From contig NC_059430.1 of assembly GCF_021028975.2 (NCBI RefSeq), positions 56,606,001 to 56,670,000 of the forward strand: a DNA stretch of 64,000 nt, written 5' to 3'. Source of the stretch: Sphaerodactylus townsendi (lineage: Eukaryota). The translations under genes and the position numbers were made by a program. Positions 1 through 64,000 of this stretch are shown here, in pieces. A model generated the notes under the pieces. The model had not been told where the DNA came from. It did not search any database and saw nothing but the letters and a program-made list of their open reading frames with translations. Within the stretch, counting starts at the first letter, position 1; every line of letters starts with the position of its first letter.

Positions 1-85
1 AAATAAGACAGGGACTTATATTAAATTTTGCTCCAAAATATGCATTAGGGCTTATTTTCCAGGGATGTCTTATTTTTTCCATGAT
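1..85 (+). mobile_element. Fragment of Tc1/mariner-superfamily (Tc2/pogo-like) MITE, same family as 33990-34328
   Basis: aaataagacagggacttatattaaattttgctccaaaatatgcattagggcttatttt closely matches 34002-34060. Confidence 0.6.
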
Positions 86-1802
86 TTTGCGCCCCCCCCC
101 AAACGTGGCCAGATAAGTAGAGGACTATTTCCTCAACCTCACTCCCCCTTCCCCTCATCTATGTCTGGCAGCAGCTCCAGCAATACCTTCTCATACCTCC
201 TGGCGTGACACCTGACCTCCATGTGGAAATGTGAGCAGGATGCCAACATTCAACTACAGGGCTGGGGCACAGCTGTTGCGGGGAACGGTGCCCATAATGA
301 GCCCCAGGCACCATTTAAAGTAGCTCTGAATGCAACCTAAAGTTTGCTAGTTTTGCTGCTATTCTTAGCAGCATTGGCAAGATGTGAATCCAGTTTTATG
401 TTTCCTGTGCAAAAGTTTACGCATCTATCAGCTGAAGGATTATTCCTCCCTTCTGACTTAAATACAGAGAGGGTCCTTGTCTGCCCCAATAGAACTACAA
501 CATCTAGTGGATTACTGCAGAAGCCCTAGTTTCCATGTTTTGTTTTGTTTTCTTAAAAGCTGTTTTAAAATGTGTTTCATATGATCATGTGATGTTGAAC
601 TAAAAGATAATTGAAGAACATGTCTTCTGTAATGTAACATAATATTTAATATAACAGAAAAATAGCATTTGGAATTGCTTTTCGGTATTATACCCATTAA
701 ACTGCTGTAATTTGAGATAGAAAAAAGTCATCTAGCTTCTCATTATGATCCATAACTTTGTAATGTTTTATTAGCTGCAAAAGGCAGGATAACAAAAGTA
801 ATAACCAACTTGAGAAAGCTATTCACATGCTTTATCATGATCTTCTTAATCACATGTATTCTTTGAAATACACGCTAACAGCTAAGTTGCCTGTAACAAT
901 CAAAGTAATAAGAAAAGAGATCTCTCTAATGATTTTTATTATTGCAATGGGTACTTTTAAGTTTTGATGTATTTTTAAATCTACTTACTGGGGGGTGCCA
1001 ATGTATGATATTTTTCACTTCCACATAGATTGTGACAATGTAAACTATTTCCAGACTTCACAGAAGCAGAACATTTAGAAGCAGTTTAGCCAAAATCCAG
1101 CATTCTTATGGTCTTGATTTCAGTGTGAAGAAGCACATGTTTAGCTCACCTGTAACTTTAATTGGAATTAGAGAGTGCTTAACTTTGGCATCAAAGTTTG
1201 ACTTTTTTTTTCTGAAGACATGCAGTCACATTCACCAAGAAATAGTAAGCTTGGAATGTGGATCACATTTTTATAGCATGTCCCTTCCCAAATAGAATAC
1301 CAACAGGATTTGTGAAAAAATATATGTGACAAAGCATTTGTACAAATAGCCTCAAAGAATGACAATGAACAGATTTTACTGTTGCGAATTTTCAGCGTCT
1401 TTTAAAAATCATTAGTGTCCCTTTCTTGCATTCCTTTTTCTTTTTAGTGGCTTTTCTATGACATATAGGACATCCAGGGAAATAGAACTGAAATGTTAGA
1501 ATCTCCATTGCATTTATGAGTGGCTACAGTTAGAAAACCCATATAAGAATTTATTAGGAACTGGAGGATACATATTCAGAAACCACCGAAAAGCCTTGAT
1601 GTCCATGAGATGACAGTTAAAAAGTTGAAAGATCAGAACACAGAGCCAATAAAAGATTGCTTTTGAAGCTTTTGAAGACTAGAAACAAGTGACAGACTTG
1701 AAAAATTAGAGAATGGTGTTGCCATAAAATGTAGGCGGTGTTTGCATGTTTAGTATTTCCCTGTTTTCTCTCGCTTTTCTATCTAAGAGAAAATATATGA
1801 TG

Positions 1803-2195
1803 GGCAGCCCCATCCAAGAGGCTGTATTCTCAGAAGCAAGAGAGGCTTCCTAGTGGCGAAAGGACGCTGATAAGGTGAAAGAACCTCCCTGCCACTGAGA
1901 AGCCCCCATTGCCTATAATAGACTTGCACTACCCTTTTTGGTGCTGTAAGTCTGCGACTCTGTCCACCAGCATAACATAGTCAAAGGCTGGGGGAAGCTA
2001 ACTCAATTCCTCCCCTGGCTATGCCCTGAGCCTACCCCCACTATGCTGGCTGTGGCTGCAAGGCACTGGGATCCTGCAATGCCTGGAGGGGTGCGGTGGC
2101 TGCCCCTCTGCCAGGGTAAGTGCCCCGGGGAGGACAAATCCATCAGTGCAGCTGTGCGCTCTCAGTGGATTCACCTCCCCTTTTTGGATGGAACC
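1803..2195 (-). repeat. Dispersed non-autonomous repeat, same family as 34380-34666 and 39884-40119, opposite orientation
   Basis: Reverse complement aligns by eye with gcatggctgggggaggag...ttagttggcttcctcc...ggcttcctggtgg in the other two copies. Confidence 0.55.
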
Positions 2196-2391
2196 ATAAA
2201 TTTATTTGTGAAGTAAAAGTGATTGAATTTATCACACTTTGGGAGTTCTTTAGCCAGTTTGTAGTAAGGGAAAATCTTTAATATTCACTGGTTTTGATCT
2301 GTGAAGTCTTATTGCACATACTTATATACATAAAGTAAGAACGTAATTTTGGTTTATCATCTGTGAGTTTGTGATCCAAAGACAACTGAAA

Positions 2392-5074
2392 TATTATTAT
2401 TATTTACTAATTTTCGTATACCGTCCAACCCCTGAAGGGCTCTGAGCTGTGTACAATAAGGCCAAAAGGCAACAACAGTATATCACAATACATAAATATA
2501 AATAATACATTAATAGTATTTAAAACAGCAGCAGTATCCCACATATTTTATTGGAGGCATCTGATCCCATGCTCAGGAGGAAACCGACAGAATGACGAAG
2601 ATGGTACAATGGATGGTATATGGGGCATCAAGTGGAGGCAGGCAATCCGTAGCCAGCCTTCCCAAAGGCCTGGTGGAACAACCCATTTTTTTCAGGCCCT
2701 GTGGAACTCACCAAGGTCCCGCAGGGCCCAAACAGTTGTAGGAAGAGTGTTCTACCAGGCAGGGGCCAGGGCCGTAAAAGCCACATAATTGAGGGGTGAG
2801 GGACTACCAGTAAATTCACCTCTGCAGAACACAGAGGCCTAGTTGGGACATATGGGGTCAGGCGGTCTTGAAGGTATGAGGGCCCCAGACCGCGAAGGGC
2901 CTTAAAAGTCAATACCAACACCTTGAAGATGATCCAGAATTCCACCAGGAGCCAGTGCAGGCAGCACAACACGGGGGAGATGTGATCTCTTATAACCCAC
3001 CCGCCAGAAGACAAGCCACCGTATGCTGGACCAGCTTCAGTTTCCGAATCAGCCACAAGGGAAGGCCCGCGTAGAACAAGTTACAATAGTCTAACCTAGA
3101 GGTGACTGTTGCATGGATCACTATGACCAGGTCAGCTTGGGAGAGGTAGGGAGCCAGTCGCCAGGCCTGGCGAATGTGGAAAAAAATAACTCAGGTAACA
3201 TGGGCCTCCTGGGTCTCCATGGAAAGAGATGAATCCAGGTGGACCCCAGGTTGCGGGCCAAAGAGGTCAGTACCAAAGAGATCCCTTCCATCACCAGCAG
3301 CTGCAAATCACCAATCCCCTCCCTACGGCCCAGGCAAAGGATCTCCGTCTTCGATAAGTTTTAACCTGCTCTTCTTCAACCAATCAGCGTCTGCCTTCAA
3401 ACAATGCTGTAGAGCCACAGGAGCAGTGGCCGCTCCCCTCCATCAACAGAATGAACTGAGTGTCATCAGCATATTGATGACAGATCAGCCCAAAACTCCA
3501 CACCAGCTGAGCAAGGGGCCGCATGTAGATGTTGAACAACAGCGGGGATAACAAATCCCCCTGAGGCACGACGCAATGAAGCGGGCACCTCTGGGGGGCC
3601 TGGTCCCCACGCCAGGCTTGCTGACTCCGGTCCCGGAGAAATGAGGCAATCCACTGGAGGACAGTGCCCCACACTTTGGAGACGGCCAGGCATTGGGTCA
3701 AAAGGTTGTGATCGACCACATCAAATGATGCTGTAAAGCCCCAAAATACCAGCAGTGCCAATCCACCTCGGTCAAGCTGGATGTGTAGCGTATCTGTGAC
3801 GGGCATGTTCTCCATCCCATGCCCAGTACAGAAGCCAGACTGAAAGGGACCGAGTGCCACGAAGTGTCCTCCACGAAGTGTCCTCCACGAAGCTCTGAAG
3901 CTGCTCCAACACCACTCTCAATTACCTTCCCCAGAAACAAAAGATTTGAAACAGGACAGTAATTGGCCAGATCACTGGGATCTGAAGATGGTCTTTTTAT
4001 GAGTGGGTGGACCACTGCCTCCTTCAGCCCAACTGAAAACACTCTTTGCCTAAGGAAGCAGTTGATAAAATTCAACAGGTGGGGTTGCAACTCCTCCTGG
4101 CATGCTCTAATTAGCCAGGAGGGGTACGGATCCAGAGGATCCTGAACCTCCTGGCACCCTTGATGAGCTGTTAGTAGGTCTAACAGCAGCCAGGGCCTCG
4201 TTGACATCAGCCGCAGCGTGCAGGGAAAACTGGTCCAAGTAAGGACCCGAAGACGGCAGCGGAACTTCCAGTTTGCTAATTGTAGCAACAGAGGCAGGAA
4301 GATCCTGGCAGAGTGACGTGACTTTATCTGCAAAAAAGCTCATAAATGCCTCACAGCCGAAAGCCATTTGAGTATTTGTTGAGCCCTCGGTCAACGAGGT
4401 AAGCGATCAAATAATACGAAACTATTGTGCTGCGTGAGAGCTAGTGGAGACAAGAGAGGATGAGAAGTACTCTCTCTTTGTCCTCTTTGTTTCCATCTCA
4501 TAGGCTTTCATAAACAGCCTATAAGATGTTTGCACAGTTTTGTCATGAGGCTTCCTCCACACTTGCTCTACACATCTGAGCTCCCGTTTCATACGACGCA
4601 GCTCCTCGGTATACCATGGGGCCAGCCGAGAGTGGGGCGCAGAGGACGTCAGGAAGTAATCACCTTGATGGCATCAGAGAGCCTGGAATTCCAGTTCTCC
4701 ACTTGCTCATCAAGGGTGCCAGGAGGTTTAGGATCCCGCAGAGCATTCAGGAATCCAACAGGATCCATAAGTCTCCGCGGTTGGACATAAATCATCCTGT
4801 CACCTAGGCAGGGTTGGCGCAGCAAGTTCACCCAAACCTTCAAGTTCACCCGAAGCTGGGCGTCCATACTGAGCCGAGTGCATGAAACAAGTCGAGGACA
4901 GGTAGGTGCAGATGCTGCATACTAATGACTCTGCAGAACTCCGCAGGATTCAATTCTCAGTTCAAGCCCAAAAAGCGGGTGGTAAAAATCAGTCTTACTT
5001 AGGTCCCAAAGTTAGTTTAAAAATCTAATGTGGCAGAGCTCTGGTGCTGAGCCTCCGCTTCAGGCGCCATCTTG
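2392..5074 (-). mobile_element. L2-clade LINE with degenerate ORF2 (RT + C-terminus), 3' tail and a possible 5' terminus joined across an internal deletion
   Basis: Minus ORFs carry PVSNLLFLGKVIE, FQSGF, VPQG..LSPLLFNIYMRPL, HQYADDTQ and LHWLLVEF..FKVLVLTFKALRGLGPSYLQDRL. AT-rich tail at ~2392-2410. Ends at CAAGATGGCGCC (5063-5074, minus strand). Confidence 0.9.
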
Positions 5075-5805
5075 AAAAAAAAATCTGAAAGTGTTCTGTT
5101 TGAATGGATTTCCAAATATGCCTAGCTAGTGGAACTGTGTTCATCCCCATGTCTCAAATCATGAACTCCAACATGAACTCCCATTTAAGTATGTTGTACC
5201 TGTGATTCCAAATAGGGTGGAATGAAACCTTCCAATCTGGAAATGGCATGAAGTATGCAAGCTACTTAGATGTCTTTAGTGGAATATAGCACAGCAGGTT
5301 TAGAAATTTTGTTTCTCATTTATGGGTTTAAACAAGTAGTGATTGTCAGAGTGCCAAATGTCTTTATTTTGTAAAATCCAGATACATCACTGTGTAATTA
5401 TATTAATTGAACTATTTGTCTCAGATAGTCAGATATATTCAATACTTGATATAATGATTTAATTTTTAATTATATTTCTATTACAGTGACAGAGACACTT
5501 TCCAGAAGACAGTTTACAGAGTGATTTTTTACAATCTCTTTTACAAATGGGCAAATGAAAAATAGACTACATTAAACATAAAGAAGAAGCTAATGAGCTA
5601 AATGTTTGATAGGTGAATTCACAATGACAACTAAGCATAATTAATGGCAAAAGATTATTACTTCCTGGAAACTAATGAAGTAGAAATAGAGCAGACTGGT
5701 GAAAAAAATCACTTAAAACAGTAGTAACTATGGCACTGAAGCTTAATCAGCTATTTAACTTCTCTTCTGTAGCTAACCTTTCATAAAACTTTAAAATATA
5801 TGCTA

Positions 5806-5883
5806 GCCACAGATGCAGGCGAAACGTTAGGAACAAGATCCACCAGACCACGGCCACACAGCCCGAAAAACCCACCACAACCA
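5806..5883. repeat. Short Penelope-type repeat fragment
   Basis: gccacagatgcaggcgaaacg is the reverse complement of cgtttcgcctgcatctgtggc at ~52269-52289; family name from recall. Confidence 0.55.
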
Positions 5884-6164
5884 ATTTAAAATATATGGTT
5901 GAATTATTCCTTATAAATAAGAAAAGATCAAAGGAATATCAATGACAGATAAATTATATATCATAGCATTTGAAGTACCTTCTTTTTGAGCCCAATAAAG
6001 AGTGTGGAATGACATGAGGCAATATGCCATAGGGCTTCTTTGGCAAGATTACTACAAGTTTGTAAGTGCCATCTGAAGAATTCAGAGGATTTGATTCTAG
6101 CCCTCATTTGATTTTAGCCTTCATATGAAAAGTGCAAGTTCCAAAGTATATATGATGGATAGAT

Positions 6165-6225
6165 AGATACTTCAGTGTGTGTGCATGTATGTATGTATAT
6201 GTGTGTATATACACATACATACATT
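6165..6225. repeat. Mixed TG/TA/CA microsatellite
   Basis: gtgtgtgtgcatgtatgtatgtatatgtgtgtatatacacatacatac. Confidence 0.8.
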
Positions 6226-6251
6226 CATAAAAATCTCTAAAGGGGTGTGTA

Positions 6252-6950
6252 CAGTGGTGGGATTCTAATTATTTAACTATAATTATTTAATTATTTAACT
6301 AATTATTTAACTACTGGTTCACCCTGCCTCCCCCGCCACCCACTTACCTGGCTGCTGCACCCCCCTTTTCGATGTTGGGTGGGGGGAGGTGAGGGAAGGG
6401 AGTGGCTGCGGCTTGGCCCACATTCCCACCACTGAACAGGCCAGACTTCTTTCACTGGCTGGCCGCGGTGAGGAGCGCCCAACGGGCCCATAGCAGGCTG
6501 CTGCCGGCTCCACCTCCAGCAGAGCAGGCGTGGCCTCCAATGGCGTGCAGTAGCCTGCCCCAGGCCTGCCGAGCACCCCTCGAGTTGAGAAGCACCCAGC
6601 GGGCCCATGGCACGCTGCTGCTGGGCTGGCCACTCGTACCTCCATCAGAGCCCGAGCAGGCGCAGCCTCCAATAGAGGCGCAGAGGCTGGCAGAAGCTGG
6701 TGTGGAGCCAGCAAGCTGCCACCCCCACCTCCATCAGGCAGGGGATGAACGCGGGGGTGGGGGTTTTTCTACGGCATTGGCCGGGATGCCTGGGTGGCAT
6801 GCAAGGGAAGGGAAGGGAAGGGATGGAAGGGAGGAGGAAGGGGCCCAGCATCTGAACATGGCCCACCCACCCTAGCGGAGGGAGAGGGAGAGGGAGGGAG
6901 GAATGGAAGGGGAGGGAAGGGAGGGGTGGCATGAAAGGGAAGGGAGAAAT
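6252..6950. repeat. GC-rich non-autonomous repeat region (hAT-MITE-like start) with purine-rich tail
   Basis: Starts CAGTGGTGGGATTC, then aattatttaact tandem units, a GC-rich body with internal gggcccat(a/g)gca repeats and GGAAG/GGAG runs; ORFs have no recognisable homology. Confidence 0.4.
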
Positions 6951-7271
6951 ATTGGCCGAAATATTGTCTATAGTATAAATTCTGTTAGAATTCCTGACCT
7001 TGTTTGAATTGGCCCATCAACAAAAGAGGTGAATTTTACTGGCAAAGCCATTGTTCCTAGTCCATCATTAGAAGAAAATAGTAAATGCATGGCTCAAAGT
7101 ATATTTCTGAAGCAGTGCCATAAGATCCTCTGTAAAGGAATTAAAATGCCTGCAGTTACTGTTTTTACGGGAAGTTGCTTTGGACACATGAAAACAGCAA
7201 AACAGAGTTGTTCTTCCTATACCTACATTTCTGATAAAACACTAAAATTAGGAAATAGTCTGTGGGACCAG

Positions 7272-8900
7272 GCAGTGGGGTGTATGCAGAAAATGAAGCC
7301 CGGGGCAATAATTGAGTTTTCTGCCCCCCCATATGCGGCTGACCTCCAGTACCTTCTCACATTCCCTTGGGGAGCAAGGTTGAGTGGGCAGCCTCATGGG
7401 AGGCGGGGGGGAGTGGTGGGGAGCTTGAATTTCACCTCCCTCAGTGGTTTGCCCTGGGTTCAAAGCCTCAACACGAAGAGCCTCCTCCATGCCAAGTGCT
7501 GCACAGTGTCATATCTGCCCGTCCCTTGTCCCCGGGCGCTGCTAATCTGGTCATGTGGGGGAAGCAAAATAGGCCCCCCACGTGACTAGGTCTGGCGCAA
7601 AGACGAAGCAGCAGGAAGTCCTGCTTTGTCGTCTTTCCTCCCCTGGCCCCACCCATGTCGTCATTGACGTAGGAGGGGCAAGGATGCCCGAGGATGCCAC
7701 CCCTCCCCCAGCCTCTCGGGAGTCCGGGAGCCTGGCTTTTGCCTTCCCCTCTGGGGAGAGCAGAAGAGACTGCCGTTCTCCGTTCTCTGAGAGGTGCTTT
7801 TATAAGCACTGAGCCTGGGGGCATGGCTTGGGGATGTGACCATGCCCCTGGTGGGGGTGTGGCCATGCCCCCCGAGCCCTGCCCTCAGCCTCAGTGTTTA
7901 TCAAAGCTTCTCTTGGAAGTCGGAAGACTGCAGTTTCTTCTGCTCTCTCCAGAGGGAGAGAGCAGAGGGGAGAGCAGAAGTCAGGCTACTGGCTGCCAGG
8001 CTCCAGGAGCCTGGGGGAGGGGTGCACCCCCAGGCGCAGTGGGGCGCCATTTTCCCCAATATGCCTCTGGTGTTGCGTGTTTTGCCTGATCTCTGTTGCA
8101 CCTGACCTCCTTCCAAACCATGAAGATAGGATGCAAAGAAGCCCCTCCAAAAGGGGAGCTGCTCCTGGGGCGGCTGTAGAAGGAGGAAGCCCCCAACTTA
8201 GAGGCCGGGCTGGCCTGGAGTAGCAAACCAGCATTCCTAACCATGATGGGGGGGGGGCATGTGCTGGTTGGACTCACCTGAGCTCATGACCAGCTCTGCT
8301 TGCGAGGAACTTCCTGGAGTCCTGGAGCTCGCCTTGCAATGGATGGCGACAGTGACTGCAGCTGACCCAGGGTCTGGAGGCTCTTTCCACCGAGAGAGGG
8401 GAGGTCACCAGGCTCACAGTTCTGTTGTGCCTTGACTGCTATGTGCCCCGCCTCACTCCCTGGCTGGGCCCCCGATGGCGAGGAAGGGAGAGACAGCTGC
8501 ATGGCATGCCAGCACTGGCCTGGGAGTCCGTCTGCCTCTGAACAGCTGTGCGCCTGGCACTCAAATTGCTGGCCTGGTCCCTTCATACCCAGTTGGCTCC
8601 ACCTGGAGGTGTGCATGGCCCGTGGCCAACCATTCCAGCGTAGGCGCTCTTGGGCCAGAGCATGAAGATAGGGTGCCTGTTGCTGCCTCCCTGGTCCCTG
8701 TTGCTGCCTCCCTGGTAGAGGAGAGGTGAAGCTACTGGCTCAAGGGCAGGCGATAGAGGCAGGCATCTGGCAGCTGTGCCCCTTGCCCACCTCCTTCCTG
8801 CCAGTGCTTCTGGGCCTCCTGTCCTGTCCTCCCTGGTCTCGCTGGTTCACATGGAGTGGAAGGAAGATGGTCGTTGCCCAGGGACATTTGCCCCCACATG
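7272..8900. repeat. GC-rich cluster of degenerate non-autonomous DNA-transposon-like repeats
   Basis: GC-rich island in AT-rich background with internal duplications (gggagagcagaag, ctgttgctgcctccctgg) and many overlapping low-information ORFs. Confidence 0.35.
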
Positions 8901-9489
8901 CCTTAAGTGTTGTAACTTCTGATCCTGTGTTCAGTTATTTGGATGCAAATCCCACTATATTTAGAGGAGACATGTAAGGAACCTGCAAGGACTCATGGAG
9001 GGGAGGATCTAATTTCCCCATTCCTTTTATCCTGGTTGCTTTTCTTCTTTCCTCCCTTGGCAGTGCCTGCAGCCTCTTCCATTTCCTTCTCTCCCCCTGC
9101 CCCCTCTGACCCATCTTTTCCTGTTTCTGCCTCCTACCAGCAATCTCCTTCCTTACTAACCCCTCAGTCACTCTTCCTCCTATCTTTTAAGTTTTAAAGT
9201 CTCCCCCCTTTCTATTTTGATTCTAATTTAAGCTTTGGATCCCTGGCAAAGTTGGTTGGAGGTTGCTTAGCAACTGCCAAAATGACCATGAAGTTTCACA
9301 AAGTAGTCTTATGAGATCTCAGCAGCATATTTTTCTTAAAGAAACAGACACTACCTCCATTCTTAGGGGATTTTATTTACACTGTATTTTTAATGTATGT
9401 GAAACTTTTAAAGGTTTTTCTGGAAACCTTGGATTTATTACAGGCTTGTAGAAAAATATCCCCTATTGGTATATGGCACCATTACGTGA

Positions 9490-11810
9490 TAAGAACATAA
9501 GAACATAAGAACAAGCCAGCTGGATCAGACCAGAGTCCATCTAGTCCAGCTCTCTGCTACTCGCAGTGGCCCACCAGGTGCCTTTGGGAGCTCACGTGCA
9601 GGATGTGAAAGCAATGGCCTTCTGCGGCTGTTGCTCCCGAGCACCTGGACTGTTAAGGCATTTGCAATCTCAGATCAACGAGGATCAAGATTGGTAGCCA
9701 TAAATCGACTTCTCCTCCATAAATCTGTCCAAGCCCCTTTTAAAGCTATCCAGGTGAGTGGCCATCACCACCTCCTGTGGCAGCATATTCCAAACACCAA
9801 TCACACGTTGCGTGAAGAAGTGTTTCCTTTTATTAGTTCTAATTCTTCCCCCCAGCATTTTCAATGAATGCCCCCTGGTTCTAGTATTGTGAGAAAGAGA
9901 GAAAAATTTCTCTCTGTCAACATTTTCTACCCCATGCATAATTTTATAGACTTCAATCATATCCCCCCTCAGACGTCTCCTCTCCAAACTAAAGAGTCCC
10001 AAACGCTGCAGCCTTTCCTCATAAGGAAGGTGCTCCAGTCCCTCAATCATCCTTGTTGCCCTTCTCTGCACTTTTTCTATCTCTTCGATATCCTTTTTGA
10101 GATGTGGCGACCAGACCTTTTTGAGATGTGGCGACACAGTACTCCAAGTGCGGTCGCACCACGGCTTTATATAAGGGCATGACAATCTTTGCAGTTTTAT
10201 TATCAATTCCTTTCCTAATTATCCCCAGCATTTGCCTTTTTCACAGCTGCTATACATTGAGTTGACATTCCCATGGAACTATCAACTAAGACGCCCAAAT
10301 CCCTTTCCTGGTCTGTGACTGATAGCACTGACCCCTGTAGCGTGTATGTGAAGTTTGGATTTTTTGCCCCTATGTGCATCACTTTGCATTTTGCTACATT
10401 GAACTGCATTTGCCATTTCTTAGCCCACTCACCTAATTTATCAAGGTCCGCTTGGAGCTCCTCACAATCCTTTGTGGTTCTCACCACCCTACATAATTTG
10501 GTATCATCTGCAAACTTGGCCACCACGCTACCCACCCCTACTTCCAGGTCATTTATGAATAGGTTAAAGAGCACTGGTCCCAATACGGATCCTTGGGGGA
10601 CACCACTCCCCACATCTCTCCATTGTGAGAATTTCCCATTTACACCCACTCTTTGCTTCCTGTTTCTCAACCAGTTTTTAATCCATAGGAGGACTTCCCC
10701 CTCTTATTCCTTCATTGCTGAGTTTTCTCAATAGTCTCTGGTGAGGAACTTTGTCAAAAGCCTTTTGGAAATCCAAGTAGACAATGTCCACTGGTTCCCC
10801 CTAATCCACATGCCTGTTTACATCCTCAAAGAACTCTAGTAAGTTTGTAAGACAGGATTTGCCTCTGCAAAAGCCATGCTGACTTTTTCTCAGCAGGTCT
10901 TGCTTTTGTACATGTTTTATAATTTTATCTTTAATGACAGATTCTACTAATTTACCAGGAACAGATGTCAAACTGACTGGCCTGTAATTTCCCGGGTCCC
11001 CCCTAGTTCCTTTCTTAAAGATTGGTGTGACATTGGCCATCTTCCAGTCTTCAGGGATGGAGCCTGATTTCAAGGATAAGTTGCATATTAAGTGAGAACA
11101 TCAGCAATTTCATGCTTGAGCTCTTTAAGAACTCTTGGGTGAATGCAATCTGGGCCAGGGGATTTGGTAGCATTTAATTGTTATCAATGGCTGCCAGAAC
11201 TTGCTTCCTTGTCTACCACTATCTTCGTTAGTTCCCTCCCGGATTCGCCTCCTAAGAAGCTTGGTTCAGGTGCAGGAATTTTCCTCACCTCCTCTTGGGT
11301 GAAGACAGATGCAAAGAATTCATTCAGCTTTTCTGCAATCACCCTGTCATCTTTTAGCACACCCTTTGTTCCTTTGTCATCTAACGGGCCTACCGCTTCC
11401 CTTTGGCTGGCTTCCCTCAGCTTTTCTTGATGTACTTGAAGAACTGTTTGTTGCTGGTTTTGATGTTCACAGCCATGCGTTCCTCATAATCCTTTTTTGC
11501 CTCCCTTACAGCTAACTTGCTTCTCTTTTGCCACCATTTGTGTTCTCTCTGGTATTCTTTATCAGTTAAGTTGGACTTCCATTTTCTAAAGAAGACATCT
11601 TTTTTCCTAATAATTTCCTCAACGTCCCTTGTTAACCATGGTGGCTTTCTTTTGGACTGGGTGCTGCCTTTTCTAACCTGTGGAACACATTTCAGCTGAG
11701 CTTTTAAGACTGTGTTTTTAAATAACCTCCAAGCATCTTGGACATTTTTGACTCTCTTAATTTTCCCTTTCAGCTTCCTGCGCACTATCCCCCTCATCTT
11801 TGAGAAATTT
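9490..11810 (-). mobile_element. CR1 (CR1/L3) LINE, 5'-truncated, young-looking, ORF2 broken by a few frameshifts
   Basis: Minus ORFs: PEDWKMANVTPIFKKG, NYRPVSLTSVPGKLVE, QHGF..GKSCLTNL, SGVPQGSVLGPVLFNLFINDL, KFADDTKL, EKVQRRATRMI, LERRRLRGDMIEVYKIM. 3' (TTCTTATG)n tail seen as taagaacataagaacataagaac at 9490-9512. Confidence 0.97.
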
Positions 11811-12048
11811 TTGAGTGATTTCTTTTTTGATCTACACTTTCAGGCAATTTTTCAGAATTAAGCACAATGATTATTGCTAAGTTAGTATCCATAGGACAGT
11901 AAGTGAAAATAATTGCAAATAAACTTCAGGTCTTTTTTCTGAGATTAGGCTTCTGAAAAGGAAAAAAAATCACTCTTAACATACCAGATATTTTCATCGT
12001 TAACCAAAAGCTCTCCTTAAGCTCTCCTTAATTCAATGGGGGGGTGGG

Positions 12049-12687
12049 CAGTACCATTTGCACTGGCTCCCGGTGGAATTCCGGATCGTCTTCAAAGTGT
12101 TAGTGTTGACCTTTAAGGCCCTCAGCGGCTTGGGGCCTTCATACCTGCGAGACTGTCTTACCCCATATGTCCCGAATAGGCCTCTGTGCTCAGCGGAGGC
12201 CAATCTGCTGGTAGTCCCCCGCCCCTCATCGATGCGGCTGGCCTCTACCCGGGCCAGGGCTTTTACAGCCCTAGTCCCATCCTGGTGGAATGCTCTACCA
12301 TCTGCTGTCCGGGCCCTGTGGGACCTTGGTGAGTTCCACAGGGCCTGCAAGACCGAGTTATTCCACTGGGCCTTTGGGAATGCCAGCCGCAGTTTGCCTG
12401 CCCCCCTCTGAAGCCCCTGTAATAGCTTGCCATCCCCAGCATTGCCTGGTTACTGATTTCATCTATTTTTGGGCAATGCTGACCCTCCTGGCCTTTGGTC
12501 TGAGCGCCATCTGTATTTGTATTTGGATTGATATATGAACTGCTGCTATAATGTATTTTAGTGTTTTTATTGGTATACTATTTTATGATATTTTACATTG
12601 TAAATGCTTTTTACGTTTATTGTACACCACCCAGAGCCCTCCGGGGGTTGGGCGGTCTATTAAGTCTAACAAATAAATAAAATAAAT
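12049..12687 (+). mobile_element. L2 LINE 3' fragment
   Basis: ORF LHWLPVEFRIVFKVLVLTFKALSGLGPSYLRDCLTPY, 3' UTR ending ccagagccctccgggggttgggcggtctat...aataaataaaataaat. Confidence 0.92.
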
Positions 12688-12840
12688 GTTGTTTGAGTCA
12701 TATCCGTAAGCAAACATTTTTTTTAGATGGAGATACCTTGTGTACATCTTGGTTTTAAAAGATTCTATAGAAAATTGTTTCTAATATAAAATATTATGAA
12801 GTAAAATATTTCTCTTAACTGTTATAATGGTCATGTAAAG

Positions 12841-13138
12841 GAGCAGCAGTGGCGTAGGAGGTTAAGAGCTCGTGTATCTAATCTGGAGGAACCGGGTTTG
12901 ATTCTCTGCTCTGCCGCCTGAGCTGTGGAGGCTTATCTGGGGAATTCAGATTAGCCTGTACACTCCCACACACGCCAGCTGGGTGACCTTGGGCTAGTCA
13001 CAGCTTCTCGAAGTGCTCTCAGCCCCAACTACCTCACAGGGTGTTTGTTGTGAGGGGGGAAGGGCAAGGAGATTGTAAGCCCCTTTGAGTCTCCTACAGG
13101 AGAGAAAGGGGGGATATAAATCCAAACTCTTCTTCTTC
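12841..13138 (+). mobile_element. tRNA-derived CORE-type SINE (Squam3-like), full length
   Basis: A-box-like tggcgtaggagg, B-box-like ggtttgattc, CORE motif gctgggtgaccttgggctagtcac, (TCT)n tail. Confidence 0.85.
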
Positions 13139-15394
13139 ATTTTTCTCAAAAGAGCTCATATTTAGCACAAAATGGATTCATAATAGAAGGTCATATAATA
13201 GAAGGTCAGTAAAAACGTAAGTAACATGAAAATTCTATATCATTTTGACTGCAGACTGCTGCCAAAATAGTTTTATTTGTGGAATACATAGTCTATACTC
13301 GTCCAACTAAGAACTGTCTTCTTAAGGTAACAGAGAAACAGTCATAATTGGAATTCAGACTGAAAGATTTAAAATTCCCCTTTTCATTCTGACAAGGTAA
13401 GCTCTATTATCAAGAGAAAATAATAAGAGTTCTTAAGAACCTTCCAGCCAAGCTTTCATTTTACTGTTCTTGAACTCTCTATAGGTGTGAGCCACCTCTC
13501 CATACTGGTAGTTATTCTCAAGCTCATCAACTCAGGCCTTTTAATTAGCTTGCGCAGTTTAGCAGTGAATCTGTTATGTGATGGGGATCTTGCTGTCACC
13601 TAGAAAGTTCCATCAGTATTGCCCTGTGTTTGGTTGAGGAGGTCAGGAGGTTATGGTTGGAAGGAAGAAAGTATGGTGAAAGGATGAAAATCTTTGCTAA
13701 ATAAAATAACTAACCCTTTCTACCTTTTAATATAAAACAAGAGACTTTCATTGAAGCTGGAAGTCAACTGTTTTTGCTCGATTGAACTTAATAGCTTCCC
13801 CTGTTCATGCAAACTGTTTGCAGAGCTTCAGAACAAATTGAGTAGCTGACTAAATGTCAGTGGAAATGTCATAAAGTTGAAAATAACTTGATTTAGACTT
13901 CACTGAAATAAGTCACGCCACCTGGCATCTAAGGCAGGGACACATGGCATAAGGATATTCATATGGTTTGGAGTTATTTGATTTCAAACTATAATATTTT
14001 ATGTCAGATAAGAAATGGTGGAAGGGTTAAAATATTTTCCCACTGTCATAGTCATGCAAATAAAATGGAACATTTTATATCCAATTTTTGGGGATTTAAT
14101 TTGTTTTTAAATCTAAGAAAATTCAAGTGCATTTAATATACATGTCCTTGCAGAATCCTGTTAGATATATATTTGTTTTGTTTCTTAAAGGAGATATAAA
14201 TTGCTGAAAAACTAACATTGGTTTGTGGAATAATGCTGAAGCTGAAGTCTATGTAAATGCTTCAGTGGGTGTACTTTTGAAATCCATGCAATTCATCTCT
14301 GAGAAAGATCGCAAAGGACTGCAGATAACATCTGTATTTTGCTGGGTTAGATTGCAAACTGATATAAATTAAGCTATCAGACAATGACAGTTTCTCCTTC
14401 ATCTTAGAGGGCAATTAAGTCCAAAGCATATTTACGATCATTTAAGTGCCAGCATCACAAGCTACCTTTAGCAGAGCAAACATAATAATTCATTAATAAT
14501 ATTTTTACTGTTTTCTATTTGTTTGGACTAAACAGTAATGGATAAGATTTACAAAACACAGAGACATACAAGAAATTGATACAAACAAAATTCAATGATA
14601 GTACAAATAAATCCTGTTGTGTTTTAAGCATATTTACCTGAAGAAAATGGAATGTAAAAGGTGCTTTGTAATTTGATTTGTCAGGTTGGTAGTATATAGC
14701 ATTTCTAAGTTTTGTGATGAGAATTGCCGATGTACACTCTTTAACAGATAAAGGCAGTTGTACACAAAACATGAGACATATATATATTACAATCATGCAA
14801 TTACTTCCATACTTGTTTCTTGAATGCCTGCTGTTACTTAGTTGAAGTGAGGCTATGATACAATTTTAATAAGATAATGGAAATAGTTGCCAGAGTGCCT
14901 GGTCACAGAATTCAGAGCTTTGATTTAACATGATACATGGTGATGTTTACATCAATTAAAGGAAAACAGACGCATTGTACCTGCTGCTATTCAACATCTT
15001 ATATTAACATCAGCGAGTCATCTATCAAGAACAGTGCAATAACAAGTGCAACAATGTTAAAGTGCTCTATAACATATATTCTTTCACGATGTCCTGTAAG
15101 GTGTTGCAGATTTGCCAAAAGCAATAGAAGTGTCCTGCAAAGTAGTGCAATCCATGCAACACGTATAAGCGATGATAATAGTTCAGTGTCAGTAAGCTGC
15201 TGTTGTGCGATCTTCCTCGCTACTGAATTCTCACAAAGACGAGAAATAAACCGTGATGAACGGGATATGCGATTTTTCACCGTTTTCCAACTTTGTCTTC
15301 ATCAGATATTGAAGCTCCTATTCCTACTTATGCCTCTTAAACGGGGTATTTCTTTAAGTGAACCAATCACATCTTTAATGTTCCCCTTTTAGGC

Positions 15395-15939
15395 TTATTG
15401 TTAAACACTATAAGTGCAGGCTTGGGCCGTGGCTGAGACAGTGTTAAGTATGTGAGTTCTGGAGCTCATACTGGATGACCATGCCTAGCACTCTCTATTT
15501 GGGGACACTACTTTAGGAGACCTCAACAAGATGGCCTCTGCCTCCAGGAGAACCCTTTGGATACTCAGTGTGAAGGAGTCTTCTCCTGGGGGATAGGAGG
15601 CCATCTTGGCCCTCCCTCACTGGTCATGTCATCCAGTTGTGCTCCATTACCTCAAATAGTGTTACTTTTTATTAGGTTATTATTTTATGCTTCTAGTTAA
15701 GAATAGTTAGTGAGTTCTATCCCACTTTATTGTTGTGGGTATTTTCTGTTTCTGCTCTATTTGCTCTGACAGTGGTATACTGATCTAAGATGGAATCAGA
15801 CTGCAAGACAGGAAGTGCAGCTGACAAAGAAAAAACTAGTTCCTGCCCCCAGAGAACGGGGTATGAAAGAACCCAACAAGATGGCCTCCTATCTCCCAGG
15901 AGAAGACCCCTTCATGGTGAGTATCCAATGGGTCGATCT
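15395..15939 (+). mobile_element. DIRS retrotransposon 3' remnant (family B): YR C-terminus, ICR, right terminus
   Basis: gtt aaa cac tat aag (VKHYK) at 15400-15414. ICR 15524-15608, whose second half is the reverse complement of the right end 15874-15934 (caacaagatggcctcctatctcccaggagaagaccccttcatggtgagtatccaatggg). Confidence 0.8.
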
Positions 15940-16129
15940 AATCATTCATATTTCAGGAGAGTGTACTTAAATCTGAGGACTTTCCCCATCCAAGAAAAGC
16001 AAGGTCACACTATTTAGTTACAAGGGCATGGGTTAACTTCATTGCTACTATTCTTACTTGACATTACCCTGAGCCTCACAGATGAGCCTAAATAGAAAGC
16101 CCGCATTAGTTTAGTCTAAGTTACAATGT

Positions 16130-17276
16130 TCAATAAATACTATATGTTTCTATGACATGAAAATTAAAGTGTGGATGTTAATTTAAAATGTGCATGTTCC
16201 ATGGATGATGTACTTTCAAATAGCACACAGACGCAGAAGAAATCTAAAGGAAACAGGAGAGTCTCTAAGAGAAATGTTGGAATTTGAAAAAGACCTTGTT
16301 TTTGCCCTGCAAAAACAACACTTGGAAAAATCAATAAATTATTGCTTAAATACGACACTGAAACAGAACCAGTCAAAGTTTGTATGATAAAGTGCATGCA
16401 AAACTTTTAAGAAGAGATTACTCTGCAACAGTGGAAATTGTTGAGGACTAGAAATATAAAATTTATGTGTCAATCTTTGAAAGAAAACTGGTACAAAATG
16501 TTTTTTGATGGTATATTATCCCAAGGGCTATTAAGAAGATGGATAAAATACATAAGGGAATATGTTGGAAGTTTCAAAAAGAAATGGGATCATCCTATCA
16601 TCGCTGGGGGAACTGGCGGGGGGGGGGGGCAGAAGGGGCAGACAACCCAGGACCTATTTGCATGGGTCACATAGGCAGCACATTTTGGCACCTCACCCCC
16701 TCTCTCCCCTGCTCCCAGCCCTTGGCTGAACTATCTCTGCCGCCAAACTCTCTCACCCACCGATGCTAAACTTGCACCACCGCACTACTGCCCCTGCCAT
16801 TTGCCTACTGCTCTGCAGGGCTTATTTTGTAGGGGCAGTGGCATGACGGGTGGAGTTTGGCAACAAGGGCTGGGTGTGGCACTCTGGTGCTGTTTTATGG
16901 TGTTCTGCCACTGTCTGTCATATGTGGTGGACATATTAAAAAATGGAAACGTTTTGGAAGGAAATCCATTCAGAAATAAAAAAAATTGAAGATCAAATTT
17001 CAAATGGATCCAGAGCTGTTAAGAAAGCTGTTAAGCTTTCTTCCAAAAAACTTGCCAGTAAAACTCCAAGAACTAGTTATGTACTCAACAACAGTAGCCA
17101 GAGTTTTAACTGCATCTTGCTGGAAAGTGGAAAGGATTCCTGATCAAGAAAATCGGGAAGACAAAATGAGAGAATACTTCAACATGGCTAAACTGAGTAG
17201 TCTTGTAAATAGAAGACCAAAACATGAGTATAATAAGAAATGGGAGCTATTTTTTGGTACTGTGCAATATGTGTAG
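16130..17276 (+). mobile_element. L1/Tx1-like LINE ORF2 C-terminal remnant, interrupted by a GC-rich insert (~16620-16910)
   Basis: Fragments LKENWYKMF, GICWKFQKEMGSSYHRW, FWKEIHSEIKKI, ARVLTASCWK; similar to 51780-51970; A-rich sense strand. Confidence 0.7.
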
Positions 17277-17651
17277 ATAATATGTTTGGCTGAAATGATT
17301 TACTAATGTACTTATCTGATATACCTTAAAATCAGCTCTGAGACAATGATAATATTTGGATATTACAGATATGATTCAATTCTTTTTGTGTATCGTTTGA
17401 TTAATTAGATTAGATAAATGATTCCTCAGTTTAATACATTTTGTCATATATTTAATCAAATGCCTATAATTATTATAAGTATTTAACAAATTTACAGACA
17501 GAGCTAAACAGATATTACTTATTTTACCAAAGGACTGATAAAGCTACATCTCAAATGATTTATGTAGTTACTTTTTATCCTGGATACTGGTTTTGTAGTT
17601 TTATGAAAATATGAATGGTAAAACATGTAGTAAAAGGTCAAATAACATAAA

Positions 17652-18611
17652 CTAGCAGGGCCCCCGTGTTTCGCTATGCATAATTCATCACAGGCTGTCT
17701 ATGAATTTCGGGGTGACATTCAACATACTTCTTTGTAGCCTGTTTGTGAACTTTGGGGTGACATGCAGCATATTTTCTCATAGCCTGTCTGTGGACTGAT
17801 GGGTTTGCTTTTGCATATTTTGCAGCAGCTTTCTGTAGTTGTCTTTTTCTAATGCAATGTGTTATTGCTCTCTTTCACCTGATGTGCTCCAAAAGATGTC
17901 ATGTGGAAGCAGCCGTTGTATTTTTGGGATGCAGAAAGGAAGTGTTCTGCCATTGGATGCTGATGAGTGAGAAGGCTGTGAAGAGGTTCAGGGTAGGGTT
18001 GAAGGGCAGGGAGCTGGACTGTACCGCCACTGCAGCACATTCCTGGGGACTCATCCCGCCACTTCAGAGCATGACACCAATCACAGGGTGATCGGAGGCC
18101 GAGAGCAGTAAACTTGTCTGCACAGTAATCAATCGGATGTCCATGTGCAAAACCCGACAAATGTTTAGTAGTTCAAGGTGATAGTGTGGTTTGTAATCTG
18201 TTTTGATTGTATTTGCCTGTAGCGGTGTTGTTAAAGTGAGGGTGGGTGGAGGAGTACTTTTTCACAGCCTGACTGTTAACTTCGGGGTGACATTCAGCAT
18301 GCTTTTTTGCAGCCTGTTTGTTGAAGCTGGTGGTGTTTAACTGTCACCCTTAGAATGTTCATGCAGCATGTCTGTGGACTGAGGGGCTGGTTTGCCCTTA
18401 GAATGTTTGTGCAGATGGCCAGAGATGAGCAGTTAAAACAGTAAATGTGTAATAACTCGAGTAAAACTGAATATTTTGAAAAATCCTTTCTTAGTGACCA
18501 CATAATGAACCGGTGTGCCAAATTTCAACTTTGTAGGTTTGGTGGTTTTTGAGTTCTTTTGATGAGTTAGTCAGTGAGTCAGTCAGTGGTATTCCATGTT
18601 TTAGATATAGA
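17652..18611 (-). mobile_element. Helitron, internally deleted, with intact termini and a Rep/Hel N-terminal fragment
   Basis: Minus strand begins TC (18611-18610) after host A and ends CTAG (17655-17652) before host T; subterminal agcgaaacacggg motif; internal ~45-bp repeats (agcctgt..gtgaactt.ggggtgacat). Confidence 0.9.
17849..18160 (-). pseudogene. Helitron Rep/Hel protein fragment (Cys-rich region upstream of Rep)
   Basis: CDWCHALKWRDESPGMCCSGGTVQLPALQPYPEPLHSLL...HFL....KYNGCFHMTSFGA matches the CxxC..LKW..E..GMCC..G.V.LP...KYN..F.MTSFGA pattern of Helitron proteins. Confidence 0.88.
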
Positions 18612-18799
18612 TAAGAATGAATGTCAGTTCTCTCTTTATTATTGACTATAAAAGAAGATCCATACTATATTTAATCTTGATATAGAGTGTATGTTGATTT
18701 ATATAAAGTAATGTTTTATGTGGTGGTTATGATTTATTCTTTCTTTTTTTTAAAAAAATTATATGGAAAAATGCTAATTTTTTTAAAAGATCATTTATA

Positions 18800-19162
18800 C
18801 TATAGTGTTTTCCTTACTATGCATGGGTGTTAAAGCTGGAAATGTTAAATGGATGTTTTAGCTGGAAAGTAAATAAAGCAGACAGGAAGAAAATTGATTC
18901 ACTTGAAATGTGATGTTGGAAGGGAATTGTATAGAAACCACGGACTGCCGAAAAGATAAATAAGTGGGCTCTAGGTCAAATCAAACCTGAATTCTCCCTA
19001 GAAGCTAAAATGGCTAAACTGCGGTGATTGACTAAACATGAGATGATTGATTCAATGAAGGAAGCTATGGCCTTTTGTTACAAGACTAATTTGGGCTGTA
19101 AGTGATAGGATATTTTGAAGATCATTAATTCTTAGGGTCATTTATAAGTCAGAAGTGACGAT
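18800..19162 (+). mobile_element. RTE-BovB LINE 3' fragment, degenerate
   Basis: Encodes remnants of KADRKKIDSLEM*CW and QIKPEFSLEAKMAKLR; ends gggtca..tataagtcagaagtgac. Confidence 0.75.
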
Positions 19163-19447
19163 ACCTCTGCATTGGGATGGTATTATGTGCATGTGCCATA
19201 TCTCTATACTTTTAAAAATGTATTAAGACCCAAATATATGGGGAGGAAATGAGTTGAGGTTCTACTAATAACATCACAGTCAATAATTTACACATCCATC
19301 TTCCTAGTATGTTGAACAGATTGTACATGGTGCACATATTATTGCTGGGCATGATTATATAAGGAAAAAGTGTTCTAAAAAGCAACATTGTTGGAATACT
19401 AGAAAATGTAACATTTACACGACAAATGAATAATTGTGTATAAAGAC

Positions 19448-19735
19448 CATAAGATGAGACTTGCTGGATCAGACCAGTGGTCCATCTAGGCCAGCACTGT
19501 ATTTCACACAGGAACTACCCAGTTGCCCTGAAGGCCAAAAAACGGAACAGAGGCCAAGGCCTTCCCCTAGTGGTGCTTTGTATAACTGGTATTCAGATGT
19601 TTGCTGTCTCTGAACATGGAAGTTTCCTTCAGTCACTATAGCTAGTAGTCACTTATGGACCTATCCTCCATGATTCTGTCTGATATCCTTGTTCAGCTAA
19701 CTATGTTTGTGGCCATTGTATGTCCTGGTACTTAA
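19448..19735 (-). mobile_element. CR1-related 3' fragment
   Basis: cataaga...gctggatcagaccagtggtccatctag resembles the CR1 tail at 9505-9550. Confidence 0.65.
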
Positions 19736-20928
19736 TTCCATGATTTAGGTCAAAGGATTTTTGTGGATCCAAGGCTGCAGTTTTAGGGAGGAGGGCAGAA
19801 TTGCCTTCCCCCCCCCTCCTCTGCTGGAAGTGGAAATGTAACAAAACAAGTTTTCCTTTTGTTAAGAGAAGACAATGATAATTTTTGCCCATCTCTCTCT
19901 TTACTTCAGCCACCTATGCCCCGTTGTATTTTGTCCATGAACTTCCAGTGTACTCAGCAATGGCTTTTAGGGTTTCTTAGGGGAAGAGAAGATGAGATCT
20001 GCCTCTACAAGCTTATGGTTTCTTATTATTCTTGGGATCCAAGCCTAAGGTTTTTATGTGTCACATTTACTTTTGGTAACTCCTGTTTGTTTTCCGTAGG
20101 ACCTCAGGAATTACAACTATGGAACCTTACATCTTATGGGTAGTACTGTTAAATACTTCCATCCACCATCCAGTTTGTCTTTTGCTGCTCAGCTAAAGCT
20201 TCACTGCTCTGCCATTGCTATATCGTATGGTAGTTCAGGGTTGGATTACCAGGTTCTGCCACTGAGTGCTGCTAAATAATGAAGAGGAGTCTTGCATACC
20301 TCCAGGGTATGGGGTAGTCTTGAGGTATTGCCAGCTCAACTCTGCTGAGTTGATGTAACATCAAGTATGTGTGTGAAGTTACTACTGTGCAGGCACTACT
20401 TTCTTAGCAGCTATGTACATGAATGGTGCTGAAAGGAGCCATTCTCCATTGAAGCGATGGAAGTCTGCGATGGAACATACCGGTATGCTACCAGGAGGCG
20501 GGATCTTCTTAAAGAGTAACGTTGACCCCTCGTCCGGGTTAAGATCCCCAGTTGACTTCCTGCCTCTACAGGAGAGCAAGGCTTTTAGCAGAGCTCCTCT
20601 TTTTTCTTCAAGAGCTCTCGGTTTTAGCTTCCCTTATTCTTCTATCCTACTGTGCGTTCGTTTCCTCCCTTCCTCCTTCCCCAGCTGAAACTGAGTACGA
20701 GGAGGGCTTCTAGCGGCGTTAAGCGGAAGCTAATCACCCCCCTCCGTCGAGGGCTTCAAGCAGCTCTTCAGCATAGCCGGTTTTGGCGCAGACCTGCGGC
20801 GTGACGATCAACCAGCGGCGAAACGCACTGGCCAGGCCGGTACAGGCAGCCAGCTTTTCCTGGCAGTAAATCTCAGCTCTCACAAGAGCTGATTCACAGA
20901 GATTTTCATCAACTGGTAGGCGGCAACT

Positions 20929-22492
20929 ATGGCCGAATGACGATTTCCCTGAAAGGGAAAACCTTGCCGCTGGCGAGGTCACCGGGCTTCTGCAGCCCAG
21001 AGCTTCCTCCCTCCAGTCTGAGACCGGCAGGAATGCTCGTCAACAGAAGCAGCTAAAGTCAACCATCTGCTGTCAAATCCGGGTATCGTCGGCGGACCAG
21101 CAACTGGCGGGCACGAGTCCCAAAGCGTGGGGGCCCCTGCTACCTCCCAGAAGTAAAGCGACAAGAGCCTTAAGCGCCGAGACTGAACTGCGACAAAGCC
21201 TGAACCACGGCAGAAGTAATTGTGCCCCAGGGGTGTTGATGTTGGGCAATAAGCTCGGTTCTTTCAGGAGGAGCCAGGTCAACCTTTCAGACAACCCAAG
21301 CGCGTAGGCTCTATTTACTGTCCCCTGCAGTTGCTAACTTGCTTATACAACTTGGCTCCAACATCAGGAACTCAGTACATGCTCCCAGCTGCCGGCTGGG
21401 TCAGTTTCAGCCCCTCCTAACACAGGAATCAGAGGAAGCGAAGCAGGCATTGAGTGAGGGGGGTGTGTAGAAGAGAAGAGGAAAAAAAGGATTCTCTCTG
21501 ACACGAAGACAATAGATGGGGCAGTGAGCAAGCCTAGGTTTTCCAGAGTTAAGAAGACCTTCATTCCTGATCTCTAGAACCATCTCTGCCCTAGACACTC
21601 AAGATTCTGCAGAAACGAAGAGGTTCCCAATCCTCAACAACTCAAACTTATCCAAAGAGCGGGCCAAAGGGGAAATCAGTTATTTCCATCAGGATGGAGC
21701 GGACAAGTCGTGCTTTCCATTCAGGGCTTACGAAGAATTGGAAAAGTGGCAAAATCCACATCCAGCAAAAACCCACCTCCTTGCTTCAGGAAACTCTCGC
21801 TCTCCTACTTCGTTCAAATCCTGCAGGTCCCCTGGTAGGCGCCTGTCAGCGTCTATCAATCGGCTAACCCTGGTTTCAGAGATGGAGGCGGATCCATTAA
21901 AGATACTCAGACAGGAGGCAGATGTGCACCTCAAAGGGCGTACCCGAGTGCTTAGCCATATCCCATGAAGGCACTTCTCCCATCGCTTCACAGTGGCCAG
22001 GAGCACTCCTGGCTGGCTCCAGAATCTCAGAACTCCTTCCACCAGAGCACAGAGCCATTAAAGAAGGGATTGATAGGGTTAAATAAGGCCTCCTTCTAAG
22101 CGGACTCCACCTAGATGCCCTGGCGATGGCGGCCAGATCAATGGCCCTAAAATTAAGCCAGGCGAACCATCTGGCTGCGCTCCTGGAAAGCGGGCCTTTT
22201 TCAAAGTGGCGATCACCGGCTTCACTTCCAGGAGAGAAACTTTTTTGGCAGAACTGACCAAATCCTAGTCAAAGACAAAAGACGAAAATTACTCCAGCCG
22301 TCCGACAGGACAGCTCTTCGGCACAGAGTTCAGCAGTTCCTTTAGATTCTTTAGTTCCTTCGTTCCTTCGGGCGGAGACGAATAGATCAACTGGCAACAG
22401 CAATATCACTCCAGTGGGCCTTCTAGAAGGGATCGCTTTTCGACCTTTAAAACTACGATTCACCAGGTCGGATCGAGACCAACAGACAATGA
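20929..22492 (+). pseudogene. DIRS ORF1 (gag-like), unit 1, frameshifted as assembled
   Basis: ATG at 20929 corresponds to 26274 of unit 2; fragments EKWQNP, SEMEADPLK, ADVHLK; TGA at 22490-22492 overlaps the pol start. Confidence 0.65.
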
Positions 22493-24285
22493 CTGCACTC
22501 GACAGTGGGGAGGCTGCTCCATTTCAACCAACAATGGGACCTGGCACCTGCGATGCTTGGGCAGAGAGGTGGATTCGCCAGGCTACAATAAGTGCCACTT
22601 CCCAAAACATGATTCTTCCCATCCCCACTGAGCCCCAATTCAGAAAAAGAGACACAGAACGAGCCATACACCGCCTACTTTCCATGCAAGCAATCGAACA
22701 TGTACCTGCACAACACAAACGCCTGCGAGTCTACTCCCCACTTTCACCGTCGAAAAATCAGGGGGACTGGAGGGCAATCCTCAACCTCAATAAAATGAAC
22801 CAACACGCAAAATTAGCAAATTCAAGATGGAACCTCGCACCATCAGCATCCATCAGGAAGAGAATTCCTAACCTCACTCGACCTCCACAGGAGGAGCCTA
22901 CCTCCCGTCCCCATCCGCAAAGACGCGAAAGGATTCCTCAGCAGCGGTGGAGGCAAGACACTTTCAATTCCAAGGCACCCGGGACTTTATCTGTACTTGA
23001 GTTTTCTCAAAATCATGCCCCCCACACGCAATCACCCCATTGGCGAGGAATACCGTCCACCCTTACTTGGGCGACATTCTAATTCGATCAAACCAAATCC
23101 ACTGCGCCGCCAAGAGCGTCAAAGCGAGTAACCCAAACGCTAACAATTAGGTTTCCTAATAAACAAGTCAAAAAAGTTCCTCCACCCACAGGATGGAACA
23201 CCTAGGGTGCCAATTGTGGACCTGAGTTAAAATTCCTTTTCCTCCCCACAGACAAAGTGCTTTAAAATCCAGAAGAAGTTTCTCGAGCTCATCTCCAGCA
23301 TGCGACAAATGTCCCTAATGCACCTGTCGAGCATACTAGGTCGAGATGATGGCGGAAAGCATGATCGGTCCAATGAAGAATGCATCTTGAGACCACCATA
23401 AGCCTTTCGCCAGTATCAATGGGACATCACCCACAAGCGGGATCAACAAATAGCGTAATCCCATTTCTCATTTGAAAAACCAATCTCAGATTGGACCGGA
23501 TTCTCACAACTTTCCCAGGGGAAGATGCACACAGATCGAAGGAGCGGATCAGATCTTCACAGATGCCGACCTGACCGTGGGGAGCCATAAGGGTCCCACA
23601 TGGTCCAGGACACTGGTCACAGTCTCAAGCTCTTCATCAATCTGCTTATAGAGACATACGGTCTCACTAGCTCTCATCCATTTCAGGACCAGATAATTGC
23701 ACCAGCGCGTATTAATCAAAACAGACAATATAATGGGGCCTACATAAATCATCAGGGAGATTCAGATCGCGACTCCTACAGAAAGAGGCGACAAGATCAT
23801 GAACTGGGCGAGTCCAGCCTCTCATCTGTAAACAGAACATCAAGTTAATTAGACATCACGGCCGATTGAAACCAGCCGACAGACCTGGACAATGCAGAGT
23901 GGACTCGCCTCCGGTCTTCCAGCAACTAATAGACCCTTCCCAGCCCAAAGATGAGGCCTCACGCATCTCAAGAACAATTCCAACTTCGCCGGTTCGTAAT
24001 GCCGCTTCGCTTCTGCAAGACAGCCATATGCGCGCTCCACGGCCCCCTGGCCTCCAGAGACACTTTATGCATTCCCACATTCCCCTCATCCCAAAACTAC
24101 TCAGGCGCCTGTTCAGGAACAGGCAGCAGCCGAATCTAATAGCCCCATACTGGCCCGCAGACCCTGGTTCTCCATGCTAAGACGGTGGGGAACCAATTCC
24201 ATACCGTCCAGGCGGACCTTCTCATTCAAGGGACGGTATGGCACCCGGACTGAGCATTACACTGGCGCCTGGCTATTGAGAGGGA
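22489..24285 (+). pseudogene. DIRS pol (RT, RNase H, Dam-like methyltransferase), unit 1, frameshifted
   Basis: GDWRAILNLNKMNQH, HPYLGDILIRS (YLDD site), IFTDA, AYINHQG, IPLIPKLL..LIAPYWP. Confidence 0.85.
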
Positions 24286-25320
24286 ACAGGGTTAAGAGAA
24301 GAAAGGCATTTCGGCTCAGGTCATACAGACCATTCTAAAACTCCTGAAGCATTAGATCACTTCAGAATTTATGACTATACATAGAGAAAGTGTTGATGTG
24401 ATGGGCCTCCATTAGACATTTGGTCCCCAAAAAAGCCTTAACTGGCACACATCCTAGAATTCCTCCAGGGTGGGGTGACAGAGGGTCTCAAGCCTCAACC
24501 CTCCGTGAACGAACTGGCAGCCTTTCAGCGGTCCTGACCCAAAATCCAGGGCCGCATGCGTTTCGGATTCACCCCCAGACGCCTCACGGTTCCACAAAAA
24601 GGGGTTTCCCAAACACAATCTCCAAAATTCACAGGTTTCCCTCTGGAACCTACATGCAGTGTTGAAACCTCGCTAGATAAGCCCATTTTGAACCAATCGG
24701 ATCAATTCGCCTCCGTTGGTTGAGGATGAAACACCACCATTCCTTGTGGCCTTGAGCATCAGCCAGGGAGAGTCTCAGAACTCCAGATCCTCAATATCCC
24801 TGACTGTTGCACAATTCATCGGACGGGGTCGCCTAAGATCGAACCCTTCCTTCCAGCCCAAAGCGCATCAACTTTCATTTGAAACAAGAAATAAGGTATG
24901 CGGTATTCTACCCAAAACCTTCAGCTAACAGGAAAAGTTGTGGCACAAATTAGGCGTGCGCCAGGTCCTTAAAGCGTTCCTGGTACTTGCAGAGGACATC
25001 AGGGAAATCAACAGCCATATTTATCCGTGGCCCATCCCTGGGCTGGAGCAGATGTCGGGTGCTGCTATAAAGCAGCAGCCATCCGCGCCACCATCTCCGA
25101 AGGCCTCATCCCCACTAAACTGTCAGTACCAGCGAGATTACAGCCCATTCTGTCGGCCTGGCTGCCAATGCGGCTGTTAGGCAGCGAATCAGTTGAGGAT
25201 ATTTGTGGCTGACCATCTGGTCATCCTCATCTTCACATTAGTTAGGCATTATAAGTTGGTTCGCCCCAGTCCGCAGTTCAGACTGCCTTGATGCAGATTC
25301 TGGATCTGAATTAGAAGAAG
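24280..25320 (+). pseudogene. DIRS tyrosine recombinase, unit 1, frameshifted
   Basis: PFEPI.SI.LRWLRMK, PSFQPK, WHKLGVRQVLKAFL, SVEDIC, aggcattataag (RHYK, catalytic Tyr) at ~25244-25255. Confidence 0.8.
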
Positions 25321-26273
25321 CCGAACTACCGCCAGGGAGCAGGAACCTTGCGGCGTTGTAGGTCCCATCGCGGAACTTCCGTCTGCGGTCGGCTATTGGT
25401 TCACTCACGGTAGAAGGCGCTTTCTCCGGTTAGAGGTAGGAAGTCAACCTCCGCCGACGGTTTCCATCAAATCCTGAATTGATTAGTCAGTTACCCCTCA
25501 AATGTTAGTGGGTTAGTTATCCCCAATGTTAGTGGAGTTAGTTTAAAAGAGTTAAGATTGTTTTGCGGAGTGTATGCGTTTGTTTAAGACTTCTACGTGG
25601 TCAGTTAGCAACTGGGGATCTTAACCGGACGAGGGTCCTTGGAAGCAATTCTTTAAAGAAGATCCTGCCTCCTGGTAGCAGACAACAGGAGGAACCGCCA
25701 TGAGACTTCAGTTAGCCTAACGGAGAAAAGGCTCTTAACTGTTGCGGTGGTAGACAATAGCCATTCTCCGATGAAGCGTGGGAAGTCTCGATGGGTTCTC
25801 CTGTTGTCTGCTACCAGGAGGCAGGATCTTCTTAAAAAATTGCTTCCCGTTGACCCCTCGTCCGGTTAAGATCCCCAGTTGACTTGCTTCCTGCCTCTAC
25901 AGGAGAGCAAGACTTTTAGCAGAGCTCCTCTTTTTTTTCTTCAAGAGCTCTCGGTTTAGCTTCCCTTATTCTTCTATCCTGCAATGGATTCGTTTCCCTC
26001 CTTCCCTCCCTTCCCAGCTGAAACTAATTACGAGGAGGGCTTCCTGGCGCGGCGTTGGCGAGGCTATTATTGCCCCTCCGTCGAGGGCTGAAGCGGCGCC
26101 TCTTCAAAGCCGCCCGGTTTGGCAGCAGACCTGCGGCAGCGCCCGGCGATCCAGCCAGCAGCTTTTTTGGCGAAACGCAGCCATTTGAGCGGCGGCTTTT
26201 TTTCCTGCGTAAATCTCCAGCTCTCACAGAGAGCTGATTCTGAAGATTTTCATCAGCCTAGCGGGCGGCAACT

Positions 26274-27890
26274 ATGGCGGACGGCCGGTTTTCCCCTGAA
26301 AGGGAAACCTTTACCCGCACAGCGGCGGAGTCCACCCGGGCTTCTGCAGCCAGAGCTTCCTCCACTCAGTCTGAGACCGGCAGGAATGCTCCGTCAACAG
26401 GCGCAGCCGCTAAGTCCAGCCGTCTGCTGTCCAAATCCGGGCGCTCTAAATCGGCGGACCAACAGCCCCAAGCATGAGGGCACAGTCCCCAAAGCGGCGT
26501 GGGGCCCCTGCCCCTCCCAGAGCGTGGCTGACAAGGAAGCATAAGCACATCGAGACTGCGACAAAGCATACAGACCCGCGGCAAGTAATTATTGCCCCAG
26601 GGGAGTGTTGATGTTGGGCAACCAAACTCGGTTCCTTTCAGGAGGAGACCAGGTCAACCTTTCAGACAACCCAAACGCATGGGCTCTGGCTACTCCCCTG
26701 CAATTTGCTAACTTGCTTATACAACAGCTCCAACATCAGGGCACTCCGGTACATGCTCCCCAACTGCCCGGCTGGGTCAGTTCAGCCCACTCTAACACAG
26801 GAATCAGAGGAAGCCCGAAGCAGGCATTAGTGGGGAGTGTGTAGAAGAAGGAAGGATTCTCTGACACAGAGACGGCCAGATCGAACCCGGTGGAAGGCAA
26901 ACCCCTAGGTTTTTCAGGTTAGAAGACCTTCCATTCCTGATCTCTAGAACCATCTCTGCCCTAGACCTCAAGATTCTGCCAGAAGCAGAAGAGGTTCCCA
27001 CAATCCTCAACAACTCAAACTATCAAAGGGCGGACCAAGGAAATCAGGATTATTTCCATCAGGATGGAGCAGGACAAATTAAGTAACCCACATTCAGAGG
27101 CTTTGAAGAGAATTGGGAAAGAGTGGCAAAATCCACATCCAGCAAAACCACCTCCTTAGCTAGAAACTCGGCTCTCCCTGCTACGTTCACAAATCCTGCA
27201 GGTCCCTACAATTTAGGCAGCACCTGTCGTCTATCCAGTGTAGCCTAGTTTCCAGAGATGAGCCGGATCCATTAAGATACTCAAGACAGGAAGGCAGATG
27301 TGCACCTCAAAGAGACTGCGAGGTGTAGCCATATCCATGAAGGCGCTACCATCGCTACAGTGGCCAGGGCACTCCTGGCCTGGCTCAAAAGATCTCAGAA
27401 CTCCTTCCACCAGAGCACCAGAGCCATTAAAGAAGGGATTGATAGGGTTGAAATAGGGCCTCCTTCTAGCGGACTCCACCCTGGATGCCCTAGCGATGGC
27501 AGCCAGATCAATGTGTCGTGCAACCAGGCAGACCATCTGGCTCGCTCACCAGAGCGGGCCTTTTCTAAGGCAGCCGTCACCGGCTACCACTTCAGGAGAA
27601 AACTTTTTGGCCCAGAACTTGACGGAAATCCTAGTCAAAGACAAAGACGAAAATTACTCCCACGCTTAGATCCGACGGGACAGCTCTCTTCCAACAGGGG
27701 TTCCAGCGGTTCCTTTAGATTCTTTTCGTTCCTTCGTTTCCTTCCACCGAGATGAGGAGACAGGAATAGATCCAACTGGCAACAACAATATCACTCCAGT
27801 GGGCCTTCTAGAAGGGGGGATCCTTTGGAGCCTTTTAAAGGAGAGGCGACCCGGTTATTCACCAGGTCGGATAAGACCAACAGACAATGA
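26274..27890 (+). pseudogene. DIRS ORF1 (gag-like), unit 2
   Basis: MADGRFSPERETFTRTAAESTRASAARASS..., LATPLQFANLLIQQLQ, VARALLAWLK...AIKEGIDRVEI, GYHFRRKLFGPELD; TGA at 27888-27890. Confidence 0.7.
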
Positions 27891-29695
27891 CTGCACTCAC
27901 ATTCCAGTGGGGAGGCTGCTCCATTCAGCCAACAATGGGACCTGGCACCTGCAGATGCTTGGGCCAGAGAGGTAGTTCACTTAGGCTACACTAGAATTCT
28001 TACACTTTAAAGCTGTCGATTCTTCCCATTACTGGAAGGCCCAATTCAGAAAGAGACATACAAGAACTTTGGGCGCCATACACCTACTTTCCATACAAGC
28101 AATCGAACATGTACAACACAAACACCACGAGGGTCTACTCCCACTTTTCACCGTCGAAAAATCAGGGGACTGGAGGGCAATCCTCAACCTCAATCATTGA
28201 ACCAACACATAAGGGTGCGCCAAAATTCAAGATGGAACCTTTCGCACCATCCGGCATCCATCAGGAAGGAGAATTCCCTAACCTCCTCGACCTCTGAGCC
28301 TACCTCCGTCCCCATCCACCAGACACAGAAAATTCCTCCGGCAGCGTGGAGCAAGGAATTTTCAATTCAAGGCTTTGCCGTTGAACTGCATCTGCACCCG
28401 GTTTTCAAAATCCTATTGCCCCATAATCACTACGTCAACAGGAATACCGTCCACCCTTACTTGGGCTGACATTCTAGTCGATCAAAACCAAATCCACTGC
28501 GCTTTCGCCAGGCGTCAACGGTAACCCGAAACACTTCAACAATTCGGTTTCCTAATAAACAAGTCAAAAGTTCCTCACACCCACACACAGGATGGGTACC
28601 TAGGTGTAATTGTGGACCTGGGTTAAATTCCCCTTTCCTCCGAACCAAAGGTGCTAAAAATCCAGAAAGAAGTTTCTCAGCTCATCTCCAGCAAACAAAT
28701 GTCCCTAATGCACCTATCGAGGCATACTAGGTCAGATGATAAGCGACCATCGATCGCGGTCAATGGTAGAATGCATGCGAGACCACTGCAAGCCTTTCTC
28801 CGTAGTATCAATGGGACATCACCCACAAGCGGGATCAACAAATAGTAATCCCATTCTCATTGAAAACCAATCTCAGATGGTGGACCAGTTCTCACAACCT
28901 TTCCCAGGGGAAGGTCTACCTGGTCGGGAGCGGATCAAAGATCTTCACAGATGCCAGCCTGACCGGCTGGGGAGCCACCCACAGGGTCCCACATGGTCCA
29001 AGGACACTGGTCTACAGTCTCAGAAGCTCTTCACATCAATCTGCTAGAGACAACGATTCTCTAGCTCTCATCCATTTCAAAGGACCAGATGGTGCACCAG
29101 CGCATTATCAAAACAGACAATATAGCTCGCGAGGGCCTACATAAATCATCAGGGGAGGGTCCAGATCGGCGACTCCTACGAAGGAGGCCGACAAGATCAT
29201 GGTGGGCCGAGTCCAGCCTCATCTATACAAGCAGAACACATCAAGGGTCAATTGAACATCACGGCGATTGGGCTCAGCCGACAGACTACAGGACAATGCA
29301 GAGTGGACTCTTCTCCCGGAGGTCTTCCAACAACTAATGAGCCGCTACCTTAAAGATAGACCTCTTTGCATCTCCAGAACAATTCCCCAACTTCAGCCAG
29401 TTCATGTCATGGCTGCCTGCCAAGACAGCCATAGCAATATAACGCACTCCGGCCCCCTGGCCTCCAGAGACACTTTATGCATTCCACCCATTCCCCTCAT
29501 CCCAAAACTACTCAGAAACCTGTTCCAGGAACAGGCAACATTGATCTATTAGCCCCATACTGGCCATGAACCTGGTTCTCCACAATACTAGAACTAGCAG
29601 TGGGGAACCAATTCCTGTTGAGCGGACCTTCTCATTCAGGGACGGTATGGCACCGGACCAGACAGGCTACCTAGCAAAAGCCTGGCTATTGAGAG
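27887..29695 (+). pseudogene. DIRS pol (RT/RNase H/MT), unit 2
   Basis: PKFKME, HPYLG, LRWW, KIFTDASLTGWGATH, IIKTDN, WWAESSL, AEWTLLPEVFQQL, PPIPLIPKLLRNL. Confidence 0.88.
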
Positions 29696-30730
29696 AGGGA
29701 CGGGGTTAAGAAGAAAAGGCGCTACTTTCGGCTCAGGTCATACAGACCATTCTAAACTCTAGGCATTAGATCCACTTCCAGAATTTATGACTATACATGG
29801 AAAGTGTTAAATGCGATGGGCCTCCATTGAACGAGTGAATCCCCAAAAGCCTTAACTGGCACACATCTAGAATTCCTCAGGGTGGGGTGACAGAGGGGTC
29901 TCAGAGCCTCAACCCTCCGTGAACAACTGGCAGCCCTTTCAGCGGTCTGGCCCAAAATCCAGAACCACGGCGTTCCAGTTCACCCAGACATCCTACGGTT
30001 CTAAAGGGGTTTCCCAAACACAATCTCCAAATTCACAGGTTTCCCTCCTGGAACCTACATACAGTGTTATTGGCTCCTCACTAGATAAGCCCTTTGAACC
30101 AATCCGGTCAATTCACCTCCGTTGGTTGAGGATGAAACTTCTATTCCTTGTGTATAACATCAATGGGAGAGTCTCAGAGACTCAGATCCTCAATACTCCT
30201 GACTGTTGCACAATTCATCAGGACAGGGTCACCCCTAAGATCAGACCCTTCCTTCAGCCCAAAGCATCAACTTTCATTTGAAGCAAAATAGTGCTCGATT
30301 ATTCTACCCCAAACCAGCCCCAATGACGAGGAAAAGTTGTGAAAACAAATTAGGCGATCTTGCGGGTCCTTAAAAGCGTTCTGAATGCGCTGAAAGAGGG
30401 ACATCAGGAAATCCAACAGCCTATTTATCCAGCGTGGCCCATCCTAGGCTGGGAACAGATGTCGGGTGCTGCGCTATAAAACTTAGCATGCATCCCAGCA
30501 CCTGCATCTCCGAGGCCCTCGCCTCCGCCCCAATATCCCGAGTACCAGCGGGAGTAAAGCTGGCATTCTGTCCATTTCTTTGCTGCTACCAATCGCGGCT
30601 GTTAGGCGAATCAGTTGAGGATATTTGTAGGCTGACCATCTGGTCATCCTCATCTACATTAAGTTAGAGCATTATAAGTTGGATTCTTGGTCCGCCAGTT
30701 CAACGCCGGTATAAGATTCTGGATCTGGTT
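29690..30730 (+). pseudogene. DIRS tyrosine recombinase, unit 2
   Basis: DKPFEPIRSIHLRWLRMKLLFLV...RVSE, PFLQPK, SVEDICRLTIWSSSSTL followed by cattataag (HYK). Confidence 0.85.
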
Positions 30731-33700
30731 AGAGGAAACTGAACTTCCCACCCAGGGAGCAGGGACGCGGCGGCGTTGTAGGTCCCATCGCAGACTTCCG
30801 TTACGAATGTCGGCTATTCGGTTCACTCCCGTGAAGAGCCTTTCTGCCTCGGTTGGCGTTAGGAAGTCTCAACAGAACAGTTTTCCATCAAATCCTGAGT
30901 ATTAAGATCAGCGGATTACCCCTCAAATGTTAGTGGAGTTCAGTTATCCCCAATGTTAGTGGGTTAGTTTAAAGGTTAAGATTGTTTTCTTGAGTTAATG
31001 CGTTTGTTTTAAGACTTCGTGGTCCAGTTCGCAACTGGGGATCTTAACCCGGACGAGGGGTCAACGGGAAGCAATTCTTTTAAGAAGATCCTGCCTCCTG
31101 GTAGCAGACAACAGGAGAACCCATCGCAGACTTCCCACGCCTAACCGGAGAAAGGCTCTTCACGGTGAGTGAACCAATAGCCGATCTTAGTCCCTCTGGT
31201 GCTGCTTCTTGACATACTCTAGGAGGAGCACACAATCTCTCTTCTCTATTCATTGGTGTCTGGGAATAGAAGCTATTAGTCTACCACTGACAATGAGTTC
31301 TGTTGCCAGTGTTTGGATTTTTTCCAAAATGTTCTTAATTTCCCCTGGAATATTATTAATGCTGGACTGAGCATCAGTTGACCATGAGCATCATTAGGCA
31401 GCCCTGGGGCTGAATATTAAGTCCTGGCCCTCCTCAGATGACTACTGCATTAGCAGCTTTTCTATATAGAAACAGTAGAACAATGTGAGATAAAAATAAA
31501 TGTCATGTATTCTGTACAACCAGCTGTCTTGTGAGTAGCTAACCTTTGTTTGACCAGCTAGAAAAGCCTATAGAACAATAATATATGTGAAGAACAAAGC
31601 TATTTTGGGTTATTTATTTTTGGCTTCAAAGTACATACTGAACTTTCCTTGTAATGATCTACACACTTTAAAAACATGATTCAAATGAATCATGTCAACA
31701 TCAAGTTATTCATTCTGACAGCACAAGCTTTGTTTGCATTTTGATGCACTTAAGCACATAACTAAATTTTTTCTGTTGATGTTAAAAAAATCTATCTGCA
31801 GTCTTTCACTCTTTCAACTTTTGGAGTATTTGTGAAATTTATCTAGAGTTATATGTTTGTCAGTCCCACTGAAATGAATAGGACTACAGCACCCCTAGGG
31901 GAGTGCAGGATACTTCTGGGCCAGTGAAATGATGTTTAAGTTACGTACTGATCATATTTTTCCACTATTGTAGAAATAATATTACAAACTAGGATAAGAT
32001 GTAATTAAATGTAATGTTTCTATTTAAGCAATGGTGTGTACTTTGTTTTTGAATCTATTTTTTAAACAAAAATATACATGGAAAGACCAAACTCTGTATC
32101 ATCTTTGAGACTAACTAATCTTTATAATAGTTTCTAAGCTTTCACAGCAAAGCCTCTTTTTTCAGGTGACAGAAATTGAATTAAAATGTATGAGGTATTG
32201 AACTTAATCTCCAAATTTGCCACTAAACCAAGCTTTTAATTAACCATAATGTACTGTGTGTGCAGTTAACCTAAAGTATGCTATTTGTATAATTTAAAAA
32301 AGAGATTAGTATCCTTTACAAAGCATTTTCTGGTTCTGCCTACGAAAGCTCAAAATATAAGGGCTTGTGTCCTGCCTCGAATTTCTGCACATGCAAGGGT
32401 GTGCATGATTTGCTCCTAGCTCCCCTTCTTGTAGAAGTCCAAAATGCCCACCCAAAGAGTTGCTCCTGGGGATCCTCAGGAATAAATTGAGGAATCAGAG
32501 TTCTCCTCTGAAGAAAGGGAAATTCACGAAAATTGACTCATCCTTATGGTTGCAGAAATTCTACATAGGAACCAAGCCAAGTAGTTGAATATATAAGAAA
32601 ATGTTCACAGAACTCTGATAGTTTTGTGAGGCTATAAAAAACCCACCAAAAAAAAAAGAGCATTAAAAATTAAAAACAACGTAAGGAGAGAGAATCATGC
32701 TAAAATGTTTTGACTGGTTTGAGTTTGTTTTGTCCCCGAGCAACCCCATCCAAAGGCCGGGTGCCCAGATACTACTCCACAATTGCTCCACCTCGGCATT
32801 CCCATTGGGGCTTTCTGGTGGTATGGAGAGGCAAAAACAATAAAAAGACTCCTTTGGGCTTAATGGACTTACACCATCAACAAAGTGGTATATGTCCAAA
32901 ACCCTCTCTAAGGCAACAGCTGGGGAAGCCAACTAGTGTCAGCTCTTTCCCCACCACACTTCTGGACCACTCCTGCTTTGCCAGTGAAGGTTCAGGAATG
33001 CTGATATGGTGCTCAACACCACATTCCACCACTGTGGAGGGCTGCAATGGCCACCTTCTGGTGAATGCCCTCGGGAGGGCATATCCTCTGACGCAGCCCC
33101 ATGCTGCTCTTTGAATGAGGCTGTAATTCTTTCTAATGTTGTCAATAAAACAGCCTAGGCTTTTGTCACCCGACTCACATGGGTTCTTGAGAGTAAGTGA
33201 GCATCCAGCAGGCCAAATAATTTTTTAAAAAAATTATATAAAAATAGAAGAAAATGTAAAAATCAACATGAAAAGTCCTTCAGCAGGTATAATAACATCT
33301 GCATAAATAGCAGAAGATTAGCTGAAACATAAGACAGGATAAAATATGCAAATATTAGCATAGTCCTTAAATCTATTTGGTGTTGGCCTCAGTTTCTTCC
33401 AGCAAGCATAGGTTGAGGAAAAGATATAGCATTTCCAGTAGGCTCAGAATAAATTAGAATGGCATAGTCACTCTAGCTCCATAGTAAGTTTTTTATAACA
33501 ATTCATCAACCACGGTCGGGTGAATTCAAACCAATTAGAGCTAAATTTGAGTGGAACTTTTCAAAGCCAAGCTTCTGGTCATACTCACATGTCAGCCAAT
33601 TAATGACTTGGGCCAGCCTGGCTCAGATAATCACAACACCCCTTTAATGTTTTGAGGGTTTGAGACCAGTAGCTAATACTTCCTGCTCATTCTCATAATA

Positions 33701-33989
33701 GCAAGCAGGTGAAACAAGGTTTAATCAGGACAGGGCCTTCTAATTTAAAAAGGCAGAAAAAAATTCACAGGCCTGTTTTAAAAGGTTCCCTTTCACAACC
33801 TGCACAACTTGACCAAAGTTTTGACAGTGATTGAATTTCTTGACAAATGTATTCTTAAAACAAACTGCGGAAGAATCAGCGTGTTGTTGACTAGTCATAT
33901 AGAAAGGGAAACCTAACCAGTATGAAGTTCATTGGAATTTCTCCCACTATCTATCCTAATGGTCAGTTTTCTCTGTATATCACATACTA

Positions 33990-34328
33990 CTGTGTTTCCC
34001 CAAATATTAGACAGGGTCTTATATTAATTTTTGCACCAAAAGATGCATTAGGGCTTATTTTCGGGGTAGGGCTTATTTTAGGGGAAATATGGCACCTTCA
34101 CAATTCATTAAGGCGGGCTCTCGGCAGCCCCTTGCTTCCCTGTCACCTGTGATACAAGCTGCATCCTCATTGGCAGGGAGCACCCTGCTGGATCACACCA
34201 TCCTGATCTGTAACTACCGGTAAGGCTTATTTTTGGAGTAGGGCTTATATTTTAAGCCTCCTCCAAAAATCCTGAAAAATCATGAGAGGACTTATTGGGG
34301 GGTAGGTCTTATTTTCGGGGAAACACGG
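33990..34328. mobile_element. Tc1/mariner-superfamily (Tc2/pogo-like) MITE
   Basis: TA|ctgtgtttcccc ... ggggaaacacgg|TA terminal inverted repeats with TA target duplication; internal agggcttatttt repeats. Confidence 0.85.
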
Positions 34329-34379
34329 TATCTGATCATTGATCTTTAAAGTACTGTGTACATTTAATAAACATACAAT

Positions 34380-34666
34380 GGGATTCTTACTGCCTCCTCC
34401 TCCCCTCAGCATGGCTGGGGGAGGAGTCGAAATTAGTTGGCTTCCTCCTGGCCATTGCCACCATTGTGCTGGTGACCAGAGCTTTGGACTTACGCCACTG
34501 AAAAAGACGCTTAAGTCCATTAAATCGAATGGAGGCTTCCTGGTGGCGGGGAGGCTTTTATTTGCATTTTAAGCCTCCCCATACTGCTAGAAAGCCTCTT
34601 TTGAAGTGGCAGGCCTGTGCTGCTGTGATGCTGCTGCTGGGTGCCCAGCCCATTGGAAGGGGCTGC
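34380..34666 (+). repeat. Dispersed non-autonomous repeat (family shared with 39884-40119 and 1803-2195)
   Basis: Direct similarity to 39884-40119 over >200 bp. Confidence 0.7.
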
Positions 34667-35856
34667 TGGGCACCTAAGTCCCAATAAATCAGAAGTTTGA
34701 GATGTTTTGGTAAAAAGCTAGAATCTGCCTATGTACAACAGAGCCTATGCCTGCATCATATAGTGTATACTTCCTTGGTCACATACCATCAACTCAAATA
34801 TTAAGGACAATGCTTTTTGAACTAATGTCCATATATTGCTTTTATTGGAACTTTTCCATCAGAGCCTGTTTAAGAAAGAGTTCGATACTGAATTGGAGCA
34901 GGTCATCCTTCTGTGGAATAGATGTTGAATAAAGCCTCAAAACATGTTAGGTTCCTAGAAAAATCTAGTCCTTTCATCCTTAGCAACATTTTGCAGGAAA
35001 GGGCATTCCAGGGTGTGGGTGGAATGTAATCGCTGCCTAAAGTTATAAAAAATCTGATGGATATTCATGGAAAATCCCAGCTGCATCATTATGACTCTCT
35101 GCAGAGTCCTAATGGGAAGAGTTAAATTTTTGTTGACCCAGTTTGTTGCTGCTTTGGTATTAACATGAATGAATATGAAAAGAGACAGGTGAGAGTCTTT
35201 TGGACAAAAACATCAAGGAAGTCACCTCTGCATAGCATAGAGGTTGTTTTGTTATCAATGTCTCTGCTCAGAGCACTGTCAAGGTTAACTTGCTATAGCA
35301 GATATCCCAGCCGGAGTGTTAAATTCCTGATGATTGAAAGTTTCATCAGGCAATTTACAGCACAGTATATTTTTTGCATTCCAAATGTCACAGAATACTT
35401 TCATGGCTTAGAACAAATAAGTGACCTTGCTATAAATGGACAAAGAAATGGCACAATAATGAAAGCATGTAATGTTGAAAGGTGGAAGTTGTGAACTGAA
35501 GTGACTTGGGTTGAGAAAGTAAAGTGTAAATGAATTCCATTTTGCAAAGGAGGAATCAGTGGAAAAGAGAAGCCGTTCGGAGGGGGTTGGTATTCCAATT
35601 TATTCTGGCCAGAAAATTAGTGTTTTGGTAAACAACATGCTCTTTTTCACTTGGTTTTGCTGCAACTTTCTTCATGTCTACTCATACAAAACTAAAAACC
35701 ATTTTCATTCATTTCATTCTTGATGAGGCAATAATAAATACAAACCAGACATTTGTGAATTAATGTTAGGTTATATGAGCAGAATAGTTCCAGACTGCCA
35801 TGATTGACTACCATTCTACTTGAGCCTGATGGTGAATGAAGTATTAGATTGGCCTA

Positions 35857-38800
35857 CTGTATATACTCGCATATAAGTTGGTGCTGCTTTTATTTTTGTG
35901 CTGAAAAGCTCCCCTCGACTTATCTTTTGTAAGTGAGGTGTATTTTAAAACATCTTAGGGTTTTGCTTTGTTGTACCAGGGAGAGAACTAGTTAGGCTAG
36001 CTTAGCATAAAATTTCTTAGGGTACCATCAGGTGACACTCCCGATGATGCCAGCTACGTTTAGTGATGTTTGGTTTAGAAAGGATCAAAAGTTATGGACC
36101 ACTCAAAGGGGTCCCCAATCCCCATTGACAATAGGGGAACCAAATAGTCAGAACAGGCTTCCTTTTGAGGGTCCATAACTTTGGACCCCCCTGAACCAAA
36201 CTTCACCAAACCTGGGTGATATCATCAGGATAATCTCTTGCGGAGGCCAGCCAGGTTTGGTGATGTTTGGTTCAGGGGATCCAAAGTTATATGGATCCTC
36301 AAAGTGGAATGCTCCCATCCCCCATTGTTTTCCAATGAGGCTAGCCGTGAAGATGGGAATTACCCTTTTGAGGGTCCATAACTTTGGAGCCCCTGAACCA
36401 AACTTCACCAAACCTGGGTGGTATCATCAGGAGGGTCTCCTAAAGATACTCTGAAATGTTTTTCTTTGGCTAACATTCCTCCTGACAAGACACCACTCAA
36501 GTGCAGATTCTCCCTTTAAATCACCCCCCCTTCTGAGTGGATTGAAAGGGAGAATCAGGGCTTACAGAGCTAGTTTACTGTTTTTATTTATTTAATTTAT
36601 TTATTTATTGAATTTGGTATACCGCCCTATCCCCGAAGGGCTCAGAGTGATGGTGAACTATAAAATCCTATGTAAAGCATAATACCAAATAGTTTGATTT
36701 ACTAAAACAGTAGCCCCACGGAGTCCATATACAACCCTCCCCAACAGAAAAAAAGAATAGGATTCCCAATGAGTGTAAGGAGTCCTGTAACAGAGAGGGC
36801 TATTTATGGCAGGGTGAGGTGGTGGTGGAGAGCACTGTCAGCTGACTGTGGTCACTCCAAAGACCCGATTGGAACAATTAGGTCTTACAGGCCCTCTTGA
36901 AATTCTCCAAGGTCCCACAGGGCCCGGACAGCTGGTGGCAGAGTGTTCCACCAGGCCGGCGCCATAGCCGTAAAGGTCCTGGCCCGAGTGGAGGCCAGCC
37001 GTGTCATTGAGGGGCCGGGGATCTCCAGTAAATTTGCCTCTGCAGAACGCAGAGGTCGAACCGGGACATTTGGGGTAATGCGGTCCCGAAGGTACGAGGG
37101 TCCCAGGCCGCATAAGGCCTTAAAGGTCAGCACCCACACCTTGAACACGATCCGGAATTCAACTGGCAGCCAGTGCAGGCGGCGCAACACAGGGCGGATA
37201 TGTTCTCTAAAGGCGCCCCCTGTGAGCAATCGGGCCGCATGCTGGACCAGTTTCAGTTTCCGGATCAGGCGCAAGGGAAGGCCCGCGTAGAGTGAGTTAC
37301 AATAGTCTAGCCTGGAGGTGACCGTTGCATGGATCACAGTGGCTAGTTCAGTGAGAATTGGAGAGAAGGGTGGCAGGCTGAACTGTACGAGATAGAGATG
37401 GAAAAAAGCATAACCGGGTTATATGGGCCACCTGGATCTCCATTGAAAGAGGCGAATCCCAGGTGGACCCCCCCAGGCTTGGGGCCGGAGGGAGGTCACG
37501 GCGCCAATGTGACCCCCCCCTCCCACGGGACGGTTGGGAAATCCCCAATCCCTCCTCCCTGACCAAGGCTAGGGATCTCCGTCTTCTTAGATGGATTGAG
37601 TTTTAACCTGCTTTCTGTTGCTTAACCAACTAATGGCCTTCAAAACAGAGTGCTGCTTGAGAGCTACAGGGGAAGTGACAGCTCCCCCTCCATCAACAGA
37701 ATGAGCTGTGTGTCATCAGCATACTGATGGCAAATCAGCCCAAGCTCCGTACCCAGCTGAGCAAGGAGTTACATATAGATGTTAAATAATAGTGGGGACA
37801 AGCAATGCCCCTGAGGGCACCACCTGCATAATAAGCGGGCACCTCCAGGAAGCTTTGTCCCCACACCACTGCTGCTGGCTCAGCCCTTGGAGAAACGAGG
37901 CAATCCATTGAAGGACGGTGCCCCGGACCCCTGAGGCGTGCCAGAGCAGTGGATCCAAAAGGTCGTAATGGTCGACCACATCAAGCGCTGCGGTGAGATC
38001 TAACAACGCCAACAGCGCCGATCCATGCCTCGGTCTAGCTGCATCACGGAGCGATATCTGTGACAGCGATGAGAACTGTCGCCGTCCAGGGCTGGAAGGG
38101 GTCAGATGCTGATGTGTCATCCAGAAAAGCCTGAGAAGCACCGCTCCAACGCACCACGCTCTCGTTACCTTCCCCAGAAGCGAAAGGTGAGAGATGGGGC
38201 TTGTAATTATTGAGATCTCAGGATCTAAGGATGGTCTTTTCAAGAGTGGAAGCGGGACCACTGCCTCCTTCAACCCATCTGGAAGAGACTCCTTTGCTCC
38301 CAAAGGGAGTCATTGATGATCTTCAACAAGATGGGGTCATTAATTCCTCCCATGCGATTTAATCAGCCAGGAAGGAACTGCGGATCCCAGAAGGGACAAG
38401 TAGTAGGTCTAGCGACGTAGGAGGCCCCTGTCAACAACAGCGGCTTCAGAGAGCAGGGAAAACTAGACAAACAGGGGCCAGAGAAAGAAGGCAAAGGAGC
38501 CTCCAGTTATTAATTGTAGTTAAGTTGGCAGGAAGGTCACCTGGCGGGCCGACTTTATCACCGCAAAAGAAGCTCGCATAAATGCCTCACAGCTGTAGGC
38601 AATTCATGATTTACAGTAGAACCCTCTGATGGCGAGAGTCAAAGGTCGAGATTATCGAAAATAATTGTCACCGGTGAGAGCTGGCAGATCACGAGACGAA
38701 GGAGAAGCTTCCTCGCCAGCGCTCGCTTCATTAAGCATGCATCTCATAGGCTTTCATAAACGTCCTATAGGATGTTCGCGCCGCTTCATCACGAGACTTC

Positions 38801-39158
38801 CTCCACACTCGCTCTAGACGTCTGAACACCCGTTTCATATGGCAAAGCTTCTCTGTATACCACGGAGCCTGCCTTGAGCGGGGGCGCAGAGGACGCCGGG
38901 GAGCAACAATCTCGATGGCATCGGAGAGGCGGGAATTCCAATCCTTTCTTGGAAATAAATATTCAAAAACATTTAGCCTACTGATGCCTCAATTAATGTA
39001 ATTTTATTGGTATCTATTTTTATTTTTGAAATTTACTACTAGCTGCTGCATTCCCCACCCTCAATTTATATGCGAGTCAATAAGTTTTCCCAGTTTTTTG
39101 TGGTAAAATTAGTTGCCTCGACTTATATGCGGGTTGACTTATACACGGGTATATACAG
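35857..39158. mobile_element. TA-flanked non-autonomous DNA transposon (Tc2/pogo-like TIRs) interrupted by an L2 insertion
   Basis: TIRs ctgtatatactcg (35857) and cgggtatatacag (39158); subterminal cgacttat repeats at both ends; internal direct and inverted gggtccataactttgga..ccctgaaccaaacttcaccaaacctgg units at 36050-36430. Confidence 0.7.
36580..38942 (-). mobile_element. L2 LINE, 5'-truncated
   Basis: Clean ORF 36885-37337 (IHATVTSRLDYCNSLYAGLPL...LHWLPVEFRIVFKV); frameshifted RT upstream (LKEAVV, LLDLTAALDVVDH); AT-rich tail at 36580-36612. Confidence 0.93.
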
Positions 39159-39883
39159 GTATATCCAAGATTTAAGGGTATTTAAAACACTTTGTCTTGA
39201 GGATTTTTTGTGGGTGGAGGGGAGACTACATGCCAGAATGAAACAATAATTAAAACAAAACGTTAGAGAGAAAAAGGAATGGTTTCAAAATGAAAATCAC
39301 AACATAGCATTTAGTAATTGAGCACAGAACAAAACAAAATACACTCAAAAGTATGGGAAAGCAGGCATTTCCCCCCTTATATTTAAAATTTAACTTGCTC
39401 ATCATCAAGTCCATTCATGTGGTGAGGGAGTTCTATAATTTAGCAGCCATAACCTAAAGGGTACTGTTTTTGGTGCTCATCAACTTCATTTAGGACTTTC
39501 TAAGTATTAACTAGCATTTTGAACTGGACATAGGATCAACTCGGGACAATGTAGATTTTTAAGAATAGCAAGATATGGTCTTTGTGAATCACACTTAATA
39601 GTGGTATACTTGCTCTGTTTTATACCAATTGAAGGTTCTACATTGTCTTCAAAGGATTTCTCCAGTATTCTAGTTACATTACTTACAGTCCCATCTGTGC
39701 GGGTGGGGGGATTTACTGACGGGAGTGGTGTGGGTGGCACCAGTGAATTTGTCCTCCCTGGGGTATGTGCCCTGAGGGGCAAATCCAGTGGCCTACCCTG
39801 GTGGTGGGACACGGCGTGGGACATCACACCAGTGTCTCTGTTCCTCCGTCGCCACTGGCAGTATAGTGGGGGCAGTCTGGGGG

Positions 39884-40119
39884 CATGGCTGGGGGAGGAG
39901 ATGACATTAGTTGGCTTCCTCCCAGCCATCGTTCCCATTGTGCCAGCGGCCAGAGCTTCAGACATATGTCATCAAAAAGGTGGCATAAGTCTATTAAGCC
40001 CCATGGGGGCTTCCTGGTGGTGGGGAGGTTTTTTCATATTTTAGACTTCCTCACACCACTGGGAAACCTCCTTGGGGGCACTGCGGCTGCCCACACACCC
40101 AGCCTTTTGGATGGGGCTG
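39884..40119 (+). repeat. Dispersed non-autonomous repeat (same family as 34380-34666)
   Basis: gcatggctgggggaggagatgacattagttggcttcctcc...ggatggggctg. Confidence 0.7.
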
Positions 40120-40331
40120 TTAAGACTTCAGAAAGAAATCCTTATGCTATTCTCTATTCTACTGTAGAAGGATGCGACTGAAGATCTCACACTGTTTGCC
40201 TCTTGGAAACAAGAAAACCTGTATATCTCAAGTAGATTCAAACCCAGTAGCACCTTAGAGGCAAAGGAGATTTTCAGGGTATGAAGTTTTGAAAGTCAAA
40301 TCAGACCTTTTGTTGAGGGCAACAATGGGGT

Positions 40332-40489
40332 NNNNNNNNNNNNNNNNNNNNNNNNNNNNNNNNNNNNNNNNNNNNNNNNNNNNNNNNNNNNNNNNNNNNN
40401 NNNNNNNNNNNNNNNNNNNNNNNNNNNNNNNNNNNNNNNNNNNNNNNNNNNNNNNNNNNNNNNNNNNNNNNNNNNNNNNNNNNNNNNNN
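40332..40489. other. Assembly gap (158 N)
   Basis: Run of N. Confidence 1.
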
Positions 40490-40883
40490 TATTTTCCTTG
40501 TGACCTCTTTTTCCTGATGTGCTGCCTTCCGCTGATTGGTCTCAGGCATTGGAAAGTTGAATGTTGAATTGGGTTTTAATTGTGTACTCTAATTTTATCT
40601 ATTCTCGTAAATTGGTTGTTGTGAGCTTCCCTGAGCCCATCTTCACAGAAAAAAGTTGGCTATAAATTAAATGAAATAATAAACCGGATCTTAAGACTGG
40701 CTGAGAATGCTAAATCATTAATAATAAAAGGGTCTATCTGTCATTTCTGTGGCAGGAATAACTCCTTCAAAAATAAACTTAGGTGCCTCAGTATTGACCA
40801 CCATTGTTAAGATGATTGTGAACGTTGCATTGCCAAACATGAAAGGAACTGGAACATTCTGGCCCATGCAATCCCCAGATACG

Positions 40884-40949
40884 CCGCTGCCGCCGCCGCC
40901 GCCACCACCACCACCACCACCACCACCTCCTCCTCCTCCTCCTCCTCCT
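40884..40949 (+). repeat. Compound trinucleotide microsatellite (CCG)n(CCA)n(CCT)n
   Basis: ccgctgccgccgccgccgccaccaccaccaccaccaccaccacctcctcctcctcctcctcctcct. Confidence 0.97.
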
Positions 40950-41295
40950 CTGGAACCTATGGTTGTCTATGGCAGTAATAGGCATTCTGAAACAACAGTT
41001 ATGGCATTTAAAATTGGCCTCTACCTTCAGAATATTAATGGGAGCTGCTGGGCCCAAAACAAAAGGAATCAGAACATTCTGATCTGGTCCCTCTGTTATC
41101 TGCAGACTCTTTACCCTTGCATTGGAAGCTACTGCTGACTGTGGCAAGCATAATAAATCCAAAAATAATGCTAGGAGACTCTAAATTCACACAGTTCTGA
41201 AAAACCCCACTTCTCCATTTTTTTCATTGGAAGATGTGGTTATTTGTGGCAGACGTAAGTCATCAGAAAACAAACCTAGGGAGTTCAATATTGGC

Positions 41296-41512
41296 AGCCA
41301 GCTTGTGGTTGAAGTGTTATCCTAGGATCTGGGAAAACCAGGTTTGAATCCCCATTCATGCCTTGGAAGCTAACTTGGTTATTTTGGACCAGTCATAACC
41401 TAACCTATCTTGCAGGATAAAACAGAAGAGAGGAGAATTATGTAAGTCACTTTGGGTTCCCATTAGGGAGAAAAGCAGGACATTCATAAAGTAAATAAAT
41501 CAGTAAATAAAT
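41296..41512 (+). mobile_element. Degenerate CORE/Squam3-like SINE
   Basis: B-box-like ggtttgaatccc, ttggaccagtca, tail aaataaat; same architecture as 12841-13138. Confidence 0.65.
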
Positions 41513-43114
41513 ATTGTACCCCAACTAGCCAAACAGTAGTTCTCACAGACCTCACAATTTCCTTGCTTTCTTCAACTCACCCTCTCATCTTCATTCTCCT
41601 ATAAGATAACTTGCTGTTCATAAAGTATTATTTGTTCCTACTGTAGACTGTCATGTGTGTTCCCATCACCTATCTCACCTGAATCTGTATCTGTCCTGAT
41701 AATTTCAAATTAAGCTTACTCTTTAAATGGATTCTGGCAGCAGATTCAGCAGCTTTTCATCAGATTTCTCTGTACATTTTCATAGACAATTAAATAGTTA
41801 ATAACACAATAGCAAGGAGGTGGCAGCTATAAAAGACACGCTTGAGTGTTTCATGGAAGCTAAACAGCAACAGTGAACTGTTTGGAAGTATGAGATATTC
41901 CATATCAAACAAGAATAAGAGAGAATGCCCATTGCTTGAAGCATGGTTTTTAAAGGTTTGTTGGAAGACTATTCACAAAACATCTTTATCCACATTCCTC
42001 GAACAGCTTTTTATTGCTGCAGATAACTTCTTTCATTCTGTTGCTTTCAGTAATCTTCTTTCCATTGCCATATTCCAGTTTTCTAAATACAGGCAACATA
42101 TGCAAATGTGAGACCATTTATCATGCATATGATTCATTCTAAAATTAGAATATCTGATTTGCATGACTTCATCTCTGCTTCTGCTTACTACTGCAGTTAG
42201 TGAAACTGGAAAAGGGAGAAATGTATATTGCATTAGAAACAAGGGGCTTTGCCCCACTCACTGTATTCACCAACCACAAAACTTGCAATATTTAAAGGTA
42301 AATATTTAAATACTAAATAAGCAGTTTTGTTCCCACCAAATGAGCTGAAGCAACAGCAAACATGATCAGCCATTTTTGCAAACTGTGCCCAAAATCTGAT
42401 TTACAACAAACATTATACCCCACCAGTTTCCCCAATGGGGAAACAAAATGGCTCACATTGTTTTCCTTTATACACACAACCAGTGTTCCCTGTAAACCAT
42501 GCAGGTGTGCAGCCGTGCAATCACCATATTGGTCCACGCAGATAAGGGGCCGCCCAACTGGGGAGCTCTCCCGGGTGGCTCAGTTCTGTACAGCACTGGG
42601 CAACTTCCATGCAGTATCAGGGGATTTTTAGATGGATTATTGTTCACAAAAACCGTGTGGAGTATATTTGCCTGAGTGGGTTTCACTCGCCCAAAGTCAG
42701 ACAACCTTCAACTGCAGAATGGATGATAGAATGTTGATCTTAGTATGATATTCTAACCACTATACCACACAGACTGCGATAGGTCAGGGGAGCTGTTAAA
42801 CAACCTCTCCTTTGGTTTTTTTCCCCCCAGAAAGGTAATATTTTCCATCTTCCTTGTCTGTTTGATTGCCCCTTGCTGGCTTCTCTTGAGTAAACCTTTG
42901 CTTCCATAACAAATATCAGAAGTTTGTTTGGGAGACAATTTATGCCCTAATGGTATGATTCTCTTTGGGGGTGGGGAGGGACACTAGAGGTCCCATCATT
43001 ATCCAAGCTGGCTGCCAATATTGAACTCCCTAGCTTTGTTTTCTGATGAGTTATGTCTGCCACAAATAACCACATCTTTCAATGAAAAAATACAGGAGAA
43101 GTGGGGGTTGTTAG

Positions 43115-43216
43115 GACTGTGTGGGTCTGACAGGCCCAAGGTCCAACCAAGCTTCCAAGGCATGACTGGAGATTCAAACCTGGGTCTCCCAGATCTTAGT
43201 ATAGCACTTTAACCAC
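43115..43216 (-). mobile_element. SINE 5' fragment (CORE/Squam3-like)
   Basis: ggcccaaggtc..ccaagcttcca...gattcaaacctgggtctcccagatc is the reverse complement of the SINE head. Confidence 0.6.
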
Positions 43217-43375
43217 AGGTACCAGGCAAAGAGGTGCAGATGATAGTACTAAAGTAATAGCAGCACTTCCTTGTGTGGTGGTGTCATCCTTATTTCAATT
43301 GCAATTTGGGCATTGAATATTCTTTCCACTGATGCTGTAGTGCTTCTTTTTATATTTGGTAGCTTTGGTTCATTT

Positions 43376-43510
43376 TCTTGAGACAGGAACTGCATGATCA
43401 AATAGAGCTGATGAGCAAAATGGACTTCAAAATGGAAAAAAAGTTAAAATATCTGGGTATTATGTTGACAAATATTAGTGTATGTTATTTCAAAATAACT
43501 GTATTAAAAT
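43376..43510 (+). mobile_element. L1/Tx1-like ORF2 micro-fragment
   Basis: DFKMEKKLKYLGIMLTN parallels DFKIEKKIKYLGIFLTG at 50828-50878. Confidence 0.65.
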
Positions 43511-44349
43511 GGCCTGCCACCTGCCAAGACCTTCCCTGTTCCCTCCCACCCCACCTCCCTTCCCTCCCCCCCCCCCCGCCTTACCATGACAGAGTCATGA
43601 GGACGTCAGAGTTGGGTGCACAGAAACATTATTGAAGAGGTGCTGTCTCCAAACTACTGCCTTGTCTTGACTGTTGACCAGCCCCACTCCACTCCAAAGA
43701 TGCACAGCATGGTGCCTTTTGTGTGGCAGCTGCAGACTCATCTGGCACCAGCCATGGGGACTCCTTCATGTGCTGGATGCATCCCCAGTGGGCCTATCTC
43801 TAGCCTGGATGCAGCATCTGCAGCAATGGCTTATGAGGTGTCTGCTGAACACTTGAATTGGGTGATGGTGCATCCCTTGGTCCATTGTGGCTGCCTTGAG
43901 AGCTGGGTCAGCAGCACTGTAGCCACTGACCCAGTCCCCAGGGTCTCTAGCTCACCCTGGCTAATGGCCATCCTGTAGCTATCCCATTCCAACTGTGCAG
44001 CCATAACTTCATTATTCATTCCTGCTGCTGCAGCAGTGAGTTCCCTTTCCTGCAATGAGATCACACAGTGGTTACAGGGGCAAGAGTTGGGTCAGTCATT
44101 TGGTTCTGATTTTGGGCTCCCCATGCAACCATGTCCCATCAGCCTTCTCTGACCTGCCCTCCTGGGCCCCCTTGGCCATATGGATGCATGAGGGGAAATG
44201 CCTACGCCCTTGCAGCTGACTTCTGGGCAGCTCCAAGTTGACCCATGTAAGGAACAAAAGGGAGTTCAGCCCTGAAGGTGGTGTGTCACCTGTCTTTTAG
44301 CTTTCTGGCCACTAGTTCTCAGCTCACAACCTACAAAGTATTTGTGCAC

Positions 44350-44935
44350 ATCATTTCATTTACAGTCCAAGACCAGAGAATAAAAGTATCATAGTACATA
44401 CTACTGGAATAATGCAAAAAATACTAAAATAATACAAACTTTACAAGAGCATTTTCAATCTTAAAATATAAACATCCTGATAAAATTATAAATGACTAAC
44501 ACAGACTTTCCTAATTTTACTTGCTATCTACCCAAATTTGGCTACACTGTAGGTGATCTCCTAGTTCCTATCTATTAGCATAACTATAGGAAGAGTCTTT
44601 CTATCTCATCCTGGAAAGTGAGAAACTATAGGAGTAATGAGACTTTCCCTAATATGACTATAAATCTTACTATCAAATAAAATATGCTCCAATGACTCAA
44701 TGATCCCTTCGCCACACAAAAATAAACATTCTGCTAGAGATATTCCTTTGTATTTGCCATAGAGGATGGCCAAGGGTAACACATATTTTAATGCAGTAAA
44801 AGTTCTTCTATAGTCAGAATTATCTAAGTAGTTAACATAAGGCATCAGAACAACCTGATTTGTATGTATATTACATATGTATAATAGATATAATATGTAT
44901 AATAGATTTACATACTGGAATCCTAAATTTATATT
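44350..44935 (-). mobile_element. Non-LTR retrotransposon C-terminal (CCHC-like) fragment and 3' end; clade uncertain
   Basis: YLDNSDYRRTFTALK..LPLAILYGKYKGISLAECLFLCGEGIIESLEHILFD resembles the C..CG...E...H..F.C zinc-knuckle region of LINE ORF2. Confidence 0.6.
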
Positions 44936-45119
44936 AGAAAATAGCAAGTGTAAATAACTGGGGGGATTTATCTCTTTTTTTTGTGCTGGGGTGTAAACAT
45001 TTACGTCTTTGTGGAATTCACTGGTGGTGTCCTTCTTACAAAACTTTTTAAAAAATGAAACATTTTTTAAAAAATGAAACATTTTTTAAAAATGAAAACT
45101 TCCAATCTTTGCTTTCTGC

Positions 45120-45258
45120 TTCCGCACATGCAGAATAATACACTTCTAATCCACTTTCGCAATTGTTTGCAAGTGGATTTTGCTATTCCGCACAGTAAAA
45201 TCCAGCTGCAGAGTACATTGAAAGTGGATTGAAAGTGCATTATTCTGCATGTGTGAAA
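45120..45258. mobile_element. Palindromic MITE (PIF/Harbinger-like)
   Basis: ttccgcacatgcagaataatacactt..aatccacttt and aaagtggattgaaagtgcattattctgcatgtgtgaaa form long imperfect inverted arms. Confidence 0.8.
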
Positions 45259-45989
45259 TGGGCCTCTGTGAATTTTCCTGTTTTCTTTTCAGAATGAGTT
45301 TCCTGTTTTCTTTTCAGAATGAGTTGCATTTCCCCCCTTTTTATGAATACATGTTTGCTAAATGAGCCGAAAAGGGTTAGGGTCTTTCAATGGTTTTGTT
45401 TGATCCATCAAATAAAAGGCTTTTTTCTTTTGGGGTGGGTTTTTTAATTTTTTAAATAGTTTCCTGAATTCTGGAAGTATGAATTATCTTTGGCTCTCAC
45501 AAGGTTTACTATCCTGTTTAGCACTGCCTAAATACTTGATTTTGGAGATCTGCTTTGTTAAAATATATTTTGGTTTGGAATGTCTTACAATGAAATATAC
45601 CTGTTACAGTTTGGGTTTGTTTTGTTTTTTGTTTTTCTTTGTACCACTATTATTTATGTTTGATTTTTGCACAGTGTAAATTGACATATGGTTTAGGCTA
45701 TATGTACAGTAAAACTATGGGTTATAAATGTTTGGGGAAATTCCTATGGAAAAAAGAGAATGCTATGTAGAACAACCACTGACACCTTATGTGCATGCTC
45801 AAGGTGTTTTTTTTTTTTGAAATTTCAGTGTATAAATTTCTGTTCACCTTTCACAAAATAAAATATATATTAAAAAAGAACAACCTTATTTAGAGTACTT
45901 GGGGTATAAAGAACACTCTTAACTTTGTTCAGATCATACTGTCTTTCTACATCCAAAGTTCTCTGTTTCACCATCTCCTTTGCTTGGGC

Positions 45990-48116
45990 ATAGTCCATGG
46001 TTATGAGAAGTTGTGGTGAGAGACAAAAAGCAGGCGCCGCACAACAAGAAGCAGCATCTGGCTGAACAGCCGGCAACAAGCACCAGCGACCCAAGACGCT
46101 CTTCGCCCCCCATCACAGGAGGAGACAAGGGAAGGGGGCCGGCAAGGTGTTAGCGACCCATATATGGCCATGGGACACCGAGAAGACTGTGGAGAGTCTT
46201 CAAGCTGCGCCAGCGACCCGGGCAGGGCTGCAACAGGCGCGAGCTCTTCTTCTGCCACTTCAGAGACCTCCGGTTCCAACACCACAGTCAGGCAATACTG
46301 GGCAGGGGGAAGCAGGAAAGAGAGGGCAGCTTCTGGTTCTCATTACCTGACCCTGAGTCTTGGCAGAATGCTTCCCCAAGGGAACTCATAGAGCTGCTTA
46401 GCCACACCATGAGAGAGGAGATTCACCTTTACCATGAGGGAAGGGAGTCCAGGCGTAGCCACAGGTCTCTTTCTTTTCCCAGATCCCATAGCCTGATACT
46501 GCCAGGGAGACTCATAGATCACCCAGTCCCCAACTCTCCAGGGAGGGCTGCAGACCAAGGGACCCCCTCTCCCTTCCAGGGAATCGTGACATCAGTGAGG
46601 GGGAGCTAGAAGACCTCTCTGATCATTTTTTCAGATCTGGAGGAAACCCCAACTGAAACAACAACAATAATAACAGTGGTAACAACAATTCCTTTCTCCT
46701 CTTGGAAAACCAGGGAAGAATTTCCAGACAGACAGACCCAACTGCTCCTGACTACCTGTCCATCCCGGTCGGCGGCCACCTAAAACACTATCAACATCTC
46801 TGGCAGGGCAGCCACGTCGACCAATGGACAAAAGAGGTCATCATGTCCAGATACCTCATAGAATTCTTCAAAATGCCAAAGCCATGCTTCCTGTCATTTC
46901 CCAGACATTCTCGACTGAACAAGGCACAAAGAACAGAAGTGGCAAATCAATTATCTCCTCAACATACATACAGTAGAGCCAGTCCCTGCATGGGAGAGGG
47001 CTTTAGGGGTGTCTCCAGCCGTGCCCAAGTGGAACTTCTTTACCGTGCCCAAGCGAAACGAAGATTGGAGTGCAATCCTGAACATACATTTCATCAACAG
47101 GCACATCAAGCTGCAAAAGTTCAGAATGGAAACCCTTCGGTCCATCACAGAGGCTCTACACCCAGGGGACTTCTTGACATCATTGAACCTGGCAGAAGCA
47201 TACCTGCATGTCCCAATCAACCTGATTCACAGGAGATTTCTATGTTTTGCAGTAGAAACCAACCATTACCAATTGAGGGCACTTTCCTTCGGCCTGGCAA
47301 CAGCGCCCAAGGTATTTTCCAGGATCCTGATAGCCCTCATCATTCTGCTGCGGGAACAGTGGATCCATGTGTACCCCTACCTAGATGACCTGCTCATCTG
47401 GTCTGCCTCCAGGGATCAGACCAGACAGGATGTGGAACGGGTCCATCAAATTCTGAGTCGACATGGGTTCCTGGTCAGCCTTCAGAAGAGCTGTCTAGTA
47501 CCCTCCAGAAGAGTGGAACATCTGGGTGCTCTCATTGATACATCCTGCAATTCTCTCTTTGTGCCAAGGGACAAGGTCCTCAACATTCAGTAGGCGATAA
47601 CAATGGTCCTTTCAGCCAAATCAGCGTCCCTTCTTCAGATGCCCAGTTTCATGGGCCTGTTTATTTCCATAATAGACATGGTCCAATGGGTTCGCCTGCA
47701 TGCAAGATCCCTGTAACAGTTTCTGAGACCCTTCCAGCTCCAAATTATGGAAAAGAAGGACCGAAAACTGCAAATTTGCAAATTAGACCTGATAAGCCCA
47801 TTACCTTCTTTAGTGAGAGTTAAACTGTTACCTTTAGTCATGACTGGAGCCTTTCCGTCTTGTTTCTGTTTTTTAAATTGTTCATGTTACGGTTTACCAT
47901 TCTTGTTATTTCCTGTTATTCTGTTACTGCAAAAGTTTTGTACTGCTTTGTCAGTGATTTATTGGAGGACAAGATGACTACCCAAGCCTACCATAGGAAG
48001 TGACAGAATCTGAGTTCCTGCCTCCCTGAGGAAGTGGTTGGGAAACCACCCAGCAAGATGTCCTCCTGCCTACCAGGAGAAGGACCCTTCTCGGTAAGTA
48101 ATCAGTGGACCGTTCT
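45990..48116 (+). mobile_element. DIRS retrotransposon remnant (family C): gag end, RT, large internal deletion, right terminus
   Basis: IPVGGHLKHYQHLW, DQWTKEVIM.RYLIEF, RT ORF; homology lost at ~47770; terminus caagatgtcctcctgcctaccaggagaaggacccttctcggtaagtaatcagtggaccgttct. Confidence 0.88.
47009..47593 (+). pseudogene. DIRS reverse transcriptase core fragment
   Basis: FFTVPKRNEDWSAILN, KFRMETLRSI, SLNLAEAYLHVPI, LSFGLATAPKVFSR, VYPYLDDLLI, KSCLVPSRRVEHLG; in-frame stop at 47591-47593. Confidence 0.92.
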
Positions 48117-50089
48117 TGATAAAATTGCAGCATCATCTGCTTGAAGTAGGATGGAGATATGTTTATCTACCATTTTGGGGAAACTGGAAGGAGAGCTCAG
48201 CCACACAGAGCATGTGGACTTCCCAGAAAGGTTGTTTCACATTGCCCAATAATGCAGCTCTATGAGCTTCACCACAGCTTTTACTGGCATAATTTTGCAT
48301 CCGAAAAAGTGGACATTCCTAGCATGTAAGGACTCAGGGAACCTAACTTCAATCCTGCTCCTGGAGATGCCCCCTTTGCCAGAGGTGCACCACTACTACA
48401 GCTGTGCTGGTCCCCCTGTGGCACACTCTTATGCCACTCCCAAGTGCTGTCATATGTGCCCCGGCACCATCATAAAACCTCTTTATGCAGGCACATTTAT
48501 ACTGGCATTTATACTGGCCCTAGGATCATGCTTCCTCCACAGCATTTTTGCACAGCACCTTGGATTGTGCTGTGAGTCACTGTCACAAGTTAGGGATAGA
48601 GTTTCTTATTAGCTGAGGTTCAGTCGGGCTCATGGCTGCTCTCCTGTACTTCTAGAATATTCTCTTTGTTGTTGCATCAGTTTATTCTTGGCAGTTTTTG
48701 CTGTTTCAGTATTGGCTGCAAGGTTGGAGTCATGAGATAGATACTTCTAGTTTTTACCTACACATGCCCTGATTGCCTCAAAAGCAAGCCATCATTAACA
48801 AGATGTCTGCATTTAGTTTATTTTCCATGACTGAGTCTCAAATGAGAAGGAAATCCCACAATTTGTTATGTTTTTACTATTATTGTATCTCATTTATTCA
48901 TTTCCTTAAGCATGAATCAGACAGTTGCAGGTAATTGCTTGCTTTCAGCTTCTCAGTGGAAAATTTCCATATTTTTATGTCTGTCTTGGCAGTGGAGAAC
49001 ATTTTACATCTCCAGGGAATAAATTGTAGAAGCTGTGAACTACTTATTTTCATAATATTCCTTATTATTCTGCCACATTTCTATCATTCTCAATTACAAG
49101 AAAATGCTTGATTCTTTGGCAATAAGATTGAATTAATAGGTTTGGGAGATGTGTGAAATTAATTTTTTGAATAGCCATGTGATGTACAGTTCAGCAAAAC
49201 TGTGAACCACAATAAGCTGCATGAAAAGTTTCCATTAAAGATTACCACAACAAATGTGAAAAAAAAATATTTACCTGATTAGGCTTCTGTATAATCATCT
49301 TGCTGATTTGATGCTACTTTTTTTTCCTTTTTTTGAATCATTTTCATTTTAATGTCTTGGGATACATATAGATTCTACTCTTGAAGATGCAGCATGTGTC
49401 ACATTCTATAATCTTACAGTTTCTCATCCTCATACTTATTAGCTAAATTCTTATTTAACACGTCGTATGACTGGAAATTTGTTTTAACTTAACCAGATTG
49501 AAATTAGAGTAATTTATTTGGTGTCTTATCTAGAGTAGAGCTTAAGCGAAGTGCAGAGAATGAGAGGCCTATCAGACTATGGTTTTCTGTTTTGGGGGCC
49601 TGGGATTCCTTGGAAGGTGATTGGTAGGTGATTTCACTTCCATGGGTATTCTTGTTTCTAGAGCACAGAGAAGGGTATCTAGATTAATATTTTGGGGGGT
49701 TTGTGTGTTGATTAAAATTATACTGCACTTTGAACAAGTCAATATCAAATTTTAAAAGCCCATTGGAATTCATTGTTAATAGTTTTGAATTTTAGGTATG
49801 ACTCAATAAATTTTAGTTATACTGGAACAGATGAGTTTGTGGTGACTGAAGGTACACATTGATGTGCCTACATTGTAATGTGCTTTCTTTTCAGATTTTT
49901 TCTGAAAATATTTTTTTCTGTAGACATAATGCATTGTTGTTTATTTTACTAAAATAGTGAAAAATGTTCCTTCTTTTTCTAGGATTATTTAAATTGTTAA
50001 TGTTACATGTGATGATTTTTTTGCAACATCTAATAAAAATAAATAACTATTATACTTAACGGGTGTACCTAGTCTTCTTCTTGATAGAG

Positions 50090-51985
50090 TGTCTTCTTGA
50101 TAGACATTAATTCCCAGAAATAAACAGCCCCTGAACCGGATGAATTTAGATCAATCTCATTGCTTAATACTGATTACAAAAATTTTTCTTCAATCCTGGC
50201 AAATAGACTTAAAAAGATATTAAATGAAATTATTAATGATGACCAAGCAGGGTTTTTTTAATCAAATAGAAATACAAAATTCAGTGTCAGGACAGTTATT
50301 GATAATATTGAGCTGTTAGACCATAAACCAGACATTCTGGCTGCATTAATTTTTTTGGACACTTGTAAGGCCTTTGATCAAGTTAATTGGTTATTCCTCA
50401 AAGAAACTCTCTCAGAATTAGGAATACAAGGCTCTTTTAATAATGCCATATCAGCAATATGCACTAATCAAAAAGCTAAAATTAAAATTAATAATAACTT
50501 CTCTTGATCAGCAATAATATAAAGGGCGACCAGTCAGGGTTGCTAGTCAGGATTGCCCGGTTTCTCAACTTTTGTTTATTCTGGTTGCAGAAGTTTCACT
50601 TAATACAGTAAGAAAAGATAATCTTATTAAATGTATTGAATATACAGGGAAAAAGTAAAAACTAAAAGCGTATGCCGATATGGTATTTTTTTGTAATAGA
50701 CCCAATAGAAAACATACACAAACTGATAAATGAGTTTGGTAATCTAGCAGGTTTTAAAATAAAAAAACCTGTAATGCTGACCAAAAATTAAACTGCTAAG
50801 ACTAGTAAGGAATTGGAAGATAAAACTGATTTTAAGATTGAGAAGAAAATTAAATACTTAGGAATATTTCTGACAGGCAATAATCATAATATATTTCAGA
50901 ATAATTATATTAATTGATGGAATAAGATAAGAGTATAAGTAAATGTATGGAATCTAATTAACATATCACTATTGGGAAGGATTTCACTGATTAAAATGAG
51001 CGTACTGCCAAAATTTATGAACCCATTTAAAAATATCCTATTAATTGAAACTGAAAAGCCTTTTGTTGACTGGAATAAAGAAATTATGAAGTTCAAATGG
51101 AGTGGGAAAAAGCCACGTATTAAATACATTAATATGGTAGATGAAAAAGTAAAAGGCAGACTTGTGGTAGCAGACCTTAAGTTTTATTGCAATGTCAATG
51201 CATTGATCTGGATTAGTGAATAGATGTCCTTAAAAAATGAATCCATTCTCAATCTAGAAGGCTGTGGGATTCCAAGTGTTTGGCATGGCCAACTTTGGCC
51301 AGACAGAAAGAAAAAACCTACATGAACTACAGTTATCAAAAACCACTATGTTAGGAAAACGCTACTTAGAATCTGGGTCAAATATCAAAAAAATATTCTA
51401 CAAGACGATACCCAGATATTTATCAACAATGGACTCATTACAAATTAGAGATGTTAATGTAGGCCGAAAGGACCCAGATATAAAGACCTAATAAGAAAAG
51501 GAAAGGATATATTTATTTTCACAAGTAGAGACTCAATAACTTTTAATGACAAAATATGTCATTGATATACGTACGATCAAATATATATTTTTTCAAAGTG
51601 GATGGATAATCGTGGGGACTCCATTTGAATGAGAATGCCCTAGACAGAATTTTACTAAAAGAAAAGAAACAAATTAGTAAATTATACAAGGCCTTATTAC
51701 AATATAAAACAGAACAAGAAACGATGAAACAAACTATGGAGGAAAATCTATTAATTTACCCCTTGTGTTATTTTGAGAGAGAACAATTTTAAAATGTTTT
51801 ATAGATGGTACCAAACCCGCAAAAATTAGCCAAAATGTATAAAGCGTACTCACCAACCTGCTAGAAATGCAATAAGAGAATCGGCTCTTTTATACATGTA
51901 TGGTGGACCTGTAAAAAGATTAAAATATTCTGGAAGAAAATCCATATCCAAATACAAAGAATTCTTGGTTTGAAATTTCAGCTTA
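50090..51985 (+). mobile_element. L1/Tx1-like LINE ORF2 (RT to C-terminus), degenerate, 5'-truncated
   Basis: ISLLNTDYKIFSSILANRLK, DDQAGF, KAFDQVNW, QGC, AYAD, KYLGI, GRISLIKMSVLPKF, FKWSGKKPRIK; many stops and frameshifts. Confidence 0.9.
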
Positions 51986-52207
51986 ACTTAACTGTTAAGT
52001 CCTGTATTCACAGATCTCAAACTCTCCACAAACCATTTACACCTTCTTCTTGACTTGACATTGATGGCAAGATTGTTATTAGCTTCCAATTGGAGAACTC
52101 TGGCAGTTCCTTCCATAGAGGATTGGGTGTATAAAGTGCAAGAGTTCAGTATTGCTGAGGATCTCGCAGCACCTCAACTCCAGTCCCATGGAAGTAACAA
52201 CGTCTAA

Positions 52208-52560
52208 GACTGGGGTGTTGTGTGGTTTCCGGGCTGTATGGTTGTGTTCTAGTGGCATTTTTTCCTGACGTTTCGCCTGCATCTGTGGCTGGCATCTTCA
52301 GAGGATCTGATGGTAGTAAAGCAAGTGGAGTATATATACCTGTGGAATGTCCAGGGCGGGAGAAAGAACCATTTGCCTGTTAACAGGTGTAAAGGGTGCA
52401 GTTAACAAGCTTGATTTGCATGTGTTGGGTGGGATCCATCCATTTAGCATGTGAGTAACCATGAAGATAGCATAACTGCCTGGAGACATCCTTTGTTTGG
52501 ATGGTGTTCATTAGTCACTGTTCTGATTCTAGTGTTTTTCAGTACTTCTAGCCACTTTTT
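52208..52560. mobile_element. Penelope-type element terminal fragment
   Basis: gtgttgtgtggtttccgggctgtatgg..ctgacgtttcgcctgcatctgtggctggcatcttcagaggat; shares sequence with 5806-5883; family name from recall. Confidence 0.6.
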
Positions 52561-52667
52561 TCCACTGGCACTGGGTGTCTTGGTATTAGCCTGAACCGTA
52601 GGGAATAATCCAACCGGCTCAATTTTCCAAGCCTTCCTGATGATGGTCAGGACAGTCGTCTTTCCAC

Positions 52668-52757
52668 TATTTATTTATTTATTTATTTATATTTTAGATT
52701 TATAGGCCGCCTCTTCCCCGAAGGGCTCTTCCCCGAAGGGCCTCTTCCCCGAAGGGC
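52668..52757 (-). repeat. L2/SINE-type 3' tail with (TTTA)n and a triplicated ctcttccccgaaggg unit
   Basis: atttatttattt...gccgcctcttccccgaagggctcttccccgaagggcctcttccccgaaggg; compare 36598-36643. Confidence 0.7.
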
Positions 52758-53099
52758 ATTCTAGTCTCCAACCAGGGCCTGTGCTGCACATCTATACAAA
52801 ACTGAAATAAAAATGAACAAACATGATAAAAAATGCAGAAGGGTGTATTTTTGCTGCACTGTTGCTTTTCTTATCCCTAATAAAATATTCATGAATTTTC
52901 CAGCTTGGAACTGTTCCATGATCTAAGGAAAACAATTAAATATGTAGTATGATGATGTGCTATGTGGGTTTTATATATTTGGAGACTTTCCATGTAGCAG
53001 TGCCAATCTGGTAGCATTCAGGAGGGGATCAAGTTACAGCTCAAAGTGGCTGTGAGGCTGGAGGAGAGAGAGGGGGGAAAGAGAGAATCCAAAGCTTAC

Positions 53100-55172
53100 T
53101 CTGAGTAAGACAGGCCCAGTTCACTGTCCAAAGGGAGAAGTTGAGGGTTGCGATGGGATGCTACCAGATATTCCTTTGGGATTATATGGCACAATGAATT
53201 GTTTTCCTCCCAGAGGATAAAAATACTCTTGCCAAGGTCCTGTTGTTGGCTGATGGTTCCACACTTGGAAAGCAGCAATCAAATGCCACCAGTCTTATGG
53301 CTGAAAGTGCCAGCAGAGTCATGGCTTATGGAGTGGTTTAAGGGGGCAGTCATGGTTGAGAGAACCTCCTGGCACCTGGGCCAGAGTGAAATACCTCCTT
53401 TTTGAGGGAAAAGCTCTATTTTGGTTAGGAAACTGGTACCACCTTTGACAGAATTAGGAAAAGTCTATTTACTGCAAAATCCCTAGGTATTATCTCCCCA
53501 AACATTGGGGATTTCAAGCAAAGGTACTTTCCTAAGGCCAGAAGCTTTCTACGAAGTTGTATCCCTATCAGCAGTTATTATTTAAATCCCCATCAATCCC
53601 CTGTAGATCATTTACATTTCAGACATTTTCTTTTCATTTTCTGGGGATATCTGGGTGGTACTGATCGACTTGAAGGATCTGTATTTTTATGTATCCATTC
53701 ACCAGTCTTGTAGAAAGTTTCTAAGGTTTCAGTGTGGGGATAATCTTTATGAATATAATGTTTTACCCTTTGGATTAGTGACAGCCCCACATATCTTTAC
53801 CAAATGTAGTGCCCATCTTATCATCAAAAGGTTGTGATATGTATTCTTTGAATCAAGCCTGGAACGTGATTTGGCTTTTGCCTCCCATACACTAACTAAC
53901 AGGTTTTTCATCCACACACAAGAAAGGATAGGTTCCATGTCTCTCTGGGCTGAGGTTTCCTGGTTGGGGCAATGGAGTATACCAAGCAACATTTCTCTGT
54001 CTGCCATCCATGTGATAGGAGAAAGCAACACCCCTGCTAATTTCCTTAGCAGACAGGTTTTGTCAAATCACCAGTGATCCATCAGTGCCCATAATTTACT
54101 TCCAGTTTTCAGGGAATAGAGATTCCCTTGTGGTGACCTGTTTGCTACCAAGAGCAAATGCAAAGTGTTCCAGGACAGGGACAGACAAGTGTTCCAGGAC
54201 AGGGACAGACAAGGAGTCATTGGGGGGATGCCTTAAAACTGGGTTGGTCATGTTGCCTCTGCTATGCCTTCCCTCCCTTCCTTCTGATGCACAAGGCCCT
54301 AGCAAAAATGACCTCAGATCAGTCAACAGGGATTGTCATTGCCCCCTATTGGCCAAAGACATTACACTGCCTGCATGTTTCCTGAATCTCCAGGCGAGCA
54401 ATCACTCCACACACTTGATGGCTGTTGGGCTCTCTATTTAATTTCAGTTGTACAAATTCATTTCCACAAGACAAGATTGTATTTATTTGCTTCATAGATC
54501 ATAACAAGGGCAAAGCTGCTGCTGCTCAGCCATTTCTAAATGAATGGTTTCTGCCAATAGATTGGCATGTAGCAGTGCTAAGGTAGATTGTCCACTTCAA
54601 GTTAAGGCTCATTCCACCAGGTCACAAACCAGGGGCAACCTCCACAGCAACTGGTGTGCTCCAGGTTTCTCTAGTATTATTCCATCAATGTGGATTTCAG
54701 GAAAGATGTAGCTGTTCTGAGAGTAGGTTTACAGTATTTCATTGACAAGTGAACACCTGCCTCCATGGTAAGTAAGTGTGCTACTTTTCCATGCAGGACC
54801 CCATTGAAGAAACAACACTGAAGATAAAGTTGCAATTAGCTGTAATTGTTGCTCATTGAGTGATTTCTGTGAAGGCATGCATCCCTCCCTCCTTTCCCTG
54901 AGGTTGCTGCCATTCTGCCTTCCTGGTACTCTTCCATGGTAGTGTAGAACTGAGGGAGGAGCACTCTCCCTGCCTCCATCATATGACCATTTGGACAGGA
55001 AACCAGCCCTCTCTCTGCTCCAAAAGGGAGGGGGAGAATGTTCCAAGCACTCTAAAGCCTTGGGAAGCCTTTTAGTCAGTTATTTGTGATTGGCCTGAAT
55101 CTGTGCAGTCCCTTTATTTGACTGCACAGACATTCAATGAATAATTACAGGTAAGTGTAACTTTGTTTTCTT
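53100..55172 (+). mobile_element. Old, multiply deleted DIRS retrotransposon (family D)
   Basis: Ordered remnants: gag (EGKALF), RT (IDLKDLYFYVSIH..RKFLRF..LPFGLVTAPHIFTK), RNase H (AIHVIGESNTPANFLSR), MT (YAFPP..VIAPYWP), YR (VKAHSTR at 54601). ICR ~54826-54870 complements the terminus 55120-55165. Confidence 0.85.
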
Positions 55173-55489
55173 CTTGTTTTCAGAATTTAATATGCCAGTC
55201 TTAAAGAAGTACTGAATCTGCTTGGAATGGTGTTGCAGTACCACAGACTGGTATCACCAATAGCTGCAATTCCATATGGTGTTAACTGTGTATTGTGTTG
55301 ACTATACAGTCATAACATGTGGTAACATGACTCCTTCCCATAATGGAACTATACAGTGATTAGACAGCTGAGTTCACTTCATAGTGTAAATTTTATTGGC
55401 ACCCTCCCTAAACAATAAAGTGTTTGAAATACAGCCCCACAGTTTTCTCATTTGTTCAATAAATGTGCCATATTACTGAAAGCCTGGCT

Positions 55490-55683
55490 TGCCATTGTGT
55501 TTCCCAGTCATCTACACTTTATCCCCAGCAAGTTGCATACTCATATTGACCTTGTAAGGATGGAAGGCAGAGTCATCCTCGAGTTGGCTGCCTGAAACTG
55601 ATTTCTGTTGGAATCAAACTCAAGTTGTGAGCAGAGCTTTGATTGCATTATTGCAGCTTACTACTCTGTGCCACGGGACTCTT
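55490..55683 (-). mobile_element. Sauria/Squam1-like SINE 5' part, degenerate
   Basis: tactcat..tgacc...aaggatggaaggcagagtca ... ctctgtgccacgggactc, reverse complement of a tRNA-derived SINE head; family from recall. Confidence 0.65.
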
Positions 55684-56165
55684 AATGTCTTTCTCTGTAA
55701 GAAATATAAATAAGCAACAGTCAGAGGAACTGCATGATTCATAACATTTTTATTTAATAAACAATAATAAATACAAGGGGGTTATGCTCTCCCCACCCTA
55801 GTTCTCTCATGGTTCGGAGATTAGCATTCAACCTTATCCTGAGAAAGTTTTTAAAATTGCCCTTTATATTCTTTTCAGAGAGGTAGCTGTGTTAATCTCC
55901 TGCAGCCACAACAAAGAGTCTTGTGATGCCTTAGAGTGTAATAATGTATTGTGGCTTAAGCTTTCATGAACCAGAGTTCATTTTGTTAGATGCAGGGTAT
56001 GTTACATTTTCCTCTGCCAGTTGAATGTAAATTCATTTATCTGACAAAGTGTACTCTGGCTCACAAAAGCCTGTGCCACAATAAGCTCCAAGGTGCCATC
56101 ACCTTTGCTCCTTTGAATTTGCACTTCTTAAAGCTTTAGAAGTGCATAGTGCTGCTCTTGCTCTG

Positions 56166-56598
56166 CCTGTTTCTGCACGGGCAGAAAACAGCGCCCTAGG
56201 GACGGTAAAAACACCGTCCCTGGGGTGCTGTTCACACAGCTACCGCTGCTGCAGCACAGGTGTGCCGTTCTCGCCCCCTCAAGCGGTGTGAAAACACTGC
56301 TTTCTCTTACCTTCTCTCAGTTGCTGTAGCTGTAGAGAAGCCAGGGGACACGCCTCCTGGCCTCTGTCCCTGGAGGGGTTGCCATGGCTATGGGGGCATG
56401 TTCCCTGGCCTCTCTATAGCAACAGCAGCCGAGAGAAGGAAAGAGCAGGAAAAAAGCAGCAGGCCCCGTGCGAAGGTGGCCTCGAAGGCCGCTGGGACAC
56501 CAAGCCATTTGCAGAGCGGCGTGCGAACGGCCCCGGGGGGTGCATCGACTGCGACTATGTTGGTGCACCCCCGCTTGCTCGCCTGTGCAGAAAGGGCC
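56166..56598. mobile_element. GC-rich MITE with terminal inverted repeats (Harbinger-like)
   Basis: gcctgtttctgcacgggc ... gcctgtgcagaaagggc; internal hairpin agggacggt-aaaaac-accgtccct. Confidence 0.7.
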
Positions 56599-56849
56599 TC
56601 TGGGATGTTGGATTGCATTTCTGCATTTCCTACCTCACTGGATCCCTGTGAATCAGGATGTACAGAGAGGCATGGGCCTTGACATCTTTCCTTAAAGTAT
56701 TTTGGGGGGAAATGGGAGGGCCTTTTGAGTCTCATAGGCTTTTTGTGGGTGAGGGGTAAAACAAAAATCATTGAGGATGACTGAAAGAAACATAGGTTAT
56801 TTTGCCATCTCACAGTGCCATCTTAAAGTGGCAGGCACATATACAACCA

Positions 56850-57172
56850 GTGTTTTGCCAGTTGCACTGGCTCCAGGTGGAGTACCGGATCAGATTCAAG
56901 GTTGTTGTATTTATGCACAAAACCCTATTTAGTTTGGGATCTGTGTACTTACGGGACCATCTCTTCTGGTATGCTCTCTAAAGGTTGCTTCGGATAGCAA
57001 ACAGTAATCGGCTGGTGGTCTCTGGCCCAAGGAAATCTGGTTAGCCTCAACCATCTTGAACTATAAATGTAATTTATTGCAATGTTTTAAATTGTTATGT
57101 TGAATGTTTGAGTGGCCCCATGACCAGAAGGTGAGGGGCAACATATTAAATCTAATAAAATAAATAAATAAA
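56850..57172 (+). mobile_element. Old L2 3' fragment
   Basis: ttgcactggctccaggtggagtaccggatcagattcaagg (LHWLQVEYRIRFK); tail aataaaataaataaataaat. Confidence 0.75.
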
Positions 57173-57436
57173 TCCTAAACTGTTACACATTTCTAAGTTC
57201 ATTGAATTCAGTGGGCTTAGAAGGGCATAGTGCTGTTCAGGTTTTCACTATCATCCTCTTAGTTACTGTATGTTAAAACTAAAGTTCTCATTTTTGACAA
57301 GAGTTGGTAGCCCATGTCTTGACAAATTAAGGGTCACAGAATCGAGCAGGTCAAATATATTCTGATATCTTGGCATTTGCTATAGGTATAATTTGTCATG
57401 ATCCTCACAGCGACAAGCAGTAACTATCTCTGCACA

Positions 57437-57478
57437 TACTAACATTATGGCAATATATCGCTTTTTTTTTTTTTACAG
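57437..57478 (+). promoter_or_regulatory. Candidate splice acceptor: TACTAAC branch point, T13 tract, CAG
   Basis: TACTAAC 57437-57443, no AG before T-run 57462-57474, ACAG 57475-57478; AATAAA at 57571-57576. Confidence 0.45.
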
Positions 57479-57829
57479 TAAGAGCAACCAATACATTCCT
57501 GCTGCCCTGAAGGTTTCTGAGGCTAGGATCGCTCCTCGTTACTGTACGGTTCCCCCATTTGGATTTCAGCAATAAATACATCATTTAATTTTTTACATTC
57601 TAAGTTTCTCCGGAAACTAATGGGGCTCCCTAAACTCCCAAGAACCCTGGGCCCTTAGGGCCTTAACCTGAGTTTAAAGTGTAAAGAAAAAAAAACCCTT
57701 TAAAAAACCGATTGCCATAAGGCTTCCTTTCCCACAGGGGTTAAAATTAGTTGAAAGTTTAAAATTAGTAGCTCAGGAAAAGAGACTCACATCCATTCAG
57801 ATGAAAAGCAGCCATTTCCCCCCTGATGT

Positions 57830-58340
57830 TATTCCAGTCTTATTCCATCTACACTGGCTCCTAACCAGTTTGCTGGCCCAGTTTAAGGAATTGTTAAGGC
57901 TTTAAAGCCTTAAACCAGCTTGGAAGTAGGACTGCCTACTCTTAGATGAACTTACTCCACCTCTGTTGTCATTCTGAGACTCTTCTTTGGGTGCTCTTGT
58001 CATCAAAAGATAGATGGATGGCAACCTGAGAAAGGGCCTATGCCCTATGGCTTCAACATTAGGGAATTCATTCCCTGGGGAGATTCATCTGTGCCCACCT
58101 GTTTCGCCAATGGGTGAAGACTACTTTGTTTGCTGTTTCTTCTCTGGGCCTCTTTCCTTTTCGTGTGTTGTTTAATTATTTTTGTATTTTTAAAACTTGT
58201 ATTTTTAATGTATTTTTAAATGTATTTTTAAAACTTGTATTTTTAAATGTATTTTTAAAACTTGATCTAATGTTTTTCTTTTTTTGCTGCATTGAGGACT
58301 CTGAAGTTGGGTGGAAAGGCAACACATTTTTTAAAAAAAT
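57830..58340 (+). mobile_element. Very old L2 3' fragment containing a (tgtatttttaa) tandem repeat
   Basis: catctacactggctcc (HLHWL), tttaaagccttaaac (FKALN), gtgaagactactttgttt; tandem at 58183-58262. Confidence 0.6.
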
Positions 58341-59147
58341 AGTAATTTTCTAATGATGTGTGGTAGCACAAAGCCTCCTGTGCAGGAGACGGCAGGACTG
58401 TGCCTTGTCTGTACTATCCTCAGCTGTGCTACAACTACCCCCCTCTCCAGGATTGCATTGCCCTTCATCCTGTTCTTTGAATCTAATGTGCTCAAGTGGT
58501 ATTTACACCAGTGCAGGAGTCATACCACTGCCTGAGTGATTCCCTCCTCAGAATTGCACTGTAAGAATAAGTAAGAAATGCTAAGGAAGGCAAGGAGACA
58601 ACATGACACATTTGACTCTCAGAACACTATAGAGAGGTTCCTTTATAAGTATTGCATTAATGGGGTCATAGAGAAAGAACAAAATTAATAAAACCTTTTG
58701 TTTTTAACTAATTCTTCTGTTTTTTCTTCCAACCCTTGACATTCTGGTGCATGGCTACATAATGTTTTACCATATTCTAGTCTCTTAGAATTGGTTCTAT
58801 CTAGGCACTTTCAAGATTATATAGGTCATGCCACTTCAGTAGTGCTTGCTATCTTCCATTACTTCAGTAGTTTTTGCAGGGAATGAGACAGTAGAAAGGA
58901 CTGTTAAAATATAATCCTATACAGAATTGTGGTTTAGGAAAAAGTTGAAATGAGAACTGTAGAGAGCTAGTTGTAGTATGTCCATGGGGTTATGCCACTT
59001 GGGCAAAGTGATATATCCAGATTTATTGAGATACTGTTTTGGAAGTCAGAAAGTTTGGAAGCAAAGTCTTTGAAAAGCTGGTGATAAACTGGATCTTTGA
59101 GCAAGGTATGAATGTTGATGGAATGCATAAAGTTGGAGATGTGGAAC

Positions 59148-59211
59148 ACTGGACTAGATGGACTCTGGTCTGATCCAGCAGGCTAGTTCTTATGTTCTTA
59201 TGTTCTTATGT
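59148..59211 (+). mobile_element. CR1 extreme 3' end
   Basis: ctggactagatggactctggtctgatccagc..ttcttatgttcttatgttcttatg, near-exact reverse complement of 9490-9550. Confidence 0.9.
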
Positions 59212-62200
59212 ACCAAAAGGAAGTATGAGGAAAGTGAATGTTCTGATAGTTTCCAAGCAATTTTTTCCTCTGTCATTTTTGAAAACCTTTTTACAACAAT
59301 GTATTCAGATGAAAAGTTTCTGAGTTAAGCTTTCCTTGCTGTGCCATCACATTTATAACATTTTATCTCTCTCGCTGCTGTTTTCCATGCATCTGTGCTG
59401 TTGCCCAACTTCCCCTTCAGCACCATTTTTTCATGTCTCTGACCTCACTTCTTTCTCCCTTGCCTCTTTATTTTCATCATTTTGTGTTTGTTGCTGTTGT
59501 TTGTCTTGAATTAACAAAGCATTCATTGAACAGAGCTGCAGACCATCAAAGCAATGAATCTATGAAGCGTCATTTGAATGAATAAGCTAACACATTTTTT
59601 AAACTAACTTTGTAAATAAGTGATCAATCAAAGAATTTCAAGATAAATGCAAAGCATATTATTCCACAAAAAAGAATGATGCTGAAATGCAAAGCATATT
59701 GCTAAAATCTTGTATTATCACTAACCTTTATGATATATTATATATTCTGTTGAAAAGGGAATTAAAGGGAAATAGCTAAACAATTAATCACACTATGAAA
59801 GAGGATAATAGTAAGTCAATATAACTTTTATTTTGTGAGAAAATTTTTAAAAGTTATAATAGTAACCACTCATCAGTGGTTTGTTTTAAAAAATGATTTC
59901 AGATTATTAGAATTTACATTAATAATGACCATTTTTTTAAAAAATGATTCTGTATGTATAATTTATTTCCTCTCTTGATTTCTAGAACGGATTGTAACTA
60001 TGATTTGATTCCCTTTACTTTTTCTGTTTTGTTAATTTTTATCTGTAAAAAAGTTGACTGCCAAAAACATACAGTCCAAAATCCATATGACAATAAATCA
60101 ACATGTCACCATATCAAGTTAATTGGAACTTGTGGAATCCAATATCAATAAGTTTGTCCAATATTTGTTATTACCCAGGGAGATTTTCCTGCTTTTCCAT
60201 TTGTGTGTGTTGGGGGTGGTGGTTATTGATTGTTTCTGATATTTGCTTGGTCACAGTATGTTTATTATGGGGTAACTATGCTGGCTTCTTTGAAGTTCAT
60301 AACAAATACCTCTAAGCAACACTTTTCATTAATTCATAACACCATAACCATTCATTCATAACACCATAACCATTAATTTGCTTTTGCTGGATGTTTGTTT
60401 GAAGACACTGGTGATGATGGTTTCAAAACATTTTGTCCCTTATAAGGGTGAATATGCTGCTGCCAGACTGAATGATATCACCATATTGTACATTGCTGAC
60501 ATCTGCTTACTTGCATTTGTCATCCTTATGTAAAACACCGTCTGTCGGGAAGGAATACTGTTCTACTTAACAGAGGGACAACCCTGTGCGACGTATTGGC
60601 CATCTGTACTAAGTTGTGAATGTTTGATAACTTACGTAACAGTAGAAGGACAAGGAAAGCTCTTGGGCTTAATATAGATTTGAAAAGCAGTTTTATTTCT
60701 GTCTTCCAATCCTTAGTGAATTTTTTTCAATTTGATTTCTTTAATTTGATAGTAGTGCATGCAGAAATAGTGAGTATGCCAATTTTTAATGGTAGTCTGA
60801 TTATATCAGTGCCTATACCAATCTCTTCTGCTTCTTATTTTGACTATACAGCTATGTAAAGAACTTTCTGCATCATCAGGCTTCTTTAAAAGGTATTCCT
60901 GTGTACCTCTTAATTCCTGTGAATTAAGTTTGATAAGTTATATAAAATTTGATCCCTTTGTAAGATGCCATCAGAATGGAAAATCTCTTTGTGATCTAAG
61001 TGTCGAAATTAAAATATGAAGCAATGAGAAACAGTTGACTGTATCAACAGGCTAACTTATTTCAGCACATACTCTAGTAACTGTATTTTAAAGATCTGAT
61101 AATTTAAGCAAGTGGTAATCTATTACTATCTACCAAGCAGACAGCAATATCATTGAATATGTCCAAGCTACGAGAGACTAATGAGGACATAAAACACTCC
61201 AGAGAAGGCAAGTTTTGTTGTATAGGATTATGATATATGGTGTGCAGATCTCAGGCATACACTTTTTATTTAAACATGGTTGGTACTTTCTGTATAACTT
61301 ACTGTTGCTGTTTCAGTTTTTTACCTGGAAATTCATTATCTATAATTAATTTAGTGTGTGTTCTGCCCTATGCTGAGAGGCACCTATCCATTTGATTTAT
61401 GTTTGCTATGCCCTGAATACTCCCTGATTTGCCCACAAATGTTTGAATGCCCTCAAAATTAATAAGTTACATCTTGGTTGCCGAGGGGCTGTTTGACTCC
61501 CAAGTTCTGAATTACTGCTCTATAGTTATATGCATACTTAACATTATTAAAAGAATATTTTTCTTTTGGATATTATGATTCGGAAGTTCAGCTAGGATGC
61601 AAATATGCTCTGCTTGCAGAGTTCTCAGTTGGCCGCATTAGGAAACAGGACATTTGGATACTTTAATTTGATCTATTAAGCCTCTTCTTATGTTTTAAGA
61701 TATCTGCTATATTGAGACACCAGAATGTGTTGATCATATACTTCTTCTGTTTTAGTTTTATCAACGTAATGATTTTTTAAAGTCAATTATTCCTGAACAT
61801 CTATAGTGCCCTCAGCATTGAATTCAACTAATCATAACATTTTTCTCTGCAACAGTCCATTGTGAGTTTCTAGGTTTTTGACTGTGGAAAATTTGAAGGA
61901 TACATGAGTCAAATAGAATGTTAAAATGCACTACGAATTGGCATTCAATTTGATGCGTGCTTTCTGAATTCAGCCCACATCTAGTTCTTTACTTTGTTAT
62001 CAGCCACTGTTGTCAGAGATCTATTATGTGAATCTTGATCTGTGGGTTTTGGTTTTTTTGGATCCCATATATTATTGGTAGTCATTATTTATTTACTTCA
62101 GAACAATGCAAATTGCTTTGAGTCCTCATTGGGGATTAAAGTGGGGATGGGGATTAAATAATTGACTCTCCACAAAGGAATTCTATAGTTCGGCAACTTG

Positions 62201-62694
62201 TGAAATAAGTTTATACTTGAACTTGTTCTTATACAAGAAGTGGAAGTTCTTTATCATAAGAGAACTCCTTTGTGGTGAGGAAAGGCAGAGTAAAGGCTTC
62301 TATCTGTTTATCTAAACTAGAATGGAAAGAGGTTATGAAAGCATGTTCAATCCTCATGGTGGTTAGAGGAAAAGAAGAAGAGAGGGATTGGGAAAAAGGA
62401 ACCCCTCTGACTAGCATTCTGGGTAACAAAGGGACTGCAGCAGAAATGGACAAAGGAACAGTCATAGAGCATCCTATTTACCCCTATACTGGCTCACGTG
62501 CCCCCCTGAGGCTTCAAAGTCTATGCTAGTATTAAATAACATTGCATTGTTAATTCCTTTGAACATTGGTGGACTCGAATCTAGTTGTACTTACATCTAA
62601 TTTTTGTTGTTGTAGGCTACAGGAAATACATTCTTTAGTCCAACCACTGTGGCCTTCTGATTGCTAGATGGATTGATCTTTCCCATTTCCCATC

Positions 62695-62697
<3 letters not shown>

Positions 62698-62743
<46 letters not shown>
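62698..62743. repeat. (CT)n microsatellite
   Basis: Uninterrupted tctctc run of about 45 bp. Confidence 0.98.
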
Positions 62744-62746
<3 letters not shown>

Positions 62747-64000
62747 TCTTCAGATATATAATTCTCCATTGAAGATCCTTTTTCCCTCTTATCTTACAAA
62801 AACAAACATCCCTGTAGCTCCGAGGAACTTAAGTTGGTACAAAGACAAACAGGACTGACTGAACTTGAAACCCTGATAGTCTGAGTAGTTTCATGATGCT
62901 ACCTAGCAGTTTGTGGGGGCCGGGGGGGGGCATTACCCCTGGTGGAAAATCCTGGAAGGGCTTAGAGCCAGGAGGGAAACTATCTACACTGGGAAATAAA
63001 GGGAGGCCATGAACCTTACTGCCCACTTTCAATAGTTTATGCCTCTGTGTGTCAGAGAGGAGAAAGAAAATGCTAAAAAAGGAAAAATTTTGGAATTTTG
63101 TCATAGCTTCAAATGATTTCTGTTACTTTGGTAGCAATACCACAGAACTTTATATCACATCAGCTAAATCTTCATCTCACAAAACCACCCACATAATTAT
63201 AACAGAAATGTTTGGATTTCTGCCAGCATAAGAAGTGGTTTCATAAATCAACAGAGCAAAGTGCTCCAAAACATGTGTTCCATTATGCTCCTTAGCATTA
63301 CACTGCAACAATATTTTGCAAATGAATCAGTTAAAAGATAGCTGTTTTCCAGTATGTAGGTGATTCTTAGAAATGTCAATTAACTTGAACCTTGCATAGT
63401 TTATGAGGATATATTAGGATGTCTTGAGAATAGAGATGCAGTAAAGTAACTAACAATGCTAGCTGTGATCCACAGTTCTGTGGTTCATATTTTGTTTGGA
63501 CCATTAATTTGCAAAGTAACCTGCATTTTTAACCTCAGAACTTTATCTACAATATAATAATACTGACCTGTCTTACTGTATTAGTGTCATTTTTAGTGAA
63601 ATACTGTAGCTGAAGTGCTTTGATCTCTCAAAAATTCAGTAGATGACATCTAAGGTAATTGTTAAGAGATTTGTCCCTTGTGCCTAAACCCAACTTCCAT
63701 TGAGGAACTTCTCCAGCAATCAAATGCCACCACTGGGATTATCAGAGGGTGGGGGAGACTGCATATAGGCACTTTTCCCTTGTGCTTATATTCAGACCTG
63801 TTGAGAAAATCTTTATTTGTATGCTATTTGTTTTTCCACTTTTTAAAAACATAAACAATTTGAGATCACTTTTGAAAGCTAACACACACACACACCAACA
63901 ATAAAGAAACAGTTGTGCCTGTTTCACTTGTGGCTTGGTGCCAAATTATGCGAACAAAAATGGATGACTCATGTTTAAAGCTCACTAGGAACAGATGGGA

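Follow-up and report, generated by a model that had tools for sequence, protein, structure and literature searches.

The window analysed here, the whole 64,000-nt stretch of Sphaerodactylus townsendi NC_059430.1 (56,606,001-56,670,000, forward strand), raises the question why right ends of DIRS elements carry a sequence resembling a 5' splice site. The initial annotation had reported GGTGAGT at 15916 and 31164 and GGTAAGT at 48093 and 55150, and all four motifs were read at these positions in the window. Each is located at the right end of a multicopy DIRS1-like element (Table 1). On the plus strand of the whole 64 kb GGTRAGT occurs eight times, and the chance rate of the shorter GTRAG is about 3.5% per 33-nt stretch, in this window or in shuffled right extensions (rE).

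Table 1. Elements and terminal features in the window (plus-strand positions; a vertical cut is given as two positions separated by a slash).
Feature	Position	Strand	Description	Basis
Element A	15456..15937	+	DIRS1-like 3' remnant: post-YR region, ICR, right ITR, rE; ORFs all gone	blastn to full-length L133/L134
A, ICR portion complementary to right terminus	15552..15608	+	donor position decayed	
A, rE	15905..15937	+	donor-like GGTGAGT 15916-15922, predicted cut 15916/15917; CAATG; core end 15937; CT 15938-15939 flank	
Element B1	20441..25762	+	first of head-to-tail family-B pair; many indels; donor in rE unreadable	
Element B2	25763..31185	+	full-length family-B DIRS: gag/LAP2alpha, RT-RH and YR remnants, ITRs, ICR	
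B2, ICR portion complementary to right terminus	30810..30869	+		
B2, rE	31153..31185	+	donor-like GGTGAGT 31164-31170, predicted cut 31164/31165; A31184-T31185 common to target; C31186-T31187 host	
Element C	46946..48114	+	internally deleted DIRS: RT remnant 46946-47776, right ITR from ~47995, ICR deleted	
C, rE	48082..48114	+	donor-like GGTAAGT 48093-48099, predicted cut 48093/48094; GTT core 48112-48114; CT 48115-48116 flank	
Element D	53664..55169	+	old decayed DIRS, separate lineage: RT remnant, ICR ~54780-54880, right ITR, rE	
D, second donor-like GGTAAGT	54767..54773	+	sense strand, directly before ICR, outside ITR/ICR duplication	
D, rE	55142..55169	+	ACAG/GTAAGT 55147-55156, predicted cut 55150/55151; TTT core end 55169	

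The elements share the gag (LAP2alpha), RT-RH and YR ORFs, the ITRs and the ICR with the DIRS1-like elements described in the available parts of two earlier studies (DIRS-1, AcDIRS1/2 of Anolis, Xenopus families; PMC3266345, PMC9210276). In the intact relatives L128, L133 and L155, the Pfam domains LAP2alpha, RVT_1, RT_RNaseH and Phage_integrase were identified, with YR scores below the Pfam cut-off; 23 other YR matches in the same genome lay above it. Remnants of this ORF set were found in B, C and D of the window and in relatives of D, whose YR remnants are about 30% identical to family B; the window copy of A is without ORF. ITRs and an rE of about 28-34 nt are present (26-34 nt in the published vertebrate rows; PMC3266345, PMC9210276), and in all four families an ICR complementary to both termini overlaps at an NTT junction. 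The paired flanks of full-length copies and an empty allele of B showed that the elements insert at a short core common to element and target and leave no target duplication. This agrees with the accounts of Piednoel et al. 2011 (PMC3266345) and of Gazolla et al. (PMC9210276), in which NTT stands at the two ends as well as the circle junction and target-site duplications are lacking. A Pfam scan of two RT ORFs, without a dedicated profile, gave no match to a methyltransferase after RNase H (E<=0.01). The 113 of 203 non-DIRS frames scanned for host exons yielded 0 Pfam matches and thus pointed to neither a host gene nor an acceptor. P0014, which had been called a host-gene isoform, was recognised as YR by eye only.

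The motifs had been attributed to four divergent families with a diverged spacer, which holds for D only. When the last 60 nt were aligned, A, B and C had 41-45 identities, far above shuffles, and CCAAT is common to all three; a single locus was matched by the A search and the C search alike. The last 60 nt of D reached only shuffle level against A-C. Judged from their aligned ends, A, B and C form a single clade of homologous elements, and the window represents two independent cases, not four.

TCT had been taken as the end of the elements, at a fixed distance from the motif. The next TCT does end 17, 17, 17 and 15/18 nt past the motif, but the three equal values arise because the 1-nt longer spacer of B is offset by one fewer host base counted. 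The true end is the NTT core: homology between copies ends at TT, and the circle-junction copy in the ICR shows ATT (B), GTT (A/C) or TTT (D). TCT in the register of the window copy was present in no more than 1/23 (B), 8/27 (A), 14/22 (C) and 11/23 (D) copies. Of four sequencing runs of a single study, none of them recorded as RNA, three were compared as DNA with window positions 14500-33500; contigs of two other samples join 20440 straight to 31184; B1 and B2 are absent there, and C31186 and T31187 are consequently host DNA. Among 78 insertions the host base after the TT core is C or T in 77, T stands at +2 in 51, and T/CT arises in 31. The CT after the core is thus mostly host target DNA or target preference. 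This preference reaches past NTT, the core of known DIRS1-like elements, and takes the form TT-Y-T; what circle and target reliably have in common is TT (or AT) alone. The reported left end TTCTCC was present in A, B and some relatives of C, whereas many C subfamilies begin with TTCTAC and D with TTCAT.

These ends bear on the first proposal for the motif, a recombinase-binding arm held at a constant distance from a (T)TCT core. More generally, the motif could be a DNA-level protein site for the tyrosine recombinase or a transcription factor that resembles a donor by chance, which we regard as unlikely. In the predicted circle, 18-22 nt separate the motif from the crossover core, and the specificity of the DIRS YR has been without experimental study, according to the text available from PMC7192593. 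However, the distance from the donor G(+1) to the core end, which is 21 nt in A and C, 22 nt in B and 19 nt in D, ranges from 18 to 22 nt across 36 rE types and changed five times on the YR tree (18, 20, 21, 22; D 19), while CAATG holds a constant 12 nt from the element end (11 in one subclade). Furthermore, elements of the L164/L179/L230 subclade have a left-end mirror of CAATG (CAATG, 9 nt, CATTG), whereas the left ends of A-D contain no mirror copy of GTRAG, and the changes tolerated in the motif fit U1 pairing. CAATG therefore appears to be the better candidate for a recombinase arm. Fixed spacing from TCT cannot be upheld for the motif, and the NTT core with its TT-Y-T preference, and perhaps CAATG, may be separate recombinase-related signals. 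They provide substrates for a first DIRS recombinase assay.

The motif is conserved in this genome. It was found in the right ends of 23/23 (B), 23/27 (A), 19/22 (C) and 15/23 (D) aligned copies. When ends were located without reference to the motif, 22 of the 23 loci with a Pfam YR had an ICR pair, and GTRAG was present in 22/22 of those; on the same basis it occurs in 36/36 distinct rE types from 78 loci of the own genome, with a U1-pairing count of 7-10 of 11 against the common splice-site consensus. When the same genome was searched with YR proteins of turtle-like, frog-like or otherwise distant type, only the young A-C clade was recovered, so that these 36 types span only 52-63% YR identity to family B. 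Wider sampling of metagenome contigs resulted in 12 loci, eight of them without identifiable right end. In the distant element L282 (37% YR identity) the end reads TTACG/GTAAGA, with C at +1 in the ICR copy; in L274 the position of the motif is ambiguous, and the ends of L281 and L279, two of the four distant elements with identifiable ends, lack it. The motif is thus not universal among DIRS elements. Another G/GTAAGT near the contig end of L277 was unanchored and left out of the counts. A search of viral contigs and genome contigs for further elements found nothing.

A conserved sequence could also be a relic. In a short rE constrained by ICR pairing and recombination, an ancestral GTRAG might persist without a role of its own, and the homology of A-C, which leaves two independent cases in the window, as well as the missing motif in L281 and L279, would suit such neutral inheritance. 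Within the A-C clade the rE letters AGAA, TC, CAAT and TT are equally invariant, so invariance alone is not specific. In addition, no genomic trace of donor use was found: one candidate break stood against 177 intact matches, with a pattern of low power covering part of the clade, and this candidate turned out to be a small mutation in an ICR. Neutral inheritance is nevertheless rather improbable, since the motif persists in D, although the rest of its end cannot be aligned to A-C, and in L282, against a chance rate of a few per cent. Moreover, ICR copying passes any change on to the rE, so that pairing itself does not freeze letters, and position +3 flips six times between A and G only, with frozen neighbours.

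The 5'-end sequence of U1 and the rules and consensus for 5' splice sites are well established, and the variation of the motif was compared with them. On a YR tree with 34 rE types, +1 G, +2 T, +4 A and +5 G did not change at all. The six changes at +3 exclusively exchanged A and G, whereas -3, -2, -1, +7 and +8 changed four to eight times. Position +6 changed once, to A, in a clade with a perfect CAG exon side. Where -1 is not G, the stronger +3 A was found in 7/7 types, compared to 15/27 where -1 is G (Fisher p=0.036, with about three independent lineages only). Compensation between motif positions was thus seen at -1 and +6, in few independent lineages. By a simple U1-pairing count of sense-strand GT sites, the terminal donor ranked first (six) or second/tied (four) in 10/10 full-length copies. 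Altogether, the comparison supports the view that across families the motif varies like a U1-paired 5' splice site, with a tolerance profile as predicted by U1 pairing. Purging of donors from element bodies was considered and set aside: a deficit of 1 vs 19.5 under a Markov null shrank with a stop-codon-matched control (GGTRAG 19 vs 27.6 expected, rank 11 of 64). The low donor count in the bodies is mostly a stop-codon effect.

The same letters could form the loop of a small rE hairpin acting at the RNA or ssDNA stage in priming, template switch or RT recognition, with the donor likeness being secondary. The stem around the motif is partly compensatory (4/7 pairs, 19 cells), exceeding 500/500 shuffles and slid versions, a short stem around the D motif is visible by eye, and in Dictyostelium a hairpin near the 3' end of DIRS-1 (4792-4805) was proposed as primer (PMC7192593, in part). 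On the other hand, RNAalifold gave no consensus structure, one central pair fails in 20/36 types, the structure was derived from the same related sequences, and a loop is under no need to obey U1 rules. This explanation is quite improbable. Another candidate hairpin at the ITR/rE border was rejected, as covariation was absent.

A U1-dependent role of the motif at the RNA level, in whatever form, is somewhat more probable than not. Our more specific reading is tentative: the motif may be a conserved 5' splice-site sequence of the DIRS1-like rE that acts on sense read-through RNA via U1. The second half of the initial proposal, a U1 site, is favoured by the variation pattern, by the retention in non-alignable lineages and by the absence of AATAAA or ATTAAA after the YR stop in 34/36 types. 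RNA polymerase would read through the right end of an element without canonical poly(A) signal, and host U1 snRNP would bind the rE donor on the read-through RNA. This RNA might then be spliced to a downstream host acceptor and so borrow the terminal exon and poly(A) site of a host transcript, or U1 might act on it without splicing. In retroviruses and papillomavirus, U1-bound donors suppress poly(A) sites in their vicinity. Work on Restrictor/ZC3H4 protection (PMC12211998) indicates that 5' splice sites can work through U1 without splicing. In such systems an acceptor-less donor can steer termination or 3'-end formation. None of these U1-acting systems is a YR retrotransposon, and the Restrictor effect tested was promoter-proximal, which fits a donor on antisense RNA better than the sense terminal copy (PMC12211998, in part). 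According to the Cappello model, tested in Dictyostelium by Malicki et al. 2020 (PMC7192593, in part), the ICR supplies what an incomplete transcript lacks. Neither the last 18-22 nt nor any host tail would need copying, because the ICR would template the right end during cDNA circularisation. A role in protection from HUSH was rejected, as this protection did not need a 5' splice site in the part of PMC8770142 available.

Some points weigh against a donor on sense RNA, among them the missing genomic trace of its use, the distant ends without motif and the invariance of other rE letters within A-C. On a full-length sense transcript, pairing between the ICR and the entire right terminus over more than 60 bp would bury the donor. 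Splicing at a junction about 450-550 nt past the YR stop should make the RNA a target of NMD. Almost the entire right LTR is missing from the sense mRNA of Dictyostelium DIRS-1, which ends early in this LTR (PMC7192593), and a poly(A) signal is reported there, in the 3' ITR (PMC4482531); the elements described here mostly have no canonical signal and possess a donor instead.

The donor is duplicated in the ICR, and about 40 nt of ICR-complementary sequence lie upstream of the predicted cut. The host spliceosome might make the 3' end of animal DIRS replication RNA by a first splicing step only, in the way the 3' end of fission-yeast telomerase RNA is formed. The free 3'-OH, paired to the ICR, would prime RT across the circle junction and restore the terminus. 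The cut falls within the ICR-paired zone, and the RT primer of DIRS is an open question, but reverse transcription in Dictyostelium can start without the ICR (both PMC7192593, in part), and 18-22 nt past the donor are too short for an element-encoded branch point. Such cleavage priming is very improbable.

A donor motif in the rE of DIRS elements was not described in the literature searched. 'Splic' had 0 matches in the main texts of PMC3266345 and PMC9210276, and the motif had none in the 23,637 characters covered of the supplements of Piednoel et al. 2011 (PMC3266345). In a zebrafish long-read study (PMC12006353), DIRS is absent from the main text and has three matches in the available supplement, two of them DIRS-N2_DR, listed as Ngaro; PMC9341512 mentions DIRS once. 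DIRS1 gag exonisation in TMPO/LAP2alpha and ZNF451 (PMC4495291) likewise brought DIRS sequence into host transcripts by splicing. There, an inferred acceptor and poly(A) signal in ORF1 were co-opted by the host, whereas the present donor is located at the element end and conserved by the element. How DIRS RNA ends is, like its primer, an open question (PMC7192593, in part), and the conserved donor marks one exact nucleotide. If it is used, each DIRS copy, of which reptile, amphibian and fish genomes contain many, would represent a mobile promoter-plus-donor or an exon trap, chimeric transcripts could arise, and intronic insertions should show strand bias.

The ICR copy could instead be the functional one, with the rE copy as passenger. 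As a first-exon donor on antisense RNA from a promoter in the right ITR, it would splice out or divert this RNA, resulting in less dsRNA or a tuned antisense promoter. In DIRS-1 each ITR is a strong promoter, and the bidirectional RNA feeds Dicer (PMC4482531, in part). An antisense RNA starting within the right ITR would not contain the rE complement, leaving this donor unpaired while the sense copy is buried, and in 34/36 types, at the threshold used, 327-477 nt separate the ICR donor from the right end. However, equal or stronger donors are abundant on the antisense strand (86 vs 14 on the sense strand, 101 kb), and the ICR copy is usually equalled or outranked on the U1-pairing count, so it is not special. 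An antisense function is thus unlikely. The second donor of D, present on the sense strand only, also argues against it and in favour of a role on sense RNA. It was kept in 6/8 homologous copies (one further regex match was non-homologous), and in the D relative L141 it is located about 25 nt past the apparent YR stop.

What survives of the initial annotation is a conserved, U1-patterned donor motif (G|GTRAGT) in the right extension (rE) of the DIRS elements. No description of it was found in the literature covered, although the papers of Goodwin and Poulter, the Repbase reports or the Piednoel supplement may note the motif. In the available sections of PMC3266345, PMC9210276 and PMC2685390, 'splic' has 0 matches, and the splicing passages in those of PMC7192593 concern a marker intron. 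Likewise, the excerpts of PMC9341512, PMC12006353, PMC8770142, PMC4482531, PMC4495291 and PMC12211998 do not describe an rE donor. With this donor, the question of the 3' end of DIRS RNA becomes testable at one nucleotide.

The window contains five DIRS1-like pieces, every one on the plus strand, which are ordinary members of this group with the known NTT junction. Gag/LAP2alpha, RT-RNase H and tyrosine recombinase (YR) are encoded by intact relatives; the nearest named relatives of the window recombinase occur in lizards and snakes, followed by turtles and frogs.

DIRS1-like pieces in the window
Piece	Position	Strand	Description
A		+	3' remnant
B1, B2	20441-31185	+	head to tail copies, family B
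C		+	internally deleted element
D		+	old element, separate lineage

The boundary of B1 and B2 is an ATT junction at 25763-25765. Both show just 78-83% identity to an intact copy, with numerous indels, and the pair is missing from contigs of two other samples. Either the arrangement is genuine, as a tandem or self-insertion, or the assembler duplicated a heterozygous insertion that is poorly polished. In the searched genome (1.81 Gb), numerous copies with open YR frames of ~970 aa and 100% identity between the ends and their internal complementary copy (ICR) are spread over many subfamilies, and DIRS elements are for this reason probably still active in S. townsendi.

GGT(A/G)AGT had been reported four times at a fixed distance from a TCT element end. 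The motifs and the spacings to TCT (17, 17, 17 and 15-18 nt) are present as claimed; however, TCT is not the end. The circle junction can be read from the ICR, which lies ~350-440 nt upstream: rE, then an NTT core, then the left end, with the core ATT in B, GTT in A and C, and TTT in D. This is the trinucleotide known from 23 of 28 elements in the available part of Piednoel et al. (PMC3266345). The distance from donor to true core is 21 (A), 22 (B), 21 (C) and 19 (D) nt, and the apparent constancy of the 'terminal code' arose from counting host bases and from the homology of A, B and C. In contigs of two other samples (records 5 and 11), 20440 is joined to 31184; presence of the B insertion therefore varies between samples (it is polymorphic), and host DNA supplies the CT of its 'TCT'.

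In paired flanks of full-length copies, TT alone is reliably common to both. Among the right ends of 78 distinct insertions (L161-L273), the host base right after TT is C or T in 77, T stands at +2 past the core in 51 and C at +3 in 37, and T|CT is created in 31; the base preceding TT is weakly conserved. The recombinase appears to favour targets which mimic the left end, and this would explain the TCT first noticed. Since the preference runs past the NTT core, strand exchange may take place over a zone of about TTYT instead of NTT.

The four families are not all independent. Over their terminal 60 nt, A, B and C can be aligned with each other (41-45 identities; scores 13-30 versus shuffle maxima of 1-2), whereas D aligns with none of them, so that the window holds only two independent lineages.

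Genome searches with the four ends gave 63, 62, 57 and 41 matches, of which the 30 best loci were retained for each family. After removal of left ends and of loci stopping before the end, GTRAG was present in 23/23 (B), 23/27 (A), 19/22 (C) and 15/23 (D) of these right ends, and full GGTRAGT in 21, 14, 14 and 14, respectively. Many losses at -1, counted from the predicted cut, look by eye like CpG decay.

Furthermore, a motif-blind survey was performed with 113 YR loci of the same genome, collected via the Pfam family and three distant proteins, whose ends were located by ICR self-complementarity only. Three loci had no pair; duplicate merging left 82, of which four without an automatic core (three visibly with the motif, one false pair) were excluded. 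The resulting 78 loci comprise 36 distinct rE types of one young clade. GTRAG occurs in 36/36 types (chance ~3.5% per 33 nt), 18-22 nt from the end; further rE letters are likewise invariant, and CAATG is found 12 nt (33 types) or 11 nt (three types) before the end. When the 34 types with agreeing ICR and end (two excluded) were placed on a YR tree, zero changes were found at +1, +2, +4 and +5, six at +3 (exclusively between A and G), four to eight at each flanking position, and five in the donor-to-end distance. A stands at +3 in 7/7 types without G at -1 versus 15/27 others, and the +6 A types (n=3) all possess a perfect CAG; because the types are related, this compensation may come down to three or four events rather than ten.

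The initial annotation had also considered a recombinase arm at fixed spacing from the core. The donor shows neither a fixed distance to the core nor symmetry, and CAATG, which in one subclade has a mirror-image CATTG on the other side of the core, is better suited to this role, which makes an arm function of the donor unlikely. At the junctions of L164, L179 and L230, CAATG and CATTG flank the core as a perfect inverted repeat with 9 nt between them, and are candidate recombinase half-sites; CCAAT could alternatively be an NF-Y box. A role of the donor as a hairpin loop has weak support from covariation and none from RNAalifold.

Four of the 12 metagenome YR loci, whose long matches show 29-42% identity, have identifiable termini. 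L282 carries TTACG|GTAAGA ~28 nt before its end, with C at +1 in the ICR copy, and L274 a near-perfect U1 match of ambiguous position within a terminal-repeat copy; the motif is absent from the ends of L281 and L279. The donor is widespread yet not universal. A long perfect hairpin at a terminal-repeat junction of L274 (4316-4460) contains 11 letters that match the 5' end of U1.

Reading the motif as a U1 site builds on the U1 sequence and the tolerance rules of 5' splice sites; retroviruses, papillomaviruses and telomerase offer parallels. Judged from sequence, the preferred reading is that the donor would act at the RNA level, as a U1 or donor site on the sense read-through transcript, a proposal to which we give somewhat less than even chances. 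It is based on four points. First, sense-strand AATAAA or ATTAAA is lacking between YR stop and end in 34 of 36 types. Second, in 10/10 full-length copies the terminal donor ranks first or second among sense-strand U1 matches (crude pairing count). Third, D possesses a second, sense-only donor (54767-54773) just before its ICR, as does its relative L141 (~6670) ~25 nt past the apparent YR stop; if spliced, the D site would drop the ICR and the right inverted terminal repeat and be near enough to the stop to evade NMD. Finally, ICR complementarity covers ~40 nt upstream of the predicted cut, and sequence lost beyond it would therefore be rebuildable under the Cappello model, in which the terminus is rebuilt from the ICR (PMC7192593, available sections). 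Host U1 would recognise the donor on this RNA, and the sequence beyond the cut may be lost and then restored via the ICR.

Against a sense donor, the site would be buried by duplex formation with the ICR once the RNA folds, DIRS-1 RNA ends before the rE according to the same sections of PMC7192593, and no spliced retrocopy was found in genome DNA, against 177 intact matches. Action on antisense RNA would avoid this burial, and DIRS-1 promoters are bidirectional (PMC4482531, in excerpt); we nevertheless consider it improbable. An apparent purging of donors from element bodies was discarded as support, being mostly a stop-codon effect.

No host coding exon was identified among the 113 of 203 non-DIRS frames of the window scanned with Pfam. 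A minus-strand CAG|GTAAGT in a GC-rich stretch (6342-6350) may be a host first-exon donor.

Follow-up and report, generated by a model that had tools for sequence, protein, structure and literature searches.

The window, a stretch of 64,000 nucleotides from Sphaerodactylus townsendi, contains two full-length DIRS1-type elements arranged head to tail. The DIRS1-type identity of the units and their exact abutment, right terminus to left terminus, were confirmed. In a self-BLAST comparison, positions 20437–25742 aligned colinearly with positions 25759–31166 at 78.6% identity (5684 columns, 360 gap opens). The units are 5322 bp (unit 1) and 5424 bp (unit 2) long, and the only run of N in the window, at 40332–40489, lies far from both. 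The features of the pair are collected in Table 1.

Table 1. Features of the two DIRS1-type units and of their joint.
Feature	Position	Strand	Remarks
Unit 1	20441..25762	+	Full-length DIRS1-type element; start ATT; noisier copy
Left inverted terminal repeat, unit 1	20442..20554	+	
Presumed gag-like ORF1 region, unit 1	20929..22500	+	Frameshifted; ATG at 20929, in a context that recurs at 26274; presumed from position only
pol (RT – RNase H – methyltransferase-like), unit 1	22508..24281	+	At least 46 frameshifts and 4 stops in 552 aligned codons; frameshift-aware profile alignment
Putative tyrosine-recombinase region, unit 1	24290..25290	+	GRVSE 24768, HSV 25146, RHYKL 25247; colinear with unit 2 region
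Internal complementary region (ICR1), unit 1	25364..25445	+	
Right inverted terminal repeat, unit 1	25609..25727	+	
Right extension, unit 1	25728..25762	+	Noisy; final letters CAATAGCC
Head-to-tail joint	25762..25763	+	CAATAGCC/ATTCTCC; 0 host bases, 0 N
Unit 2	25763..31186	+	Full-length DIRS1-type element; start ATT; final ATC = empty-site bases
Left inverted terminal repeat, unit 2	25764..25881	+	
pol, unit 2	27910..29694	+	At least 47 frameshifts and 3 stops in 554 aligned codons; frameshift-aware profile alignment
Putative tyrosine-recombinase region, unit 2	29700..30700	+	GRVSE 30167, HSV 30564, HYKL 30670
Internal complementary region (ICR2), unit 2	30784..30868	+	Central AAT = complement of ATT start
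Right inverted terminal repeat, unit 2	31032..31152	+	
Right extension, unit 2	31153..31183	+	Final letters CAATAGCCG; last 19 nt = exact ICR1 match
Target trinucleotide ATC	31184..31186	+	Directly 3′ of 20440 in empty allele; X5 contig

Organization of the units

All four copies of the inverted terminal repeat could be aligned, and the two copies of unit 2 showed 93.8% identity over 129 columns. PAT and Ngaro elements were rejected as a classification, because the termini are inverted and are not split direct repeats; apart from the whole unit itself, there is no direct repeat. The right half of the ICR is complementary to the right terminus with its extension over 50 of 61 and 52 of 64 columns, respectively (0 of 1000 shuffles as good in each case). 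In the left half, a 16-nt inner block matches the left terminus, and the outer part is 9–11 nt short in both copies, where the sequence is approximately 10% wrong. Shuffles were as good as the left half in 0 of 1000 trials for ICR2 and in 55 of 1000 for ICR1. The AAT trinucleotide is present in ICR2 and absent from the noisier ICR1. The start ATT, at 20441 and 25763, is of the NTT type that matches a 3-bp circular junction, and there is no target-site duplication; the empty site is ATC, which shares only AT with the start. The folding of the ICRs was no better than that of shuffled sequences (z = −0.6 and +0.7), and the joint region did fold (z = −2.9), as inverted repeats require. A 19-nt terminus motif gave two metagenome matches, otherwise unlike the window, which were dismissed as chance.

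A 59-residue fragment had 18 relatives in the representative library and none among longer proteins. One of the 18 was an unrelated repeat protein and was dropped from the pol profile. In a frameshift-aware alignment to this profile, anchored on P0028, both units aligned across positions 7–622. The relatives carry RVT_1, and their RT_RNaseH and Dam matches are mostly below the curated cut-offs. When 70 stop-free fragments (7 + 63) were scanned directly against Pfam, no significant match emerged, which we put down to the frameshifts. Approximately 1.6 kb precedes pol, and the ATG context there is conserved between the units. The region 3′ of pol is similar to the C-terminal portions of P0019 and P0010. 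The R, H-x-x and HY motifs of the putative recombinase lie in broken frames with no Pfam match; we take GRVSE, HSV and RHYKL/HYKL to be tyrosine-recombinase motifs.

The joint and the outer boundaries

Both sides of the joint were compared with the unit ends and the host flanks. The 42 nt to the left correspond to the right end of unit 2 (32 of 46 columns; 0 of 1000 shuffles as good) and do not match the host left flank (161 of 1000). Similarly, the 38 nt to the right match the left end of unit 1 (29 of 39 columns; 0 of 1000) and do not match the host right flank (490 of 1000). Since both sides match unit ends and not host flanks, the joint is free of host DNA. The shuffle tests and the self-BLAST bear out the original observation of two colinear units of ~5.3–5.4 kb with no host DNA between them. 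The similarity of the host flanks to the element ends, as a possible target feature, lacked significance, with 137 and 518 of 1000 shuffles as good.

The joint had also been expected to equal the sequence templated by the ICR. The order of the motifs agreed with this expectation; GAC and the length did not. The distance between AATAGCC and GGAAGT is 18 nt at the joint and 10 and 12 nt in the reverse-complemented ICRs, which are thus 6–8 nt shorter. The GAC that follows AATAGCC in both ICRs is absent at the joint, and the right end retains only G. Because both units are error-ridden, statements on individual bases of the joint are unsafe. A joint that lacks G/GAC would also result from a splice over the AGCC common to the host flank and the right end. 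The shortness of both ICRs relative to the joint that they are expected to template counts against the main reading given below.

The short-read evidence comprised six runs, all in the form of short contigs, with 15 of 134 contig joints listed. One contig from run X5 joins 20440 directly to 31184. By alignment geometry it reads ..GGAGCC/ATC/TTAG.., which agrees with the empty allele predicted earlier and fixes the outer boundaries independently. The filled left junction was found in two runs, where an X3 contig reaches 20472 and an X1 contig reaches 20473, and one X3 contig starts exactly at 31184. The exactly empty allele together with the filled left junctions indicates that the insertion is polymorphic, lacks a long target duplication and has the ends ATT...ATC. 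In run X6, labelled as another organism, the alignment stops at 20440, with 61 letters beyond. The host flank is accurate, with a 0.92 fraction of sampled words found in X3. Contig end-points near 20472 were rejected as evidence on the joint, since graph simplification makes them ambiguous. No piece in the six runs extends across the whole stretch. Among the matches listed, no contig or read spans 25762/25763 and none supports the presence of both units on one chromosome; among the 15 of 134 joints listed, none connects a right end to a left end. At least nine of these listed joints skip 5364–5554 bases, so that contigs hop between the units, and the contigs differ from the assembled left end at ~6 of 32 bases.

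Sequencing error and the identity of the units

The alignment of the units contains 771 gap columns versus 411 substitutions. A↔G exchanges outnumber C↔T exchanges, 152 versus 70 (p = 4e-8), and a control pair of old repeats showed a milder excess, 116 versus 82. Nanopore bias towards A/G-type errors is strand-specific (PMC8486125), and the A/G excess therefore fits both units having been read on one strand. Frameshifts occur at ~8.4 per 100 codons in both units (Table 1), as compared with 1 in 310 and 2 in 144 codons (0.3–1.4 per 100) in an old DIRS of the same window. Substitutions between the units fall on codon positions 1, 2 and 3 in 19, 15 and 19 cases (p = 0.36), with a third-position excess of 0.8 points (upper 95% bound 3.4). 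The predominance of indels over substitutions, the frameshift density, the A/G swaps and the lack of a third-codon excess make it very likely that the 79% identity reflects sequencing error. When compared with the abundant contigs of the family, both units share 22 of the 40 letters listed. Of the letters common to both units against family contigs, 8 of 10 fall on codon position 3 (Fisher p = 0.014). The two copies are likely near-identical, with long-read errors accounting for their apparent differences.

The two units differ in quality. Unit 1 has 270 gap opens versus 206 in unit 2 (p = 0.004), 19 and 18 private differences in the cores of its terminal repeats versus 1 and 0, and 21 polarised substitutions versus 11 (p = 0.11). 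This step in quality falls at the joint, where it would fit two different reads and so speaks against a pair. Errors begin no further than 32 bases into the element. An accurate flank followed by errors from the first bases of the element is the pattern that a gap filled from one bridging read would leave; PMC7476103 describes a gap closer that retains one candidate read for each gap. The whole block has the appearance of long-read sequence that was left unpolished, set between flanks that are accurate. A young repeat that enters an assembly as uncorrected reads mimics an old, diverged, dead element.

Origin of the pair and comparison with known systems

The exact termini at the joint, free of host bases and N, favor a real pair, and a tandem dimer is probably present at the locus. 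Our main reading, to which we assign a probability of about one half (0.52), is a polymorphic DIRS1-type insertion consisting of a real, near-identical pair, the joint of which arose when the recombinase placed a second circle into the end of the first copy. According to tyrosine-recombinase chemistry and the DIRS model, the circle junction (right end/ATT/left end) would recombine with the host ATC site, and each end of the inserted copy would keep half of that junction. Such an end may be a favored target for a further circle from the same burst, and the entry of the second circle would regenerate a circle-type junction in the middle of the pair. A dimeric circle formed before insertion would give the same product and is regarded as a lesser sub-route. 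The assembler likely took the 10.7 kb from uncorrected nanopore-type reads. In favor of this reading, DIRS-1 of Dictyostelium discoideum and zebrafish DIRS1 are reported to insert into existing copies (PMC7192593, PMC5941688); the ICR is required for transposition there, and the circle junction is the proposed integration substrate. Against it, PMC7192593 reports that DIRS cDNA is mostly linear and that the circle junction could not be amplified by inverse PCR; the junction is not known to have been recovered experimentally.

It is unlikely, with a chance well above negligible, that the chromosome carries a single copy and that the assembly set two uncorrected reads of it head to tail at a heterozygous insertion site. 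Both units are of raw-read quality and show no true divergence that could be detected, and the joint is absent from the short-read rows listed; however, two flank-anchored reads should have left host bases or a run of N in the middle of the block, and neither is present. The quality step at the joint suits such an assembly duplication but may reflect uneven polishing of a two-copy repeat. The missing G is what a splice over the common AGCC would leave, yet one absent base is unremarkable where only 32 of 46 columns match. In addition, the joint sits at termini fixed independently by the empty allele, and the A/G excess fits a single read direction.

A dimer formed after insertion is improbable. 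Here, the recombinase or unequal exchange would connect the right end of the copy carried by one sister chromatid with the left end of its counterpart on the other and yield a precisely empty chromatid without new cDNA. Identical units and a clean empty allele are predicted and both fit, and unequal crossover has been discussed as a multimer route for KolobokP (PMC9587614) and transposable element arrays. On the other hand, AT (plus AGCC) is all that the termini have in common, which is not enough for homologous exchange, so that an excision-type activity would be required that DIRS recombinases are not known to have, and the empty allele is more simply ancestral, given that X6 stops at 20440. 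Since a second circle, a dimeric circle and an exchange between sister termini give the same joint, a real dimer is no proof of a circular intermediate. The earlier description of the locus as a snapshot of the circle mechanism was thus overstated, considering the raw-read quality, the chance of an assembly duplication, the mismatch to the ICR and the equivalence of the three recombinase routes. In a variant of the earlier idea, a later copy joined an old, diverged resident; at face value, 21% of columns differ and unit 1 looks more decayed, but this reading is largely refuted and has very little probability left, as both units are missing from the empty allele, indels exceed substitutions, the third-position excess is absent, contigs hop between the units and mismatch the assembled left end, and the units share letters against the abundant contigs.

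A bolder and rather improbable extension of the main reading is that the joint of a real dimer represents the first directly readable DIRS1 right-end/left-end junction and differs from the ICR. The outer left terminus would then not be copied from the ICR, contrary to the 1985 model, and the recombinase would use resident ends as att-like sites for arrays, possibly regenerating precisely empty alleles. The element is of a known kind; the locus is useful and testable. Once verified, the joint would, with the empty allele, supply what crossover-mapping of a DIRS recombinase requires from a single recent event: junction, target and the two product ends. A verified joint would also show that DIRS1 is able to seed tandem arrays.

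Vertebrate DIRS1-like elements (AcDIRS1/2, XtDIRS2/3, TnDIRS1a; Table 3 in PMC3266345) resemble the units described here in their length of ~5.4 kb, in having a right extension beyond inverted termini, and in an ICR just inside the right repeat. They also share a pol (RT, RNase H, methyltransferase-like) that precedes the putative recombinase region, the NTT start complementary to the central trinucleotide of the ICR, a right-end trinucleotide different from the start, and the absence of a long target duplication. In contrast to them, two copies abut end to start here, no ORF is intact in the assembled sequence, and in both copies the left ICR half falls short of the length of the left terminus, a difference that is not certain in noisy sequence. 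A preference for existing copies as targets ('homing') would be a likeness to DIRS-1 and zebrafish DIRS1; in the passages of PMC7192593 and PMC5941688 considered here, exact end-to-start dimers are not described. No paper describing a DIRS tandem dimer was found in the literature searched, a weak absence as the main DIRS reviews by Goodwin and Poulter were outside that search. Head-to-tail copies at one site are known from Drosophila dimers (10.1101/158386), KolobokP multimers (PMC9587614) and clusters of TATE (PMC6681497), itself a tyrosine-recombinase retroelement that occurs in tandem, and have been tied to site preference or circular intermediates. Their joints contain a duplicated target, a direct repeat common to the copies or a telomeric repeat, whereas the joint here consists of nothing but the two termini of the element itself and one trinucleotide.

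Structure and divergence of the two units

Self-BLAST of the window returned a single long direct repeat (20437-25742 against 25759-31166; 78.6% identity over 5684 columns, 360 gap opens), which bears out the original observation of two colinear, abutting units. The order within each unit is left inverted repeat, ~1.6 kb presumed gag, pol, putative recombinase region, internal complementary region (ICR), right inverted repeat, and right extension. A profile built around the Xenopus protein P0028 aligns with the pol of both units from position 7 to 622. The region after pol is a putative recombinase, judged from its likeness to the C-terminal parts of two proteins (P0019 and P0010) and from motifs read across broken frames, the roles of which are assumed here. 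The element works like DIRS1: most of the features that define membership were found, and the recombinase region, gag, and the complementarity of the left ICR half to the left terminus are putative. A strong hairpin (20870-20895; z -4.3 for 20840-20960) immediately precedes the presumed start of gag, and unit 2 contains the matching stretch of sequence.

Features of the window, in window coordinates
Feature	Position	Remark
Unit 1	20441-25762	DIRS1-type
Unit 2	25763-31186	DIRS1-type
Joint sequence	25762/25763	CAATAGCC/ATTCTCC
Older third DIRS-like element	46765-47917 and 53622-54358	no nucleotide match to the unit pair
End of a very high-copy repeat with a ATAAGAAC-type tail	19443-19600	contig depth in tens of thousands; presumably CR1-like
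Repeats related to the preceding one	2.6-4.7, 12.1-12.7, 36.6-38.9 kb	self-BLAST
Nested inverted repeats	36009-36460	~450 bp; self-BLAST

In the older DIRS-like element, an open frame of 224 codons contains a reverse transcriptase (RT; RVT_1, E 3e-15), a methyltransferase-like part follows ~6 kb beyond it, and another RT-like piece lies at 53622-53813. The element may represent either one interrupted copy or two partial ones. Its named relatives include two lizards, which points to a squamate reptile as the probable host.

The 79% identity between the units very likely reflects sequencing error. In the unit-to-unit alignment, gap columns are more frequent than substitutions (771 vs 411), and A<->G swaps exceed C<->T swaps (152 vs 70); nanopore errors show a strand-specific pattern of this kind, according to passages of PMC8486125. 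In a control, two old repeats within the window, the skew is weaker (116 vs 82) and substitutions outnumber gaps. Each pol carries 46-47 frameshifts in ~550 codons, compared with 1 in 310 and 2 in 144 in the old DIRS copy at 46.8-54.4 kb. Across 969 phased columns, substitutions between the units were distributed over codon positions 1, 2, and 3 as 19, 15, and 19 (p=0.36); any excess at the third position is ~3 points at most. Although a third-position signal could be dampened by an overlapping second frame, it persists in a second control, where letters common to both units were compared with family contigs (position 3 in 8 of 10 cases, with one of 11 letters unphased; Fisher p=0.014). Among the best 40 of 774 letter differences, 22 were common to both units, 10 were single-unit errors in which the other unit agreed with the contigs, and 8 were unclear; these rows were picked by depth and so favour other sub-lineages. 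The contigs jump from unit to unit and fit each mostly with indels. Based on the difference pattern, codon positions, and contig behaviour, both units belong to one sub-lineage.

The joint and the ICR

The left side of the joint matches the right end of the element (32/46 columns) and its right side the left end (29/39 columns), with 0/1000 shuffles as good in either case. Neither side matched the host flank significantly (161/1000 and 490/1000 shuffles, respectively), and no N is present near the joint. The predicted identity of the joint with the ICR-templated junction held in part. The right ICR halves fit the right terminus (50/61 and 52/64 columns), but the match is looser than had been implied: GAC follows AATAGCC in both ICRs, whereas the joint has nothing there and the assembled right end G only, and the AATAGCC-to-GGAAGT spacing is 18 nt in the joint, compared with 10 nt in one ICR and 12 nt in the other. 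In both copies (25364-25445 and 30784-30868), the left ICR half lacks 9-11 nt relative to the left terminus. Since gap runs of at least 9 nt occur only once across the entire unit-to-unit alignment, the two concordant shortfalls may be genuine; systematic read error within a hairpin is a possible alternative. If real, the shortfall and the GAC bear on the DIRS replication model.

The host flank ends in AGCC/AT (20436-20443) and the element right end in AGCCG/AT (31179-31186); the similarity over 16 nt is not significant. The AGCC likeness could possibly represent a target preference.

Empty and filled alleles

The left flank was found in six runs from three studies, with up to 0.92 of sampled words recovered, and is therefore accurate. 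Contigs from four of the six runs were aligned to 19000-32600. The predicted empty allele was found: record 15 of short-read run X5 covers 19467-20440 and continues gapless at 31184-32600, with ATC at the site. Record 20 of X6, a run labelled as another organism, stops at 20440 with 61 letters more, beyond the rows listed, and is compatible with this allele. X3 record 9 and X1 record 4 contain the flank plus ~32 bases of the element; thus, the insertion is present in two studies. X3 record 13 starts exactly at 31184, which suggests that this sample carries both alleles. The assembly itself may derive from the X3 sample, in which case X3 is not independent. The empty (X5) and filled (X3, X1) contigs indicate a polymorphic insertion with an ATT start and ATC end, as for DIRS elements in Table 3 of PMC3266345. 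The middle joint was uncrossed among the contig rows listed (15 of 134 joints; 14819 further pieces lie beyond them), which neither supports nor refutes it.

Within 20441-20472, the totals of differing letters are 7 for the X3 contigs and 6 for the X1 contigs. The left end of unit 1 differs from that of unit 2 at 4 places, and 6-7 differences separate it from the inverted right repeat. The true left end may therefore form a more nearly perfect inverted repeat than is seen in unit 1 or unit 2.

Origin of the pair and related systems

A real dimer is favoured, with a probability of about 0.65, by the exact termini at the joint, the lack of host bases or N there, errors that start at the element edge, and one read direction. 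An assembly artefact is less likely. In its favour, there is more noise in unit 1 than in unit 2 (270 vs 206 gap opens; 19 and 18 private differences in the inverted-terminal-repeat cores vs 1 and 0), although uneven polishing could account for this; the G missing at the joint is expected from a splice over the shared AGCC, but the local error rate could also explain it. A published gap closer retains one bridging read per gap, as passages of PMC7476103 describe; its use in this assembly is only conjectural. The window contains a 158-N gap (40332-40489), so the assembly is scaffolded.

In the standing model, as outlined in parts of PMC7192593 and PMC3266345, the ICR restores both ends, and recombination takes place between the circle junction and a trinucleotide target. 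Sections of the former state that DIRS-1 requires the ICR, yet its cDNA is mostly linear and the circle junction was not amplified. Since each end of an integrated copy would keep one half of the junction, entry of a second circle at either end would restore the full junction in the middle. This route would fit DIRS insertion into existing copies (reported in parts of PMC7192593 and PMC5941688) and transposon dimers that arise in bursts via double insertion (parts of 10.1101/158386). Insertion of a dimeric circle or exchange between sister termini yields identical letters, and sequence cannot tell the three routes apart. The locus is therefore consistent with the circle model without being the proof of it that a snapshot of the mechanism would imply.

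The literature searched, the main DIRS reviews being outside its coverage, yielded no account of an exact DIRS1 dimer. The sequence is too noisy to decide the one claim that would be new. The element is of known kind, its insertion is recent, and the end-to-start arrangement is what recombinase chemistry predicts. Related arrangements are the tandem clusters of TATE and the multimers of KolobokP, as described in parts of PMC6681497 and PMC9587614, respectively.
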